A stretch of 64,000 bases of DNA from positions 12,214,001 through 12,278,000 of the forward strand of contig NC_135825.1 in assembly GCF_964213995.1 (NCBI RefSeq), given 5' to 3'. This stretch comes from Mustelus asterias (Eukaryota). The notes below the pieces were generated by a model. That model did not search any database. It saw only the letters and a list, made by a program, of their open reading frames with translations, and was not told the origin of the DNA. Position numbers and translations under genes: made by a program. Below, one piece after another: positions 1 through 64,000 of this stretch. Position 1 is the first letter of the stretch, and every line of letters begins with the position of its first letter.

Positions 1-498
1 TGTGACAGAGTGTGGTAAGTTCTGGAGAGAAAGACAACCTGCTTCGAGCCAGAACCAACAGTTTTCAGTAAGATTTCCCTAATATTGTGTTTTATGTTTA
101 CGGGGGCTGTTTACAGATTCAGCTTTATTCTGGAGGCAGTCGGTGTATCAGTAAAACATTCAGTTCAGATGCTGGGAGAGCAGGATAATGGCTCATTTTA
201 GCCATGGAGGGGGGAAGCTAAGCAAAAAATGACTGTTGTTTCCGGTGAGAAAACCGACAGGTGTCTCTCCAGAGAAACAGGTTAGATTTCTGTGCAGATC
301 TTTGACTGAGAGAGGAAACCGGAGCACACGGAGGAAACTCACGTAGGTTCAGAGAATGTGCAGACTCCAGGCAGACAGTCACCCAAGGCCAGAATTGAAC
401 TTGGATCCCTCGTGCTGCGAGGCAGCACTGCTAACCACAGTGCCTCTGTGTCACCTGTTGTCATCCTATTGTTAGATCAAAATCCAGGAATTTCTTAC

Positions 499-591
499 CA
501 CTCACTTTTCGTCCATGCCACACCAATCTGACCTGTGTCACACAACTGCAGTTCTCCCCTGATCTGATGATCACTGACACTGGAACCATTT
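499..591 (-). pseudogene. Relic 3' end of a third C2 exon, truncated by a CR1 fragment (copy A)
   Basis: Reads EMVPVSVIIRSGENCSCVTQ versus C2 EMVSVSVINRSGENCSYVAQ. Abuts CR1 RT sequence at ~592. Confidence 0.8.
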
Positions 592-945
592 CTGGGACCT
601 GTGGACATTCACTCCAAGGATTTTCAAATCCTCCACATACCCCAGTATCCTCCCATTTATTATCTCACCATTTGCTTTGTTTGACCTGCTCAAATGCATC
701 ACCTCACACTTCTCTGGGTTGAATTCCATTTGCCACTTTTCTGCCCACCTGACCAGTCCATTGATATCTTCCTGCAACCGATAGCAATCCTCCTCGCTAT
801 CTACTGCATTAGTAATTTTCATTACATTCCATCTAAATCATTAATATATGCCAGAAAAAACAGGGGACCGAGCACTGAGCATTGGAAACAGCCTTCCAGT
901 CACAAAAACAGCCATCAACAATCATCCTTTGTTTCCTGCCACAAT
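592..945 (-). mobile_element. Degenerate CR1 RT fragment (also 37547-37900)
   Basis: WAEKWQMEFNPEKCEVMH motif. Confidence 0.85.
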
Positions 946-1849
946 TAATTCTTGGCCATTTGTTTACGGAAGTGGGTTTTGAAATTATACAGCACTTTTC
1001 ATGGCCTTTGGATGGCCTAAAGAATTTTATAATCTGGGAAGTATTTTTAAACAACCGCCACTGTTGTGATATGGGAGATGTGGCAACCAATTTGCACACA
1101 GCAAAATCTCAGAAACAGCAGTGAACTTTGACCAGATCAATATTGGCCATTTCTTCAGAGATCTCCTTGTCTGCTTTTTCTGTAGATAAGAAGTGACCTG
1201 CTGCGTATTTCCAGCAGCTTTTTCATCATTTTGATGTTTAGTTGGTATTTTTTCCTCATCACCATTGTAACCTCCGTGTTTACATTGGACAACAATTTCT
1301 GCTCTTTCTGTGTGTCCCAACTATGTTAGGGGTAGTGGGTTTTAACAGAAAAAGAAAATACTTGGTTTGCACACGTAGATTCAAGCAAGCACAAACCAGG
1401 TTTTATTGATGAGCTGCTCTCTGCACTGCATCAAGTACAAAACTGACAGTCACACAGCAGCCTGAGCACGCACCCTAATGACATCACATCAAATCAACCC
1501 ATTTTAAAACTCACACCTTCATGATGAAGCGAACACAACAACATCCCGCCAAGGTTTCTGATCTGAGAGTTATTGAAAAATGATGCCCAGTCTCCCCGAT
1601 CGTCAGAGACTGGACATATGACCCAAGATGTGTGTCAGGACCCTGCAGATGACCCAACATGATGATCTCCATGGGAATTGCCTGGGACATTGGAACTTCC
1701 AACGGACAGTTCTGCTGTACCCTGGGTCCCTCTGTGAAAATCTTCAGCTCTGGGTAAGAGTCAGACACTTCAAACAATTCCATGGGGCTTAACTGGATAG
1801 TTACCCAGGAAATGTTAGACTGAAAGAATCAAGTTTAATTCCTGGGTAA

Positions 1850-2320
1850 TCACAGAACTGACCCCCGAATAATCACACTGACCCCCTGGAGTCCCCCCAA
1901 TCCTCTGATTAACCCCCTGACACACCAACTATCACCCCACACTCCGCCAATTCCACCTGATCTTGTGACTATGCCACAACCTGAGCCAATCCGATTATTC
2001 CCTCTGACTACCCTTTGCACCCACCACTTGATTACCCAATGTCCAAATCTGATTAGCCCCCAAACCAGGCTACCCCTGCCAACCTGACCCAATTGCCACA
2101 CTATTCATCTACCACCTCATCAACCTACAACCTCACCCACCTGCAACCCTACCCTCCTGTCACTTCATCAACAGACTACCTCACCCAACTGCCACTCTAC
2201 CCACCTCACACGCTTGTGACCTCACTCATCTGTTTTCTCACCCACCTACCATCCTTGCCTCCGACTAGCAACACATCTATACACCTGTCTCCCTATCCAT
2301 CTTTCACCCGACCCACCTGT
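1850..2320. repeat. C/A-rich low-complexity tract (also 38805-39275)
   Basis: Degenerate cacccacct/ctgaccccc repeats. Confidence 0.6.
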
Positions 2321-2587
2321 GCTCCTACAGAGTTCCGATGGAGTTCTCCGAGGGACACTGCGCTCCACAGTTCTGGAGAATCTGGAGTCGGAAGATCAGG
2401 CAAGAAATGTGGAGCTGAGTCGAGGGTGGAAAGCTTCAAGCGGAGTGGCAATCCAACAATGATTGCTGCTCTGTGACTGGCCCAGGACAATAAATGACAT
2501 CCATTCTCACGCCAAAGTTGTTAAAGAGGATTTAATCACTCACACAGAAGCCATGTCATTTAAACACTAACAATAAAAACAGCGTAC

Positions 2588-2666
2588 CTTTCAGCAAATT
2601 TGGAGTTTGGAATTGAGGAATGTGTTGGCGATACTGTTAAAATTTCACAGGAATTTTCAGGTCCGA
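2588..2666 (-). CDS. Stalk exon, copy A (VGPENSCEILTVSPTHSSIPNSKFAE)
   Basis: Strong acceptor tttccttctttcag, S/T/P-rich open frame, phase 1 in and phase 2 out (AG|GTACGC), matching the TM exon's phase-2 start. Confidence 0.75.
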
Positions 2667-5600
2667 CTGAAAGAAGGAAACAACATTCAGATCAGCCTCA
2701 TTTTCATTGTCGTTAACTGAGAGAGTCACATTGTCAAGTGGCACCTCAACCTGAGGGAGAACCACGTTGAGGGAGCGCCTCTTCTTGGGATGTGGGTGTC
2801 GCTGTTTAGGACAGCAATTATTGCTCATCCCTAATTGCCCTTGAGAAGGTGGTCATGAGATGCCTCTTGAACCGATGCAGTCCATGTGGTGTAGGTACAT
2901 CCACTGTGCAGTGAGGGAGGGAGCACCCATCGCATCTGCGCCAGTCAAAAACAAACCACCTGACTATTCCAAACCCAGTTTCCAGCACTTGGCCCATAGC
3001 TCTGTGTGCCTTGGCATCACGAGTGCACATCTAAATAATTCTTAAATGTTATGAGGGTCTGTAAGACACCAGGAAAACTTGCCTATTCCTCCTGGAAGAG
3101 GGCCATGAAATCATTTACATTTAGCTCAAAGGATGCATGGATCAGCAGTTCAACCAGACAATAGCACCGTCAACAGCAGAGCGCAATCTCCGTGCTGTAC
3201 AGTGATATCAACCCCTTTCTCGGAAGGAGAATTTGAACTCACAATCCATTGGTTTCAGAAATCAGGCTGCTACCAACTGAGCCCCTTCTGACACTGACAT
3301 ATTTGAATATTAAACATTCAAACTGGTTATAGTCCTCATTAATTCAGGACTATCGTTAGTGTTTATGTTAACACTGAGTAATTCAGTGTTTAGAACATGG
3401 AATTCTGAGATTTTGAGCAGCATTTTGTGATGATAGAATTTTTCGGCAAAGAAGGAAATTTGGTCCATTGCCCTCCATCGCTATGAAAGAATTTGCCATT
3501 TAGAATCAGAGAATCCATGCAGCGCACAAGGAGGCCATTTGGCCCATCGAGTCTACAACGACACTCCCATTGTTGTGTCTTTTCCCCAAATCCTCCTAAA
3601 TGTCTGCTCCTTTTTTGCTTCCCTTGTGAAAGCTGTTATTGATTCTGTTTCTAACGCAATCCATATCTTAACAATCATTTGCATCAATAAAATTCTCCCA
3701 ATTTCTCCCGCTGTCCTTGTTGTGATGATCTTAACTGGATTCTCTCGAGTATTCACTCACTTACTACTGGAAATAATTAGTCTCAATTTATCTTATCAAA
3801 GCTTCAAATAATTTTGAATAGATTTAGCAGACTATTTCCTTCTATTCTAATGATTCTTTGCCGGTGTTAGCTGTTGGGAGCACTCTTGTATCTGCAGCCA
3901 CAAGGATCTGTGTTCTCGCCCTACTCTAGGAATCAAAAATCAAAGCTGAAACTCCTGTGCAGTACTGAGGAAGTGCTGCACTGTTGGAGGTGCTGCCTTT
4001 CGGATGGGATGTTGAACTGAGTCCCCAATCTGCCTGCTCTATGGGCGGCATGGTGGCACAGTGGTTGGCACTGTTGCCTCACAGCGCCAGAGACCCGGGT
4101 TCAAATCTGGCCTTGCGTGACTGTCTGTGTGGAATTTGCACATTCTCCCCGTGTCTGCGTGGGTTTCCTCCGGGCACTCTGGTTTCCTCCCTCAGTCCAA
4201 AGATGTGCGGGTAGGTGGATTCGCCAAGCTAAATTGCCCCTTAGTGTCAGGGGGAACTAGCTGGGGTAAATGCATGGGATTATGGGGATAAGGCCTGGGT
4301 GGGATTGACGTTGGCAGAGACTCGATGCGTCAAATGGTCTCCTTCTGCACTGTAAGATTCTATGGATTCTATGAAACTATGGATGTATAAGATCGATGGC
4401 ACTTGATCTCCTGAAGAAAAACAGAAGCGTTATCCGAAATCACCCGGCGATATTTATCCCTCAATCAAAAACAGGTTATCAGTTCATTATTTTGAGTTTG
4501 CTGTGTGTAAATTGGCTGCTGTGTTTCCTGCCTCACAACAGTGACAGTGCTTCAAAAAGCATTTCATTGGTTGTAAAGCGCTTCGAGAAGTCAGATGACT
4601 GTGAAAATAAATGGAAGACATTCTTTCATTTTGTAAGTGAGACCTCTTAAGATGCTATCATTTCACATCAACTCTTCAACTCTCTATCCTTACGATTCAT
4701 CCTAAAGCAAGAGACATCAGCTAAAGATTGTTATTCACAATTTGATCTCCAAGAAATGGGAACAGGAATGGTTAATGGAGACCTTGTCAGTCAAGTTCTA
4801 TTTAATATTAATGGGATTACTGCAACATTTAGACATGTTTGGGGAATATTTTATGATCCTGATATTTTCAATCAATATTTTAATCAGTAACTTTGTTCCG
4901 AGTTGTTGAGGGACAAAGCAGAGTGAATTTTGTCAGTTGCAGTCATTCAGAGAGACATTAGGAACCGAACCAGCAACCAGCTTATTTAGAACTTAGAACA
5001 TAGAACATAGAACAGTACAGCACAGAACAGGCCCTTCGGCCCACAATGTTGTGCCGAGCTTTATCTGAAACCAAGATCAAGCTATCCCACTCCCTATCAT
5101 CCTGGTGTGCTCCATGTGCCTAACCAATAACCGCTTAAATGTTCCTAAAGTGTCTGACTCCACTATCACTGCAGGCAGTCCATTCCACACACCAACCACT
5201 CTCTGCGTAAAGAACCTACCTCTGGTATCCTTCCTGTGTCTCCCACTACGAACCCTATAGTTATGCCCCCTTGTAATAGCTCCATCCACCCGAGGAAATA
5301 GTCTTTGAACGTTCACTCGATCTATCCCCTTCATCATTTTATAAACTTCTATTAAGTCTCCCCTCAGCCTCCTCTGCTCCAGAGAGAACAGCCCTAGCTC
5401 CCTCAACCTTTCCTCATAAGACCTACCCTCCAAACCAGGCAGCATCCTGGTAAATCTCCTCTGCACCCTTTCCAGCGCTTCCACATCCTTCTTATGTGAG
5501 GTGACCAGAACTGCACACAATATTCCAAATGTGGTCTCACCAAGGTCCTGTACAGTTGCAGCATAACCCCACGGCTCTTAAACTCCAACCCCCTGTTAAT

Positions 5601-8600
5601 AAAAGCTAACACACTATAGGCCTTCTTCACAGCTCTATCCACTTGAGTGGCAACCTTTAGAGATCTGTGGATATGAACCCCAAGATCTCTCTGTTCCTCC
5701 ACAGTCTTCAGAACCCTACCTTTGGCCCTGTAATCCACATTTAAATTAGTCCTACCAAAATGAATCACCTCACATTTATCAGGGTTAAACTCCATTTGCC
5801 ATTTTTCAGCCCAGCTTTGCATCCTATCTATGTCTCTTTGCAGCCTACAACAGCCCTCCACCTCATCCACTACTCCACCAATCTTGGTGTCATCAGCAAA
5901 TTTACTGATCCACCCTTCAGCCCCCTCCTCTAAGTCATTAATAAAAATCACAAAGAGCAGAGGACCAAGCACTGATCCCTGCGGCACTCCGCTAGCAACC
6001 TGCCTCCAATCCGAAAATTTTCCATCCACCACCACCCTCTGTCTTCGATCAGACAGCCAGTTACCTATCCAATCGGCCAACTTTCCCTCTATCCCACACC
6101 TCCTCACTTTCATCATAAGCCGACCATGGGGGACCTTATCAAACGCCTTACTGAAATCCATGTATATGACATCAACTGCCCTACCTTCATCTACACACTT
6201 AGTTACCTCCTCAAAAAATTATATCAAATTTGTGAGGCACGACTTGCCCTTGACGAATCCGTGCTGACTATCCCGGATTAATCCGCATCTTTCTAAATGG
6301 TCGTAAATCCCATCTCTTAGGACCTTTTCCATCAATTTACCAACCACCGAAGTAAGACTAACCGGTCTATAATTACCAGGGTCATTTCTATTCCCTTTCT
6401 TAAACAGAGGAACAACATTCGCCATTCTCCAGTCCTCTGGCACCATCCCCGTGGACAGAGAGGACCCAAAGATCAAAGCCAAAGGCTCTGCAATTTCATC
6501 CCTTGCCTCCCAAAGAATCCTAGGATACATTTCATCAGGCCCAGGGGACTTTTCGACCTTCAGTTTATTCAAAACTGCCAGGACATCCTCCCTCCGAACA
6601 TCTATTTCCTCCTATTTCAACTATCACTTACCAACGCTGTTGATCTGTGCCACATAACTGCAATTCTCCCCTGATCTGTTGATCACTGACACTGAAACCA
6701 TTTCACTGGATTTTTCTTCCTGGTGATTTGAGGCTGTGCAGTAATATTGATGATGTTGCTGTGTGAAGGATTGACAATGTAGATCCAGTTTATTGGTGTC
6801 AGAGATCTCTGAATCTTCAGACGGGGTCTTTTCATGCCATGTGTACTGAATGGGAAGTGATCCCTGGACAGACTCACAGGAGACGGACACTGAGCCCCCA
6901 GAACATGAGGCATTTGGTGGTGATAAAAATTTAAGTTCAGGAACAGACACGGGTTCTGTGGAAAAGACAATCATTAACGGATTTTCACAGTAACTTCATT
7001 GCAGTGTTAATGTAAACCTAATTGTGACACTAATTTATAAAAGCTTTAACAATAAACTTTAAAATTTTAAACTTTAGAATGACCAAAAAATTAAATCGTT
7101 TCATAGTCCCAATATTTCTACACCTCATCCAGGGTGTGAGGCGGAAGGGGAAGTGTTAGAGAGAGAGAGAGTTGGCAGTGGGAGCTTGGCCGAATGCAGG
7201 TAGTATCTATTGATTGCTGTCATGAACAGCAGATATTCATGATAGCAGATTAGTTAGTAACAATCATTGGAGTGTGACCTGAGATAGACTGTGGATGTTT
7301 GCTGAGATAACGGAGACTTAAATATCTTTCCAAAAATCTAATCTTGACCTGAAATCCACCTCCGCTGCCAGTTGGAATTGGGAATTTGGCGCTCAGCCAA
7401 ATCTCCATTCACAGCAGCGGGACTGGATAATTCCAGCTGCGGACGAGTTTGGTGAATTCCAGCCATTGTTTGGAGTTGTATTTAACATTTAACAGTAAGT
7501 ACCGTTTAACACTTAAGTGTGAGTACTGTTTAAAGTCGAGGGCGGGGTTTTATGGCCTCGAATGAGCGAGACGGAAAATACCGCCCAAGGTCAACACCCT
7601 TGAGTCTGCCCCACACCCGCTCCGATACCATGGCGGGCGAGGCAGTAAAATTCCGACGTACGTATCATCCAAAGGACATGAGCTGGGAGATAGAAGCTAT
7701 CCACTGGCAGCAACTGGAATAGTTAATTGGGGAAACTGGCTTGAACTGGTCTTTTTGTACTGAGTCCCTTTGTTTTTGAACATATAAATTTAGACATTCT
7801 CAGTGCAAACAGCACTGGAGTCTGCCTTCAACCGAGTATGGACGTTTAATGAGCTGAAGGAATTTACTACAGGGGAAGAAGTGAGCTGTTGGTGAGTATC
7901 TGGGGAGTATCCCGGAAGTGGGCAAGGTCTATTATCCAGGCATTGGGAGCAAGGGTGAGGTCCTTGCCAACTTGTTCACCAGGAGAACGGGGTTCAAGGT
8001 GCAATAAATCTGACCCCATCTCTCTGGATCATTACTCTTGGCCTCTGAATTACAATTCCTGCAACATAATCATTGTTCTAACTGCCCTCTAGCTGCCAGA
8101 CTCTGCACTGCTGCGGAGCCTCGGGATATCGGAGCTGTCAATGTCTCCTCCCAGGTAAAGCACCGATCAGACATTTCAGTCGAGAGTAATAAAGATAATC
8201 ACGGAGAACAATGTACCGTCAGATATTTGTAGCTTTACAGGAAACATTGAAAGGAAGCCGGGCTTATCAATACCACAGCTGTACCATCCTGCATCTCCTG
8301 AATGAAGATCCTCCATAGTAACAACAAATAATGCTTGTGTCTTGTGATCTGTGATCGACATTCTCTCTCGCCGTCCATCTGGATCGTCTGATTTTACCAA
8401 AACAGAGCACTGACGACTCCAAGTTTTCACATGTGACTGAGACAATTTGTCATAGTGACAATCTATAGTGATCGATCTTCCCAAAACTCCTGTTACATTA
8501 TTTTTTGCCCACAATGCACTTGCAGCTGAAAAGACAACAGGTCAAAAATTGAACTGAAAATAATTGCTTCATACAACCAGATATATTTCAATAGGATTTA

Positions 8601-11600
8601 CCACTGTGTTCAGAGAAATCTCTCCAATACACCTTCTAATGTAATTGGATACTTCCTTGTTTGATATCGTTGGGCACATTGAATATGTGCTTCCGGCGGA
8701 TTGATAATTAGACAACCATATTGAGATTGTATCCCAAGCCCTTTATAAAGCAAGACCCTGAGTGGTTCCATTAATCTTTTAGTCCTGGTTGGGACCTGTT
8801 GTGTTCACCACAGGTGTGTGGGAATTCTTTATTTTCATTTTGTACAATAGAAGCACGGTTCCTTCACAGCCGGCTCCTCGAGTTATTATATTCTCAAACA
8901 GCAATTCTCAGACAGCAGATTGTCTGCTCATGATCACGTTGCTCTTAGAGGGAGCTTATTGCTCACAAATTGGTGCTGAGCTTCCTACATCACAACAATG
9001 GCTCTGAATCAGTTCCAGCATTGACCAGAACGGACTTTAAAACTGTCCTGAAGATGTGAAAAGTGCAAAATAAATGCAATTCTATTTTTATTCCAATTGC
9101 TTCGAGCAACTGATAGAACATAAACCATGAGCAATTCAGACTGATGTTAATTTAAAAATTTGTTGTACTTTTTGAAGCGAAAAGAGATATTTACCAATGT
9201 TGCTGATTTGTGTTAAATAACTGCAGTCATTCTCTGAAATGTGGATCACTGACACTGTAACCATTTCACTGGATTTTTTTCCCTGGTTATTTGAGGCTGT
9301 GCAGTAATATTGATGACGTCGCTGTTTGAAGGATTGACAATGTAGATCCAGATTATTGGTGTCAGAGATCTTTGAATCTTCAGACGGGGTCTTTTCATAC
9401 CATGTGTACTGAATGGGAAGTGATCCCTGGACAGACTCACAGGAGACGGACACTGAGCCCCCAGAACATGAGGCATTTGGTGGTGATAAAAATCTAAGTT
9501 CAGGAACAGACACGGGTTCTGTGGGAAAGAAACAAACATTCAGAAACTGACTGAGCATCTAAAAATCAAACACTCTGTGAATTTCAGCTCATCAACCTCT
9601 CATTCAGGGTCAGTCATGTTGCAATCTCACCAACACATCCAGCTCTCCATTTCTCTCCATCCTCCAAGCAGCCTGAACTACAATGTCTGCTATTATATCA
9701 GAACATCGCAGCTCTCCAGATCAAACCATGAACCAGGACCGAAAGATTTAAATTTAATGGTGAGTGGATTAGATGAGATTTGGGGCAATGGGTTATTTCA
9801 CTCGGGGGATGTTGAGGGTCTGGAACTCACTGCCTGGAAGAGTGGTCGAGGGTGGGAGAGGCGGATAACCTGATCACATTAAACAAAATGGATTAAACTT
9901 GAGATGCTGTAACCTACAGAGCTCTGGATCAAGAACTAGATGGTGGGATTAGATTGGATTGCTTGTTCAGTCAACCCAGTGTGGCACAGTGGCACAGTGA
10001 TTAGCACTGCAGCCACATAGCACCAGGGACCCGGGTTCAATTCTAGCATTGGCTGTGTGGTCAGTGTGGAGTTTGCACGTTTTCCCCGTGTCTGCGTGGT
10101 TTTCCTCTGGGTGCTTCAGTTTCCTCCCACAACCAAAGATATGCAGATACCCATGGGGAGGTGATGGCCCAGTGGTGTTATCGCTAGCCTATAAATCCAT
10201 AATCTCATCTAATGTTCTGGGGACCAGGGTTCGAATCCCGCCATGGCAGCAGTTGGAATTTGATTTCAATAAAGAAAATCTGGAATTAAGAATCTACTGA
10301 TCACCATGAAACCATTGTCAGTTATTGGAAAACCCATCTGGTTCACTCATGTCCGTTAAAGAAGGAAATCTACCAGCCTTTCCTGGTCTGGCCTACATGT
10401 GATGCCAGAGCCAAAGCAATGTGGTTAATTCTTGACTGTCCTCTGAAATGGCCTCGCAAACCTCTCAGGATGGCAATAAATGCCACCCAGCCAGCGATGC
10501 CCAGGTCCACAAATGAATAAAACAAATACTGGCACCTCCCACCAGGCACCAGGCAGTGCCAATGTGGGTGGTGCTGGCGGGGGAGTTGGCATTCTGGGGG
10601 GTGGGGCCTATTGGGGGCTCAATGTGTTGGGGGGTTTTCAGTGACACTGTGCACTGGGATCAGTGTGAGAAGGAGAGAGGAGGGGGACCAGGGCTGGCTA
10701 TCTGGGTGGGGGGAGATCGGGGCTGGCCCGGGAGAGCTCTGGTAGGCCAGTGATTGGATGGTTGTGGGGGGTCGGGATGGCCAGCGATCGGGAGGCTAGC
10801 GGTGAGGGGGCCACTGTGCATGCGCCACTCTCCGCAGTGACAGATCGGTGTGTGTGCAGTGGCTCACTCAGCACTATACTGCCAGCCTCTCTAGTGGGAT
10901 TTGGACCCGCTCACCACATTTCAGAGTGAATCAATCTGTGTCGGAGAATCGTTCTGGTCCGTCCCTTATGTTGTCAAATGAGCCTCTTCAGACACTGGAG
11001 TTGCAACACATCAAGGAAGCTGATCAGGAAACGTGTACTCGCTGTGTTGTGGGATAGCCCGTCAGTGAGTTGCTTGTCTCTGTTCATTCCTTTGTCTTGT
11101 GGAGCTCAGGGTCTGTGTGGAGGAGGCAGTTGCTGCTATTGGTGCTATTGGTCACCTGGGTCCTCATCTGAGGCCCAAAATAAAACAGCCTGAGAACCAC
11201 CCATGCTGATCTGATAGATACAATCACCAAAATGTAACCCAGAAATACACATTACCATCTCTGTTGTGAAAGTCTGTAAATACTGATATTAAAACCTTTC
11301 ACACAATCAGGCTAGAAATAAGCAGTGAGGTTCCAATGCTCCTTGGTATCTTTCCCAGTCACTTCTTCAGCCTCCCCCATTGCCTCTGTCTTCTGCCCTT
11401 GCTCAGTAACCCGAGCAGCCATTGTTAGATTCCACTAATTGCACTCACTGAGCGATTAATAGACTGAAATTGATAACCCGTCTCTCACTGGGGGGATTTG
11501 ATCACACACGGATTGACACATTTAATGTTTCTGATGCGTGACAATTAAGCACGTGGAACCAAGGCTTCGATATTGAAGGCTTTTATTGTGTAACAATGGA

Positions 11601-14600
11601 ACTACTAACACGAATACACCAGTTCAGACTGAAGGGGTCCTGCCGGAGCAGGGGGTCTTATACCTCGCCACCGGAGGCGGGACCCCACTGGAATGTGCCA
11701 TGATAACTCTTATAACAGGTAAACACCCTAACCCAACAACATTGTACAACCCCCACAGTAACAACACCCTAGCCCAACAGTAACATAATAACAACCCCCA
11801 GTGGTGAACCAACGATGGTTCACCACATTCACCCCTCCTTTAAGAACAAAAGGTGGCGGGGTGCAAGAAAAAACAGGTCATATAAACAGAATTCACAAGT
11901 CCAGACGGTCTGGAGGACCGCACCGACGCTGTGATCTCCTCAACACCGGTTGCGAAACCGGAGCAGGTGCTTGCGGTGGCGTTCTTTCCAAAACAACGTC
12001 TGGCTGTCCCCTCAAGGACTCCAGGGCCGGTTGGCCCTGGTGAGGCGATGGTGCAGGGGATCCTGGAACCTTTGGTGGTGGTGGTGGTGGTGATGATGGT
12101 CGCGCCGATCTCCCGAGTCTCAGGCAAGCTGTACATGGGAGTAAAAGTGTTATGCACTGGTCCCGGTGCTGACCGCGCCACGTCTCGGGAAGCAATGAGG
12201 AGTAGTGGATTCGTGACTGGGGGAATAGGAGCGACAGGAGTTGCTACGTCCCCTGCGGGCGCCAGGTCTCTAATGGAGACAGTGTCCTCTCGCCCGTCAG
12301 GATATGCCACATAGGCATACTGAGGGTTGGCGTGGAGGAGTTGGACCGGTTCGACCAAGGGGTCGGACCTGCGAGCCCTCACATGTCGCCGCAGAAGGAC
12401 GGGTCCTGGGTACGTCAACCAGGCTGGCAATGAGGTTCCCGAGGACGACTTCCGAGGGAATGAGAACATCCTCTCGTGGGGAGTAGCATTGGTTGCCGTA
12501 CACAGGAGGGAGCGGATAGAATGGAGTGCCTTTGGAAGGACCTCCTGCCAACGGGAGACTGGAAGGCCCCTGGATTTCAGTGCCAGTAGGACAGCCTTCC
12601 AGACTGTAGCATTCTCCCTTTCCACCTGTCCGTTACCCCTAGGGTTGTAGCTCGTGGTTCTACTAGAGGCAATCCCGAATGAGAGCAGGAATTGCCTCAA
12701 GTCGTTGCTCATGAACGACGAGCCCCTGTCGCTATGAATGTAGCAGGGGTACCCGAACAGGGTAAAAAGCTCACTGAATGCCTTGATGACGGTGGCAGTC
12801 GACGTGTCCGCACAGGGGACAACAAACGGAAACCGGGAATACTCGTCTATTATGTTGAGGAAATAGACATTCCGGTCCGTTGAGGGAAGGGGGCCCTTAA
12901 AATCCACACTCAGCCTCTCAAAAGGGCGAGTGGCCTTGACCAATTGTGCCCGGTCTGGTCGATAAAAGTGTGGTTTGCATTCTGCGCAAATCCGACAGCT
13001 TCTCGTCACTGACCTGACATCCTCCACCGAGTAGGGCAGGTTGCGGGCTTTGACGAAGTGGTAGAGTCTGGTGACTCCAGGATGACACAGATCATTGTGG
13101 AGAGCCTTCAAGCGGTCCTCCTGCATGATGGCGCATGTTCCGCGCGAGAGGGCATCCGAGGACTCATTGAGCTTCCCTGGACGATACATAATATCGTAAT
13201 TATAGGTGGAGAGCTCAATTCTCCACCGCAAGATCTTATCGTTCTTGATCTTGCCCCTCTGCGTGTTGCTGAACATAAACGCCACGGATCGTTGATCCGT
13301 GATCAGGGTGAACCGCTTCCCTGCCAGGTAATGGCGCCAGTGTCTGACTGCCTCCACAATGGCCTGAGCCTCCTTCTCCACCGCTGAGTGCCGAATTTCG
13401 GGGCCTTGAAGGGTGCGGGAAAAGAACGCGACGGGCCTGCCTGCCTGGTTTAGTGTGGCGGCTAGGGCGAAATCAGATGCATCACTCTCCACCTGGAAAG
13501 GGATGGATTCATCCACTGCGTGCATCGTGGCTTTCGAGATGTCGCTTTTCAAAGCCTTGAAGGCCAATTGGGCCTCCGGCGTAAGTGGGAAGGTCGTGGA
13601 CTTAATGAGCGGACGAGCTTTGTCCGCGTAGTTGGGGACCCACTGTGCATAATACGAAAAGAACCCGAGGCATCTCCTCAGTGCTTTCGTGCTAGCGGGC
13701 AAGGGAAGTTCAGTAAGTGGGCGCATACGGTCTGGATCAGGGCCAATGACCCCGTTTTCCACCACGTATCCGAGGATGGCTAACCTACGCGTACGGAATA
13801 CGCACTTCTCCCTGTTATAGGTCAGATTCAGGCGAGATGCAGTGCGCAGAAAGTGTTGGAGATTCGTGTCGTGGTCCTGCTGGTCATGGCCGCAGATGGT
13901 GACGTTATCCAGGTACGGGAAGGTAGCCCGCAACCCGTTCTGGTCCACCATTCGGTCCATAGCACGCTGGAAGACCGAGACCCCATTGGTGACACCAAAT
14001 GGAACCCTGAGGAATTGGTATAGACGACCATCCGCCTCAAAAGCCGTATATTGTCGGTCCTCTGGGCGGATGGGGAGTTGATGGTAGGCGGACTTAAGGT
14101 CTATGGTAGAAAACACTCGGTACTGCGCAATCTGATTGACCATATCAGAAATGCGCGGGAGAGGATACGCATCCAGCTGCGTATAACGATTAATGGTCTG
14201 ACTATAGTCGATGACCATCCGAGGTTTGTTCCCGCTTTTGACTACCACGACCTGCGCTCTCCACGGACTAGCACTGGCCTGTATGATCCCTTCCTTGAGG
14301 AGCCGCTGAACCTCAGATCTAATAAAGATCCGGTCCTCAGCGCTGTAACGCCTACTTTTAGTAGCGATGGGCTTGCAGCCAGGTACCAGATTTTTAAAAA
14401 GGGATGGTGTAGTGATTTTCAGGGTGGATAGATTGCATGCAGGGCGCTTTGGGCAATTTGGAGGCTGCGGCTGATTCCCTACTGCCAGTGAAGGGAGTGG
14501 CCCACCGTACTGTAGGATCACACTCTTCATGTGGACCATAAAGTTTAGTCCGAGGAGAATTGGCGCGCAAAGGTGAGGTAACACAAGGAGCCTGTATTGC

Positions 14601-17600
14601 TCGTAAATTGTGCCCTGTACCTCAAGAGTTACCATACATCGTCCTTGGATCGGTACAGACCGGGACCGTGATGCCATGGAAATTTTCTGCTTGGCAGGGA
14701 GAACCCGGAGTCCACACCTTTTAGCAGTTTCAGGGTGTATGAAACTTTCGGTGCTCCCACTGTCAAACAGACAATTCACAGTTCGACCACTAACCTTTAT
14801 ATCCATCATGGAATTTTCATGTCTGTAGTGCCTGGTCTGGTCCAGGGAGATCGACGCCACCGTTGGCCCCTGGGCGTCACTGCATGCTGCCGATGTGGAT
14901 GCTGAGGACCCCTGCTGGTCGCTCCTAGTCGTCGTGGACCATGATGGCCGCCCCCATGAATCGCACATGGGCGAGGGCGCCAAGTGCAGCGACTCCTGGT
15001 GGTCTTCCTCCTCCTCCGTCAGCCACGATGGCGCCATCCTGGGATCGCACGTGGTCGGACCTCGTGGGTACTGCGACGCTGAAGGAGATTGTCTCCGTTC
15101 TGGAGGGTTACAAGCTGCACTGCCGTTTTTAGGCTTGGACCTGCAGACTTTGCCGTAGTGGCCTTTTTTACCGCACTGGCTGCAGATTGCCGTTCTTGCC
15201 GGACACTGTTGCCGTGGATGCTTGGCCCCACCACAAAAATAGCATCGCTGGCCACCTGGAGCTGCCGCCGTCGTCGGATCGATCTGGGAGCGCGGGTTAG
15301 CGGGGCGAGGAGGGAGCTGAGCTTGCTCCAGCCACGTTGACTGCACGTGGTCCTCGGGGTACAGCGCCAAGCTCTTCGACGCCGCTTCCAGCATCACGGC
15401 CATCTCCATTGCTTGGGTCAAGTCGAGTTTCCCCTTTTCCAGCAATTTAAGCCTGATGTACGAGGACCCTACCCCTGCTACGAACGCGTCTCGGGCGAGG
15501 TCGTACATATATTGTTCGGCTGATACGTCTTTACAATCGCAACCCCTGGCAAGCTGCAGGAGCTCATTGGCGTAGTCCTCCATGGTTTCGCCCGACTGCC
15601 AACGTCGTGTAGCGAGGAGGTAACGAGCATGTATCTCGTTGGGTGGCTTCGTGTATCTTTTTTTTAGGAGCTCGACGGCACCCGGGTAAGTGGGAGCTGC
15701 ACGAATGGCGAGATAAATCATGTCGCTTACCCTTGCGTGGAGGACCTGGAGTTTATCACTGTCTGTAGTGATAGCTACTGAGGCTGCCAGGTAGTCCTCG
15801 AAACACTTCCACCAATGGTCGAATGTGTTAGCTGCACCGACCGCACGTGGGTCCAGTGTCAGACGATCCGCTTTTAAGATCTGTTCCATACTCTCTTTTT
15901 TTTTGTACAGCTGTGAGTTTTCTGTTACACAATAAAATTGATGCGCAACAATTAAGCACGTGGAACCAAGGCTTCGATATTGAAGGCTTTTATTGTGTAA
16001 CAATGGAACTACTAACACGAATACACCAGTTCAGACTGAAGGGGTCCTGCCGGAGCAGGGGGTCTTATACCTCGCCACCGGAGGCGGGACCCCACTGGAA
16101 TGTGCCATGATAACTCTTATAACAGGTAAACACCCTAACCCAACAACATTGTACAACCCCCACAGTAACAACACCCTAGCCCAACAGTAACATAATAACA
16201 ACCCTCAGTGGTGAACCAACGATGGTTCACCACAGTTTCCATGGAGATTTTTATGATCATTTGGAACATTTGGAATATTGTGTCCAATTCTGGTCACCAC
16301 ACAACCAGAAGGATGTGGAGGCTTTGGAGAGAGTGCAGAAAAGGTTGACCAGGATGTTGCCTGGTATGGAGGGTATTACCTATGAGGAGAGTTTGAATGA
16401 GCTGGGATTGTTCTCCCTGGAAAGACAGAGGCTGAGGGGCAACCTGAGAGAAGTTTATAAAATTATGAGAGGTGTGGATAGAGTGAACAGTTGGAAGCTT
16501 TTTCCCAGGCAGAAATGACAATTAGAAGGACGCACAAGTTCAAGATAACGGGGGAAAGATTCAGTGGAGATGTGCGGGAGAACTTTTTTACACAGAGGGT
16601 GGTGGGCGCCTGGAATGCACTGCCAAGTGAGGTGGTTGAGGCACTTATATTAGCTATATTTAAGGTTTTATCTTGGTAGACGTATGAACAAACAGGGAAT
16701 AGAGGAATATAAGCATTGGTAAACGTGATCAGCGCAGGAAGGGCCTGTTCCTGTTCTGTACTGTTCTTTGTTCTTTGTTCTTTGATCCCTTTAAGGGGCT
16801 TTCACCATATTGGATTATTTAATTGTTTAATTTGCCGATTTGTTAACTTTTAATCTGTCAGCTTCACCCTGAATTTTCATAAGACCATAAGACCATAAGA
16901 CATAGGAGCGGAAGTAAGGCCATTCGGCCCATCGAGTCCACTCCACCATTCAATCATGGTTGATTTCAACTCCATTTACCCGCTCTCTCCCCATAGCCCT
17001 TAATTCCTCGAGAAATCAAGAATTTATCAATTTCTGTCTTGAAGACGCTCAACGTCTCGGCCTCCACAGCCCTCTGTGGCAATGAATTCCACAGACCCAC
17101 CACTCTCTGGCTGAAGAAATTTCTCCTCATCTCTGTTCTAAAGTGACTCCCTTTTATTCTAAGGCTGTGCCCCCGCGTCCTAGTCTCCCCTGTTAATGGA
17201 AACAACTTCCCTACGTCCATCCTATCTAAGCCGTTCATTATCTTGTAAGTTTCTATCAGATCTCCCCTCAACCTCCTAAACTCCAATGAATATAATCCCA
17301 CGATCCTCAGACGTTCATCGTATGTCAGGCCTACCATTCCTGGGATCATCCGTGTGAATCTCCGCTGGACCCGCTCCAGTGCCAGTATGTCCTTCCTGAG
17401 GTGTGGGGCCCAAAATTGCTCACAGTACTCCAAATGGGGCCTAACCAGTGCTTTATAAAGCCTCAGAAGTACATCCCTGCTTTTGTATTCCAAGCCTCTT
17501 GAGATAAATGACAACATTACATTTGCTTTCTTAATTACGGACTCAACCTGCAAGTTTACCTTTAGAGAATCCTGGACTAGGACTCCCAAGTCCCTTTGCA

Positions 17601-20600
17601 CTTTAGCATTATGAATTTTGTCACCGTTTAGAAAATAGTCCATGCCTCTATTCTTTTTTCCAAAGTGTACAACCTCGCACTTGCCCACGTTGAATTTCAT
17701 CAGCCACTTCTTGGACCACTCTCCTAAACTGTCTAAATCTTTCTGCAGCCTCCCCACCTCCTCAATACTACCTGCCCCTCCACCTATCTTTGTATCATCG
17801 GCAAACTTGGCCAGAATGCTCCCAGTCCCGTCATCTAGATCGTTAATATATAAAGAGAACAGCTGTGGCCCCAACACTGAACCCTGCGGGACACCACTTG
17901 TCACCGGTTGCCATTCTGAGAAAGAACCTTTTATCCCAACTCTCTGCCTTCTGTCTGACAGCCAATCGTCAATCCATGTTAGTACCTTGCCTCGAATACC
18001 ATGGGCCCTTATTTTACTCAGCAGTCTCCCGTGAGGCACCTTGTCAAAGGCCTTTTGGAAGTCAAGATAGATAACATCCATTGGCTCTCCTTGGTCTAAC
18101 CTATTTGTTATCTCTTCAAAGAACTCTAACAGGTTTGTCAGGCACGACCTCCCCTTACTAAATCCATGCTGACTTGTCTTAATCCGACCCTGCACTTCCA
18201 AGAATTTAGAAATCTCATCCTTAACGATGGATTCTAGAATTTTGCCAACAACTGAGGTTAGGCTAATTGGCCTATAATTTTCCATCTTTTTTCTTGTTCC
18301 CTTCTTGAACAGTGGGGTTACAACAGCGATTTTCCAATCCTCTGGGACTTTCCCTGACTCCAGTGACTTTTGAAAGATCATAACTAACGCCTCCACTATT
18401 TCTTCAGCTATCTCCTTTAGAACTCTAGGATGTAGCCCATCTGGGCCCGGAGATTTATCAATTTTCAGACCTTTTAGTTTCTCTAGCACTTTCTCCTTTG
18501 TGATGGCAACCATATTCAACTCTGCCCCCTGACTTTCCTGAATTGTTGGGATATTACTCATGTCTTCTACTGTGAAGACTGACGCAAAGTACTTATTAAG
18601 TTCCTCAGCTATTTCCTTGTCTCCCATCACTAGATTACCAGCGTCATTTTGGAGCGGCCCAATGTCTACTTTTTGCTTTATTTGAAAGAAGCACAAACTG
18701 ACACATTGCGGATACATCTGGATGTTGGGAGTTTGACTGGCTTCCCAACATATTGTCAATTTCTGTGTATTTAACCCCCTCTGTGCTCCCCCACCCACCC
18801 CCACAGCCCCACCATTCAGCGCTAAACCAACAAGGTACAATTACTACCAACTGGCTGCTCACTTCACTTTGTTAATGTCTGACGATTGGATTGATCTGGA
18901 CTGTAAAAATCTGACAGTGTGATATTTAAGACATTTCAGAGACAGGAAAATATTCTGAGCATCGCGGGTAATGTCTTTCACAATATCCTGCAGTTAAAGG
19001 AATTGTTTGTCTGATTATGTTTGAAGTTCTTGATCAGAATGTTGGACAGGCCACGAATTGAGTTTGTGTCACAAGAGTCGGATTTCCAGATCTCTGCCCT
19101 CTAGCTGCCAGACTCTGCATTGCTGCAGAGCCTCGGGATATCGGAGCTGTCAATGTTTCCTTGTGGATAAAACATGGATCAGACATTTCAGTAATAAAGA
19201 AAATCATTCAGAATAATGTACCGTAAGATATTTGCAGCTCCACGGTTACCTTTGGATGTAAGTCAGGTATATCAATTCCACAGCGATACCATCCTGCATC
19301 TCCTGAGCGAAGATCCTCCATCGTAACAGCAAATATTCCTTGTGCCTTGTTATCTGTGATCGACATTCTCCCTCGCCGTCCATCTGGATCATCCGTTCTC
19401 ACTAAATATGAGCACTGTTCAGTCCAACCGTGACACCAATATTTCACGTTTTGTTTGTATTTCCCTTTATAATTGCAATTTATTGTGATCGATCTTCCCA
19501 CAATTCCTGTGACTTTCTTTTCTGCCCACAATGCACCTGAAACTGAGGAGACAACATTTCAGCAATTGACCAAGTAAATAACTGCTTCATACAGAGAGAA
19601 ACATTTTAATAAGATTTACCACTGTGTACAGAGGAAACTCTCCAATACCTGTATTCATCATTCTCTTTCTAGTTTGTGATCAATGAAAACATGAATATAG
19701 AGCCGTGCTGTCAGTGCCAAAGTACTTCACTGACAATGATTTCTTGTTATGTACAGTGGCCATTGTTATTGTGTCACCTTGTCACTCAAGCTTTGCACTG
19801 GCGCCTCTGAATGGGTGGATTGCAGGGTCAGGTCCCACTCCAGAGACTGGAGTATAAAATCTACACTAACATTCCAGTGTAATACTGAGGGACAAGATGG
19901 CTCAGATTTTCCTCCCTCAGTCATGTTCAAAGAGCTCGGTGATGCCATTCAGGTGAAAGGTTCATCTGACACCCAGGTCTGGAGGTTCCCTGTCATGGAG
20001 AAAATCCCGGGAATGGCTGGAATTTCAAAGTCCTAAGAGTGGGAGCGGGACTGGAATCAGGCTGCATACACAATTCGTGGAGGCGAATTGTCATTAAATT
20101 CAACACCTGCCTTGATTTAAGTGAGATTTTGGATGAACAGGAGTGTGGAATCCGGTGTGTGCAGATTAGAATAGTTAAGAGAAGGTTTGAACTTGGTGGA
20201 TTCTTATGGACAGCCAGGGTATGCCTTCTGGACAGGAAAGTTACTCTTTGGAAGAGGAAAGTTACTCTTTGGGAGGGGAAAGTTACTCTTTGAGGGGGGA
20301 AAGTTCCTCTTTGTGGGGAGAAATTTATTCTTTGGGACAAACTCTGGTGAGTGGTCAGGGCCAGAGTGATTATCTGGTTGTTTCAATTATTCTATTTATT
20401 AACCATGGCGCTGGGGCACAGAAACAGGCCTTGTGTCCAGCTCACCTCCGGGCTGAGCAGCCTGTGGATTTGTTCCTGGGTCACCCGTCTCGATTCATTT
20501 TTTAATGCCTTTCCTGACTCAATGAACACGACCCAGGGATGAGATGAGGAGATTGTTTTCACTCAAGGTGTTGGGAATCTTTGGAATTCTCCACCGCAGA

Positions 20601-22679
20601 AAGCTTTAGATGTACAGTCTTGAAGGATATTAAACACAGAGATTTATACATTTTTGTGGTACTAACATAATCGAGGGATATGGGAATAGTACGGGAAATA
20701 AGATTTGAGGTTGGAGATCAGTCAGGATGTTCTTGAATGATGGAGCAGGCTCAAAGGGACAAATGGCCATCTCCTGCTCTTATTTCTAATGTTCATCTTG
20801 AGGGGGAGAGGTGGCAGTATGAATCAAAAATTCCATTGCAGCCAGCATAATAGCATCAGTTTAATATGGGGCTGGTGTGAAAATTTAGATTTACTTTAAA
20901 AAGAAAATGATTACATCTTTGAAGGTCAAAGTAGACCAACCATGTACAAGTGATTGGATGGTACCATGGTGAGCCCGGCTGCCTCACAGGGCCAGTGACT
21001 TGGGTTCAATTCTGGCCTCAGGTGACTGTGTGGAGCTTGCATATTCTCCCATGTCTGCGTGGGATATCGCAGGGTGCTCCAGTTTCTACCTACAGTCCAA
21101 ATATGTGCAGGTTAAGTTGATTGGCCATGCTAAATTGTCCCTTAATGTCCAAAGATGTATAGGTTAGGAAGTTAGTGAGGGAAATATGTGGTGTTACGGG
21201 GATAGGGCCTGGGTAACATGCTTAGCCGGAGAGTTGTTGCAGATGTGATGGGCCGAATGGCCTCCTTTTGTACTGTTGAGATTCTTTGAAGCAGATTTAC
21301 CAACAGAGCTTCATAAAACAATATTTCATTCGTAATAATTTAAATAATACAAACAAAAGAAGGAAAATGGTCTGTTGGCCTTCATAGCGGGAGGATTTGA
21401 GTACAGGGATAGGGATGTTTTGCTGCAATTGTACAGGGCATTGGTATGGCCTCACCTGGAGTATTGTGTGCAGTTTTGGTGTCCTTATCTGAGGAAGGAT
21501 GTCCTTGCTATAGAGTAAGTACAGTGAAAGTTGACCAGGCTGATTCCTGGGATGACAGGTCTGCTTTATGAAGAGGGACTAAGTCAGTTAGGATTATATT
21601 CACTGGTGTTTAGAAGAGTGAGGCGGGATCTCATAGAAATTTATAAAATTTGAACAGGGTTACAGAGGGTAGATTCAGAAAGAATGCCCTCAATGGTGAG
21701 GGAGTCCAGAACTAGGGGGTCATAGTTTGAGGATAAGGGGCAAACCATAAAGAACTGAGATGAGGAGAAACTTTTTCACCCAGAGGGTGGTGAATGTGTG
21801 GAATTCACTCCCACAGAATGTAGTTGAGGCCAAAACGTTGTCTGATTTCAAGAAAAAATTAGATAGAGCTCTTGGGGATAAAGGGATCAAGGAATATGGG
21901 AAGAAGGGGATCAGGGTATTGAATTGGATGATCAGCCATGATCAAAATGAATGGCGGAGCAGGCTCGAAGGGCCGAATGGCCTACTCCTGCTTCTAGTTT
22001 CTATTTTTCTATGTTTCTAATTGCAAACTTGAGGAATATTTTCCTGGAGCCTTTGTTGCCTCTGCAGTCTTCAGAGTCAATTCAATGAGCAATAATCTGC
22101 AATGGATCACAGGCATCTCTCAACTTGAGGGAGGGACAATTGGTTACATTTAGTGTGGGGGGCAGGAATGGGGAAAGGTGAGGAGGCAGATTTCCATAAA
22201 CTACCACAGCCGCTCTGAGGATTGAACCCCTGCCATTGGAATCATTCCGCATTGCACTCCAAACAACTGAGCCAATCAAACCCTCCAGTCTCCAGGATAT
22301 ATTGAGCATGAAACTACATTAACAAGTTAACTTTTATTGGACTGAAATGTGTGGCTTCTGCATTTTAATTATATTAATCATGTAGCTTTTTAACAAAAAT
22401 AAATAGGTTAATTTATATTCACAATCAATAATGCCGTTTATTATTTGCTGGGTAAATATTTCTGTGGTACAATACTATCAACAAAATAGCTACAAATATC
22501 ACACAAATTCATTAATTTATTTTTGCTGAGTTTTTGTAGCTTTACATGTCTCCAAGTATTTCAATATCTCTGCGGGATAAACCATGCACGAGACTTAATC
22601 TAACACTCATCATCTCGGGATCCAGCTTTGTCCCTTACTCACCAGGCAGAGAAAAGATGACAAGAATCAGAATCCACAT
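2588..22679 (-). CDS. IgSF receptor gene, copy A (leader to stalk; TM and tail exons expected left of the window)
   Basis: Exons 22643-22679, 19222-19542, 9195-9518, 8217-8525, 6632-6955 and 2588-2666, all open and phase-compatible. Confidence 0.82.
3865..4625 (+). mobile_element. Older Deu-type SINE (SacSINE1/AmnSINE-like), split by the SINE at 4043-4372
   Basis: gtgcagtactgagg...ctttcggatg head and gctgtgtgtaaattggctgc...acagtgac...cattggttgtaaagcgctt core. Family assigned from recall. Confidence 0.6.
4043..4372 (+). mobile_element. tRNA-derived SINE (HE1/V-SINE-like) with CR1-type tail (also 40998-41327)
   Basis: A box TGGCACAGTGG, B box GGTTCAAAT, V-domain-like core, (GATTCTATG)n tail. 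Confidence 0.85.
4982..6612 (-). mobile_element. 5'-truncated CR1 LINE
   Basis: RT ORF fragments (GVPQGSVLGP, KFADD), (TTCTATG)n tail, a frameshift and a stop. Confidence 0.93.
6632..6955 (-). CDS. Ig C2-type domain exon C2, copy A
   Basis: About 80% amino-acid identity to C1. Acceptor ttttccacag, donor G|GTAAGT. Confidence 0.92.
8217..8525 (-). CDS. Ig V-set domain exon V2, copy A
   Basis: Paralogous to V1, with DAGWYSC and a 4-codon deletion in the C-C' region. Acceptor tcttttcag, donor G|GTACAT. Confidence 0.9.
9195..9518 (-). CDS. Ig C2-type domain exon C1, copy A (FCRL/PECAM-like)
   Basis: EPVSVP, VSCES..GSLPIQYTW, YYCTASN. Acceptor tttcccacag, donor G|GTAAAT. Confidence 0.92.
9980..10146 (+). 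mobile_element. Truncated HE1/V-SINE-like SINE (also 46935-47101)
   Basis: Similar to 4043-4210. Confidence 0.75.
10155..10525 (+). mobile_element. Second tRNA-derived SINE family (also 47110-47480; related copy 32240-32680)
   Basis: TGGCCCAGTGG / GGTTCGAATCC boxes, shared aaacccatctggttcact core, A-rich tail. Confidence 0.7.
11532..11827 (-). repeat. 3' LTR, copy A
   Basis: Direct repeat of 15939-16234, preceded by the PPT. Confidence 0.95.
11840..15889 (-). CDS. gag-pol: Gypsy Gag-Pol polyprotein (2x CCHC, PR, RT, RNase H, IN), copy A
   Basis: Two CX2CX4HX4C knuckles, LFDSGS protease, RT (DLKSAYHQ, PFG, YLDN), RNase H (DAS...EKEA...TDQ), integrase HHCC and DDE. Likely start MEQILK at 15889. 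Confidence 0.93.
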   Translation of the reverse strand: MEQILKADRLTLDPRAVGAANTFDHWWKCFEDYLAASVAITTDSDKLQVLHARVSDMIYLAIRAAPTYPGAVELLKKRYTKPPNEIHARYLLATRRWQSGETMEDYANELLQLARGCDCKDVSAEQYMYDLARDAFVAGVGSSYIRLKLLEKGKLDLTQAMEMAVMLEAASKSLALYPEDHVQSTWLEQAQLPPRPANPRSQIDPTTAAAPGGQRCYFCGGAKHPRQQCPARTAICSQCGKKGHYGKVCRSKPKNGSAACNPPERRQSPSASQYPRGPTTCDPRMAPSWLTEEEEDHQESLHLAPSPMCDSWGRPSWSTTTRSDQQGSSASTSAACSDAQGPTVASISLDQTRHYRHENSMMDIKVSGRTVNCLFDSGSTESFIHPETAKRCGLRVLPAKQKISMASRSRSVPIQGRCMVTLEVQGTIYEQYRLLVLPHLCAPILLGLNFMVHMKSVILQYGGPLPSLAVGNQPQPPNCPKRPACNLSTLKITTPSLFKNLVPGCKPIATKSRRYSAEDRIFIRSEVQRLLKEGIIQASASPWRAQVVVVKSGNKPRMVIDYSQTINRYTQLDAYPLPRISDMVNQIAQYRVFSTIDLKSAYHQLPIRPEDRQYTAFEADGRLYQFLRVPFGVTNGVSVFQRAMDRMVDQNGLRATFPYLDNVTICGHDQQDHDTNLQHFLRTASRLNLTYNREKCVFRTRRLAILGYVVENGVIGPDPDRMRPLTELPLPASTKALRRCLGFFSYYAQWVPNYADKARPLIKSTTFPLTPEAQLAFKALKSDISKATMHAVDESIPFQVESDASDFALAATLNQAGRPVAFFSRTLQGPEIRHSAVEKEAQAIVEAVRHWRHYLAGKRFTLITDQRSVAFMFSNTQRGKIKNDKILRWRIELSTYNYDIMYRPGKLNESSDALSRGTCAIMQEDRLKALHNDLCHPGVTRLYHFVKARNLPYSVEDVRSVTRSCRICAECKPHFYRPDRAQLVKATRPFERLSVDFKGPLPSTDRNVYFLNIIDEYSRFPFVVPCADTSTATVIKAFSELFTLFGYPCYIHSDRGSSFMSNDLRQFLLSFGIASSRTTSYNPRGNGQVERENATVWKAVLLALKSRGLPVSRWQEVLPKALHSIRSLLCTATNATPHERMFSFPRKSSSGTSLPAWLTYPGPVLLRRHVRARRSDPLVEPVQLLHANPQYAYVAYPDGREDTVSIRDLAPAGDVATPVAPIPPVTNPLLLIASRDVARSAPGPVHNTFTPMYSLPETREIGATIITTTTTTKGSRIPCTIASPGPTGPGVLEGTARRCFGKNATASTCSGFATGVEEITASVRSSRPSGLVNSVYMTCFFLHPATFCS
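15939..16234 (-). repeat. 5' LTR, copy A
   Basis: Contains TATAAG and AATAAA on the minus strand. Confidence 0.95.
16255..16785 (+). mobile_element. CR1 3' fragment (also 53210-53741)
   Basis: HLEYCVQFWSPH...LERVQ...FFTQRVV, with a (TTCTTTG)n tail. Confidence 0.9.
16880..18676 (-). mobile_element. Young 5'-truncated CR1 LINE (uninterrupted ORF2 RT region), copy A only
   Basis: Uninterrupted ORF2 (KSPGPDG, NYRPISL, GVPQGSVLGP, KFADD), (TCTTATGG)n 3' tail. Empty site at ~53835 in copy B. Confidence 0.95.
19222..19542 (-). CDS. Ig V-set domain exon V1, copy A (CD300/pIgR-like)
   Basis: GRSITINC..Y, KYWC...C (extra CC' cysteine pair), DxGWYxC. Acceptor ctcctcag, donor G|GTACAT, phase 1-1. Confidence 0.93.
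20234..20335 (+). repeat. ~21-bp tandem repeat (GGAAAGTTACTCTTTGGRAGRG), about 5 copies (also 55397-55498)
   Basis: Directly visible. Confidence 0.85.
20545..20790 (+). mobile_element. Old CR1 3'-end fragment (also ~55708-55953)
   Basis: Degenerate MRR.FFTQ.V..LWNSLP similarity plus CR1 3' UTR. Confidence 0.65.
20960..21285 (+). mobile_element. HE1/V-SINE-like SINE (also 56123-56448)
   Basis: Homologous to 4043-4372. Confidence 0.75.
21360..22020 (+). mobile_element. CR1 3' fragment (also 56523-57183)
   Basis: LEYCVQFW..., MRRNFFTQRVVNVWNSLP, and tail. Confidence 0.88.
22643..22679 (-). CDS. Leader (signal peptide) exon, copy A: MWILILVIFSLP
   Basis: ATG, hydrophobic run, phase-1 donor G|GTGAGT. 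Joins to VSGALWA in the next exon to complete a signal peptide. Confidence 0.85.
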
Positions 22680-22771
22680 TGTTATCTTGGCAATGTTTCG
22701 ATCAGTATTTATCGTCTGTCACCCAGCTCTTTGTTGAGATGTTGAAAGGCGGATCCAATAAACTCTGATAC

Positions 22772-23111
22772 GGAAACGAAATAAGATTGAAGAAAGCAGC
22801 AAGCCAGGCCTCAGGAAATTCCACCCTTCAGAAAGCTCCAGGACGGAGGTCCCAGCTGGCCATTGCCATCACTGGTTGTGCCAGCTCTAAAGATCCCCTT
22901 TAGCTGCTGATCTCCTTGTTCCAGCAGGCACAGCTCTATATCTGCACCTTTGGTGACCTTTGGACGGTTACTGTCCGGCTTTGACAGTGTCGCTCAGTGT
23001 GGTTGATGACATCATGGGAGGTGTGATTCACCCTGACACTTCCTGCACTGTTGCTGAAAACAGAAAGGCCCCGAATTTGCTGAAAATACCACAGTGTGTA
23101 AACTGGCCAAT
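22772..23111 (-). promoter_or_regulatory. Putative proximal promoter of the receptor gene (copy A)
   Basis: Within 450 bp upstream of the ATG: GGAAACGAAA (Ets-IRF composite), GGAAATTCCA (kB-like), TGTGGTT (RUNX), TGACATCA (CRE-like), ACTTCCTG (Ets), CCAAT. Confidence 0.45.
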
Positions 23112-23479
23112 GAACTGAGACAATGAAGAGATGTCAAACGAAATAAACAGGCCACAGAATGTTCAGTCTCGTAACATCATCCTCCCTGGCCCAGAATGCG
23201 AACAATTATAAACTCTGGAGTTTCCCTTTCTCCTGGATTGAATTAATGACCTGGATTTTCCAATGAGAGGAACGGCGAAGGTTAACAAACATTCACTGTT
23301 ATTATGGAGTAAATGAGGTGGTAAATATCATGGCTGATATTTTTCTCATCCCCATTCTCCTGCCTTTTCCCCATAACCCCTGACCCCCTTATTAATCCAG
23401 AACCGATCTATCTCTGTCTTAGCACAGCCAATCCACCTAACCTACACATCTTTGGACACTAAGGGACAATTTAGCAACT

Positions 23480-23656
23480 CCCCTCCCCCCCCCCTTGCCC
23501 CCAGTCCCCCCCCCCCCTTTGCCCCCAAGTCCCACCCCCTTTGCCCCCAGTCCCCACCCCTTGCCCCCAGTCCTCCCCCTTTGCCCCCAGTCCCCCCCCC
23601 TTTGCCCCCAGTCCCCCCCCTTTTCCCCCAGTCCCCCCCCCCCACTTTGCCCCCAG
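23480..23656. repeat. C-rich ~19-bp minisatellite (CCCCCTTTGCCCCCAGT)n (also 58643-58819)
   Basis: About 9 units; G-tracts on the minus strand. Confidence 0.9.
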
Positions 23657-23829
23657 TTCAGAGAGGATGGTGGGTGCAATTGATAGGGGGAGGAGGGTCA
23701 TGAATCAGGAATGGTCCCTCCCACTTGTGAAAATTGAGGATTTGGGACTGAGTTTGACTATTGTTCAGTGAGCCAACTCCGGCACAATGAGCTGAATCAA
23801 TTCCTTCTGTTCTGTAGTTTCTAGAGGGC

Positions 23830-24840
23830 GGGGGGTGATTCTCGTGATCTGCAACTTTTCCGGCCGGTCAGGCTGGGTGCTACGCGTCCTCGGCCTTTTT
23901 CTGGGATTTGCGCATGCGCCGGGAATACATGCGCTTCTCCCAGAGACGGAGAATAGTCGGAGTCCAGACCACGCTGGAAATCGGCGGGAAGACGGGTAAG
24001 TGATTTGCAATTATCGGGAACTTGCCGGGCCCGATTGAATCTCCCACCCCACCAGGAGCACTTCATTCCGGCGGGGTTTAGAGAAGATCCCCACATTCGG
24101 GGAACTAGCGGGAGACCCCGCCGGAATGAAGGGCGCAACATCGGAGCCCCGCAGCGGGTCAGGTGCGGGGGTCAGGTGCCGCCCTGGGCATGGACACCCT
24201 GGCAGTGCCAGCCTGTGCCCCCGGCACTGCACAAGGTGCCAATTGTCCATGCCCAGAGAGTGCCTTGGCGCTGCCACTGGGCATCGGGCAATGACAAGGG
24301 GGCAAGGCCCATTGTGGGTGGAGCCGAGGGGTAATCAGTGGGGGGAGTGTCCCGCTGCCACTCTGCATGGTGATCGGTCTGGGCTGGGTGGAAGCCAGCG
24401 ATCAGGGCAGGCTGTGGCGTGGGGTGGGGGGGTTCTGCTGGGGTGAGGGTGAGGGTGGTGGTGGGATCGCCACCAATGGGTGGGTGTGCTGGTCATCGGG
24501 ACGCTCTGGGGCGGGGGATGGGTCAGAGCTGGCCCAGGAATTGTCTTGAGGGCCGCGATCAAGGTGTGTGGGGGGCCTGAGGGACAGCACTGTGGGGGTC
24601 CCGGGCTGGCCAGCAAACGGGGAGACTGACAGATCGGGGCCACTGCACATGCTCAGAGTTCCGGAGCTGTCAGACTCCGGCGTGAATAGGCCCCGCCCCC
24701 TGGGTGTTCAATAAGATTCCCGATTGTGACCTCGGCATTGCACAGAGTGCGGAGATTCGAGTGAGAAACTGCACTGAAAAAACAGTCGTGATCCAGAACA
24801 GTTTTCCCACAAATTCAGCACTTTTGGGAGAATCGCCCCA
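23830..24840. mobile_element. GC-rich non-autonomous element with short TIRs (MITE-like; also ~58993-59990)
   Basis: Ends GGGGTGATTCTC ... GAGAATCGCCCC. A related terminus at ~25598 and a related body at 10540-10955. Confidence 0.5.
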
Positions 24841-26116
24841 TAGGTTTCTAATATTCACTCCCTGATGCCTCTCTCTGGGGTAACTTGTCCGCACCATGGT
24901 GGAGCTGATATGATCCCTGGTCATTCCTTCTTCACCCTGAATCATCTGATGTTCAATAAATGTAGCAACCCCCGTGCTGTTTGCCTGTGACAAATTCTGT
25001 ATCAATGCTGATCTTCTCACTGCTGCAAACATAGCTCTGCATTTGGTATCTGACACCTATTGTACATTCACAGGGTTTCTGTCTCACACCACCCTGAGGA
25101 TAGCAACACATTTTTCTTGCAGATTCAAACCATGAACATTGCAAGTTGCAGCAAACATGAAGCCACATTTATTTCCAATGTCAATCTCTCTCTTTGCCTT
25201 TCTCATCAACCGTTAAAGAATTTGAGGAGTTAACGGAATATTGCTGTAAATTGGTGCTTATTTAGGATGGAGTCGTCACTCACAGAATTCCATACTCAAT
25301 AAAAAATGATCAAACATTGGAATCATTTGGAAAATTCAGAACTCTGATTACAATCTGTTACACGTGGGTAAGAACTTCACTCTGAGTAAATCTAAAGTTA
25401 GGACTCTCACTGACCACAGCCTTGGGTGGAGAAACATGTTTATTTTTTATTATTAACTCATTCGTGGAATCAGCAACAACAGCAATAACTTTCTCTTTAT
25501 AAAGTACCTTTCACTCAGCAAAACCTCCTCCGACATTTTACAGGAATGTCATCAGACAAGTGTTGCTGCTGAGGCAAAGATTAGAGGGGGGGAGGGGGGG
25601 GCGATTCTCCCATTCCGACCCGTGAAGTTTTGGGCGCGTCGGGTTGGGAGATGTGCGTGTCGGCCATTTCGCGGGATCCCCGCGAGCGTTTACGACCCAC
25701 GCGCATCTCCCAACCGGAAAAAAAATGGCACCGTTGGGACCGCGCTGAAAACCGGCCTACCACTAATTTGCATCACTTACCATGCTTTCGCATGCTATTA
25801 TTGGGAGTTACTGGCTGCTTTTTACATCTCCTCCATTAGCTTTGAGAAAATGGGGGATCTTTCTTAAACCCCCCTGACTTAATGTAATTGTAACATTTAA
25901 CAATTAATTAGCCATTAAACGGGCCACAGAATGTTCAGTCTCGTCACATCAGCCTCCCTGGCCCAGAATGTGAACAATTATACACTCTGGAGTTTCACTC
26001 TCTCCTGTATTGAATTATTGACCTGGATTTTCCAATGAGAGGAACGGCGAAGGTTAACAACCATTCACTGTTATTATGGAGTAAATGAGGCGGTAAAGAG
26101 GGTACGCATGTGCAAT

Positions 26117-27280
26117 TAGAATCATAGAATCATAAAATCATAGAATCATGCAGCACAGAAAAGGTCCTTCAGCCAATCGAGTCCACATCGACACATTAGA
26201 AATATCTTAACCACCACCTAATGCCATCTGCCAGCACTTGGCCCCTCGCCATGAATTTTATGATGTGTCAAGTGCTCATCCAGGTAATTTTTAATGGATG
26301 TGAGGCAACCTGCCTCTACCACCCCCCCAGGCAACGCATTCCAGACCATCACCACCCTCTGGTTAAAAACGCTTTTCCTCACATCCCCCATAAACCTTCT
26401 GCCCCTCACCTTGAACCTGTGTCCCCTTGTGACTGACCCTTCAACGAAAGGGAACAGCTGCTCCATTTCCACTCTGTGCATGTCCCCTGTAGTCTTGTAC
26501 ACCTCGATCAGGTCGCCTCTCAATCTTCTCTGCTCCAACGAAAACAACCCAATCCTATCCAACCTCTCTTCATAACTTAAATTTTCTGTCCCAGGCAGCA
26601 TCCTGGTAAATTTCCTCTGCACCCACTCCAGTGGAATTACATCCTTCTGATAATGAGGTGACCAGAACTGCACAATGTAGTCCTGCTGTGGCCTCACTAA
26701 AGTTCTATACAACTCCAACTTGACTTCCCTGCTTTTGTAATCTATGCCTCGACTGACAAAGGCAAGTATCCCATTTATCTTTTTCACCACCCTACTAACA
26801 TGCCCTTCAATCTTCAGAGATCTGTGGACAAACACGCCAAGGTCCCTTTGTTCTACAGAACTTCCTTGTGTCCTAAAATTCATTGAGTACCTTCTGTCAA
26901 ATTAATCCTTCTAAAGTGTATCAACTCACACTTTAAGGGTTAAATTCTATCTGCCACTTATCTGGCCATTTGACCATTCTATCTGTATCTTCTTGTAGCC
27001 CAAGACACTCTGCCTCGCTGCTAACCACCCGTCCAATCTTTGTGTCAGCTGCAAACGTACTAATCCTACCCCCCACAGAGTCATCTATGTCATTTATATA
27101 AGTCACAAATAATAGGGGCCCAACACAGATCCCTGCGGTACGCCACTGGACACTGGCTTCCAGTCACTAAAGCAGCCTTCTGTCATCACCCTCTGTCTCC
27201 AACATTTTGAATTCACTTTATTAAATTACCCTGTACCCAATGTGCATTTACTACTTTACAAGTCTCCCATGTGGGATCTT
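26117..27280 (-). mobile_element. Degenerate CR1 LINE (also 61267-62430)
   Basis: 221-aa ORF2 C-terminal fragment, (ATGATTCT)n tail. Confidence 0.9.
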
Positions 27281-28357
27281 GCCATTCTGAAATGTACAAG
27301 TTGTGGCTCTAATTCCCCAGTTTCCCCAGAGGCTGTTCTATGCTGATACCTCACTGATAGAGGCAGCATGGAAACTGATGTAAAGACATGGGCCTGAATT
27401 TTATATCCTCCAAGGTTCAAGCAGGAGCTGAATGGGGCGGACTCGCCAGTCAGTCAGTGCGAGCACCAGAGAGGATGGTGGATACAATTGACAGGGGGAG
27501 AAGGGTCATGAGGCAGGGATGGTCCCTTTCACTTGTACAGTGCTCCATGGGCAGAGGATGCCAACAATCCAGTCCTCCAACACTGGCATACAGACAGAGA
27601 AATCCCAGTTGTCCCACCATGTGACCTGTTCATTATTGGAGATTTTAAAATTTGTTCAGGAACTTAAAAATTTGTTTTATTGTTATTTAGTTTTCATGGG
27701 AAATGAGTATTGCTGGCGAAGACAGCATTCATTCCCCATCATTAATTTTCCTTGACAAGGTGGGGGTATGCCACTGTCTTGTACAGCAGGAAATGCAGCA
27801 ACCCCCGTGCTGTTTGCCTGTGACAAATTCTGTATCAATGCTGATCTTCTCGCTGCTGCAAACACAGCTCTGCATTTGGTATCTGACACCTATTGTACAT
27901 TCACAGGGTTTCTATCTCACACCACCCTGAGGACAGCAACACATTTTTCTTGCAGTTTCAAACCATGAACATTGCAAGTTGCAGCAAACATGAACCCACG
28001 TTTATTTCCAATGTCAATCTCTCTCTTTGCCTTTCTCATCAACCGTTAAAGAATTTGAGGAGTTAATGGAATATTGCTATAAATTGGTGCTTATTTCGGA
28101 TGAATCCGTCACTCACAGAATTCTATACTCAATAAAAAATGATCAAACATTGGAACCATTTGGAAAATTCAGAACTCTGAGTACACGTGGGTACTCTGTT
28201 ACACGTGGGTAAGAACTTCACTCTGAGTAAATCTAAAGTTAGAACTCTCACTGACCACAGCCTTGGATGGAGAAACATGTTTATTTTTTATTATTAACTC
28301 ATTTGTAGAATCAACAACAACAGCAATAACTTGTTCTTTTTAAAGGGCCTTTCACTC

Positions 28358-28672
28358 ATAGAATTTTGCAGTGCAGATGGAGGCCATTCGGTCCATCAAG
28401 CCGACACAATGCCACCCAGATCCTATCCCTATAACTCCACATATTTACCCTGCTAATCCCCTGACACAATGGGGCAATTTAACATGGGCAATGAATCTAA
28501 CCTTCACATCTTTGCATTGTGGGATGAAACCGGAGCGCCTGGAGGAAATTCACACAGACCACGGGGAGGACATTGTGCAAACTCCACACTGCCAGTCACC
28601 CAAGTTCGGAATTGAACCTGGGCACCTGGCACTGTGAGGCAGCAGTGCTAACCACTGTGCCACCGTACTGCC
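28358..28672 (-). mobile_element. HE1/V-SINE-like SINE (also ~63500-63815); a further fragment at 303-445
   Basis: Reverse complement of the SINE head (ggtggcacagtggttagcactgctgcctcacag). Confidence 0.75.
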
Positions 28673-29134
28673 CGGTAAAACCTCCTCAGGCATTTTATGA
28701 CATCAGACAAGTGCTGTTGCTGAGGCAAAGATTAGATCAAAGAGACTGGTCAGTTTTAGGGAGAGGTTGCTGGAGTTTTGCATCTAGACAATTGGAAACA
28801 TTACTGTTAGCGGTGTGGTGAAGAATTGGAAATACACGAGAAGCCACGGCTGGGGGAACATAAGATTCGCAGAAACATTTGTAAAGATAGGGACTGACGA
28901 GAACATGGAGAAATTTGAATAGGAGAATGAGAATTTAATATTGAGTTTATTTGATTTTGGGAACCACTCAATGAGCACATACACATGAGTGAAGGGCACC
29001 CGACAGGTGTCACAACAATATGTCATGTGAGATATGGAATAACACTCTTTAAATTTATCACCTGGACAGATATGCGCTGAAACTCATTAAAGGGGCTTTT
29101 GCCGAGCAAAGTCACGACATACAAACACACAAAT

Positions 29135-29450
29135 TAGGAACAGGAGGAGGCCATTCAGCCCCTCATGCCTAATCTGTCATTCAATGATATCATGGCTGAT
29201 CTGATTGTGACCTCAGCTTTATATCCCACTGACCCTGATAATCATTGACTTCCTTGTTAGTCTAGAATCTTCCAAGCCTCATCTGAAAAATATTTATTGA
29301 CTCTGCCTCCACCACTCTCTGGGAAAGAGAGTTCCAATAATTCACAACCCTCTGAGAGAAAATAAATCTTCTCATCTCTGTCTTCAATGGGAGAAACCTT
29401 ATATTTAAATGGTGTTGGTGAGTTGTAGCGTCTCTCAGCATCCACCCTGT
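29135..29450 (-). mobile_element. Old CR1 3' fragment
   Basis: KTEMRR..FSQRVVN.WNSL similarity. Confidence 0.7.
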
Positions 29451-30369
29451 CGTGTCCTCCATTAAGGGACCAGACCAGACACTCCAAGGTGTTTCATAAA
29501 GTTAGCCGAGACCCAAACTTTTAGATTTGATTTTGGAATTAGGGTGAGCATAAGGTGTTTTACTCCAGGTATGATTCAAGTGACCCACGAGGAAACTTTA
29601 GTCAAAACTAACTTTATTTAAGAAACAGTTAGAATAGAGCAAAAAAGAATTAGCATAACTTTTACCAAGTAAAATACTTAAACATGACAAAGTATAATTT
29701 TTACAAGCTAGCTATCGCTATTGTTCCAATTTAGCACATCCCCCAGTCAGACATAAATCCCATCTTGAGAAACAGTTCGCAAAGAAAGCAAATATGCTTC
29801 ATGAACACTTGGTTTCCAGCCTTTTAATACCTCTCGACAAACATCAGGACAGCACTTTCTAGAGAAGGATATATTCCAAACAACAGAACTTCAGAGAAGT
29901 AAACCTAATCTGTGGCAACTCCCAGTCTTCAGACTTCAGAATTGGAAATGGATTCCTCACTCTGCAGCTTCCAAAACATCACCTTCTCAGTGAAAGAGAC
30001 TTGCTTCCTGGCAAATTCCAGTCTCCAACTTCAGAGAGGGAAACTGAAAGGCACGACTCTCTAACAACTCAAAGCAGAATTTGACTTGATCTTTCTGTGT
30101 AAACCTAGCTCCACCTAGTGATACGACTGTACCTATCACTTAACCTAATCAAGCCCTACTCTGCAAAACCCCAGGGGCCCACTGAAAATCAAACAGAAAA
30201 ACATTAGTCCAGATTAAAACAAACATCCTTGCAATTAGGAGCAATTATGCTGCTGCAGTAACAACACACTGCTGCTGGACAAAGCGGCATGGATAACAAA
30301 AAGAATCTGCGAAAACAGACCTGCATAAGAAACGTAACAATACATTCCTTAATTCACAATATTTTCGCA

Positions 30370-30670
30370 TGAGCCAATCCTCTATCCATGCATGAATATT
30401 CCCTACAAAACCATCTTGCGTATTAACCTTTTGTATGGTACCTTATCAAATGCCTTTTGAAAATCCAAATATACAACATCGACTGGTTCTCCTCTATCTA
30501 CTCTGATTGATACCTCTTCAAATAACTCTAGTAAATTTGCCATTCATGACTTTCCCTTCATGAACCCAATCTGACTCTGCCTGATCACATTATAACTTTC
30601 CAAAGGCCCTGATATTCTTTCCTTAATAATTGATTCTGACATTTATCCAACAACTAAATTTAAACTAATC
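30370..30670 (-). mobile_element. Old CR1 RT fragment
   Basis: Reverse strand gives VVYLDFQKAFDKVP-like sequence. Confidence 0.7.
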
Positions 30671-31575
30671 CAGGGAATTTCCCATTCTGAGGTTATACAG
30701 GCACATTGTTCCATCCTGGGAAAGTGGAATATATCATTGGAGCGACTGGTATCCAGTGCATGGAAAAATCATGTTGCCAATTCCTTCCAGAATTTGTTCA
30801 TCTTTAAATTGACAAAGATTAAGATAAGAATATGAAACAAGAAATGTAGACATTTAATCAGCAAACAGATCAATTATTCTCCAGATGTCGATATACAACC
30901 TGAAGGTCACAGCCACTGTTTGGATTTTGATTCCTCCACTAAATTTTTGATCCAAATCATGTTGGTTGGTTTTTGTTTTTTTATTAGTGTCACAAGTCGG
31001 CTTACATTAACACTGCAATGAAATTACTGAGAAAATCCCCCAGTCGCCACACTCCGGCGCCAGTTCGGGTCACTGAGCGAGAATTCAGCATGGCCAATGC
31101 ACCCGAACCAACACAACTTTCAGACTTCATTTAATAATGAAAAAACATACTATTATGTAGATTTGTTAAAAGAAATGTTCAAAGCTGGATGAGGATTGAA
31201 TATTTGACCAGGATGCAAAATTGCTTCGATGTAGATGGAATCCCAGAATCTTCATTTTCCCACTTTGGTCCAACTGTGAGAATTGGATTCATTGAGTGAC
31301 TGGAAAAGAAAATCATCAGATTCATTGAGATTGGGAGAACAATGCATCAATTGACATTTCAGTCTTGAACAGAATTCTGGAAATGGCAACAATTTGGGGC
31401 AGTTTCGAGATCACATTGATCGCCCTTTGCATGTGCGCTGGGAAACACTCGTTTGGATCCTTCATGAAGACACGTAACCTTATTTACCCACAGAAAACCA
31501 ATGTTCCCCTGCTGCTGTGATTATGGACAATTGACTGGAGAAATTGATTGCTCTGTCCATGTTTCTAAAAATATT

Positions 31576-31671
31576 TTATACAGTCCAGTTGGTGCTTCCA
31601 GCAACAACATCATTGGGTCTGTGTCTCAGCCTCTTACTGCTGTCTGAATCATTTGAAATCTCTTCCAGTTC
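31576..31671 (-). CDS. Candidate terminal cytoplasmic exon, copy B (ELEEISNDSDSSKRLRHRPNDVVAGSTNWTV*)
   Basis: Acceptor tgtttctggacag, phase 0 matching the TM exon, hydrophilic open frame ending in TAA, in apparently non-repeat sequence. Confidence 0.5.
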   Translation of the reverse strand, partial: ELEEISNDSDSSKRLRHRPNDVVAGSTNWTV

Positions 31672-34600
31672 CTGTCCAGAAACAGTCAGCCCTGTTGCCT
31701 TTTTATAGCCTTTCCAATTTCCTTCCTTATTCTTTTGCTGACAGTTTAATAAGATTGGATGGTAAGATGGAAGGGTTCTTCCATGGATGGGTTACACAGG
31801 AACACAGTAACAAGAGCAGCTCATTCAGCCCCTCGAGCCTGTCACACCAACCTGCAACTCCACACAGACACTCACCCAAGACCAAAATCGAACCTGGGTC
31901 CCTGTCTTATCTAATCCCAGCTGTGAGAATTCTAATTGGCCCAGCATCCACAGATTTTAGGATGGATTAGTTCCAGATTTCCATGACTAGCTGTGTGAAA
32001 ATAATGCTTCCTAATTTTACTCCTAAGTATCTAAGCCCTCACTTTTGGGTTATGGCCCCGTGTACTCCATCTCCCCACTGGGCAAAGAGTTTCTCTGTAC
32101 CCACCATACTGAATCCCATAAAAACTTCAATCACCGATCCCAGCAACCTCCAAGTGTGAGGAAATGCAGCAAATTTGTGCAATCTCTGCACATAATTTAC
32201 TCCATTCTTCCCTGTATCATTCTGATGTATTGATATTGCAGAGATGATGGTTTAGTGTCAATGTCACTGGGCTAGTAATCCAGAGGTTGATAGTAAAGTG
32301 CTGGGAACATGATTTCAACATAGTAGCTGGTGGAATATAAATGCAATGAATTCAATTTCAATTGATGAATGAATCTGGAATTGAAAATCTGACCAATGGT
32401 GACCAGGAAGCTTGTCATCAATTGCTGTAAAAACCCATCTGGTTGGTTGGGGATGGTGATAAACGGTCATAAATTGTCATAAATCCTCACTGATATCCGT
32501 CAGGGAAGGATATCTGTTTTCCTGATGCAGTCTGACCTCCATGTGACCCCAGACCCACCGTGATGTGTTTGATTCCTAACTGTCTTCTGAAATGGCTGAG
32601 CAAGCCACTCGGATCTGGCAATTAGGGATGGGCAACAATTCTGCCCTTGCCAGTGACGTCCACATCCCGTGAAATAGAACAAAAAGACACTGCATCCCTT
32701 CCGAGGCCAATATTTTGTTCCTGTGATTCGGACACCATCCAGAACAAACAATTCAACATTGCATTATAAAATCCTCCAGTGATAAAGTGAAACTTCCATT
32801 TATGAGTGGAAGTTATCCTGGACAAAGTCAGCTGATCACTTCAGGATGGATGCAGCTGCAACAAGGATCAGGAACATTGACACAATCGAAAACAAACAGT
32901 CCCCTTGATCTTTCCTACATAACATCAGCAACACTTCAAAACCAAACCATATAAAATGTAAGATACTTTGGGTGGACTTTCCACCCAAGTTCCTCTGGTG
33001 GGGTGAGGGAGGGAGGAGGGCGGAGGGGGCTGGACAAGAGCAGAAGATCTCGCGAGAGCCCCCAATCATGTTATTACTTTGATGGGAAGTCTCTTTGTGA
33101 TTGTCCCCAGCTCCCATCACTGACATCACAGGATTCCCAACGTTGAACAACATAATCAATTTGCATGTCATTATCAAGACCTGGCACCTGATCAACCCCC
33201 GCTCCCCCCACACCCCCCAACCCTCACTTCCACTGTTCGATGATCCACTCACATCAGTGTGAGGGCACACTGGTGTGCATTATGATTGATGGCCATGGCA
33301 TGTACCAGGAGGAAGTCTCACAACACCAGGTTAAAGTCCAACAGGTTTATTTGGTAGCACAAGCCACTAACTTTTGGAGCGCTGCCCCTTCATCAGGAGA
33401 GTGGGAGTTCTGTTCACAAACAGGGCATATAAAGAGACAAACTCAATTTACAAAATAATTGTTGGAATGGGAGTCTTTACAGATAATCAAGTCTTAAAGG
33501 TACAGACAAGGTGAGTGGAGAGAGGGTTAAGCACAGGTTAAAGTGATGTGTATTGTCTCCAGCCAGGACCACCAGTTACACGGTACATACTCTTGCAACT
33601 CGGCCAACGTTGTCTACCTGATACGCTGCAGGAAAGGATGTTCCGAGGCATGGTACATTGGGGAGACCATGCAGACACGATGACAACGGATGAATGAACA
33701 ATGCTCAACAATTGCCAGGTAAGAGTGTTCTCTTCCTGTTGGGGAGCACTTCAGCAGTCACAGGCATTCGGCCTCTGATCTTCGGGTAAGCGCTCTCCAA
33801 GACGGCCTACATTACACACGACAGCGCAGAGTCGCTGAGCACAGACTGGTAGCCAAGTTCCGCATACAGGAGAACGGCCTCAACCGGGATCTTGGGTTCA
33901 TGTCACACTATCTGTAACCCCCATGACTTGCCTGGGCTTGCAAAATCTCACTAACTGTCCTGGCTGGAGACAATACATATCTCTTTAACCTGTGCTTAAC
34001 CCTCTCTCCACTCACATTGTCTGTACCTTTAACACTTGATTACCTGTAAAATCTCACATTCCAACCATTATTTTGTAAATTGAGTTTGTCTCTTTATATG
34101 TCCTGTTTGTGAACAGAACTCCCACCTCCCTGATGAAGGGGCAGCGCTCCGAAGACCAGTGTCTTGTGCTACCAAATAAACCTGTCAGACTTTAAGCTAG
34201 TGTTGTGAGATTCCTTACTGTGTTTACCCCAGTCCAACGCCCTCATCTCCACAGTATGTACCAGGAGGGCAGACCCACTGCAGATGCTCAGGTGAGTGCA
34301 TCGCTCAAGTTACTATCAAGGAGCAGTGTCCATTCAGTGCCAGGGGTCAGTGCCAGGGTCAGTGTCCATGCAGTGCCAGGGGTCAGTGCCAGTGACAGCG
34401 TCCATGCAGTGCCGGGGTCAGTGCCAGGGTCAGTGTCCATGCAGTGCCAGGGGTCAGTGCCAGCGTCAGTGTCCATGCAGTGCCAGGGGTCAGTGCCAGT
34501 GACAGCGTCCATGCAGTGCCAGGGGTCAGTGCCAGGGTCAGTGTCCATGCAGTGCCAGGGGTCAGTGCCAGGGTCAGTGTCCATGCAGTGCCAGGGGTCA

Positions 34601-37600
34601 GTGCCAGTGACAGCGTCCATGCAGTGCCAGGGGTCAGTGCCAGGGTCAGTGTCCATTCAGTGCCAGGGGTCAGTGCCAGTGTCAGTGTCCATGCAGTGCC
34701 AGGGGTCACAACTGGGGCAGCGTCCATGCAGTGTCAGGGGTCAGTGCCAGAGGCAGTGTCGGGGGGCAGGGCGGGGGTGTGGAGGGGGGGGGGGGCGGTG
34801 CATGAGGTTGTGCAAGGGGAGGGGGGTTCCATTTTCACTTTTGTGCATCAAGTTGACTTTCAAAAATATCATTTTGATCTTGAAGAAACTGAAATTTCTG
34901 GTGGGATGGGCAGTATCCTGTCCCTTCAACATTTATACACATATTCTTCACCATATTTCTTCACCGCCTCTTTTCCTGCCCCTGCCACACTTGGAAATGA
35001 AAGGTAAAATTCCCCCCTGTGTTTAAACCTGTGGACATTGACATCAATGCAAGTTTCTCTGCACAATATCTGTGATAATTACAAAGTGCTCAGAATGATT
35101 GTTGTAAAGTCCATAATCCTCACCTGAGATTTTCTCGTGAACCATGTGACCGAAATCACACAAATCACCAGGAGGGTAAAGAGCCCCCAGCGAATCACAT
35201 TCCAGATGAAGAAACTGAGCAAACTGGAAGAAATACAGAATGATTTGAAGGGAATGAGGCAGCTTCGTGTTTGAAACATGAATCTCCTCTTTACACTGTG
35301 ACCTATTGTAGCAGCATCGCACAGACAAGGCACGTTAGCTGGAGCAATCAACTAAAGTTTCACTGATCAACTTCATGATCATTAGATACAGATCAAATGG
35401 AGCTGGTTTCATTAACTTTCCTCAGTATATCTGGAATGCTGAGTAAAAGCTTAGAAGTAAGAATGTTATGAATTGACTGGTCATTGGGACAGAAACATTG
35501 TCTGGTGCAACATAACATTGGTGAGATATCTGTTCAGTGAGTAAGAAACTTCCAATAACATCATCCCACACTGTTCCAAAGTAGAATCATATTCCACTCA
35601 ATATTAACTCTGCTCCTCTCTTCACAGATGCTGCCGGACCTGCTGAGTTTTCCCAGCACTTTCTGTTTTCATCATCCCACAATTCCCTGGTGCACCTCCT
35701 GACAGGAAATTCGGAACCAGCCGGAAGCAGACGGCCTCAGTTTGGGAACAATGTATTAAACTGGGCAACTGAGAAGGAGAAGATGACAGTGAATGCAATG
35801 TTCCTGTCAGCGATACTCCAGAACACACCGGGTTAAGGGAATCTGGTATCGCTGGAGTGTGACAAACACAACTCCATGAGATTGGGTTCACGGTGAAGTG
35901 ATTAACATGAATAATGAAAACTGCACCATCTAAGGTGTGGCAAACAGAGAAAGCTCACTTCTTAGTCTGAATTTCCACTGACAGAAACAGCAACTTTGTT
36001 AGGAAGCTAACACAATAGCATTATGTAAACACAGCTACCGGGTGGGATGGTGAGCCCGGGTTGGGGGACCACAGGAATGCTGATGGGGATTCAATATCTG
36101 GCAAAACCTGGAAGGCGCAGGCGACTTCATCAGATTCACGGCCATAGTGGGCAAGAACCTGATTTACATACATTTTAATATATTTCCATATCATTAAAGA
36201 CCCCCCCACTCCCCAGATATTGAGCCCTCGCTGTGTTTTCAAACCGGGGCAACGTGACATCACATTGGTGCATTTTACATCAGGTTCACCTGGACATGAT
36301 GGGGAACCCCCTTCCTGGGCAAGAGGGATATGGTCAGGCAGTGGCCTGGCAATGCCCTCTGGCACTCTCCCTTGGCGCAGGTTGGCACTGCCAAGTTGGC
36401 ACCATGCCACCCCAACATTGCCAACCTGGTAGTGCCAACCTGTACCAGTGGCAGTTCCGGGGTGGACCTCAGTGGGAGTCTGATGGGGGAGGGGTTATTC
36501 ATTTACAAGTGAGGGTGGGCCGGAGCGGACAGGGGAGCTGGAGCAGCCGTTTGTGGGAAGGGGCTGGGTTTGTCGGCAATGGCTGTGTGGGTGGAGGGTT
36601 GGAGGGAAGGGCTCCAATGTTCGGGGGGAAGGGGGGTGGTGCCAGCACTGACTGCTGGAGGGGGGGAAAGGTCTGATATTCGGGGGAGGGGTTTGGTGTC
36701 AGCACTGACTGCTGAGGGGTGATGTGGGGGGAGAATTGCTGGCTCATAATAGGAGGATGCCCCGACTCTGACCGGGGTGTGGTGGGATTTGGGGGGAGCC
36801 CCTGAGAGCTCTGTGGTGGGTGGGGGGGAGGTTACATTTAGTTTTGATTGGGCCGCCATGTTTGTGCACTGTCAGCTTACTGCAGCCAGGATTTGCTGGT
36901 GTATCGAGGCCCCGCCCCCTACATGACGATGTGAAGCACGCCCAGCTGTTTTTTTTGTGACAGAGTGTGGTAAGTTCTGGAGAGAAAGACAACCTGCTTC
37001 GAGCCAGAACCAACAGTTTTCAGTAAGATTTCCCTAATATTGTGTTTTATGTTTACGGGGGCTGTTTACAGATTCAGCTTTATTCTGGAGGCAGTCGGTG
37101 TATCAGTAAAACATTCAGTTCAGATGCTGGGAGAGCAGGATAATGGCTCATTTTAGCCATGGAGGGGGGAAGCTAAGCAAAAAATGACTGTTGTTTCCGG
37201 TGAGAAAACCGACAGGTGTCTCTCCAGAGAAACAGGTTAGATTTCTGTGCAGATCTTTGACTGAGAGAGGAAACCGGAGCACACGGAGGAAACTCACGTA
37301 GGTTCAGAGAATGTGCAGACTCCAGGCAGACAGTCACCCAAGGCCAGAATTGAACTTGGATCCCTCGTGCTGCGAGGCAGCACTGCTAACCACAGTGCCT
37401 CTGTGTCACCTGTTGTCATCCTATTGTTAGATCAAAATCCAGGAATTTCTTACCACTCACTTTTCGTCCATGCCACACCAATCTGACCTGTGTCACACAA
37501 CTGCAGTTCTCCCCTGATCTGATGATCACTGACACTGGAACCATTTCTGGGACCTGTGGACATTCACTCCAAGGATTTTCAAATCCTCCACATACCCCAG

Positions 37601-40600
37601 TATCCTCCCATTTATTATCTCACCATTTGCTTTGTTTGACCTGCTCAAATGCATCACCTCACACTTCTCTGGGTTGAATTCCATTTGCCACTTTTCTGCC
37701 CACCTGACCAGTCCATTGATATCTTCCTGCAACCGATAGCAATCCTCCTCGCTATCTACTGCATTAGTAATTTTCATTACATTCCATCTAAATCATTAAT
37801 ATATGCCAGAAAAAACAGGGGACCGAGCACTGAGCATTGGAAACAGCCTTCCAGTCACAAAAACAGCCATCAACAATCATCCTTTGTTTCCTGCCACAAT
37901 TAATTCTTGGCCATTTGTTTACGGAAGTGGGTTTTGAAATTATACAGCACTTTTCATGGCCTTTGGATGGCCTAAAGAATTTTATAATCTGGGAAGTATT
38001 TTTAAACAACCGCCACTGTTGTGATATGGGAGATGTGGCAACCAATTTGCACACAGCAAAATCTCAGAAACAGCAGTGAACTTTGACCAGATCAATATTG
38101 GCCATTTCTTCAGAGATCTCCTTGTCTGCTTTTTCTGTAGATAAGAAGTGACCTGCTGCGTATTTCCAGCAGCTTTTTCATCATTTTGATGTTTAGTTGG
38201 TATTTTTTCCTCATCACCATTGTAACCTCCGTGTTTACATTGGACAACAATTTCTGCTCTTTCTGTGTGTCCCAACTATGTTAGGGGTAGTGGGTTTTAA
38301 CAGAAAAAGAAAATACTTGGTTTGCACACGTAGATTCAAGCAAGCACAAACCAGGTTTTATTGATGAGCTGCTCTCTGCACTGCATCAAGTACAAAACTG
38401 ACAGTCACACAGCAGCCTGAGCACGCACCCTAATGACATCACATCAAATCAACCCATTTTAAAACTCACACCTTCATGATGAAGCGAACACAACAACATC
38501 CCGCCAAGGTTTCTGATCTGAGAGTTATTGAAAAATGATGCCCAGTCTCCCCGATCGTCAGAGACTGGACATATGACCCAAGATGTGTGTCAGGACCCTG
38601 CAGATGACCCAACATGATGATCTCCATGGGAATTGCCTGGGACATTGGAACTTCCAACGGACAATTCTGCTGTACCCTGGGTCCCTCTGTGAAAATCTTC
38701 AGCTCTGGGTAAGAGTCAGACACTTCAAACAATTCCATGGGGCTTAACTGGATAGTTACCCAGGAAATGTTAGACTGAAAGAATCAAGTTTAATTCCTGG
38801 GTAATCACAGAACTGACCCCCGAATAATCACACTGACCCCCTGGAGTCCCCCCAATCCTCTGATTAACCCCCTGACACACCAACTATCACCCCACACTCC
38901 GCCAATTCCACCTGATCTTGTGACTATGCCACAACCTGAGCCAATCCGATTATTCCCTCTGACTACCCTTTGCACCCACCACTTGATTACCCAATGTCCA
39001 AATCTGATTAGCCCCCAAACCAGGCTACCCCTGCCAACCTGACCCAATTGCCACACTATTCATCTACCACCTCATCAACCTACAACCTCACCCACCTGCA
39101 ACCCTACCCTCCTGTCACTTCATCAACAGACTACCTCACCCAACTGCCACTCTACCCACCTCACACGCTTGTGACCTCACTCATCTGTTTTCTCACCCAC
39201 CTACCATCCTTGCCTCCGACTAGCAACACATCTATACACCTGTCTCCCTATCCATCTTTCACCCGACCCACCTGTGCTCCTACAGAGTTCCGATGGAGTT
39301 CTCCGAGGGACACTGCGCTCCACAGTTCTGGAGAATCTGGAGTCGGAAGATCAGGCAAGAAATGTGGAGCTGAGTCGAGGGTGGAAAGCTTCAAGCGGAG
39401 TGGCAATCCAACAATGATTGCTGCTCTGTGACTGGCCCAGGACAATAAATGACATCCATTCTCACGCCAAAGTTGTTAAAGAGGATTTAATCACTCACAC
39501 AGAAGCCATGTCATTTAAACACTAACAATAAAAACAGCGTACCTTTCAGCAAATTTGGAGTTTGGAATTGAGGAATGTGTTGGCGATACTGTTAAAATTT
39601 CACAAGAATTTTCAGGTCCGACTGAAAGAAGGAAACAACATTCAGATCAGCCTCATTTTCATTGTCGTTAACTGAGAGAGTCACATTGTCAAGTGGCACC
39701 TCAACCTGAGGGAGAACCACGTTGAGGGAGCGCCTCTTCTTGGGATGTGGGTGTCGCTGTTTAGGCCAGCAATTATTGCCCATCCCTAATTGCCCTTGAG
39801 AAGGTGGTCATGAGATGCCTCTTGAACCGATGCAGTCCATGTGGTGTAGGTACATCCACTGTGCAGTGAGGGAGGGAGCACCCATCGCATCTGCGCCAGT
39901 CAAAAACAAACCACCTGACTATTCCAAACCCAGTTTCCAGCACTTGGCCCATAGCTCTGTGTGCCTTGGCATCACGAGTGCACATCTAAATAATTCTTAA
40001 ATGTTATGAGGGTCTGTAAGACACCAGGAAAACTTGCCTATTCCTCCTGGAAGAGGGCCATGAAATCATTTACATTTAGCTCAAAGGATGCATGGATCAG
40101 CAGTTCAACCAGACAATAGCACCGTCAACAGCAGAGCGCAATCTCCGTGCTGTACAGTGATATCAACCCCTTTCTCGGAAGGAGAATTTGAACTCACAAT
40201 CCATTGGTTTCAGAAATCAGGCTGCTACCAACTGAGCCCCTTCTGACACTGACATATTTGAATATTAAACATTCAAACTGGTTATAGTCCTCATTAATTC
40301 AGGACTATCGTTAGTGTTTATGTTAACACTGAGTAATTCAGTGTTTAGAACATGGAATTCTGAGATTTTGAGCAGCATTTTGTGATGATAGAATTTTTCG
40401 GCAAAGAAGGAAATTTGGTCCATTGCCCTCCATCGCTATGAAAGAATTTGCCATTTAGAATCAGAGAATCCATGCAGCGCACAAGGAGGCCATTTGGCCC
40501 ATCGAGTCTACAACGACACTCCCATTGTTGTGTCTTTTCCCCAAATCCTCCTAAATGTCTGCTCCTTTTTTGCTTCCCTTGTGAAAGCTGTTATTGATTC

Positions 40601-43600
40601 TGTTTCTAACGCAATCCATATCTTAACAATCATTTGCATCAATAAAATTCTCCCAATTTCTCCCGCTGTCCTTGTTGTGATGATCTTAACTGGATTCTCT
40701 CGAGTATTCACTCACTTACTACTGGAAATAATTAGTCTCAATTTATCTTATCAAAGCTTCAAATAATTTTGAATAGATTTAGCAGACTATTTCCTTCTAT
40801 TCTAATGATTCTTTGCCGGTGTTAGCTGTTGGGAGCACTCTTGTATCTGCAGCCACAAGGATCTGTGTTCTCGCCCTACTCTAGGAATCAAAAATCAAAG
40901 CTGAAACTCCTGTGCAGTACTGAGGAAGTGCTGCACTGTTGGAGGTGCTGCCTTTCGGATGGGATGTTGAACTGAGTCCCCAATCTGCCTGCTCTATGGG
41001 CGGCATGGTGGCACAGTGGTTGGCACTGTTGCCTCACAGCGCCAGAGACCCGGGTTCAAATCTGGCCTTGCGTGACTGTCTGTGTGGAATTTGCACATTC
41101 TCCCCGTGTCTGCGTGGGTTTCCTCCGGGCACTCTGGTTTCCTCCCTCAGTCCAAAGATGTGCGGGTAGGTGGATTCGCCAAGCTAAATTGCCCCTTAGT
41201 GTCAGGGGGAACTAGCTGGGGTAAATGCATGGGATTATGGGGATAAGGCCTGGGTGGGATTGACGTTGGCGGAGACTCGATGCGTCAAATGGTCTCCTTC
41301 TGCACTGTAAGATTCTATGGATTCTATGAAACTATGGATGTATAAGATCGATGGCACTTGATCTCCTGAAGAAAAACAGAAGCGTTATCCGAAATCACCC
41401 GGCGATATTTATCCCTCAATCAAAAACAGGTTATCAGTTCATTATTTTGAGTTTGCTGTGTGTAAATTGGCTGCTGTGTTTCCTGCCTCACAACAGTGAC
41501 AGTGCTTCAAAAAGCATTTCATTGGTTGTAAAGCGCTTCGAGAAGTCAGATGACTGTGAAAATAAATGGAAGACATTCTTTCATTTTGTAAGTGAGACCT
41601 CTTAAGATGCTATCATTTCACATCAACTCTTCAACTCTCTATCCTTACGATTCATCCTAAAGCAAGAGACATCAGCTAAAGATTGTTATTCACAATTTGA
41701 TCTCCAAGAAATGGGAACAGGAATGGTTAATGGAGACCTTGTCAGTCAAGTTCTATTTAATATTAATGGGATTACTGCAACATTTAGACATGTTTGGGGA
41801 ATATTTTATGATCCTGATATTTTCAATCAATATTTTAATCAGTAACTTTGTTCCGAGTTGTTGAGGGACAAAGCAGAGTGAATTTTGTCAGTTGCAGTCA
41901 TTCAGAGAGACATTAGGAACCGAACCAGCAACCAGCTTATTTAGAACTTAGAACATAGAACATAGAACAGTACAGCACAGAACAGGCCCTTCGGCCCACA
42001 ATGTTGTGCCGAGCTTTATCTGAAACCAAGATCAAGCTATCCCACTCCCTATCATCCTGGTGTGCTCCATGTGCCTATCCAATAACCGCTTAAATGTTCC
42101 TAAAGTGTCTGACTCCACTATCACTGCAGGCAGTCCATTCCACACACCAACCACTCTCTGCGTAAAGAACCTACCTCTGGTATCCTTCCTGTGTCTCCCA
42201 CTACGAACCCTATAGTTATGCCCCCTTGTAATAGCTCCATCCACCCGAGGAAATAGTCTTTGAACGTTCACTCGATCTATCCCCTTCATCATTTTATAAA
42301 CTTCTATTAAGTCTCCCCTCAGCCTCCTCTGCTCCAGAGAGAACAGCCCTAGCTCCCTCAACCTTTCCTCATAAGACCTACCCTCCAAACCAGGCAGCAT
42401 CCTGGTAAATCTCCTCTGCACCCTTTCCAGCGCTTCCACATCCTTCTTATGTGAGGTGACCAGAACTGCACACAATATTCCAAATGTGGTCTCACCAAGG
42501 TCCTGTACAGTTGCAGCATAACCCCACGGCTCTTAAACTCCAACCCCCTGTTAATAAAAGCTAACACACTATAGGCCTTCTTCACAGCTCTATCCACTTG
42601 AGTGGCAACCTTTAGAGATCTGTGGATATGAACCCCAAGATCTCTCTGTTCCTCCACAGTCTTCAGAACCCTACCTTTGGCCCTGTAATCCACATTTAAA
42701 TTAGTCCTACCAAAATGAATCACCTCACATTTATCAGGGTTAAACTCCATTTGCCATTTTTCAGCCCAGCTTTGCATCCTATCTATGTCTCTTTGCAGCC
42801 TACAACAGCCCTCCACCTCATCCACTACTCCACCAATCTTGGTGTCATCAGCAAATTTACTGATCCACCCTTCAGCCCCCTCCTCTAAGTCATTAATAAA
42901 AATCACAAAGAGCAGAGGACCAAGCACTGATCCCTGCGGCACTCCGCTAGCAACCTGCCTCCAATCCGAAAATTTTCCATCCACCACCACCCTCTGTCTT
43001 CGATCAGACAGCCAGTTACCTATCCAATCGGCCAACTTTCCCTCTATCCCACACCTCCTCACTTTCATCATAAGCCGACCATGGGGGACCTTATCAAACG
43101 CCTTACTGAAATCCATGTATATGACATCAACTGCCCTACCTTCATCAACACACTTAGTTACCTCCTCAAAAAATTCTATCAAATTTGTGAGGCACGACTT
43201 GCCCTTGACGAATCCGTGCTGACTATCCCGGATTAATCCGCATCTTTCTAAATGGTCGTAAATCCCATCTCTTAGGACCTTTTCCATCAATTTACCAACC
43301 ACCGAAGTAAGACTAACCGGTCTATAATTACCAGGGTCATTTCTATTCCCTTTCTTAAACAGAGGAACAACATTCGCCATTCTCCAGTCCTCTGGCACCA
43401 TCCCCGTGGACAGAGAGGACCCAAAGATCAAAGCCAAAGGCTCTGCAATTTCATCCCTTGCCTCTCAAAGAATCCTAGGATACATTTCATCAGGCCCAGG
43501 GGACTTTTCGACCTTCAGTTTATTCAAAACTGCCAGGACATCCTCCCTCCGAACATCTATTTCCTCCTATTTCAACTATCACTTACCAACGCTGTTGATC

Positions 43601-46600
43601 TGTGCCACATAACTGCAATTCTCCCCTGATCTGTTGATCACTGACACTGAAACCATTTCACTGGATTTTTCTTCCTGGTGATTTGAGGCTGTGCAGTAAT
43701 ATTGATGATGTTGCTGTGTGAAGGATTGACAATGTAGATCCAGTTTATTGGTGTCAGAGATCTCTGAATCTTCAGACGGGGTCTTTTCATGCCATGTGTA
43801 CTGAATGGGAAGTGATCCCTGGACAGACTCACAGGAGACGGACACTGAGCCCCCAGAACATGAGGCATTTGGTGGTGATAAAAATTTAAGTTCAGGAACA
43901 GACACGGGTTCTGTGGAAAAGACAATCATTAACGGATTTTCACAGTAACTTCATTGCAGTGTTAATGTAAACCTAATTGTGACACTAATTTATAAAAGCT
44001 TTAACAATAAACTTTAAAATTTTAAACTTTAGAATGACCAAAAAATTAAATCGTTTCATAGTCCCAATATTTCTACACCTCATCCAGGGTGTGAGGCGGA
44101 AGGGGAAGTGTTAGAGAGAGAGAGAGTTGGCAGTGGGAGCTTGGCCGAATGCAGGTAGTATCTATTGATTGCTGTCATGAACAGCAGATATTCATGATAG
44201 CAGATTAGTTAGTAACAATCATTGGAGTGTGACCTGAGATAGACTGTGGATGTTTGCTGAGATAACGGAGACTTAAATATCTTTCCAAAAATCTAATCTT
44301 GACCTGAAATCCACCTCCGCTGCCAGTTGGAATTGGGAATTTGGCGCTCAGCCAAATCTCCATTCACAGCAGCGGGACTGGATAATTCCAGCTGCGGACG
44401 AGTTTGGTGAATTCCAGCCATTGTTTGGAGTTGTATTTAACATTTAACAGTAAGTACCGTTTAACACTTAAGTGTGAGTACTGTTTAAAGTCGAGGGCGG
44501 GGTTTTATGGCCTCGAATGAGCGAGACGGAAAATACCGCCCAAGGTCAACACCCTTGAGTCTGCCCCACACCCGCTCCGATACCATGGCGGGCGAGGCAG
44601 TAAAATTCCGACGTACGTATCATCCAAAGGACATGAGCTGGGAGATAGAAGCTATCCACTGGCAGCAACTGGAATAGTTAATTGGGGAAACTGGCTTGAA
44701 CTGGTCTTTTTGTACTGAGTCCCTTTGTTTTTGAACATATAAATTTAGACATTCTCAGTGCAAACAGCACTGGAGTCTGCCTTCAACCGAGTATGGACGT
44801 TTAATGAGCTGAAGGAATTTACTACAGGGGAAGAAGTGAGCTGTTGGTGAGTATCTGGGGAGTATCCCGGAAGTGGGCAAGGTCTATTATCCAGGCATTG
44901 GGAGCAAGGGTGAGGTCCTTGCCAACTTGTTCACCAGGAGAACGGGGTTCAAGGTGCAATAAATCTGACCCCATCTCTCTGGATCATTACTCTTGGCCTC
45001 TGAATTACAATTCCTGCAACATAATCATTGTTCTAACTGCCCTCTAGCTGCCAGACTCTGCACTGCTGCGGAGCCTCGGGATATCGGAGCTGTCAATGTC
45101 TCCTCCCAGGTAAAGCACCGATCAGACATTTCAGTCGAGAGTAATAAAGATAATCACGGAGAACAATGTACCGTCAGATATTTGTAGCTTTACAGGAAAC
45201 ATTGAAAGGAAGCCGGGCTTATCAATACCACAGCTGTACCATCCTGCATCTCCTGAATGAAGATCCTCCATAGTAACAACAAATAATGCTTGTGTCTTGT
45301 GATCTGTGATCGACATTCTCCCTCGCCGTCCATCTGGATCGTCTGATTTTACCAAAACAGAGCACTGACGACTCCAAGTTTTCACATGTGACTGAGACAA
45401 TTTGTCATAGTGACAATCTATAGTGATCGATCTTCCCAAAACTCCTGTTACATTATTTTTTGCCCACAATGCACTTGCAGCTGAAAAGACAACAGGTCAA
45501 AAATTGAACTGAAAATAATTGCTTCATACAACCAGATATATTTCAATAGGATTTACCACTGTGTTCAGAGAAATCTCTCCAATACACCTTCTAATGTAAT
45601 TGGATACTTCCTTGTTTGATATCGTTGGGCACATTGAATATGTGCTTCCGGCGGATTGATAATTAGACAACCATATTGAGATTGTATCCCAAGCCCTTTA
45701 TAAAGCAAGACCCTGAGTGGTTCCATTAATCTTTTAGTCCTGGTTGGGACCTGTTGTGTTCACCACAGGTGTGTGGGAATTCTTTATTTTCATTTTGTAC
45801 AATAGAAGCACGGTTCCTTCACAGCCGGCTCCTCGAGTTATTATATTCTCAAACAGCAATTCTCAGACAGCAGATTGTCTGCTCATGATCACGTTGCTCT
45901 TAGAGGGAGCTTATTGCTCACAAATTGGTGCTGAGCTTCCTACATCACAACAATGGCTCTGAATCAGTTCCAGCATTGACCAGAACGGACTTTAAAACTG
46001 TCCTGAAGATGTGAAAAGTGCAAAATAAATGCAATTCTATTTTTATTCCAATTGCTTCGAGCAACTGATAGAACATAAACCATGAGCAATTCAGACTGAT
46101 GTTAATTTAAAAATTCGTTGTACTTTTTGAAGCGAAAAGAGATATTTACCAATGTTGCTGATTTGTGTTAAATAACTGCAGTCATTCTCTGAAATGTGGA
46201 TCACTGACACTGTAACCATTTCACTGGATTTTTTTCCCTGGTTATTTGAGGCTGTGCAGTAATATTGATGACGTCGCTGTTTGAAGGATTGACAATGTAG
46301 ATCCAGATTATTGGTGTCAGAGATCTTTGAATCTTCAGACGGGGTCTTTTCATACCATGTGTACTGAATGGGAAGTGATCCCTGGACAGACTCACAGGAG
46401 ACGGACACTGAGCCCCCAGAACATGAGGCATTTGGTGGTGATAAAAATCTAAGTTCAGGAACAGACACGGGTTCTGTGGGAAAGAAACAAACATTCAGAA
46501 ACTGACTGAGCATCTAAAAATCAAACACTCTGTGAATTTCAGCTCATCAACCTCTCATTCAGGGTCAGTCATGTTGCAATCTCACCAACACATCCAGCTC

Positions 46601-49600
46601 TCCATTTCTCTCCATCCTCCAAGCAGCCTGAACTACAATGTCTGCTATTATATCAGAACATCGCAGCTCTCCAGATCAAACCATGAACCAGGACCGAAAG
46701 ATTTAAATTTAATGGTGAGTGGATTAGATGAGATTTGGGGCAATGGGTTATTTCACTCGGGGGATGTTGAGGGTCTGGAACTCACTGCCTGGAAGAGTGG
46801 TCGAGGGTGGGAGAGGCGGATAACCTGATCACATTAAACAAAATGGATTAAACTTGAGATGCTGTAACCTACAGAGCTCTGGATCAAGAACTAGATGGTG
46901 GGATTAGATTGGATTGCTTGTTCAGTCAACCCAGTGTGGCACAGTGGCACAGTGATTAGCACTGCAGCCACATAGCACCAGGGACCCGGGTTCAATTCTA
47001 GCATTGGCTGTGTGGTCAGTGTGGAGTTTGCACGTTTTCCCCGTGTCTGCGTGGTTTTCCTCTGGGTGCTTCAGTTTCCTCCCACAACCAAAGATATGCA
47101 GATACCCATGGGGAGGTGATGGCCCAGTGGTGTTATCGCTAGCCTATAAATCCATAATCTCATCTAATGTTCTGGGGACCAGGGTTCGAATCCCGCCATG
47201 GCAGCAGTTGGAATTTGATTTCAATAAAGAAAATCTGGAATTAAGAATCTACTGATCACCATGAAACCATTGTCAGTTATTGGAAAACCCATCTGGTTCA
47301 CTCATGTCCGTTAAAGAAGGAAATCTACCATCCTTTCCTGGTCTGGCCTACATGTGATGCCAGAGCCAAAGCAATGTGGTTAATTCTTGACTGTCCTCTG
47401 AAATGGCCTCGCAAACCTCTCAGGATGGCAATAAATGCCACCCAGCCAGCGATGCCCATGTCCACAAATGAATAAAACAAATACTGGCACCTCCCACCAG
47501 GCACCAGGCAGTGCCAATGTGGGTGGTGCTGGCGGGGGAGTTGGCATTCTGGGGGGTGGGGCCTATTGGGGGCTCAATGTGTTGGGGGGTTTTCAGTGAC
47601 ACTGTGCACTGGGATCAGTGTGAGAAGGAGAGAGGAGGGGGACCAGGGCTGGCTATCTGGGTGGGGGGAGATCGGGGCTGGCCCGGGAGAGCTCTGGTAG
47701 GCCAGTGATTGGATGGTTGTGGGGGGTCGGGATGGCCAGCGATCGGGAGGCTAGCGGTGAGGGGGCCACTGTGCATGCGCCACTCTCCGCAGTGACAGAT
47801 CGGTGTGTGTGCAGTGGCTCACTCAGCACTATACTGCCAGCCTCTCTAGTGGGATTTGGACCCGCTCACCACATTTCAGAGTGAATCAATCTGTGTCGGA
47901 GAATCGTTCTGGTCCGTCCCTTATGTTGTCAAATGAGCCTCTTCAGACACTGGAGTTGCAACACATCAAGGAAGCTGATCAGGAAACGTGTACTCCCTGT
48001 GTTGTGGGATAGCCCGTCAGTGAGTTGCTTGTCTCTGTTCATTCCTTTGTCTTGTGGAGCTCAGGGTCTGTGTGGAGTAGGTAGTTGCTGCTATTGGTGC
48101 TATTGGTCACCTGGGTCCTCATCTGAGGCCCAAAATAAAACAGCCTGAGAACCACCCATGCTGATCTGATAGATACAATCACCAAAATGTAACCCAGAAA
48201 TACACATTACCATCTCTGTTGTGAAAGTCTGTAAATACTGATATAAAAACCTTTCACACAATCAGGCGAGAAATAAGCAGTGAGGTTCCAATGCTCCTTG
48301 GCATCTTTCCCAGTCACTTCTTCAGCCTCCCCCATTGCCTCTGTCTTCTGCCCTTGCTCAGTAACCCGAGCAGCCATAGTTAGATTTCACTAATTGCACT
48401 CACTGAGCGATTAATAGACTGAAATTGATAACCCGTCTCTCACTGGGGGGATTTGATCACACACGGATTGACACATTTAATGTTTCTGATGCGCGACAAT
48501 TAAGCACGTGGAACCAAGGCTTCGATATTGAAGGCTTTTATTGTGTAACAATGGAACTACTAACACGAATACACCAGTTCAGACTGAAGGGGTCCTGCCG
48601 GAGCAGGGGGTCTTATACCTCGCCACCGGAGGCGGGACCCCACTGGAATGTGCCATGATAACTCTTATAACAGGTAAACACCCTAACCCAACAGCATTGT
48701 ACAACCCCCACAGTAACAACACCCTAGCCCAACAGTAACATAATAACAACCCCCAGTGGTGAACCAACGATGGTTCACCACATTCACCCCTCCTTTAAGA
48801 ACAAAAGGTGGCGGGGTGCAAGAAAAAACAGGTCATATAAACAGAATTCACAAGTCCAGACGGTCTGGAGGACCGCACCGACGCTGTGATCTCCTCAACA
48901 CCGGTTGCGAAACCGGAGCAGGTGCTTGCGGTGGCGTTCTTTCCAAAACAACGTCTGGCTGTCCCCTCAAGGACTCCCGGGCCGGTTGGCCCTGGTGAGG
49001 CGATGGTGCAGGGGATCCTGGAACCTTTGGTGGTGGTGGTGGTGGTGATGATGGTCGCGCCGATCTCCCGAGTCTCAGGCAAGCTGTACATGGGAGTAAA
49101 AGTGTTATGCACTGGTCCCGGTGCTGACCGCGCCACGTCTGGGGAAGCAATGAGGAGTAGTGGATTCGTGACTGGGGGAATAGGAGCGACAGGAGTTGCT
49201 ACGTCCCCTGCGGGCGCCAGGTCTCTAATGGAGACAGTGTCCTCTCGCCCGTCAGGATATGCCACATAGGCATACTGAGGGTTGGCGTGGAGGAGTTGGA
49301 CCGGTTCGACCAAGGGGTCGGACCTGCGAGCCCTCACATGTCGCCGCAGAAGGACGGGTCCTGGGTACGTCAACCAGGCTGGCAATGAGGTTCCCGAGGA
49401 CGACTTCCGAGGGAATGAGAACACCCTCTCGTGGGGAGTAGCATTGGTTGCCGTACACAGGAGGGAGCGGATAGAATGGAGTGCCTTTGGAAGGACCTCC
49501 TGCCAACGGGAGACTGGAAGGCCCCTGGATTTCAGTGCCAGTAGGACAGCCTTCCAGACTGTAGCATTCTCCCTTTCCACCTGTCCGTTACCCCTAGGGT

Positions 49601-52600
49601 TGTAGCTCGTGGTTCTACTAGAGGCAATCCCGAATGAGAGCAGGAATTGCCTCAAGTCGTTGCTCATGAACGACGAGCCCCTGTCGCTATGAATGTAGCA
49701 GGGGTACCCGAACAGGGTAAAAAGCTCACTGAATGCCTTGATGACGGTGGCAGTCGACGTGTCCGCACAGGGGACAACAAACGGAAACCGGGAATACTCG
49801 TCTATTATGTTGAGGAAATAGACATTCCGGTCCGTTGAGGGAAGGGGGCCCTTAAAATCCACACTCAGCCTCTCAAAAGGGCGAGTGGCCTTGACCAATT
49901 GTGCCCGGTCTGGTCGATAAAAGTGTGGTTTGCATTCTGCGCAACTCCGACAGCTTCTCGTCACTGACCTGACATCCTCCACCGAGTAGGGCAGGTTGCG
50001 GGCTTTGACGAAGTGGTAGAGTCTGGTGACTCCAGGATGACACAGATCATTGTGGAGAGCCTTCAAGCGGTCCTCCTGCATGATGGCGCATGTTCCGCGC
50101 GAGAGGGCATCCGAGGGCTCATTGAGCTTCCCTGGACGATACATAATATCGTAATTATAGGTGGAGAGCTCAATTCTCCACCGCAAGATCTTATCGTTCT
50201 TGATCTTGCCCCTCTGCGTGTTGCTGAACATAAACGCCACGGATCGTTGATCCGTGATCAGGGTGAACCGCTTCCCTGCCAGGTAATGGCGCCAGTGTCT
50301 GACTGCCTCCACAATGGCCTGAGCCTCCTTCTCCACCGCTGAGTGCCGAATTTCGGGGCCTTGAAGGGTGCGGGAAAAGAACGCGACGGGCCTGCCTGCC
50401 TGGTTTAGTGTGGCGGCTAGGGCGAAATCAGATGCATCACTCTCCACCTGGAAAGGGATGGATTCATCCACCGCGTGCATCGTGGCTTTCGAGATGTCGC
50501 TTTTCAAAGCCTTGAAGGCCAATTGGGCCTCCGGCGTAAGTGGGAAGGTCGTGGACTTAATGAGCGGACGAGCTTTGTCCGCGTAGTTGGGGACCCACTG
50601 TGCATAATACGAAAAGAACCCGAGGCATCTCCTCAGTGCTTTCGTGCTAGCGGGCAAGGGAAGTTCAGTAAGTGGGCGCATACAGTCTGGATCAGGGCCA
50701 ATGACCCCGTTTTCCACCACGTATCCGAGGATGGCTAACCTACGCGTACGGAATACGCACTTCTCCCTGTTATAGGTCAGATTCAGGCGAGATGCAGTGC
50801 GCAGAAAGTGTTGGAGATTCATGTCGTGGTCCTGCTGGTCATGGCCGCAGATGGTGACGTTATCCAGGTACGGGAAGGTAGCCCGCAACCCGTTCTGGTC
50901 CACCATTCGGTCCATAGCACGCTGGAAGACCGAGACCCCATTGGTGACACCAAATGGAACCCTGAGGAATTGGTATAGACGACCATCCGCCTCAAAAGCC
51001 GTATATTGTCGGTCCTCTGGGCGGATGGGGAGTTGATGGTAGGCGGACTTAAGGTCTATGGTAGAAAACACTCGGTACTGCGCAATCTGATTGACCATAT
51101 CAGAAATGCGCGGGAGAGGATACGCATCCAGCTGCGTATAACGATTAATGGTCTGACTATAGTCGATGACCATCCGAGGTTTGTTCCCGCTTTTGACTAC
51201 CACGACCTGCGCTCTCCACGGACTAGCACTGGCCTGTATGATCCCTTCCTTGAGGAGCCGCTGAACCTCAGATCTAATAAAGATCCGGTCCTCAGCGCTG
51301 TAACGCCTACTTTTAGTAGCGATGGGCTTGCAGCCAGGTACCAGATTTTTAAAAAGGGATGGTGTAGTGATTTTCAGGGTGGATAGATTGCATGCGGGGC
51401 GCTTTGGGCAATTTGGAGGCTGCGGCTGATTCCCTACTGCCAGTGAAGGGAGTGGCCCACCGTACTGTAGGATCACACTCTTCATGTGGACCATAAAGTT
51501 TAGTCCGAGGAGAATTGGCGCGCAAAGGTGAGGTAACACAAGGAGCCTGTATTGCTCGTAAATTGTGCCCTGTACCTCAAGAGTTACCATACATCGTCCT
51601 TGGATCGGTACAGACCGGGACCGTGATGCCATGGAAATTGTCTGCTTGGCAGGGAGAACCCGGAGTCCACACCTTTTAGCAGTTTCAGGGTGTATGAAAC
51701 TTTCGGTGCTCCCACTGTCAAACAGACAATTCACAGTTCGACCACTAACCTTTATATCCATCATGGAATTTTCAAGTCTGTAGTGCCTGGTCTGGTCCAG
51801 GGAGATCGACGCCACCGTTGGCCCCTGGGCATCACTGCATGCTGCCGATGTGGATGCTGAGGACCCCTGCTGGTCGCTCCCAGTCGTCGTGGACCATGAT
51901 GGCCGCCCCCATGAATCGCACATGGGCGAGGGCGCCAAGCGCAGCGACTCCTGGTGGTCTTCCTCCTCCTCCGTCAGCCACGATGGCGCCGTCCTGGGAT
52001 CGCACGTGGTCGGACCTCGTGGGTACTGCGACGCTGAAGGAGATTGTCTCCGTTCTGGAGGGTTACAAGCTGCACTGCCGTTTTTAGGCTTGGACCTGCA
52101 GACTTTGCCGTAGTGGCCTTTTTTACCGCACTGGCTGCAGATTGCCGTTCCTGCCGGACACTGTTGCCGTGGATGCTTGGCCCCACCACAAAAATAGCAT
52201 CGCTGGCCACCTGGAGCTGCCGCCGTCGTCGGATCGATCTGGGAGCGCGGGTTAGCGGGGCGAGGAGGGAGCTGAGCTTGCTCCAGCCACGTTGACTGCA
52301 CGTGGTCCTCGGGGTACAGCGCCAAGCTCTTCGACGCCGCTTCCAGCATCACGGCCATCTCCATTGCTTGGGTCAAGTCGAGTTTCCACTTTTCCAGCAA
52401 TTTAAGCCTGATGTACGAGGACCCTACCCCTGCTACGAACGCGTCTCGGGCGAGGTCGTACATATATTGTTCGGCTGATACGTCTTTACAATCGCAACCC
52501 CTGGCAAGCTGCAGGAGCTCATTGGCGTAGTCCTCCATGGTTTCGCCCGACTGCCGACGTCGTGTAGCGAGGAGGTAACGAGCATGTATCTCGTTGGGTG

Positions 52601-55600
52601 GCTTCGTGTACCTTTTGTTTAGGAGCTCGACGGCACCCGGGTAAGTGGGAGCTGCACGAATGGCGAGATAAATCGTGTCACTTACCCTTGCGTGGAGGAC
52701 CTGGAGTTTATCACTGTCTGTAGTGATAGCTACTGAGGCTGCCAGGTAGTCCTCGAAACACTTCCACCAATGGTCGAATGTGTTAGCTGCACCGACCGCA
52801 CGTGGGTCCAGTGTCAGACGATCCGCTTTTAAGATCTGTTCCATACTCTCTTTTTTTTTGTACAGCTGTGAGTTTTCTGTTACACAATAAAATTGATGCG
52901 CGACAATTAAGCACGTGGAACCAAGGCTTCGATATTGAAGGCTTTTATTGTGTAACAATGGAACTACTAACACGAATACACCAGTTCAGACTGAAGGGGT
53001 CCTGCCGGAGCAGGGGGTCTTATACCTCGCCACCGGAGGCGGGACCCCACTGGAATGTGCCATGATAACTCTTATAACAGGTAAACACCCTAACCCAACA
53101 ACATTGTACAACCCCCACAGTAACAACACCCTAGCCCAACAGTAACATAATAACAACCCCCAGTGGTGAACCAATGATGGTTCACCACAGTTTCCATGGA
53201 GATTTTTATGATCATTTGGAACATTTGGAATATTGTGTCCAATTCTGGTCACCACACAACCAGAAGGATGTGGAGGCTTTGGAGAGAGTGCAGAAAAGGT
53301 TGACCAGGATGTTGCCTGGTATGGAGGGTATTACCTATGAGGAGAGTTTGAATGAGCTGGGATTGTTCTCCCTGGAAAGACAGAGGCTGAGGGGCAACCT
53401 GAGAGAAGTTTATAAAATTATGAGAGGTGTGGATAGAGTGAACAGTTGGAAGCTTTTTCCCAGGGCAGAAATGACAATTAGAAGGACGCACAAGTTCAAG
53501 ATAACGGGGGAAAGATTCAGTGGAGATGTGCGGGAGAACTTTTTTACACAGAGGGTGGTGGGCGCCTGGAATGCACTGCCAAGTGAGGTGGTTGAGGCAC
53601 TTATATTAGCTATATTTAAGGTTTTATCTTGGTAGACGTATGAACAAACAGGGAATAGAGGAATATAAGCATTGGTAAACGTGATCAGCACAGGAAGGGC
53701 CTGTTCCTGTTCTGTCCTGTTCTTTGTTCTTTGTTCTTTGATCCCTTTAAGGGGCTTTCACCATATTGGATTATTTAATTGTTTAATTTGCCAATTTGTT
53801 AACTTTTAATCTGTCAGCTTCACCCTGAATTTTCAGTGGTTTATTTGAAAGAAGCACAAACTGACACATTGCGGATACATCTGGATGTTGGGAGTTTGAC
53901 TGGCTTCCCAACATATTGTCAATTTCTGTGTATTTAACCCCCTCTGTGCTCCCCCACCCACCCCCACAGCCCCACCATTCAGCGCTAAACCAACAAGGTA
54001 CAATTACTACCAACTGGCTGCTCACTTCACTTTGTTAATGTCTGACTATTGGATTGATCTGGACTGTAAAAATCTGACAGTGTGATATTTAAGACATTTC
54101 AGAGACAGGAAAATATTCTGAGCATCGCGGGTAATGTCTTTCACAATATCCTGCAGTTAAAGGAATTGTTTGTCTGATTATGTTTGAAGTTCTTGATCAG
54201 AATGTTGGACAGGCCACGAATTGAGTTTGTGTCACAAGAGTCGGATTTCCAGATCTCTGCCCTCTAGCTGCCAGACTCTGCATTGCTGCAGAGCCTCGGG
54301 ATATCGGAGCTGTCAATGTTTCCTTGTGGATAAAACATGGATCAGACATTTCAGTAATAAAGAAAATCATTCAGAATAATGTACCGTAAGATATTTGCAG
54401 CTCCACGGTTACCTTTGGATCTAAGTCAGGTATATCAATTCCACAGCGATACCATCCTGCATCTCCTGAGCGAAGATCCTCCATCGTAACAGCAAATATT
54501 CCTTGTGCCTTGTTATCTGTGATCGACATTCTCCCTCGCCGTCCATCTGGATCATCCGTTCTCACTAAATATGAGCACTGTTCAGTCCAACCGTGACACC
54601 AATATTTCACGTTTTGTTTGTATTTCCCTTTATAATTGCAATTTATTGTGATCGATCTTCCCACAATTCCTGTGACTTTCTTTTCTGCCCACAATGCACC
54701 TGAAACTGAGGAGACAACATTTCAGCAATTGACCAAGTAAATAACTGCTTCATACAGAGAGAAACATTTTAATAAGATTTACCACTGTGTACAGAGGAAA
54801 CTCTCCAATACCTGTATTCATCATTCTCTTTCTAGTTTGTGATGAATGAAAACATGAATATAGAGCCGTGCTGTCAGTGCCAAAGTACTTCACTGACAAT
54901 GATTTCTTGTTATGTACAGTGGCCATTGTTATTGTGTCACCTTGTCACTCAAGCTTTGCACTGGCGCCTCTGAATGGGTGGATTGCAGGGTCAGGTCCCA
55001 CTCCAGAGACTGGAGTATAAAATCTACACTAACATTCCAGTGTAATACTGAGGGACAAGATGGCTCAGATTTTCCTCCCTCAGTCATGTTCAAAGAGCTC
55101 GGTGATGCCATTCAGGTGAAAGGTTCATCTGACACCCAGGTCTGGAGGTTCCCTGTCATGGAGAAAATCCCGGGAATGGCTGGAATTTCAAAGTCCTAAG
55201 AGTGGGAGCGGGACTGGAATCAGGCTGCATACACGATTCGTGGAGGCGAATTGTCATTAAATTCAACACCTGCCTTGATTTAAGTGAGATTTTGGATGAA
55301 CAGGAGTGTGGAATCCGGTGTGTGCAGATTAGAATAGTTAAGAGAAGGTTTGAACTTGGTGGATTCTTATGGACAGCCAGGGTATGCCTTCTGGACAGGA
55401 AAGTTACTCTTTGGAAGAGGAAAGTTACTCTTTGGGAGGGGAAAATTACTCTTTGAGGGGGGAAAGTTCCTCTTTGTGGGGAGAAATTTATTCTTTGGGA
55501 CAAACTCTGGTGAGTGGTCAGGGCCAGAGTGATTATCTGGTTGTTTCAATTATTCTATTTATTAACCATGGCGCTGGGGCACAGAAACAGGCCTTGTGTC

Positions 55601-57842
55601 CAGCTCACCTCCGGGCTGAGCAGCCTGTGGATTTGTTCCTGGGTCACCCGTCTCGATTCATTTTTTAATGCCTTTCCTGACTCAATGAACACGACCCAGG
55701 GATGAGATGAGGAGATTGTTTTCACTCAAGGTGTTGGGAATCTTTGGAATTCTCCACCGCAGAAAGCTTTAGATGTACAGTCTTGAAGGATATTAAACAC
55801 AGAGATTTATACATTTTTGTGGTACTAACATAATCGAGGGATATGGGAATAGTGCGGGAAATAAGATTTGAGGTTGGAGATCAGTCAGGATGTTGTTGAA
55901 TGATGGAGCAGGCTCAAAGGGACAAATGGCCATCTCCTGCTCTTATTTCTAATGTTCATCTTGAGGGGGAGAGGTGGCAGTATGAATCAAAAATTCCATT
56001 GCAGCCAGCATAATAGCATCAGTTTAATATGGGGCTGGTGTGAAAATTTAGATTTACTTTAAAAAGAAAATGATTACATCTTTGAAGGTCAAAGTAGACC
56101 AACCATGTACAAGTGATTGGATGGTACCATGGTGAGCCCGGCTGCCTCACAGGGCCAGTGACTTGGGTTCAATTCTGGCCTCAGGTGACTGTGTGGAGCT
56201 TGCATATTCTCCCATGTCTGCGTGGGATATCGCAGGGTGCTCCAGTTTCTACCTACAGTCCAAATATGTGCAGGTTAAGTTGATTGGCCATGCTAAATTG
56301 TCCCTTAATGTCCAAAGATGTATAGGTTAGGAAGTTAGTGAGGGAAATATGTGGTGTTACGGGGATAGGGCCTGGGTAACATGCTTAGCCGGAGAGTTGT
56401 TGCAGATGTGATGGGCCGAATGGCCTCCTTTTGTACTGTTGAGATTCTTTGAAGCAGATTTACCAACAGAGCTTCATAAAACAATATTTCATTCGTAATA
56501 ATTTAAATAATACAAACAAAAGAAGGAAAATGGTCTGTTGGCCTTCATAGCGGGAGGATTTGAGTACAGGGATAGGGATGTTTTGCTGCAATTGTACAGG
56601 GCATTGGTATGGCCTCACCTGGAGTATTGTGTGCAGTTTTGGTGTCCTTATCTGAGGAAGGATGTCCTTGCTATAGAGTAAGTACAGTGAAAGTTGACCA
56701 GGCTGATTCCTGGGATGACAGGTCTGCTTTATGAAGAGGGACTAAGTCAGTTAGGATTATATTCACTGGTGTTTAGAAGAGTGAGGCGGGATCTCATAGA
56801 AATTTATAAAATTTGAACAGGGTTACAGAGGGTAGATTCAGAAAGAATGCCCTCAATGGTGAGGGAGTCCAGAACTAGGGGGTCATAGTTTGAGGATAAG
56901 GGGCAAACCATAAAGAACTGAGATGAGGAGAAACTTTTTCACCCAGAGGGTGGTGAATGTGTGGAATTCACTCCCACAGAATGTAGTTGAGGCCAAAACG
57001 TTGTCTGATTTCAAGAAAAAATTAGATAGAGCTCTTGGGGATAAAGGGATCAAGGAATATGGGAAGAAGGGGATCAGGGTATTGAATTGGATGATCAGCC
57101 ATGATCAAAATGAATGGCGGAGCAGGCTCGAAGGGCCGAATGGCCTACTCCTGCTTCTAGTTTCTATTTTTCTATGTTTCTAATTGCAAACTTGAGGAAT
57201 ATTTTCCTGGAGCCTTTGTTGCCTCTGCAGTCTTCAGAGTCAATTCAATGAGCAATAATCTGCAATGGATCACAGGCATCTCTCAACTTGAGGGAGGGAC
57301 AATTGGTTACATTTAGTGTGGGGGGCAGGAATGGGGAAAGGTGAGGAGGCAGATTTCCATAAACTACCACAGCCGCTCTGAGGATTGAACCCCTGCCATT
57401 GGAATCATTCCGCATTGCACTCCAAACAACTGAGCCAATCAAACCCTCCAGTCTCCAGGATATATTGAGCATGAAACTACATTAACAAGTTAACTTTTAT
57501 TGGACTGAAATGTGTGGCTTCTGCATTTTAATTATATTAATCATGTAGCTTTTTAACAAAAATAAATAGGTTAATTTATATTCACAATCAATAATGCCGT
57601 TTATTATTTGCTGGGTAAATATTTCTGTGGTACAATACTATCAACAAAATAGCTACAAATATCACACAAATTCATTAATTTATTTTTGCTGAGTTTTTGT
57701 AGCTTTACATGTCTCCAAGTATTTCAATATCTCTGCGGGATAAACCATGCACGAGACTTAATCTAACACTCATCATCTCGGGATCCAGCTTTGTCCCTTA
57801 CTCACCAGGCAGAGAAAAGATGACAAGAATCAGAATCCACAT
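31576..57842 (-). CDS. Complete multi-exon IgSF receptor gene, copy B (leader-V-C2-V-C2-stalk-TM-tail, ~529 aa); CD300/pIgR-like V plus FCRL-like C2, MDIR-like
   Basis: Eight exons with GT-AG boundaries and compatible phases (1,1,1,1,1,2,0): 57806-57842, 54385-54705, 46150-46473, 45172-45480, 43587-43910, 39543-39621, 35124-35223, 31576-31671. They sum to 1590 nt with an open frame. Confidence 0.8.
33313..34255 (+). mobile_element. Truncated Penelope-like retroelement with inverted terminal pLTR and GIY-YIG fragment
   Basis: 33313-33569 is the reverse complement of ~33957-34213. The inner sequence encodes SCNSANVVYLIRC...WYIGET. Flanked by ATGTACCAGGAGG direct repeats. Confidence 0.85.
34325..34760. 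repeat. 36-bp minisatellite built from ~12-bp CAGTGYC subunits
   Basis: CAGTGCCAGGGGT-CAGTGCCAGGGT-CAGTGTCCATG, about 12 copies. Confidence 0.92.
35124..35223 (-). CDS. Transmembrane exon, copy B (SLLSFFIWNVIRWGLFTLLVICVISVTWFTRKSQ)
   Basis: Acceptor tatttcttccag (phase 2), hydrophobic helix with internal NxxR, basic RK stop-transfer, donor CAG|GTGAGG. Confidence 0.85.
37454..37546 (-). pseudogene. Relic C2 exon fragment (copy B)
   Basis: Identical to 499-591. Confidence 0.8.
39543..39621 (-). CDS. Stalk exon, copy B
   Basis: As copy A, with one synonymous TCC/TCT change. Confidence 0.75.
41937..43567 (-). mobile_element. 5'-truncated CR1 LINE (copy B)
   Basis: Counterpart of 4982-6612. 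Confidence 0.93.
43587..43910 (-). CDS. Ig C2 exon C2, copy B
   Basis: Same protein as copy A. Confidence 0.92.
45172..45480 (-). CDS. Ig V-set exon V2, copy B
   Basis: As copy A, with one E/G change (GRRGR). Confidence 0.9.
46150..46473 (-). CDS. Ig C2 exon C1, copy B
   Basis: Same protein as copy A. Confidence 0.92.
48487..53189 (-). mobile_element. Full-length Gypsy LTR retrotransposon (copy B, same insertion site)
   Basis: LTRs at 48487-48782 and 52894-53189, TSD GTTTC. Confidence 0.97.
48795..52844 (-). CDS. gag-pol: Gypsy Gag-Pol polyprotein, copy B
   Basis: Open ORF with ~16 amino-acid differences from copy A. Confidence 0.93.
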   Translation of the reverse strand: MEQILKADRLTLDPRAVGAANTFDHWWKCFEDYLAASVAITTDSDKLQVLHARVSDTIYLAIRAAPTYPGAVELLNKRYTKPPNEIHARYLLATRRRQSGETMEDYANELLQLARGCDCKDVSAEQYMYDLARDAFVAGVGSSYIRLKLLEKWKLDLTQAMEMAVMLEAASKSLALYPEDHVQSTWLEQAQLPPRPANPRSQIDPTTAAAPGGQRCYFCGGAKHPRQQCPAGTAICSQCGKKGHYGKVCRSKPKNGSAACNPPERRQSPSASQYPRGPTTCDPRTAPSWLTEEEEDHQESLRLAPSPMCDSWGRPSWSTTTGSDQQGSSASTSAACSDAQGPTVASISLDQTRHYRLENSMMDIKVSGRTVNCLFDSGSTESFIHPETAKRCGLRVLPAKQTISMASRSRSVPIQGRCMVTLEVQGTIYEQYRLLVLPHLCAPILLGLNFMVHMKSVILQYGGPLPSLAVGNQPQPPNCPKRPACNLSTLKITTPSLFKNLVPGCKPIATKSRRYSAEDRIFIRSEVQRLLKEGIIQASASPWRAQVVVVKSGNKPRMVIDYSQTINRYTQLDAYPLPRISDMVNQIAQYRVFSTIDLKSAYHQLPIRPEDRQYTAFEADGRLYQFLRVPFGVTNGVSVFQRAMDRMVDQNGLRATFPYLDNVTICGHDQQDHDMNLQHFLRTASRLNLTYNREKCVFRTRRLAILGYVVENGVIGPDPDCMRPLTELPLPASTKALRRCLGFFSYYAQWVPNYADKARPLIKSTTFPLTPEAQLAFKALKSDISKATMHAVDESIPFQVESDASDFALAATLNQAGRPVAFFSRTLQGPEIRHSAVEKEAQAIVEAVRHWRHYLAGKRFTLITDQRSVAFMFSNTQRGKIKNDKILRWRIELSTYNYDIMYRPGKLNEPSDALSRGTCAIMQEDRLKALHNDLCHPGVTRLYHFVKARNLPYSVEDVRSVTRSCRSCAECKPHFYRPDRAQLVKATRPFERLSVDFKGPLPSTDRNVYFLNIIDEYSRFPFVVPCADTSTATVIKAFSELFTLFGYPCYIHSDRGSSFMSNDLRQFLLSFGIASSRTTSYNPRGNGQVERENATVWKAVLLALKSRGLPVSRWQEVLPKALHSIRSLLCTATNATPHERVFSFPRKSSSGTSLPAWLTYPGPVLLRRHVRARRSDPLVEPVQLLHANPQYAYVAYPDGREDTVSIRDLAPAGDVATPVAPIPPVTNPLLLIASPDVARSAPGPVHNTFTPMYSLPETREIGATIITTTTTTKGSRIPCTIASPGPTGPGVLEGTARRCFGKNATASTCSGFATGVEEITASVRSSRPSGLVNSVYMTCFFLHPATFCS
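54385..54705 (-). CDS. Ig V-set exon V1, copy B
   Basis: As copy A, with one H/D change (PDLDPK). Confidence 0.93.
57806..57842 (-). CDS. Leader exon, copy B
   Basis: Identical to 22643-22679. Confidence 0.85.
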
Positions 57843-57934
57843 TGTTATCTTGGCAATGTTTCGATCAGTATTTATCGTCTGTCACCCAGCTCTTTGTTGA
57901 GATGTTGAAAGGCGGATCCAATAAACTCTGATAC

Positions 57935-58274
57935 GGAAACGAAATAAGATTGAAGAAAGCAGCAAGCCAGGCCTCAGGAAATTCCATCCTTCAGAAAGCT
58001 CCAGAACGGAGGTCCCAGCTGGCCACTGCTATCACTGGTTGTGCCAGCTCTAAAGATCCCCTTTAGCTGCTGATCTCCTTGTTCCAGCAGGCACAGCTCT
58101 ATATCTGCACCTTTGGTGACCTGTGGACAGTTACTGTCCGGCTTTGACAGTGTCGCTCAGTGTGGTTGATGACATCATGGGAGGTGTGATTCACCCTGAC
58201 ACTTCCTGCACTGTTGCTGAAAACAGAAAGGCCCAGAATTTGCTGAAAATACCACAGTGTGTAAACTGGCCAAT
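57935..58274 (-). promoter_or_regulatory. Putative proximal promoter (copy B)
   Basis: Same motifs retained despite several neighbouring substitutions. Confidence 0.45.
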
Positions 58275-61200
58275 GAACTGAGACAATGAAGAGATGTCAA
58301 ACGAAATAAACAGGCCACAGAATGTTCAGTCTCGTAACATCATCCTCCCTGGCCCAGAATGCGAACAATTATAAACTCTGGAGTTTCCCTTTCTCCTGGA
58401 TTGAATTAATGACCTGGATTTTCCAATGAGAGGAACGGCGAAGGTTAACAAACATTCACTGTTATTATGGAGTAAATGAGGTGGTAAATATCATGGCTGA
58501 TATTTTTCTCATCCCCATTCTCCTGCCTTTTCCCCATAACCCCTGACCCCCTTATTAATCCAGAACCGATCTATCTCTGTCTTAGCACAGCCAATCCACC
58601 TAACCTACACATCTTTGGACACTAAGGGACAATTTAGCAACTCCCCTCCCCCCCCCCTTGCCCCCAGTCCCCCCCCCCCCTTTGCCCCCAAGTCCCACCC
58701 CCTTTGCCCCCAGTCCCCACCCCTTGCCCCCAGTCCTCCCCCTTTGCCCCCAGTCCCCCCCCCTTTGCCCCCAGTCCCCCCCCTTTTCCCCCAGTCCCCC
58801 CCCCCCACTTTGCCCCCAGTTCAGAGAGGATGGTGGGTGCAATTGATAGGGGGAGGAGGGTCATGAATCAGGAATGGTCCCTCCCACTTGTGAAAATTGA
58901 GGATTTGGGACTGAGTTTGACTATTGTTCAGTGAGCCAACTCCGGCACAATGAGCTGAATCAATTCCTTCTGTTCTGTAGTTTCTAGAGGGCGGGGGGTG
59001 ATTCTCGTGATCTGCAACTTTTCCGGCCGGTCAGGCTGGGTGCTACGCGTCCTCGGCCTTTTTCTGGGATTTGCGCATGCGCCGGGAATACATGCGCTTC
59101 TCCCAGAGACGGAGAATAGTCGGAGTCCAGACCACGCTGGAAATCGGCGGGAAGACGGGTAAGTGATTTGCAATTATCGGGAACTTGCCGGGCCCGATTG
59201 AATCTCCCACCCCACCAGGAGCACTTCATTCCGGCGGGGTTTAGAGAAGATCCCCACATTCGGGGAACTAGCGGGAGACCCCGCCGGAATGAAGGGCGCA
59301 ACATCGGAGCCCCGCAGCGGGTCAGGTGCCGCCCTGGGCATGGACACCCTGGCAGTGCCAGCCTGTGCCCCCGGCACTGCACAAGGTGCCAATTGTCCAT
59401 GCCCAGAGAGTGCCTTGGCGCTGCCACTGGGCATCGGGCAATGACAAGGGGGCAAGGCCCATTGTGGGTGGAGCCGAGGGGTAATCAGTGGGGGGAGTGT
59501 CCCGCTGCCACTCTGCATGGTGATCGGTCTGGGCTGGGTGGAAGCCAGCGATCAGGGCAGGCTGTGGCGTGGGGTGGGGGGGTTCTGCTGGGGTGAGGGT
59601 GAGGGTGGTGGTGGGATCGCCACCAATGGGTGGGTGTGCTGGTCATCGGGACGCTCTGGGGCGGGGGATGGGTCAGAGCTGGCCCAGGAATTGTCTTGAG
59701 GGCCGCGATCAAGGTGTGTGGGGGGCCTGAGGGACAGCACTGTGGGGGTCCCGGGCTGGCCAGCAAACGGGGAGACTGACAGATCGGGGCCACTGCACAT
59801 GCTCAGAGTTCCGGAGCTGTCAGACTCCGGCGTGAATAGGCCCCGCCCCCTGGGTGTTCAATAAGATTCCCGATTGTGACCTCGGCATTGCACAGAGTGC
59901 GGAGATTCGAGTGAGAAACTGCACTGAAAAAACAGTCGTGATCCAGAACAGTTTTCCCACAAATTCAGCACTTTTGGGAGAATCGCCCCATAGGTTTCTA
60001 ATATTCACTCCCTGATGCCTCTCTCTGGGGTAACTTGTCCGCACCATGGTGGAGCTGATATGATCCCTGGTCATTCCTTCTTCACCCTGAATCATCTGAT
60101 GTTCAAGAAATGTAGCAACCCCCGTGCTGTTTGCCTGTGACAAATTCTGTATCAATGCTGATCTTCTCACTGCTGCAAACATAGCTCTGCATTTGGTATC
60201 TGACACCTATTGTACATTCACAGGGTTTCTGTCTCACACCACCCTGAGGATAGCAACACATTTTTCTTGCAGATTCAAACCATGAACATTGCAAGTTGCA
60301 GCAAACATGAAGCCACATTTATTTCCAATGTCAATCTCTCTCTTTGCCTTTCTCATCAACCGTTAAAGAATTTGAGGAGTTAATGGAATATTGCTGTAAA
60401 TTGGTGCTTATTTAGGATGGAGTCGTCACTCACAGAATTCCATACTCAATAAAAAATGATCAAACATTGGAATCATTTGGAAAATTCAGAACTCTGATTA
60501 CAATCTGTTACACGTGGGTAAGAACTTCACTCTGAGTAAATCTAAAGTTAGGACTCTCACTGACCACAGCCTTGGGTGGAGAAACATGTTTATTTTTTAT
60601 TATTAACTCATTCGTGGAATCAGCAACAACAGCAATAACTTTCTCTTTATAAAGTACCTTTCACTCAGCAAAACCTCCTCCGACATTTTACAGGAATGTC
60701 ATCAGGCAAGTGTTGCTGCTGAGGCAAAGATTAGAGGGGGGGAGGGGGGGGCGATTCTCCCATTCCGACCCGTGAAGTTTTGGGCGCGTCGGGTTGGGAG
60801 ATGTGCGTGTCGGCCATTTCGCGGGATCCCCGCGAGCGTTTACGACCCACGCGCATCTCCCAACCGGAAAAAAAATGGCACCGTTGGGACCGCGCTGAAA
60901 ACCGGCCTACCACTAATTTGCATCACTTACCATGCTTTCGCATGCTATTATTGGGAGTTACTGGCTGCTTTTTACATCTCCTCCATTAGCTTTGAGAAAA
61001 TGGGGGATCTTTCTTAAACCCCCCTGACTTAATGTAATTGTAACATTTAACAATTAATTAGCCATTAAACGGGCCACAGAATGTTCAGTCTCGTCACATC
61101 AGCCTCCCTGGCCCAGAATGTGAACAATTATACACTCTGGAGTTTCACTCTCTCCTGTATTGAATTATTGACCTGGATTTTCCAATGAGAGGAACGGCGA

Positions 61201-64000
61201 AGGTTAACAACCATTCACTGTTATTATGGAGTAAATGAGGCGGTAAAGAGGGTACGCATGTGCAATTAGAATCATAGAATCATAAAATCATAGAATCATG
61301 CAGCACAGAAAAGGTCCTTCAGCCAATCGAGTCCACATCGACACATTAGAAATATCTTAACCACCACCTAATGCCATCTGCCAGCACTTGGCCCCTCGCC
61401 ATGAATTTTATGATGTGTCAAGTGCTCATCCAGGTAATTTTTAATGGATGTGAGGCAACCTGCCTCTACCACCCCCCCAGGCAACGCATTCCAGACCATC
61501 ACCACCCTCTGGTTAAAAACGCTTTTCCTCACATCCCCCATAAACCTTCTGCCCCTCACCTTGAACCTGTGTCCCCTTGTGACTGACCCTTCAACGAAAG
61601 GGAACAGCTGCTCCATTTCCACTCTGTGCATGTCCCCTGTAGTCTTGTACACCTCGATCAGGTCGCCTCTCAATCTTCTCTGCTCCAACGAAAACAACCC
61701 AATCCTATCCAACCTCTCTTCATAACTTAAATTTTCTGTCCCAGGCAGCATCCTGGTAAATTTCCTCTGCACCCACTCCAGTGGAATTACATCCTTCTGA
61801 TAATGAGGTGACCAGAACTGCACAATGTAGTCCTGCTGTGGCCTCACTAAAGTTCTATACAACTCCAACTTGACTTCCCTGCTTTTGTAATCTATGCCTC
61901 GACTGACAAAGGCAAGTATCCCATTTATCTTTTTCACCACCCTACTAACATGCCCTGCAATCTTCAGAGATCTGTGGACAAACACGCCAAGGTCCCTTTG
62001 TTCTACAGAACTTCCTTGTGTCCTAAAATTCATTGAGTACCTTCTGTCAAATTAATCCTTCTAAAGTGTATCAACTCACACTTTAAGGGTTAAATTCTAT
62101 CTGCCACTTATCTGGCCATTTGACCATTCTATCTGTATCTTCTTGTAGCCCAAGACACTCTGCCTCGCTGCTAACCACCCGTCCAATCTTTGTGTCAGCT
62201 GCAAACGTACTAATCCTACCCCCCACAGAGTCATCTATGTCATTTATATAAGTCACAAATAATAGGGGCCCAACACAGATCCCTGCGGTACGCCACTGGA
62301 CACTGGCTTCCAGTCACTAAAGCAGCCTTCTGTCATCACCCTCTGTCTCCAACATTTTGAATTCACTTTATTAAATTACCCTGTACCCAATGTGCATTTA
62401 CTACTTTACAAGTCTCCCATGTGGGATCTTGCCATTCTGAAATGTACAAGTTGTGGCTCTAATTCCCCAGTTTCCCCAGAGGCTGTTCTATGCTGATACC
62501 TCACTGATAGAGGCAGCATGGAAACTGATGTAAAGACATGGGCCTGAATTTTATATCCTCCAAGGTTCAAGCAGGAGCTGAATGGGGCGGACTCGCCAGT
62601 CAGTCAGTGCGAGCACCAGAGAGGATGGTGGATACAATTGACAGGGGGAGAAGGGTCATGAGGCAGGGATGGTCCCTTTCACTTGTACAGTGCTCCATGG
62701 GCAGAGGATGCCAACAATCCAGCCCTCCAACACTGGCATACAGACAGGGAAATCCCAGTTGTCCCACCATGTGACCTGTTCATTATTGGAGATTTTAAAA
62801 TTTGTTCAGGAACTTAAAAAATTGTTTTATTGTTATTTAGTTTTCATGGGAAATGAGTATTGCTGGCGAAGACAGCATTCATTCCCCATCATTAATTTCC
62901 CTTGACAAGGTGGGGGTATGCCACTGTCTTGTACAGCAGGAAATGCAGCAACACCCGTGCTGTTTGCCTGTGACAAATTCTGTGTCAATGCTGATCTTCT
63001 CACTGCTGCAAACACAGCTCTGCATTTGGTATCTGACACCTATTGTACATTCACAGGGTTTCTATCTCACACCACCCGGAGGATAGCAACACATATTTCT
63101 TGCAGTTTCAAACCATGAACATTGCAAGTTGCAGCAAACATGAAGCCACATTTATTTCCAATGTCAATCTCTCTCTTTGCCTTTCTCATCAACCGTTAAA
63201 GAATTTGAGGAGTTAATGGAATATTGCTGGAAATTGGTGCTTATTTAGGATGAAGCCGTCACTCACAGAATTCTATACTCAATAAAAAATGATCAAACAT
63301 TGGAACCATTTGGAAAATTCAGAACTCTGAGTTCAATCTGTTACACGTGGGTAAGAACTTCACTCTGAGTAAATCTAAAGTTAGAACTCTCATTGACCAC
63401 AGCCTTGGGTGGAGAAACATGTTCATTTTTTATTATTAACTCATTCGTAGAATCAACAACAACAGCAATAACTTGTTCTTTTTAAAGTGCCTTTCACTCA
63501 TAGAATTTTGCAGTGCAGATGGAGGCCATTTGGTCCATCAAGCCGACACAATGCCACCCAGATCCTATCCCCATAACTCCACATATTTGCCCTGCTGATC
63601 CCCTGACATAATGGGGCAATTTAACTTGGGCAATGAATCTAACCTTCACATCTTTGGATTGTGGGATGAAACCGGAGCGCCTGGAGGAAATTCACACAGA
63701 CCACGGGGAGGGAATTGTGCAAACTCCACACTGCCAGTCACCCAAGTTCGGAATTGAACCTGGGCACCTGGCACTGTGAGGCAGCAGTGCTAACCACTGT
63801 GCCACCGTACTGCCCGGTAAAACCTCCTCAGGCATTTTATGACATCAGACAAGTGCTGTTGCTGAGGCAAAGATTAGATCAAAGAGACTGGTCAGTTTTA
63901 GGGAGAGGTTGGTGGAGTTTTGAATCGAGACAATTGGAAACATTTCTGTTCGCGATGTGGTGAAGACTTGGAAATACACGAGAAGCCACGGCTGGGGAAC

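Follow-up and report, generated by a model that had tools for sequence, protein, structure and literature searches.

A fold-back between LTR and primer-binding site points to self-priming in a shark Gypsy lineage without a chromodomain

A Gypsy retrotransposon lineage in the shark Mustelus asterias almost certainly primes its own reverse transcription. Judging from genomic sequence, we put at roughly 75% the probability of a particular form of this, in which the element RNA is cut in cis directly behind an arm in its 5' LTR and the capped 50-55-nt piece in front of the cut, with its last 13-16 nt paired to the element's primer-binding site (PBS), serves as primer. Experiments have demonstrated self-priming only in the fission-yeast element Tf1, and the trait counts as a hallmark of the Tf1/sushi chromoviruses. 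According to the accessible parts of the sources, the first 11 nt of the Tf1 RNA act as primer after RNase H cuts between nt 11 and 12 (PMC7175516), no tRNA site is present, the PBS complements the element's own LTR RNA and the cDNA end receives a copy of the primer (PMC11042837), and the Tf1/sushi group needs a three-duplex 'pretzel' and carries a chromodomain (PMC10085805). In plants, self-priming of Tcn1 (gypsy) and TAR/Houba/Osr-1 (copia) was predicted from PBS-LTR complementarity, and the trait was described as having arisen more than once (PMC6317226, available text).

The element lies in a 64,000-nt stretch of contig NC_135825.1 (positions 12,214,001 to 12,278,000; hereafter the window), for which an earlier sequence-only reading had proposed the self-pairing (Table 1). 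It has the features of Gypsy elements, namely TG...CA LTRs, a target duplication, a polypurine tract, the order PR-RT-RH-IN and no env, and its two LTRs differ at three positions. The best PDB match of its protein is Ty3 Gag-Pol (E 2e-54), the acidic catalytic residues of RNase H align with those of Ty3, and the nearest named proteins come from rays and sharks (78-83% in RT-RH). Gag contains two CCHC knuckles and Pfam detects no chromodomain, both as first read. Two further features came in addition to that reading: the YLDN motif of the RT and a hairpin at the 5' edge of the LTR, which folds of 100 copies show to be retained with variants in most subfamilies and which in the 3' LTR copy adjoins the polypurine tract. 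Of 132 related proteins, 95 have YXDN and 32 have YXDD or FLDD, with none of these found in 5; since the family is young, an RT with Asn at the third catalytic position is presumably functional. The window is part of a tandem array (12.12-12.27 Mb) of at least five 35-37-kb segments that are 98-100% alike. The second copy noted earlier (copy B, 52878-52957) does show the same pairing, but it shares target duplication and flanks with the first as part of this segmental repeat and is therefore not independent. The window also holds a non-LTR-type RT frame of 624 codons (16966-18840, PF00078), which we take to be CR1-like, and a 36-bp tandem repeat (34196-35026) with plus-strand open frames of 276 and 203 codons.

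Table 1 Features of the element in the window (positions counted from the first letter of the window).
Feature	Position	Strand	Basis
5' LTR, TG...CA, 296 bp	16234-15939	minus	
3' LTR; its own arm copy (11595-11581) has no downstream partner	11827-11532	minus	
Target duplication GAAAC	16235..16239; second copy 11531-11527	minus	
Hairpin at U3 edge, 10-11-bp stem	16208..16233	minus	sequence and folds of 100 copies
TATA box TATAAG, 32 nt upstream of Inr A	16069-16064	minus	
Initiator (Inr) TTCAGTCT; A at 16037 is the probable transcription start and primer 5' end	16033..16040	minus	spacing, three fossils
35-nt leader before arm; putative unpaired 5' part of primer	16003..16037	minus	inference
Primer arm TGTTACACAATAAAA, ends AATAAAA; putative cut between 15988 and 15987	15988..16002	minus	
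AATAAA inside arm	15994-15989	minus	
50-nt loop between arm and PBS	15938..15987	minus	
PBS TTTTATTGTGTAACA, exact complement of arm, begins at LTR+2	15923..15937	minus	
gag-PR-RT-RH-IN, one uninterrupted frame, 1349 aa, without env	11840..15889	minus	
RT motif YLDN instead of YLDD	13904..13915	minus	
Polypurine tract AAAGGAGGGG, then TGAA to 3' LTR	11828..11841	minus	
Copy B, same insertion in tandem segmental repeat; arm 52957-52943, PBS 52892-52878	48487..53189	minus	

The initial description of the junction agrees with the sequence in every part. The 5' LTR ends in CA, a single A (15938) follows, and then comes a PBS without TGG that is a perfect 15-nt complement of the arm across a 50-nt loop, with the arm's 3' end fixed at LTR+2. 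The arm contains a poly(A) signal, its copy in the 3' LTR has no partner downstream, and TATAAG and the initiator were found where they had been placed approximately. When the final 120 nt of the LTR were dinucleotide-shuffled 200 times, runs averaged 3.2 pairs and never exceeded 6, against 15 in the real sequence; the fold z of the whole region is only -2.1.

The 3.68-Gb genome was searched with a pattern in which only arm positions 1-3 (its last three bases), the GCCT that follows and the LTR end plus ATTT were fixed, and this found 12,349 junctions, against 7 for the reversed control; a looser pattern, AATAAA...CA.TTTATT, was dropped because background swamped it. Covariation was read from the first 100 of the 12,349 places, none dropped. 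Watson-Crick pairs are present in 90-100 of the 100 at positions 1-13, in 79 at position 14, in 74 at 15 and in 10 at 16, with complementarity stopping sharply at 15 in 47 copies. At position 8 all four bases occur about evenly and 93 copies are still Watson-Crick paired, where 25 would be expected. The 75 copies with at least 13 pairs carry 24 PBS types, and across 14 types arms pair with their own PBS over 11.8 nt and with one another's over 5.6 nt. The 30 closest copies include 28 that pair 15/15; in one of the other two the arm of the 3' LTR is still perfect, which dates the change to after insertion. Twenty further elements, with 86-99% RT-RH identity, show some ten other arm/PBS sequences, and at least 11 pairs from +2 are present in 17 of 21 elements (window included). 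A sister subfamily inserted in the protease gene of a window-family copy (L022:2975-3383) differs from the window family in arm and PBS at four compensating positions. Among six close subfamilies, compared in non-independent pairs, the arm differs at 58 of 225 sites (26%), the rest of the LTR at 9-13% and gag third codon positions at 24%. A stem maintained by selection alone would be expected to evolve slowly; rapid divergence without loss of pairing agrees with a PBS that is copied from the primer, as is reported for Tf1 (PMC11042837).

The same fold-back is found in distant relatives. Starting from 80 metagenome loci, 27 had a gag start and enough upstream DNA and 23 of these a definable LTR end; 15 of the 23 fold back over 9-16 nt from +2, each above all 200 shuffles. 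The remaining eight junctions have fewer than 9 pairs from +2, several with a near-terminal mismatch and two without an arm. Thirteen aligned RTs of the fold-back relatives are 38-70% identical, own pairing exceeds cross pairing (9.5 vs 4.6 nt in 22 metagenome types), and every branch sampled in a quick RT tree, whose only outgroup we take to be Mag-like, includes the fold-back. The covariation proposed as a check on the pairing is thus strong both within the genome and in distant relatives, and the arm-PBS fold-back is real and lineage-wide. Relatives of the lineage occur in rays, sharks, cnidarians, nematodes, a tunicate, an echinoderm and an insect, with none found in the viral contigs searched. 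Two members (P0010, P0030) are labelled as bacterial MAG proteins and are probably host DNA within MAG assemblies. A short stem behind the arm (RCCT...AGGY) beats shuffles in 10 of 13 distant relatives but was rejected as a general feature, as it does so in only 17 of 52 loops of the shark's own genome.

A host tRNA or tRNA fragment matching the PBS had been named as one observation that would overturn self-priming. TGG is found at none of the 100 junctions, and in an incomplete set of 56 tRNA-like sequences with 17 isotype labels the longest match to any of 41 PBS 19-mers is 9 nt (6 nt for the window PBS). A stronger argument is that, given 24 PBS variants and four bases at position 8, no single host RNA can pair with all. 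Long, false tRNA calls at retroelement loci, made by aragorn when introns were permitted, did match the PBS and were discarded. Tandem tRNA gene arrays with ~1.8-kb spacing lie at C16:97.2-98.6 Mb.

Upstream of the arm, promoter spacing is nearly constant. After five rearranged or unrelated places were dropped from the 100, a TATA box is present in 94 of the 95 ordinary copies, the distance from TATA to the Inr A is 31-33 nt in 89 of the 94, and the Inr A lies 50-55 nt before the arm end in all 90 copies with an Inr. In several subfamilies CA is absent before the arm. No consistent TATA or Inr is seen across the 15 distant relatives, so the long leader is established for the shark's own genome only.

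Mis-copied insertions provide a second view of the RNA 5' end, as some of them carry, behind the PBS, a reversed copy of LTR sequence from upstream of the arm. With patterns that detect solely copies reaching the Inr, 165 matches were obtained, and three of the 122 listed were background. Among the 119 listed matches that remain, 116 continue into U3, three end to within 1 nt at the Inr A, the predicted start 52 nt before the end of the arm, and, read by eye, none stops in the 11 bases after it. The three start-site fossils are independent: they belong to different subfamilies of one group and have different internal landing sites; each has both LTRs and an exact target duplication, two show 4-6 nt of microhomology at the joint, and for the C at the stops a cap-templated origin is indistinguishable from microhomology. 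No further such stops were found in TCAGACT subfamilies or with T as the next base. In a second set of 42 fold-backs, selected for reaching ~+25, 41 run to the U3 start and one stops in the leader at +28. The only sense-strand template that ends at the Inr A is the capped RNA, and we infer from these stops that transcription starts there, which together with the fixed TATA-Inr-arm spacing backs the original placement of the arm ~35 nt into the transcript. What the fossils demonstrate is that an RNA 5' end was copied by RT in the PBS register, and a second, uncut packaged RNA could have been the template. Three template jumps (L345, L357, L362) land near the RNase H/integrase border (element positions ~2980-3080), possibly a central plus-strand start or pause site. 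A mini-element, TRIM-like in size (L471:1284-1900), consists of two LTRs, a 52-nt inverted leader and a 3' UTR with polypurine tract, and has a 5-bp duplication at its flanks.

Five LTR-length insertions, all with target duplications, have T and 6-28 nt of reversed U5 directly behind the arm, the appearance expected of a primer that has been extended. Copying resumes at the G behind the arm in four of the five (with at most two A in front) and 5-6 nt later in the fifth; the pattern used gave 31 matches, five of them from the element and one of these an ordinary palindrome, and it favours resumption at or before G. On the opposite strand these junctions read as a strong-stop DNA that ended at G, folded back, copied its own primer and was transferred to the 3' end; DNA-level template switching at a quasi-palindrome could also have produced them. 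No further arm-end fossils of the ATTAAA type were found.

About 160 mis-copied insertions are LTR palindromes joined in the PBS register, and fold-back insertions in this register make up ~1% of junctions. In 43 palindromes (loci that include two duplicates of one event) two U3 ends are joined through U5, A and PBS; an exact 5-bp duplication accompanies 37 of these, and between the halves 146 of 10,965 sites (1.3%) differ, mostly by transitions. The palindromes are integrase products rather than assembly errors. They confirm the arm/PBS register in vivo and by themselves do not identify the primer; four continue beyond U3 and enter the polypurine tract, so that sequences other than the primer also served as templates. 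One locus (L245) considered as a copy of a long primer was rejected, being a full palindrome. Several damaged palindromes have left-hand breaks near the arm end, a position confounded by A-rich microhomology.

Of 95 copies, 89 have AATAAA or ATTAAA in the arm, and the loop contains no further hexamer of this kind. Folding predicts the signal to be fully paired in the 5' context (unpaired at most 0.02) and 0.33-0.65 unpaired in the 3' LTR context, and the cis helix itself is predicted at 0.87-0.99. It is plausible, on these models, that the helix masks the 5' poly(A) signal, as the sequence-only reading had suggested, although closeness to the cap may suppress that signal anyway. Masking is not universal, as the hexamers are found in the arm of 11 of 15 distant relatives and lie in the loop instead in two of the other four. 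A search for retro-copied, poly(A)-tailed transcripts yielded none.

These observations can be assembled into a single cycle. Transcription would start at the Inr A, and the arm, 35 nt inside the RNA, would fold onto the PBS in the register observed at the junctions. The cut in the RNA would separate the final A of the arm from the G that follows it, where four fossil junctions point, and by analogy with Tf1 the element's own RNase H may make this cut. Strong-stop DNA primed behind the arm would be only ~50 nt long and would transfer to the 3' R through the stretch between arm and poly(A) site. Plus-strand synthesis would copy the paired 13-16 nt of the primer into a new PBS, a step that would account for arm and PBS diverging rapidly while staying complementary. 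The unpaired leader would ordinarily have to be taken off, perhaps by RNase H after its complement has been made in the minus strand, and the fold-back insertions seen in the PBS register would be by-products.

An unlikely alternative is that self-priming works in trans or from the other end, the primer being either the 3'-LTR arm or a short capped transcript that ended at the 5' poly(A) signal and was trimmed back to the duplex, with the genomic RNA left uncut. The frequent poly(A) signal in the arm would suit it, a short capped RNA would equally yield stops at the Inr A, and palindromes entering the polypurine tract are what a 3'-end template would give. Yet from an uncut 5' end strong-stop DNA would run to the cap, whereas four of the five LTR-length fossils join at G, and a primer from the 3' end would have no end at the Inr. 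The high predicted probability of the cis helix and the four distant relatives without a canonical signal in the arm also count against it. Somewhat less probable still is the plain Tf1 mechanism, with transcription starting at the arm itself and a primer of only ~15 nt. The sharp end of complementarity at 15 is as such a primer would give, the window arm is preceded by TCCATT, which by consensus we take to be an initiator-like word, and distant relatives lack an upstream TATA or Inr; against this stand the TATA and Inr at textbook spacing 35-40 nt upstream of the arm, the three fossils whose leader copy is complete and ends at the Inr A, the subfamilies without CA before the arm, and the want of pretzel pairing in all 41 types. 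That the hairpin controls only polyadenylation or translation while a host tRNA or tRNA fragment primes is very improbable: differential hiding of AAUAAA is predicted and the tRNA sample covers only 17 isotype labels, but the arm complement fills the whole, highly variable PBS, TGG is missing from 100 of 100 junctions, and the LTR+2 register is locked in every family, which masking alone would not need.

The cis-primed cycle that we favour resembles that of Tf1/Tf2 of Schizosaccharomyces pombe and of the Tf1/sushi group in that no tRNA site is present and the PBS complements the element's own LTR. It differs from Tf1 in geometry, the paired 13-16 nt lying 35-40 nt inside the RNA and usually including the poly(A) signal. 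By spacing (90/90 copies) and three fossils, the pairing segment is apparently not the very 5' end of the RNA. Unlike Tf1/sushi elements, the shark lineage has neither a chromodomain (none in the window protein by Pfam or in the Pfam lists of the 120 best relatives) nor a GPY/F motif (GPY/GPF is missing from the C-terminal 250 aa across 132 proteins), and its RT motif is mostly YXDN. Pairing of the pretzel kind, between sequence behind the PBS and LTR downstream of the primer, reaches a duplex z < -2 in 0 of 41 types, and a chromodomain search yielded no chromovirus RT, the hits that were checked being host genes. The early impression that this is no typical chromovirus therefore holds. The plant candidates belong to other hosts, Tcn1 being a chromovirus related to Tf1/sushi and TAR a copia element, and the available text of PMC6317226 gives no mapped primer ends for them, unlike the fossil junctions of the shark element. 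Compared by description only, the lineage is like Cigr-1, MolGy and CsRN1, compact single-frame animal Gypsy elements; a frame of ~1200 aa would fit Cigr-1. The LTR start TGTGGTG fits the CsRN1 motif TGTGGYG in the accessible part of PMC3601003, and the main text of PMC6238403, as far as available, does not mention a PBS or primer binding. A different parallel is offered by HIV-1.

There, a local hairpin in 5' R hides AAUAAA, is present in both R copies and has no connection with priming, for which a tRNA is used. The shark element is similar in that a 5' hairpin is predicted to hide AAUAAA, but its partner strand is the PBS, which is present only at the 5' end. We found no earlier account of self-priming for a non-chromovirus animal clade in the literature searched, and primary papers from 1995-2006 and curated element databases, which were beyond reach, may contain one. 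The odds are about even that a non-chromovirus animal Gypsy lineage has here evolved its own self-priming, with a capped primer of ~50 nt, a 5' poly(A) signal silenced by the helix, a PBS rewritten in each cycle and mis-products that map start and cut to the base.

Exact predictions follow, namely the start base, the cut base and a 50-nt strong-stop DNA. If the reading is true, hundreds of genomic mis-products locate start and cut without an RNA experiment, so that integrated RT errors become readable as a map of primer ends, and the arm/PBS pair is free to drift. It would also account for PBS-less elements overlooked by annotation tools. The existence of a second, unrelated-looking lineage, which has more than 12,000 junctions in a single vertebrate genome, suggests that self-priming arose again, with a different geometry, and that priming without a tRNA is a common trait among animals.

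What the first reader, a model, noticed from the sequence alone, without database searches (positions are those of the whole stretch)
31576..57842. Reconstructable V-C2-V-C2 hybrid immune receptor (CD300/pIgR-type V + FCRL-type C2) in a tandem gene array
Seen: eight phase-compatible exons give a ~529-aa type I membrane protein with two tandem V-C2 modules. Established: the V features (YWC...C extra CC' cysteines, DxGWYxC) belong to the CD300/pIgR/TREM group, and GSLPIQYTW/YYCTASN C2 domains to FCRL/PECAM-type receptors. Such mixed domains are known from the skate modular domain immune-type receptors (MDIR). Inference: this is a lineage-expanded elasmobranch receptor family growing by both module duplication and whole-gene duplication. 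Automatic pipelines would likely label it only 'pIgR-like'.
Basis: partly seen in the sequence, partly recalled or inferred. Interest (0 to 1): 0.8.

Follow-up and report, generated by a model that had tools for sequence, protein, structure and literature searches.

The report
Shark receptor fused from two genes
This shark gene belongs to an immune-receptor family already known from skates, but its DNA joins a piece of an 'off-switch' type gene to the membrane anchor of a likely broken 'on-switch' type gene and stands in four near-identical copies beside an off-switch gene with an almost identical outer part, so it likely makes an activating twin of that inhibitory receptor.

Summary
The homologous tail exon is 31299-31252, giving 513 aa. 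The protein is an MDIR: 54% identical over its length to skate MDIR5, same V-C2-V-C2-stalk-Arg-TM layout, so the architecture is known, and this scan met the family before on other DNA. Its stalk exon and flanking introns come from inhibitory-type genes; a sharp junction at 37550/37547 joins them to the last C2, TM and tail of stalk-less activating-type genes, and the borrowed stalk puts that TM back in frame. (2) Four copies (20-57 substitutions apart in 17 kb) sit beside an ITIM-bearing gene whose four Ig domains differ at 2 of 422 residues. (3) The second V is a galeomorph-shark subtype lacking the CC' disulfide and the CD300 metal-binding Asp, repeated up to ten times per gene (30 copies in the cluster); likely a spacer. 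The cluster holds 19 V+C2 genes. RefSeq fuses the copies into 'uncharacterized' proteins. Expression, splicing, ligand and copy number are untested. A new variant of a known kind.

The parts
57806..57842 (-). Exon 1, signal peptide (coding part)
   Evidence: ATG, GT donor, phase 1; same leader in all copies
54385..54705 (-). Exon 2, distal V domain, CD300/pIgR type, CC' Cys pair and FG-loop Asp kept
48487..53189 (-). LTR retrotransposon in intron 2 (296-bp LTRs 99.3% alike, 5-bp target duplication, one 1396-codon frame with protease, RT, RNase H, integrase)
   Evidence: shared by the four copies and gene B, absent from gene A
46150..46473 (-). Exon 3, C2 domain, FCRL5-like, five Cys
45172..45480 (-). 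Exon 4, short V ('v'): 4-residue CC' deletion, lone C' Cys, FG Asp replaced by Leu
   Evidence: one clade with other galeomorph sharks, 98/95
43587..43910 (-). Exon 5, C2 domain
39543..39621 (-). Exon 6, stalk of inhibitory-gene type, phase 1 to 2
   Evidence: found in 8 genes: the 4 chimeras and 4 genes where it precedes an uncharged TM
37547..37550 (-). Chimeric junction: inhibitory-gene intron joined to the inside of an activating-type gene's last C2 exon
37476..37547 (-). 3' remnant of a C2 exon, no own acceptor, now intronic
35124..35223 (-). Exon 7, TM with Arg near its outer end (NVIR), phase 2 to 0
31252..31299 (-). Exon 8 (corrected), 15-residue tail without tyrosine motif, to the stop; poly(A) signal candidates at 31135 and 30985
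31576..31671 (-).
592..22679 (-). Next copy of the chimera (leader 22679-22643, V 19542-19222, C2 9518-9195, v 8525-8217, C2 6955-6632, stalk 2666-2588, junction near 592); TM and tail lie beyond the window's start; two residue changes, one of them Asp to His at the FG-loop position
16880..18673 (-).

Best explanation
The gene is a chimeric MDIR that likely encodes an activating leukocyte receptor paired with a neighbouring inhibitory receptor of near-identical ectodomain. Shown in the DNA: (1) three activating-type genes of the cluster have an Arg-TM but no recognisable stalk exon, so their last C2 (phase 1) meets the TM exon (phase 2) out of frame and reads into a stop after nine codons; (2) one non-homologous join placed an inhibitory-type C2-stalk-intron segment inside the last C2 exon of such a gene, and the stalk (phase 1 to 2) makes the TM and tail in frame again; (3) the roughly 36-kb unit was amplified to four copies in this assembly; (4) the adjacent gene B has the same four Ig domains (2 of 422 residues differ) and the same upstream DNA but an uncharged TM and three tyrosine motifs. 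Inferred: the exons are spliced as modelled; the TM Arg recruits the FcR-gamma adaptor; the distal V binds ligand in a CD300-type CC'/FG pocket (probably a Ca2+-bridged lipid head group or a pathogen mimic of one); the C2-v-C2 part is a spacer. The pair would work like Siglec-14/Siglec-5: the same ligand, opposite signals, with gene dosage shifted 4:1 toward activation.
For: Frame and splice sites. Full-length match to skate MDIR5, 54% over 507 columns, same layout and short tail. Stalk exon found in 5 of 8 non-chimeric activating-type genes, none in 3; their phases 1 to 2; out-of-frame reading stops early. Junction 100% identical in exactly 4 places; its left half matches the 4 inhibitory genes at 89-94%, its right half the 3 stalk-less genes at 86-90%; 400-bp scan shows the same switch. 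Gene B: 98.5-100% alike from the promoter to about 40,000, lower beyond, no match past the junction, intact ITIM-like tail. NxxR-type TMs associate with FcR-gamma in Xenopus and mammals (PMC2413239, PMC4536121, passages); an FcR-gamma-like TM exon is in this genome (telling it from CD3-zeta rests on recall). Distal V keeps the CC' Cys pair and an Asp that aligns with position 98 of mouse CD300lf (equal-length ranges 2-42 and 66-106), the metal ligand of its lipid pocket (PMC6166816, passages); short v keeps neither, Asp in 0 of 29. dN/dS 1.61 (95% 0.92-3.40, 6 genes) for distal V against 0.52 (25 v) and 0.58 (43 C2).
Against: No transcript evidence of any kind was obtained. Only 0-2 residue changes separate the copies, too few to show selection on the chimera itself. 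The Asn of NxxR is not conserved in other sharks and skates, only the Arg (tails). My scan for cryptic stalk exons missed the known stalks in both control genes, so 'stalk-less' rests on homology search and intron alignment only. The dN/dS interval includes 1 and recombination among paralogues can inflate it. The direction of events is unsettled: the leader-V-C2 half of the chimera is closer to the stalk-less activating genes (mostly 96-99%) than to the other inhibitory genes, so gene B may have received its ectodomain from the chimera, not the reverse. Copy 3 has a gene-A-like 3' end, which fits unequal crossing-over but also a join of two haplotypes. One copy has lost the FG Asp.
Confidence: 0.6

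Rival explanations
1. The chimera is a passenger of a recent segmental duplication: silent, mis-spliced or secreted, with no activating function.
For: Its TM donors look decayed (changed C2 donor site and an extra Cys in all three stalk-less genes); the cluster holds broken exons and orphan leaders; copies are too young to show purifying selection.
Against: All eight exons are open with canonical sites in all four copies; the junction is several percent older than the amplification, and TM and tail stayed intact over that time; upstream DNA equals that of intact gene B.
Confidence: 0.2
2. Copy number is inflated by the assembly (two haplotypes laid end to end); the true array is shorter.
For: Copies are 99.5-99.9% alike; copy 3 switches to gene-A sequence at its 3' end.
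Against: All five ectodomain copies differ pairwise by 20-81 substitutions in 16,978 columns, in mosaic patterns, so two haplotypes would still need at least three on one; no gap lies in the array. The chimera and its twin remain either way.
Confidence: 0.2
3. The units are read as long multi-module receptors, as RefSeq models them (gene A plus copies 1-2; copies 3-4 plus gene B).
For: All Ig exons are phase 1, so the join is in frame; RefSeq proteins P0001 and P0002 do this; genuine neighbours have up to 22 Ig exons.
Against: Each unit has its own leader, TM, tail exon and poly(A) signals, which the models skip; several RefSeq models in other sharks show the same fusion with internal TMs.
Confidence: 0.07
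4. It works as an immunoglobulin receptor (Fc receptor or pIgR stand-in) and not as a lipid or pathogen sensor.
For: C2 closest to FCRL5; V and fold closest to pIgR by summed score; sharks are said to lack pIgR, FCRL and classical Fc receptors (PMC4016189, PMC13337447, passages).
Against: The pIgR domain-1 stretch before YWC (recalled as its Ig-binding loop) is two residues shorter and unlike in this V; the best single-domain match is mouse CD300lf (72 bits against 40 for the best mouse pIgR domain); fast change in the distal V fits a moving ligand better than a host Fc.
Confidence: 0.1

Closest known systems
MDIR5 (also MDIR2, MDIR3) of clearnose skate; P0085, P0115, P0078
   Same: Leader-V-C2-V-C2-stalk-Arg-TM-short tail; 54% identity over 507 columns; same Cys-bearing C2 tail and stalk.
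   Different: Second V is the short subtype; stalk is of inhibitory-gene type; chimeric origin; four recent copies. Skate V domains form their own clade, so no 1:1 orthology.
Siglec-14/Siglec-5 and Siglec-16/Siglec-11 paired receptors
   Same: Neighbouring activating and inhibitory genes with near-identical ectodomains kept alike by recombination (PMC4042635 passages; PMC5701461 abstract start).
   Different: Unrelated domains; Arg/FcR-gamma type TM instead of DAP12; here the whole ectodomain is shared, the activating gene has four copies and arose at a non-homologous junction.
CD300 family (CD300lf)
   Same: V domain with CC' Cys pair and Asp at the position of Asp98.
   Different: CD300s have a single V; no C2; ligand untested here.
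FCRL5 and Xenopus FcR-like (XFL) receptors
   Same: C2 type; variable domain number, NxxR versus uncharged TMs, shuffling by recombination (PMC2413239 passages).
   Different: No V domains in those; the shark C2 has three extra Cys and a predicted extra strand; far from FCRL5 in the tree.
pIgR
   Same: V-domain type.
   Different: pIgR is all-V; domain-1 loop not conserved; TM charged and tail of 15 residues.

Membership tests
MDIR (cartilaginous fish) | CD300/pIgR-type V domain(s) combined with C2 domains in modular order | tested here: met
MDIR (cartilaginous fish) | Full-length homology to named MDIR proteins | tested here: met
   54% to MDIR5, 52% to MDIR3, 57% over 229 columns to MDIR2
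MDIR (cartilaginous fish) | Multigene family with activating (charged TM) and inhibitory (tyrosine-motif) members | tested here: met
   12 Arg-TM and 7 uncharged-TM genes among 19 (my count); feature as quoted in PMC3031540; original paper not held
MDIR (cartilaginous fish) | Expressed, spliced transcript in immune tissue | tested here: inconclusive
   contigs only, no informative joint listed
Paired receptors (Siglec-5/14 kind) | Near-identical ectodomains with opposite signalling modules in adjacent genes | tested here: met
   2 of 422 residues differ from gene B; Arg-TM and no tyrosine motif against uncharged TM and three motifs
Paired receptors (Siglec-5/14 kind) | Shared ligand, co-expression and opposite signals | not testable with these tools
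   needs bench work
FcR-gamma-coupled receptors | NxxR at the outer end of the TM | tested here: met
   NVIR; motif; Asn not conserved beyond this species' genes
FcR-gamma-coupled receptors | Physical association with the adaptor | not tested
CD300 | Single V ectodomain | tested here: not met
   four Ig domains
CD300 | CC' disulfide and FG-loop Asp of the lipid/metal pocket | tested here: met
   distal V only; short v not met
CD300 | Conserved synteny with the mammalian locus | tested here: inconclusive
   no Tweety-family gene on this contig; neighbours found were a CCDC48-family gene and a G-alpha exon
pIgR | All-V ectodomain with the domain-1 Ig-binding loop | tested here: not met
   two C2 domains; loop shorter and unlike; role of the loop recalled
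FCRL | Ectodomain of FCRL-type C2 domains only | tested here: not met
   alternating V and C2; C2s group with MDIR, on a long branch from FCRL5

The most novel reading that the evidence does not exclude
MDIRs are the missing FcR-gamma-coupled immunoglobulin receptors of cartilaginous fish, and this cluster tunes them in two ways at once: a ladder of ligand-blind, disulfide-locked C2-v spacers that sets reach from 2 to 22 Ig domains, and tail swaps that turn a dead activating anchor into a live twin of an inhibitory receptor and multiply it.
Probability: 0.1. Interest if true: 0.8.

Novelty: new variant of a known kind. Interest (0 to 1): 0.42.

Why it matters
It catches the birth of a paired receptor in a shark at base-pair resolution: the junction, both donor gene types, the amplified copies and the inhibitory twin are all still readable. 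That gives a clean test pair (same ectodomain, two tails) for finding the ligand of MDIRs, for which my searches found no ligand report. The short-V spacer and genes with up to 22 Ig exons are hidden in RefSeq under fused or misleading names ('uncharacterized', 'titin-like'). Reviews still say sharks lack pIgR, FCRL and Fc receptors, and one 2014 survey found no FcR-gamma; this cluster and an FcR-gamma-like exon give candidates to test. The kind of process is well known from Siglecs, KIRs and Xenopus FcR-like genes, so the surprise is moderate.

Tried and rejected
RNA evidence: no RNA holder listed for window 43000-47000 (the stretch included a LINE, which may explain the small shares). Contigs of four runs laid on 30000-40900 gave no splice joint and no junction-bridging piece among the rows shown; 1285 joints and most pieces were not shown: uninformative. 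Complex prediction of the TM with the FcR-gamma-like peptide was not available, so adaptor binding stays open. AlphaFold model of gene B's ectodomain (mean pLDDT 84.9, pTM 0.48) gave four beta domains and an extra strand after G in both C2s but no coordinates, so disulfide pairing could not be read; Foldseek returned pIgR first with TM-score 0.22. Alternative last exons at 32855 and 31737 rejected. Cryptic-stalk scan failed its two controls. Synteny: IL10 search blank with a blank control; Pfam on 150 of 195 upstream and 150 of 236 downstream frames found only CCDC48, G-alpha, V-set and transposon domains. The MDIR paper (PMID 16738934, PMC3701310) and PMC2823954 are not held. Bovine CD300 falls inside the shark clade on a long branch, so V trees were not used to place MDIRs relative to CD300 or pIgR.
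Full report
Setting. The window is G000:C25:12,214,001-12,278,000 of a 3.68-Gb genome. Proteins that match its exons at 100% carry the source label Mustelus asterias. I fetched C25:11.66-12.92 Mb around it.

Observation. Seven exons on the minus strand have AG/GT ends, phases 1,1,1,1,1,2,0 and one open frame. The V exons hit Pfam V-set, the C2 exons Ig_3; solved relatives are pIgR and CD300 for V and FCRL5 for C2. That stretch has a weak acceptor and is missing or frame-broken in 6 of 8 non-chimeric activating-type genes. Searching with tails of related RefSeq proteins finds the homologous tail exon at 31299-31252, with a good acceptor; the pattern found it in 12 places, 11 of the 12 Arg-TM genes by my mapping plus a diverged copy in the twelfth seen separately. 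The corrected protein has 513 residues and a 15-residue tail without tyrosine.

Family. A search with a skate relative returned MDIR2, MDIR3 and MDIR5 by name. MDIR5 has the same leader-V-C2-V-C2-stalk-Arg-TM-short-tail layout and aligns at 54% over 507 columns. Relatives occur in Callorhinchus, batoids, squalomorph and galeomorph sharks. So the hybrid architecture is known. C2 domains group largely by species and the Mustelus V domains fall in several clades, as expected from birth-and-death with homogenisation; there is no single-copy orthologue.

Cluster. Between 11.85 and 12.59 Mb I count 19 genes with V and C2 exons: 53 V exons and 55 C2 exons (2 of them partial), with 1 to 11 V-C2 units per gene. 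Twelve end in an Arg-TM, seven in an uncharged TM with a tyrosine-motif tail. V-only relatives follow to about 12.98 Mb. RefSeq fuses gene A with copies 1-2 (P0002) and copies 3-4 with gene B (P0001), skipping leaders, TMs and tails.

The chimera. The window's stalk exon occurs in 8 genes; in 4 it precedes an uncharged TM, in the other 4 (the window gene and its copies) an Arg-TM. Between stalk and TM lies the 3' remnant of a C2 exon (37547-37476). Sequence on the stalk side of 37550 aligns only to inhibitory genes; sequence from 37547 on aligns only to three Arg-TM genes, starting inside their last C2 exon. The join has at most three bases of micro-homology. A genome search with 341 bases across it gave full-length 100% matches in 4 of 40 scored places, half matches of 89-94% in the four inhibitory genes and 86-90% in the three Arg-TM genes: one event, older than the amplification. 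Those three donor-type genes show no stalk exon by homology, whereas the other five activating-type genes do, with phases 1 to 2; read directly after C2, the TM exon stops after nine codons. The borrowed stalk therefore restores the frame. My scan for cryptic stalks missed both controls, so a non-homologous stalk in those genes is not excluded.

The twin. The order along the minus strand is gene A, four chimeras, gene B. Gene B matches the window copy at 98.5-100% from the promoter to about 40,000, at 91-97% from there to the junction, and not beyond. Its four Ig domains differ at 2 of 422 residues, the stalk at 4 of 25; it has an uncharged TM and an open last exon with three tyrosine motifs. 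Two histories fit: tandem duplication of a segment from inside A to inside B with later homogenisation, or capture of a C2-stalk segment by an A-type gene followed by transfer of its ectodomain to B. The scan leans to the second, since leader, V and first C2 are closest to the stalk-less genes. The outcome is the same. The five ectodomain copies differ pairwise by 20-81 substitutions in 16,978 columns; copy 3 has an A-like 3' end. Real unequal crossing-over and a haplotype join both fit this; at least three copies on one haplotype are needed either way.

The short V. Thirty of the 53 V exons share a 4-residue deletion that removes the C-strand Cys and leaves one C' Cys. All follow a C2. The same subtype occurs once per gene in Carcharodon, Cetorhinus, Stegostoma, Rhincodon, Chiloscyllium and Hemiscyllium and forms one clade, 98/95 (88 of the 140 V rows). 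A search with it found multi-copy arrays only in Mustelus among 35 hits (weak evidence). In mouse CD300lf the lipid head group sits between the CC' and CDR3 loops, on the CC' disulfide, with Asp98 holding Ca2+ (PMC6166816, passages). The distal V has Asp at the aligned position, as do 10 of 11 V1-type and 67 of 97 intact V domains of other species; 0 of 29 scored Mustelus short v and 0 of 8 in other sharks do. Pairwise dN/dS is 1.61 (0.92-3.40) for six distal V, 0.52 (0.31-0.90) for 25 short v, 0.58 (0.40-0.84) for 43 C2 and 0.69 for 12 other V; near-identical copies and exons with stops were dropped. I infer a ligand-binding tip on a spacer of variable length.

Cysteines. Over 167 distinct C2 rows, the E-strand and tail Cys occur together in 160. 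The A' Cys is present in 68 of 71 C2s before a Cys-bearing stalk, 13 of 13 before a V with one CC' Cys, and 24 of 61 before a V with none or two; 22 rows of other kinds were left out. One of the 13 is mis-parsed and most belong to one clade, so this is a lead for an inter-exon disulfide, not a result. The model shows an extra strand after G in each C2 but gave no distances.

Signalling. The TM has NVIR at its outer end. NxxR TMs associate with FcR-gamma (PMC2413239 and PMC4536121, passages). Two zeta-family TM exons exist in the genome; by recalled signatures one is CD3-zeta and one FcR-gamma. Only the Arg is conserved across sharks and skates, so the motif match should not be over-read. Binding was not tested.

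Literature. Searches found MDIR only in PMC3031540 (passages); searches found nothing on shark MDIR chimeras or a short V subtype. The library lacks most subscription journals, and the MDIR paper and its supplements were not available, so a prior description of the domain subtype cannot be excluded. PMC4016189 and PMC13337447 (passages) state that cartilaginous fish lack pIgR, FCRL and Fc receptors. PMC4042635 (passages) and PMC5701461 (abstract start) describe the Siglec analogy. No supplements were read. Three earlier scan notes file related shark loci under MDIR.

Verdict. A real, intact-looking MDIR gene of known architecture, with a corrected last exon. Its interest lies in the readable chimeric origin, the inhibitory twin and the spacer-like V subtype. 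New variant of a known kind; interest 0.42; function inferred, expression unseen.

Noticed in passing
G000:C25:12,019,842-12,081,459 (+), loci L016-L023: Inhibitory-type gene with 22 Ig exons (V, C2, then ten v-C2 units); one v exon has two stop codons and could be skipped in frame. Two more with five and six v-C2 units at 12,012,363 (-) and 12,338,901 (+); RefSeq splits the latter into 'titin-like' and a partial protein.
   Followed up: partly
G000:C25:11,964,910 (-), 12,081,174 (+), 12,384,307 (+): The three long inhibitory genes share a stop right after the second tyrosine motif; gene B reads through to a third.
   Followed up: partly
   Followed up: no
L122:357-449 (G000:C275) and L121 (G000:C17:72.917 Mb): FcR-gamma-like and CD3-zeta-like TM exons; a 2014 survey reported no FcR-gamma in sharks.
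   Followed up: partly
window 48487-53189: Young LTR retrotransposon with one intact 1396-codon frame; related elements lie elsewhere in the cluster.
   Followed up: partly
window 16880-18673: LINE insertion present in copies 2-4 but not copy 1 or gene B; marks mosaic exchange among copies.
   Followed up: partly
window 34324-34760: 36-bp tandem repeat, 12 copies, in the TM-tail intron.
   Followed up: no
G000:C25:12,086,658, 11,953,197-11,954,255, 12,393,148-12,396,279: Orphan or doubled leader exons and stray cytoplasmic-exon fragments, traces of deleted genes.
   Followed up: no
L083-L085 and L091 (G000:C25:11.68-11.76 Mb): CCDC48-family gene and a G-protein alpha exon upstream of the cluster.
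   Followed up: no
G000:C25:12,326,896-12,327,095: 200-base assembly gap inside the cluster, outside the four-copy array.
   Followed up: no

Follow-up and report, generated by a model that had tools for sequence, protein, structure and literature searches.

We consider it reasonably probable that a 100-nt exon on the minus strand, at 35223–35124 of the window (by which is meant the whole stretch of 64,000 nucleotides of Mustelus asterias DNA that was analyzed), supplies the membrane anchor of an activating-type modular domain immune-type receptor (MDIR), a type I immunoglobulin-superfamily protein of shark leukocytes, and that Arg476 of this anchor couples the receptor to an ITAM adaptor. The exon, which is the seventh of our gene model and encodes the transmembrane (TM) motif W-N-V-I-R-W, is bordered upstream by a pyrimidine-rich acceptor (TTCCAG) and at its end by the donor CAG/GTGAGG. 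Its translation holds FIW-N-V-I-R-WGLF followed by T-R-K, and is 86% identical to the TM of the Mustelus paralogue P0024. The TM segment claimed for 35124–35223 in the original prediction is thus confirmed as a minus-strand exon with acceptor, donor and hydrophobic translation. The residues N-V-I-R occupy 35201–35190 and include N473 and R476 of the model. In the six-frame translation of the whole window N-x-x-R is found 220 times, and in one instance alone, that of the TM exon, does it lead into 15 stop-free residues with a mean hydropathy of 2.0 or more. An alternative in-frame acceptor is present at 35214, 9 nt into the exon; its use would cost three residues ahead of the motif and leave the motif itself in place.

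Gene structure

The gene was modelled as eight exons, all on the minus strand and with GT-AG sites throughout, their predicted splicing giving an open frame of 513 amino acids. The order of the predicted protein is signal peptide, V-C2-V-C2, stalk, TM and a short tail devoid of Tyr. The coding part of exon 1 (57806–57842, 37 nt), which comprises the ATG and signal peptide, was located by tblastn with P0001 (12/12 residues identical) and ends in phase 1 at a GTGAGT donor. Exon 2 (54385–54705) specifies V1, a CD300/pIgR-like V-set domain with four Cys (Pfam V-set, E 1.6e-11) whose best single-domain PDB matches are CD300LF (2.8e-19) and CD300A (1.2e-15), domains of pIgR also being near. Exon 3 (46150–46473) encodes the C2-type Ig domain C2a (Pfam Ig_3, E 5.4e-7, together with splice sites and phase), exon 4 (45172–45480) a further V-set domain, V2, with three Cys only (Pfam V-set, E 3.6e-10), and exon 5 (43587–43910) the FCRL-like C2-type domain C2b (Pfam Ig_3), for which the best PDB match is FCRL5 (E 7.5e-39 over four stretches). 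V2 is without the first Cys of the second disulfide, and the same variant occurs in 8/125 named homologues, including those of Carcharodon, Stegostoma and Rhincodon. Judging from the sequence, V2 and C2a could be bonded to each other through their spare Cys267 and Cys218, respectively.

Exon 6 (39543–39621), a 79-nt Ser/Thr/Pro-rich stalk entered in phase 1 and left in phase 2, was found through its homologues, the nearest of which are the stalks of ITIM-type paralogues. Each of the four Ig exons ends in phase 1 and the TM exon opens in phase 2; since they would otherwise be out of frame, the stalk exon at 39621–39543 is needed between them. Splicing of C2b straight to the TM exon was tried and ruled out by the resulting frameshift, which brings a stop after a few codons. 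The coding part of exon 8 (31252–31299), a 15-residue tail without Tyr followed by TGA, was recognized by tblastn with P0024 (80% over 15 amino acids), and poly(A) hexamers lie 3' of it (ATTAAA at 31135 and AATAAA at 30985). The predicted cytoplasmic part amounts to about 20 residues, none of them Tyr. The intron between the TM and tail exons also holds a 36-bp minisatellite of 12 copies (34324–34760) and a pair of 260-bp inverted repeats (33310–33569 and 33957–34215).

The NCBI model covering the window (P0002) fuses two tandem copies of the gene and leaves out the exons for stalk, TM and tail. No ITIM-type TM or tail exon was found in the window by tblastn with four ITIM-type C-termini, and the production of opposite forms through alternative splicing of the window gene is therefore unsupported.

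Relationship to the MDIR family

When C2b was used as the query the best 120 of 142 matches were all named shark, ray or chimaera proteins. Two Mustelus asterias models head the list at 100% identity, and skate MDIR5 (P0066, 6.8e-68) and MDIR3 (P0075, 5.0e-66) are also among those listed; domain by domain the window gene is 51–69% identical to these two. The best match of V1 and V2 outside Mustelus is an ITIM-type Carcharodon protein (P0039). In the literature the MDIRs appear as a multigene family with activating and inhibitory members, akin to CD300, TREM and pIgR (PMC3031540). Both features are present here, namely a modular ectodomain combining CD300/pIgR-like V domains with C2-type domains, and a multigene family of cartilaginous fish with activating-type and ITIM-type members. 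By its sequence, the window gene is an MDIR and not a CD300. The CD300-like ectodomain originally proposed holds for the V domains, which match CD300 and pIgR, and fails for the C2 domains, which match FCRL5 as the MDIR design has it. No LRC-type Ig ectodomain (LILR, KIR, GPVI, Fc-alpha-RI or NKp46) appeared among the 53 PDB matches to V1 and the five to C2b.

A single-V shark receptor (P0121–P0125 and the C-terminal part of P0108) carries the Arg class of TM with almost no tail, and is nearer to the CD300 design than the window gene is. The TMs of this subfamily read W-S-[IV]-L-R-W in 5/5 cases, with S at position -3 (counted from the Arg) in each. A single-V profile was run against 1.84 billion representatives, and among the 150 matches listed the 14 which run into a TM were examined: five have W-x-x-x-R-W (R, S, A, D and A at -3, and N in none) and nine are neutral. 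Three of these five are only 27–34% identical to any named shark protein. As sole query, the stalk-TM-tail region of P0118 matched itself alone, while a query of the ESM Atlas with the skate MDIR5 TM region gave two matches at 0.81, which is under the reliable range.

Transmembrane classes in sharks and rays

The 120 listed homologues of C2b, which include some models without any TM and many fused predictions, were sorted by their TMs. An R class was defined by a pattern which is blind to positions -3 and 0 and which was drawn up after the TMs of the family had been seen; it takes in 46 TMs in 45 of the 120 listed proteins, from 17 genera, and Arg occupies position 0 in 46/46. The residue at -3 varies, being K in 18, D in 12, S in six, N in five, T in four and E in one. 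After collapse to distinct R-class segments N stands at -3 in 5/37, and was seen in Mustelus, Stegostoma, Pristiophorus and one Mobula gene. What is conserved is W-x-[VM]-x-R-W, in which the Arg is flanked by invariant Trp residues. An aromatic residue is found at -7 in 41/46, which we take, from its register, to be a possible echo of the Y in the DYT motif of LRC receptors. The first charged residue comes 19–20 positions past the Arg in 42/46.

Most R-class tails have about 19 residues. Among the 120 matches listed an ITIM-like motif occurs in 2/38 terminal R-class tails (both of them Mobula isoform models), as against ITIMs in 51/53 proteins with a neutral terminal TM (52 plus P0039), a contrast drawn between related sequences and not between independent samples. 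P0039 of Carcharodon combines an ITIM tail with a neutral TM (at residue 481) bearing a Gly-to-Arg change near its outer end; it is possibly a dual-function form, or else a sequencing or model error.

Going by these counts, the signature of the family is the Arg and not N-x-x-R, and R-class TMs make up the usual second type of TM in the sharks and rays sampled. The prediction of an activating, adaptor-coupled receptor accordingly stands as to its type, which is indicated by the buried Arg, the Tyr-free tail and an ITIM-bearing near-twin, and falls as to the N of NxxR, which is shared by 5/46 TMs and is not a feature of the family. Nor is the joining of an LRC-style TM to a CD300-like ectodomain a special pairing: besides being the regular arrangement in sharks and rays, NxxR TMs on non-LRC ectodomains have been published from Xenopus, where they occur on FCRL-like and SLAM-like receptors (PMC2413239, PMC4536121, PMC6557307).

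Proposed coupling to an adaptor

According to the mechanism which we propose, the receptor would be unable to signal alone, and Arg476 would contact, within the membrane, the two Asp residues of a dimeric ITAM adaptor, FcR-gamma or its relative CD3-zeta being the most likely. Binding of ligand would then set off Src/Syk signalling in opposition to the ITIM twin, whose ligand would be identical or closely similar. The working residue would be the Arg, while position -3 would need only to be polar.

By analogy with mammalian receptors, FcR-gamma or CD3-zeta is the likeliest partner, in preference to DAP12, because those partners of Fc-gamma which bear a basic TM residue have an Arg toward the N-terminal end of the TM and the type I partners of DAP12 a more central Lys. 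Thus Fc-alpha-RI carries its Arg at TM position 3, and type I partners of DAP12 have their Lys at positions 7–12 (PMC1440944). In the shark TMs, the distance of 19–20 residues from the Arg to the first charge in 42/46 would place the Arg at about position 3–6 of a helix of 20–23 residues; hydropathy windows alone allow anything from position 3 to 11. The basic residue itself counts for much: exchange of K for R reduced DAP12 assembly to 15%, and swapping of Arg and Lys is reported to lower assembly sharply. The flanking residues carry little weight for DAP12 and DAP10 and more for Fc-alpha-RI, a polyleucine version of which kept about 11% (PMC1440944). Surface expression of Xenopus XFL2, which has an NxxR TM, requires FcR-gamma (PMC2413239). 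Adaptor-independent surface expression, together with a lack of R-dependent association, had been offered as an observation that would disprove coupling; it is a weak test, as FcR-gamma is not needed for Fc-alpha-R, OSCAR or Xenopus XFL1.7 to appear at the surface (PMC2413239). Teleosts are said to have the full set of adaptors (PMC4536121). A literature search, to which most subscription papers were closed, returned no report of a shark FcR-gamma.

The Arg might have other uses. It could serve as an anchor, in trafficking or retention, or in contact with a co-receptor or with the twin, the protein then being a non-signalling decoy which takes ligand away from the ITIM form. We hold this to be unlikely. 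The invariant Trp residues beside the Arg are typical of the membrane interface and W-x-V-x-R-W departs from the LRC consensus, both of which would suit a decoy, as would the fact that skate MDIR5, of the same TM class, is reportedly without activating or inhibitory motifs; but an invariant Arg on the outer side, joined to a varying stalk and confined to ITIM-free receptors, is what adaptor-coupled receptors show in mammals and Xenopus. Less likely again is that the window copy is not made as modelled, being a silent duplicate, the source of a longer or secreted product spliced past the TM exon, or a duplicate of the assembly. Its unit is repeated at 99.2–99.7% identity, at least five near-identical units are present in the NCBI models, in which the TM exon is skipped, and a retrotransposon and LINEs lie in the introns. 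Such a reading has nevertheless to contend with eight open exons with GT-AG borders, a stop where the paralogues stop with poly(A) hexamers next to it, and two copies distinguished by point changes and a 1.8-kb LINE, and an assembly duplicate would in any case change the number of copies and not the nature of the TM exon.

The least likely of the three alternatives retains an activating receptor and has it signal through DAP10 or DAP12, the hydrophobic residues ahead of the motif entering the membrane so that the Arg comes to lie in the middle of the helix. The best hydropathy window of 23 residues does put the Arg at position 11, NKG2D pairs its Arg with DAP10, and CD300 proteins use DAP12, DAP10 or FcR-gamma (PMC1440944, PMC7247439). 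Against this, 17 mostly apolar residues lead from the Arg to the cytosolic T-R-K, a spacing which is kept in the family; the basic residue of type I DAP12 partners is Lys (PMC1440944); and many relatives carry a second charge (K, D or E) at -3, which suits the membrane surface better than its core. We therefore prefer coupling of Arg476, near the outer end of the helix, to FcR-gamma or CD3-zeta.

Comparison with other receptors

Skate MDIR5 (P0066) has the same class of TM (W-K-V-G-R-W) and a short Tyr-free tail, while skate MDIR3 (P0075) has a neutral TM and three ITIMs. The window gene differs from the skate MDIRs in having N and not K at -3, in its V-C2-V-C2 order with a three-Cys second V domain, and in its recent ITIM twin at 98.7% identity.

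The XFL receptors of Xenopus (TM1) resemble the window gene in their NxxR-type TM, non-LRC ectodomain with FCRL-like C2 domains, short tail and pairing with ITIM forms (PMC2413239). However, TM1 and tail are on one exon in XFL and on two in the window gene (35223–35124 and 31299–31252), the N is conserved in the TMs of XFL and not in the shark R class, and the published description of XFL, so far as its accessible part goes, has no CD300-like V domains (PMC2413239). With the mammalian LRC activating receptors (LILRA, Fc-alpha-RI, GPVI, NKp46, OSCAR) the window gene shares an Arg at the outer end of the TM and an N at -3. LRC TMs are characterized by a DYT motif and by acidic residues at the C-terminal end (PMC6557307); unlike these, the window TM has S-F-F-I-W and not DYT before the N, a basic T-R-K after the helix, and Trp at -4 and +1. 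In sum, the window protein has N-x-x-R at the N-terminal end of its TM but departs from the NxxR class in three features: the N is not conserved among its relatives, the DYT motif and acidic end are missing or partial (only the aromatic residue at -7 agrees), and TM and tail are on separate exons. By analogy we infer that the shark TM works like those of the NxxR class.

The likeness to CD300/CMRF35 lies in the four-Cys V domain (V1; V2 has three) and in the paired activating/inhibitory design. CD300 proteins have one V domain (PMC7247439), in contrast to the four Ig domains, two of them C2, of the window protein. Mouse LMIR8/CLM-6, a member of the CD300 group, is coupled to FcR-gamma through a TM bearing Lys (PMC5974347). 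We found no description of the TMs of cartilaginous-fish MDIRs, of shark adaptors or of this TM motif in the literature searched, which left out most subscription journals.

The predicted ITIM twin and the probable origin of the activating form

An ITIM-bearing paired paralogue, which the original prediction had proposed to look for in the cluster, is predicted in the form of the last unit of P0001. Residues 13–464 of our model differ from this unit at 6/452 positions (two in Ig domains and four in the stalk), so that ectodomain and stalk are 98.7% identical between the window gene and its paralogue, after which P0001 runs on into a neutral TM and two ITIMs. Since P0001 is a fused computational model, this ITIM partner is itself a prediction. 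Going by these sequences the window gene is likely to be the activating member of a paired receptor.

The activating form was probably made from the inhibitory lineage by tail swapping or recombination, as far as can be judged from sequence comparison. The stalk of the window gene is best matched by P0001, P0085 and P0039, all of them ITIM-type proteins (of Mustelus and Carcharodon), and its TM and tail by P0024, an R-class gene. The inhibitory lineage would have contributed the 5' part through the stalk, and an activating gene the TM and tail, the two being joined by unequal recombination between 39543 and 35223. Swaps of this kind would be easy, because both types of TM exon follow the stalk in the same register. 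Between the stalk and TM exons sits a relic of another C2 exon, 64 bp of its 3' end (37484–37547, minus strand), which lies outside the model and behind a LINE fragment; it was found by tblastn and is 90.6% identical in DNA to C2b. No remnant of a donor stalk was found between this relic and the TM exon.

In a quick tree built from 94 membrane-proximal C2 domains (107 columns, with many weak forks) the window C2b is sister to that of the ITIM unit of P0001 (SH-aLRT 96). The R and neutral classes interleave by lineage in this tree, with 26 changes of label against a mean of 30.8 when labels were shuffled, and 12 changes are forced by well-supported branches. Such interleaving within lineages suggests that swapping or homogenization is routine in the MDIR family.

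Tandem copies and repeats

The window contains two tandem receptor copies and repeats only. Exons 1–6 of the second copy (2588–22679, minus strand) were recognized by self-BLAST at 99.2–99.7% identity; its frame is open, with three nucleotide differences over the six exons and two amino acid differences in 464, and its TM exon is expected about 1.7 kb to the left of the window. P0001 and P0002 are the NCBI models LOC144511684 and LOC144511685, in which several tandem genes are fused; together they hold at least five near-identical V-C2-V-C2 units (three in P0001 and two in P0002).

Intron 2 of both copies contains an LTR retrotransposon on the minus strand (52985–48798 and 16030–11843) with a stop-free frame of 1396 codons, which by eye looks Ty3/gypsy-like. 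Its four LTRs (52894–53189, 48487–48782, 15939–16234 and 11532–11827) differ by 2–3/296 nt, and the element is therefore young. A LINE-type reverse-transcriptase insertion of about 1.8 kb is present at 16880–18673 in the left copy only, and a second LINE begins at 43582, directly past the donor of C2b.

Significance

Paired activating and inhibitory receptors are a familiar design, and the known logic of such pairs is unchanged by this gene. It is conceivable, though on balance doubtful, that W-x-V-x-R-W and the NxxR TM of the LRC and of Xenopus FCRL/SLAM receptors go back to one ancient module for docking FcR-gamma/zeta, already borne by CD300/pIgR-like ectodomains when cartilaginous fishes diverged from bony fishes. 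On this reading the N would have been ancestral and relaxed in sharks, and every lineage of sharks and rays would have exchanged the module repeatedly for the ITIM exons, the window gene being a very recent instance. A single base change leads from N to D, K, S or T, and among the six states seen at -3 it is N that has the smallest total distance to the others. Were this so, skate MDIR5 would be an overlooked activating receptor.

The reason for the conservation of N in NxxR is described as unclear (PMC6557307). If the Arg docks FcR-gamma or zeta, the states found at -3 in sharks (K, D, S, T, N and E) would constitute a natural mutagenesis series for this question. The annotation of the locus can meanwhile be corrected, as the NCBI model fuses two genes and drops the TM exon. 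Finally, a pair of receptors which differ at 6/452 ectodomain residues would offer a ready system for approaching the ligand of the MDIRs and the question of whether activating twins evolve as a counter to pathogen mimicry.
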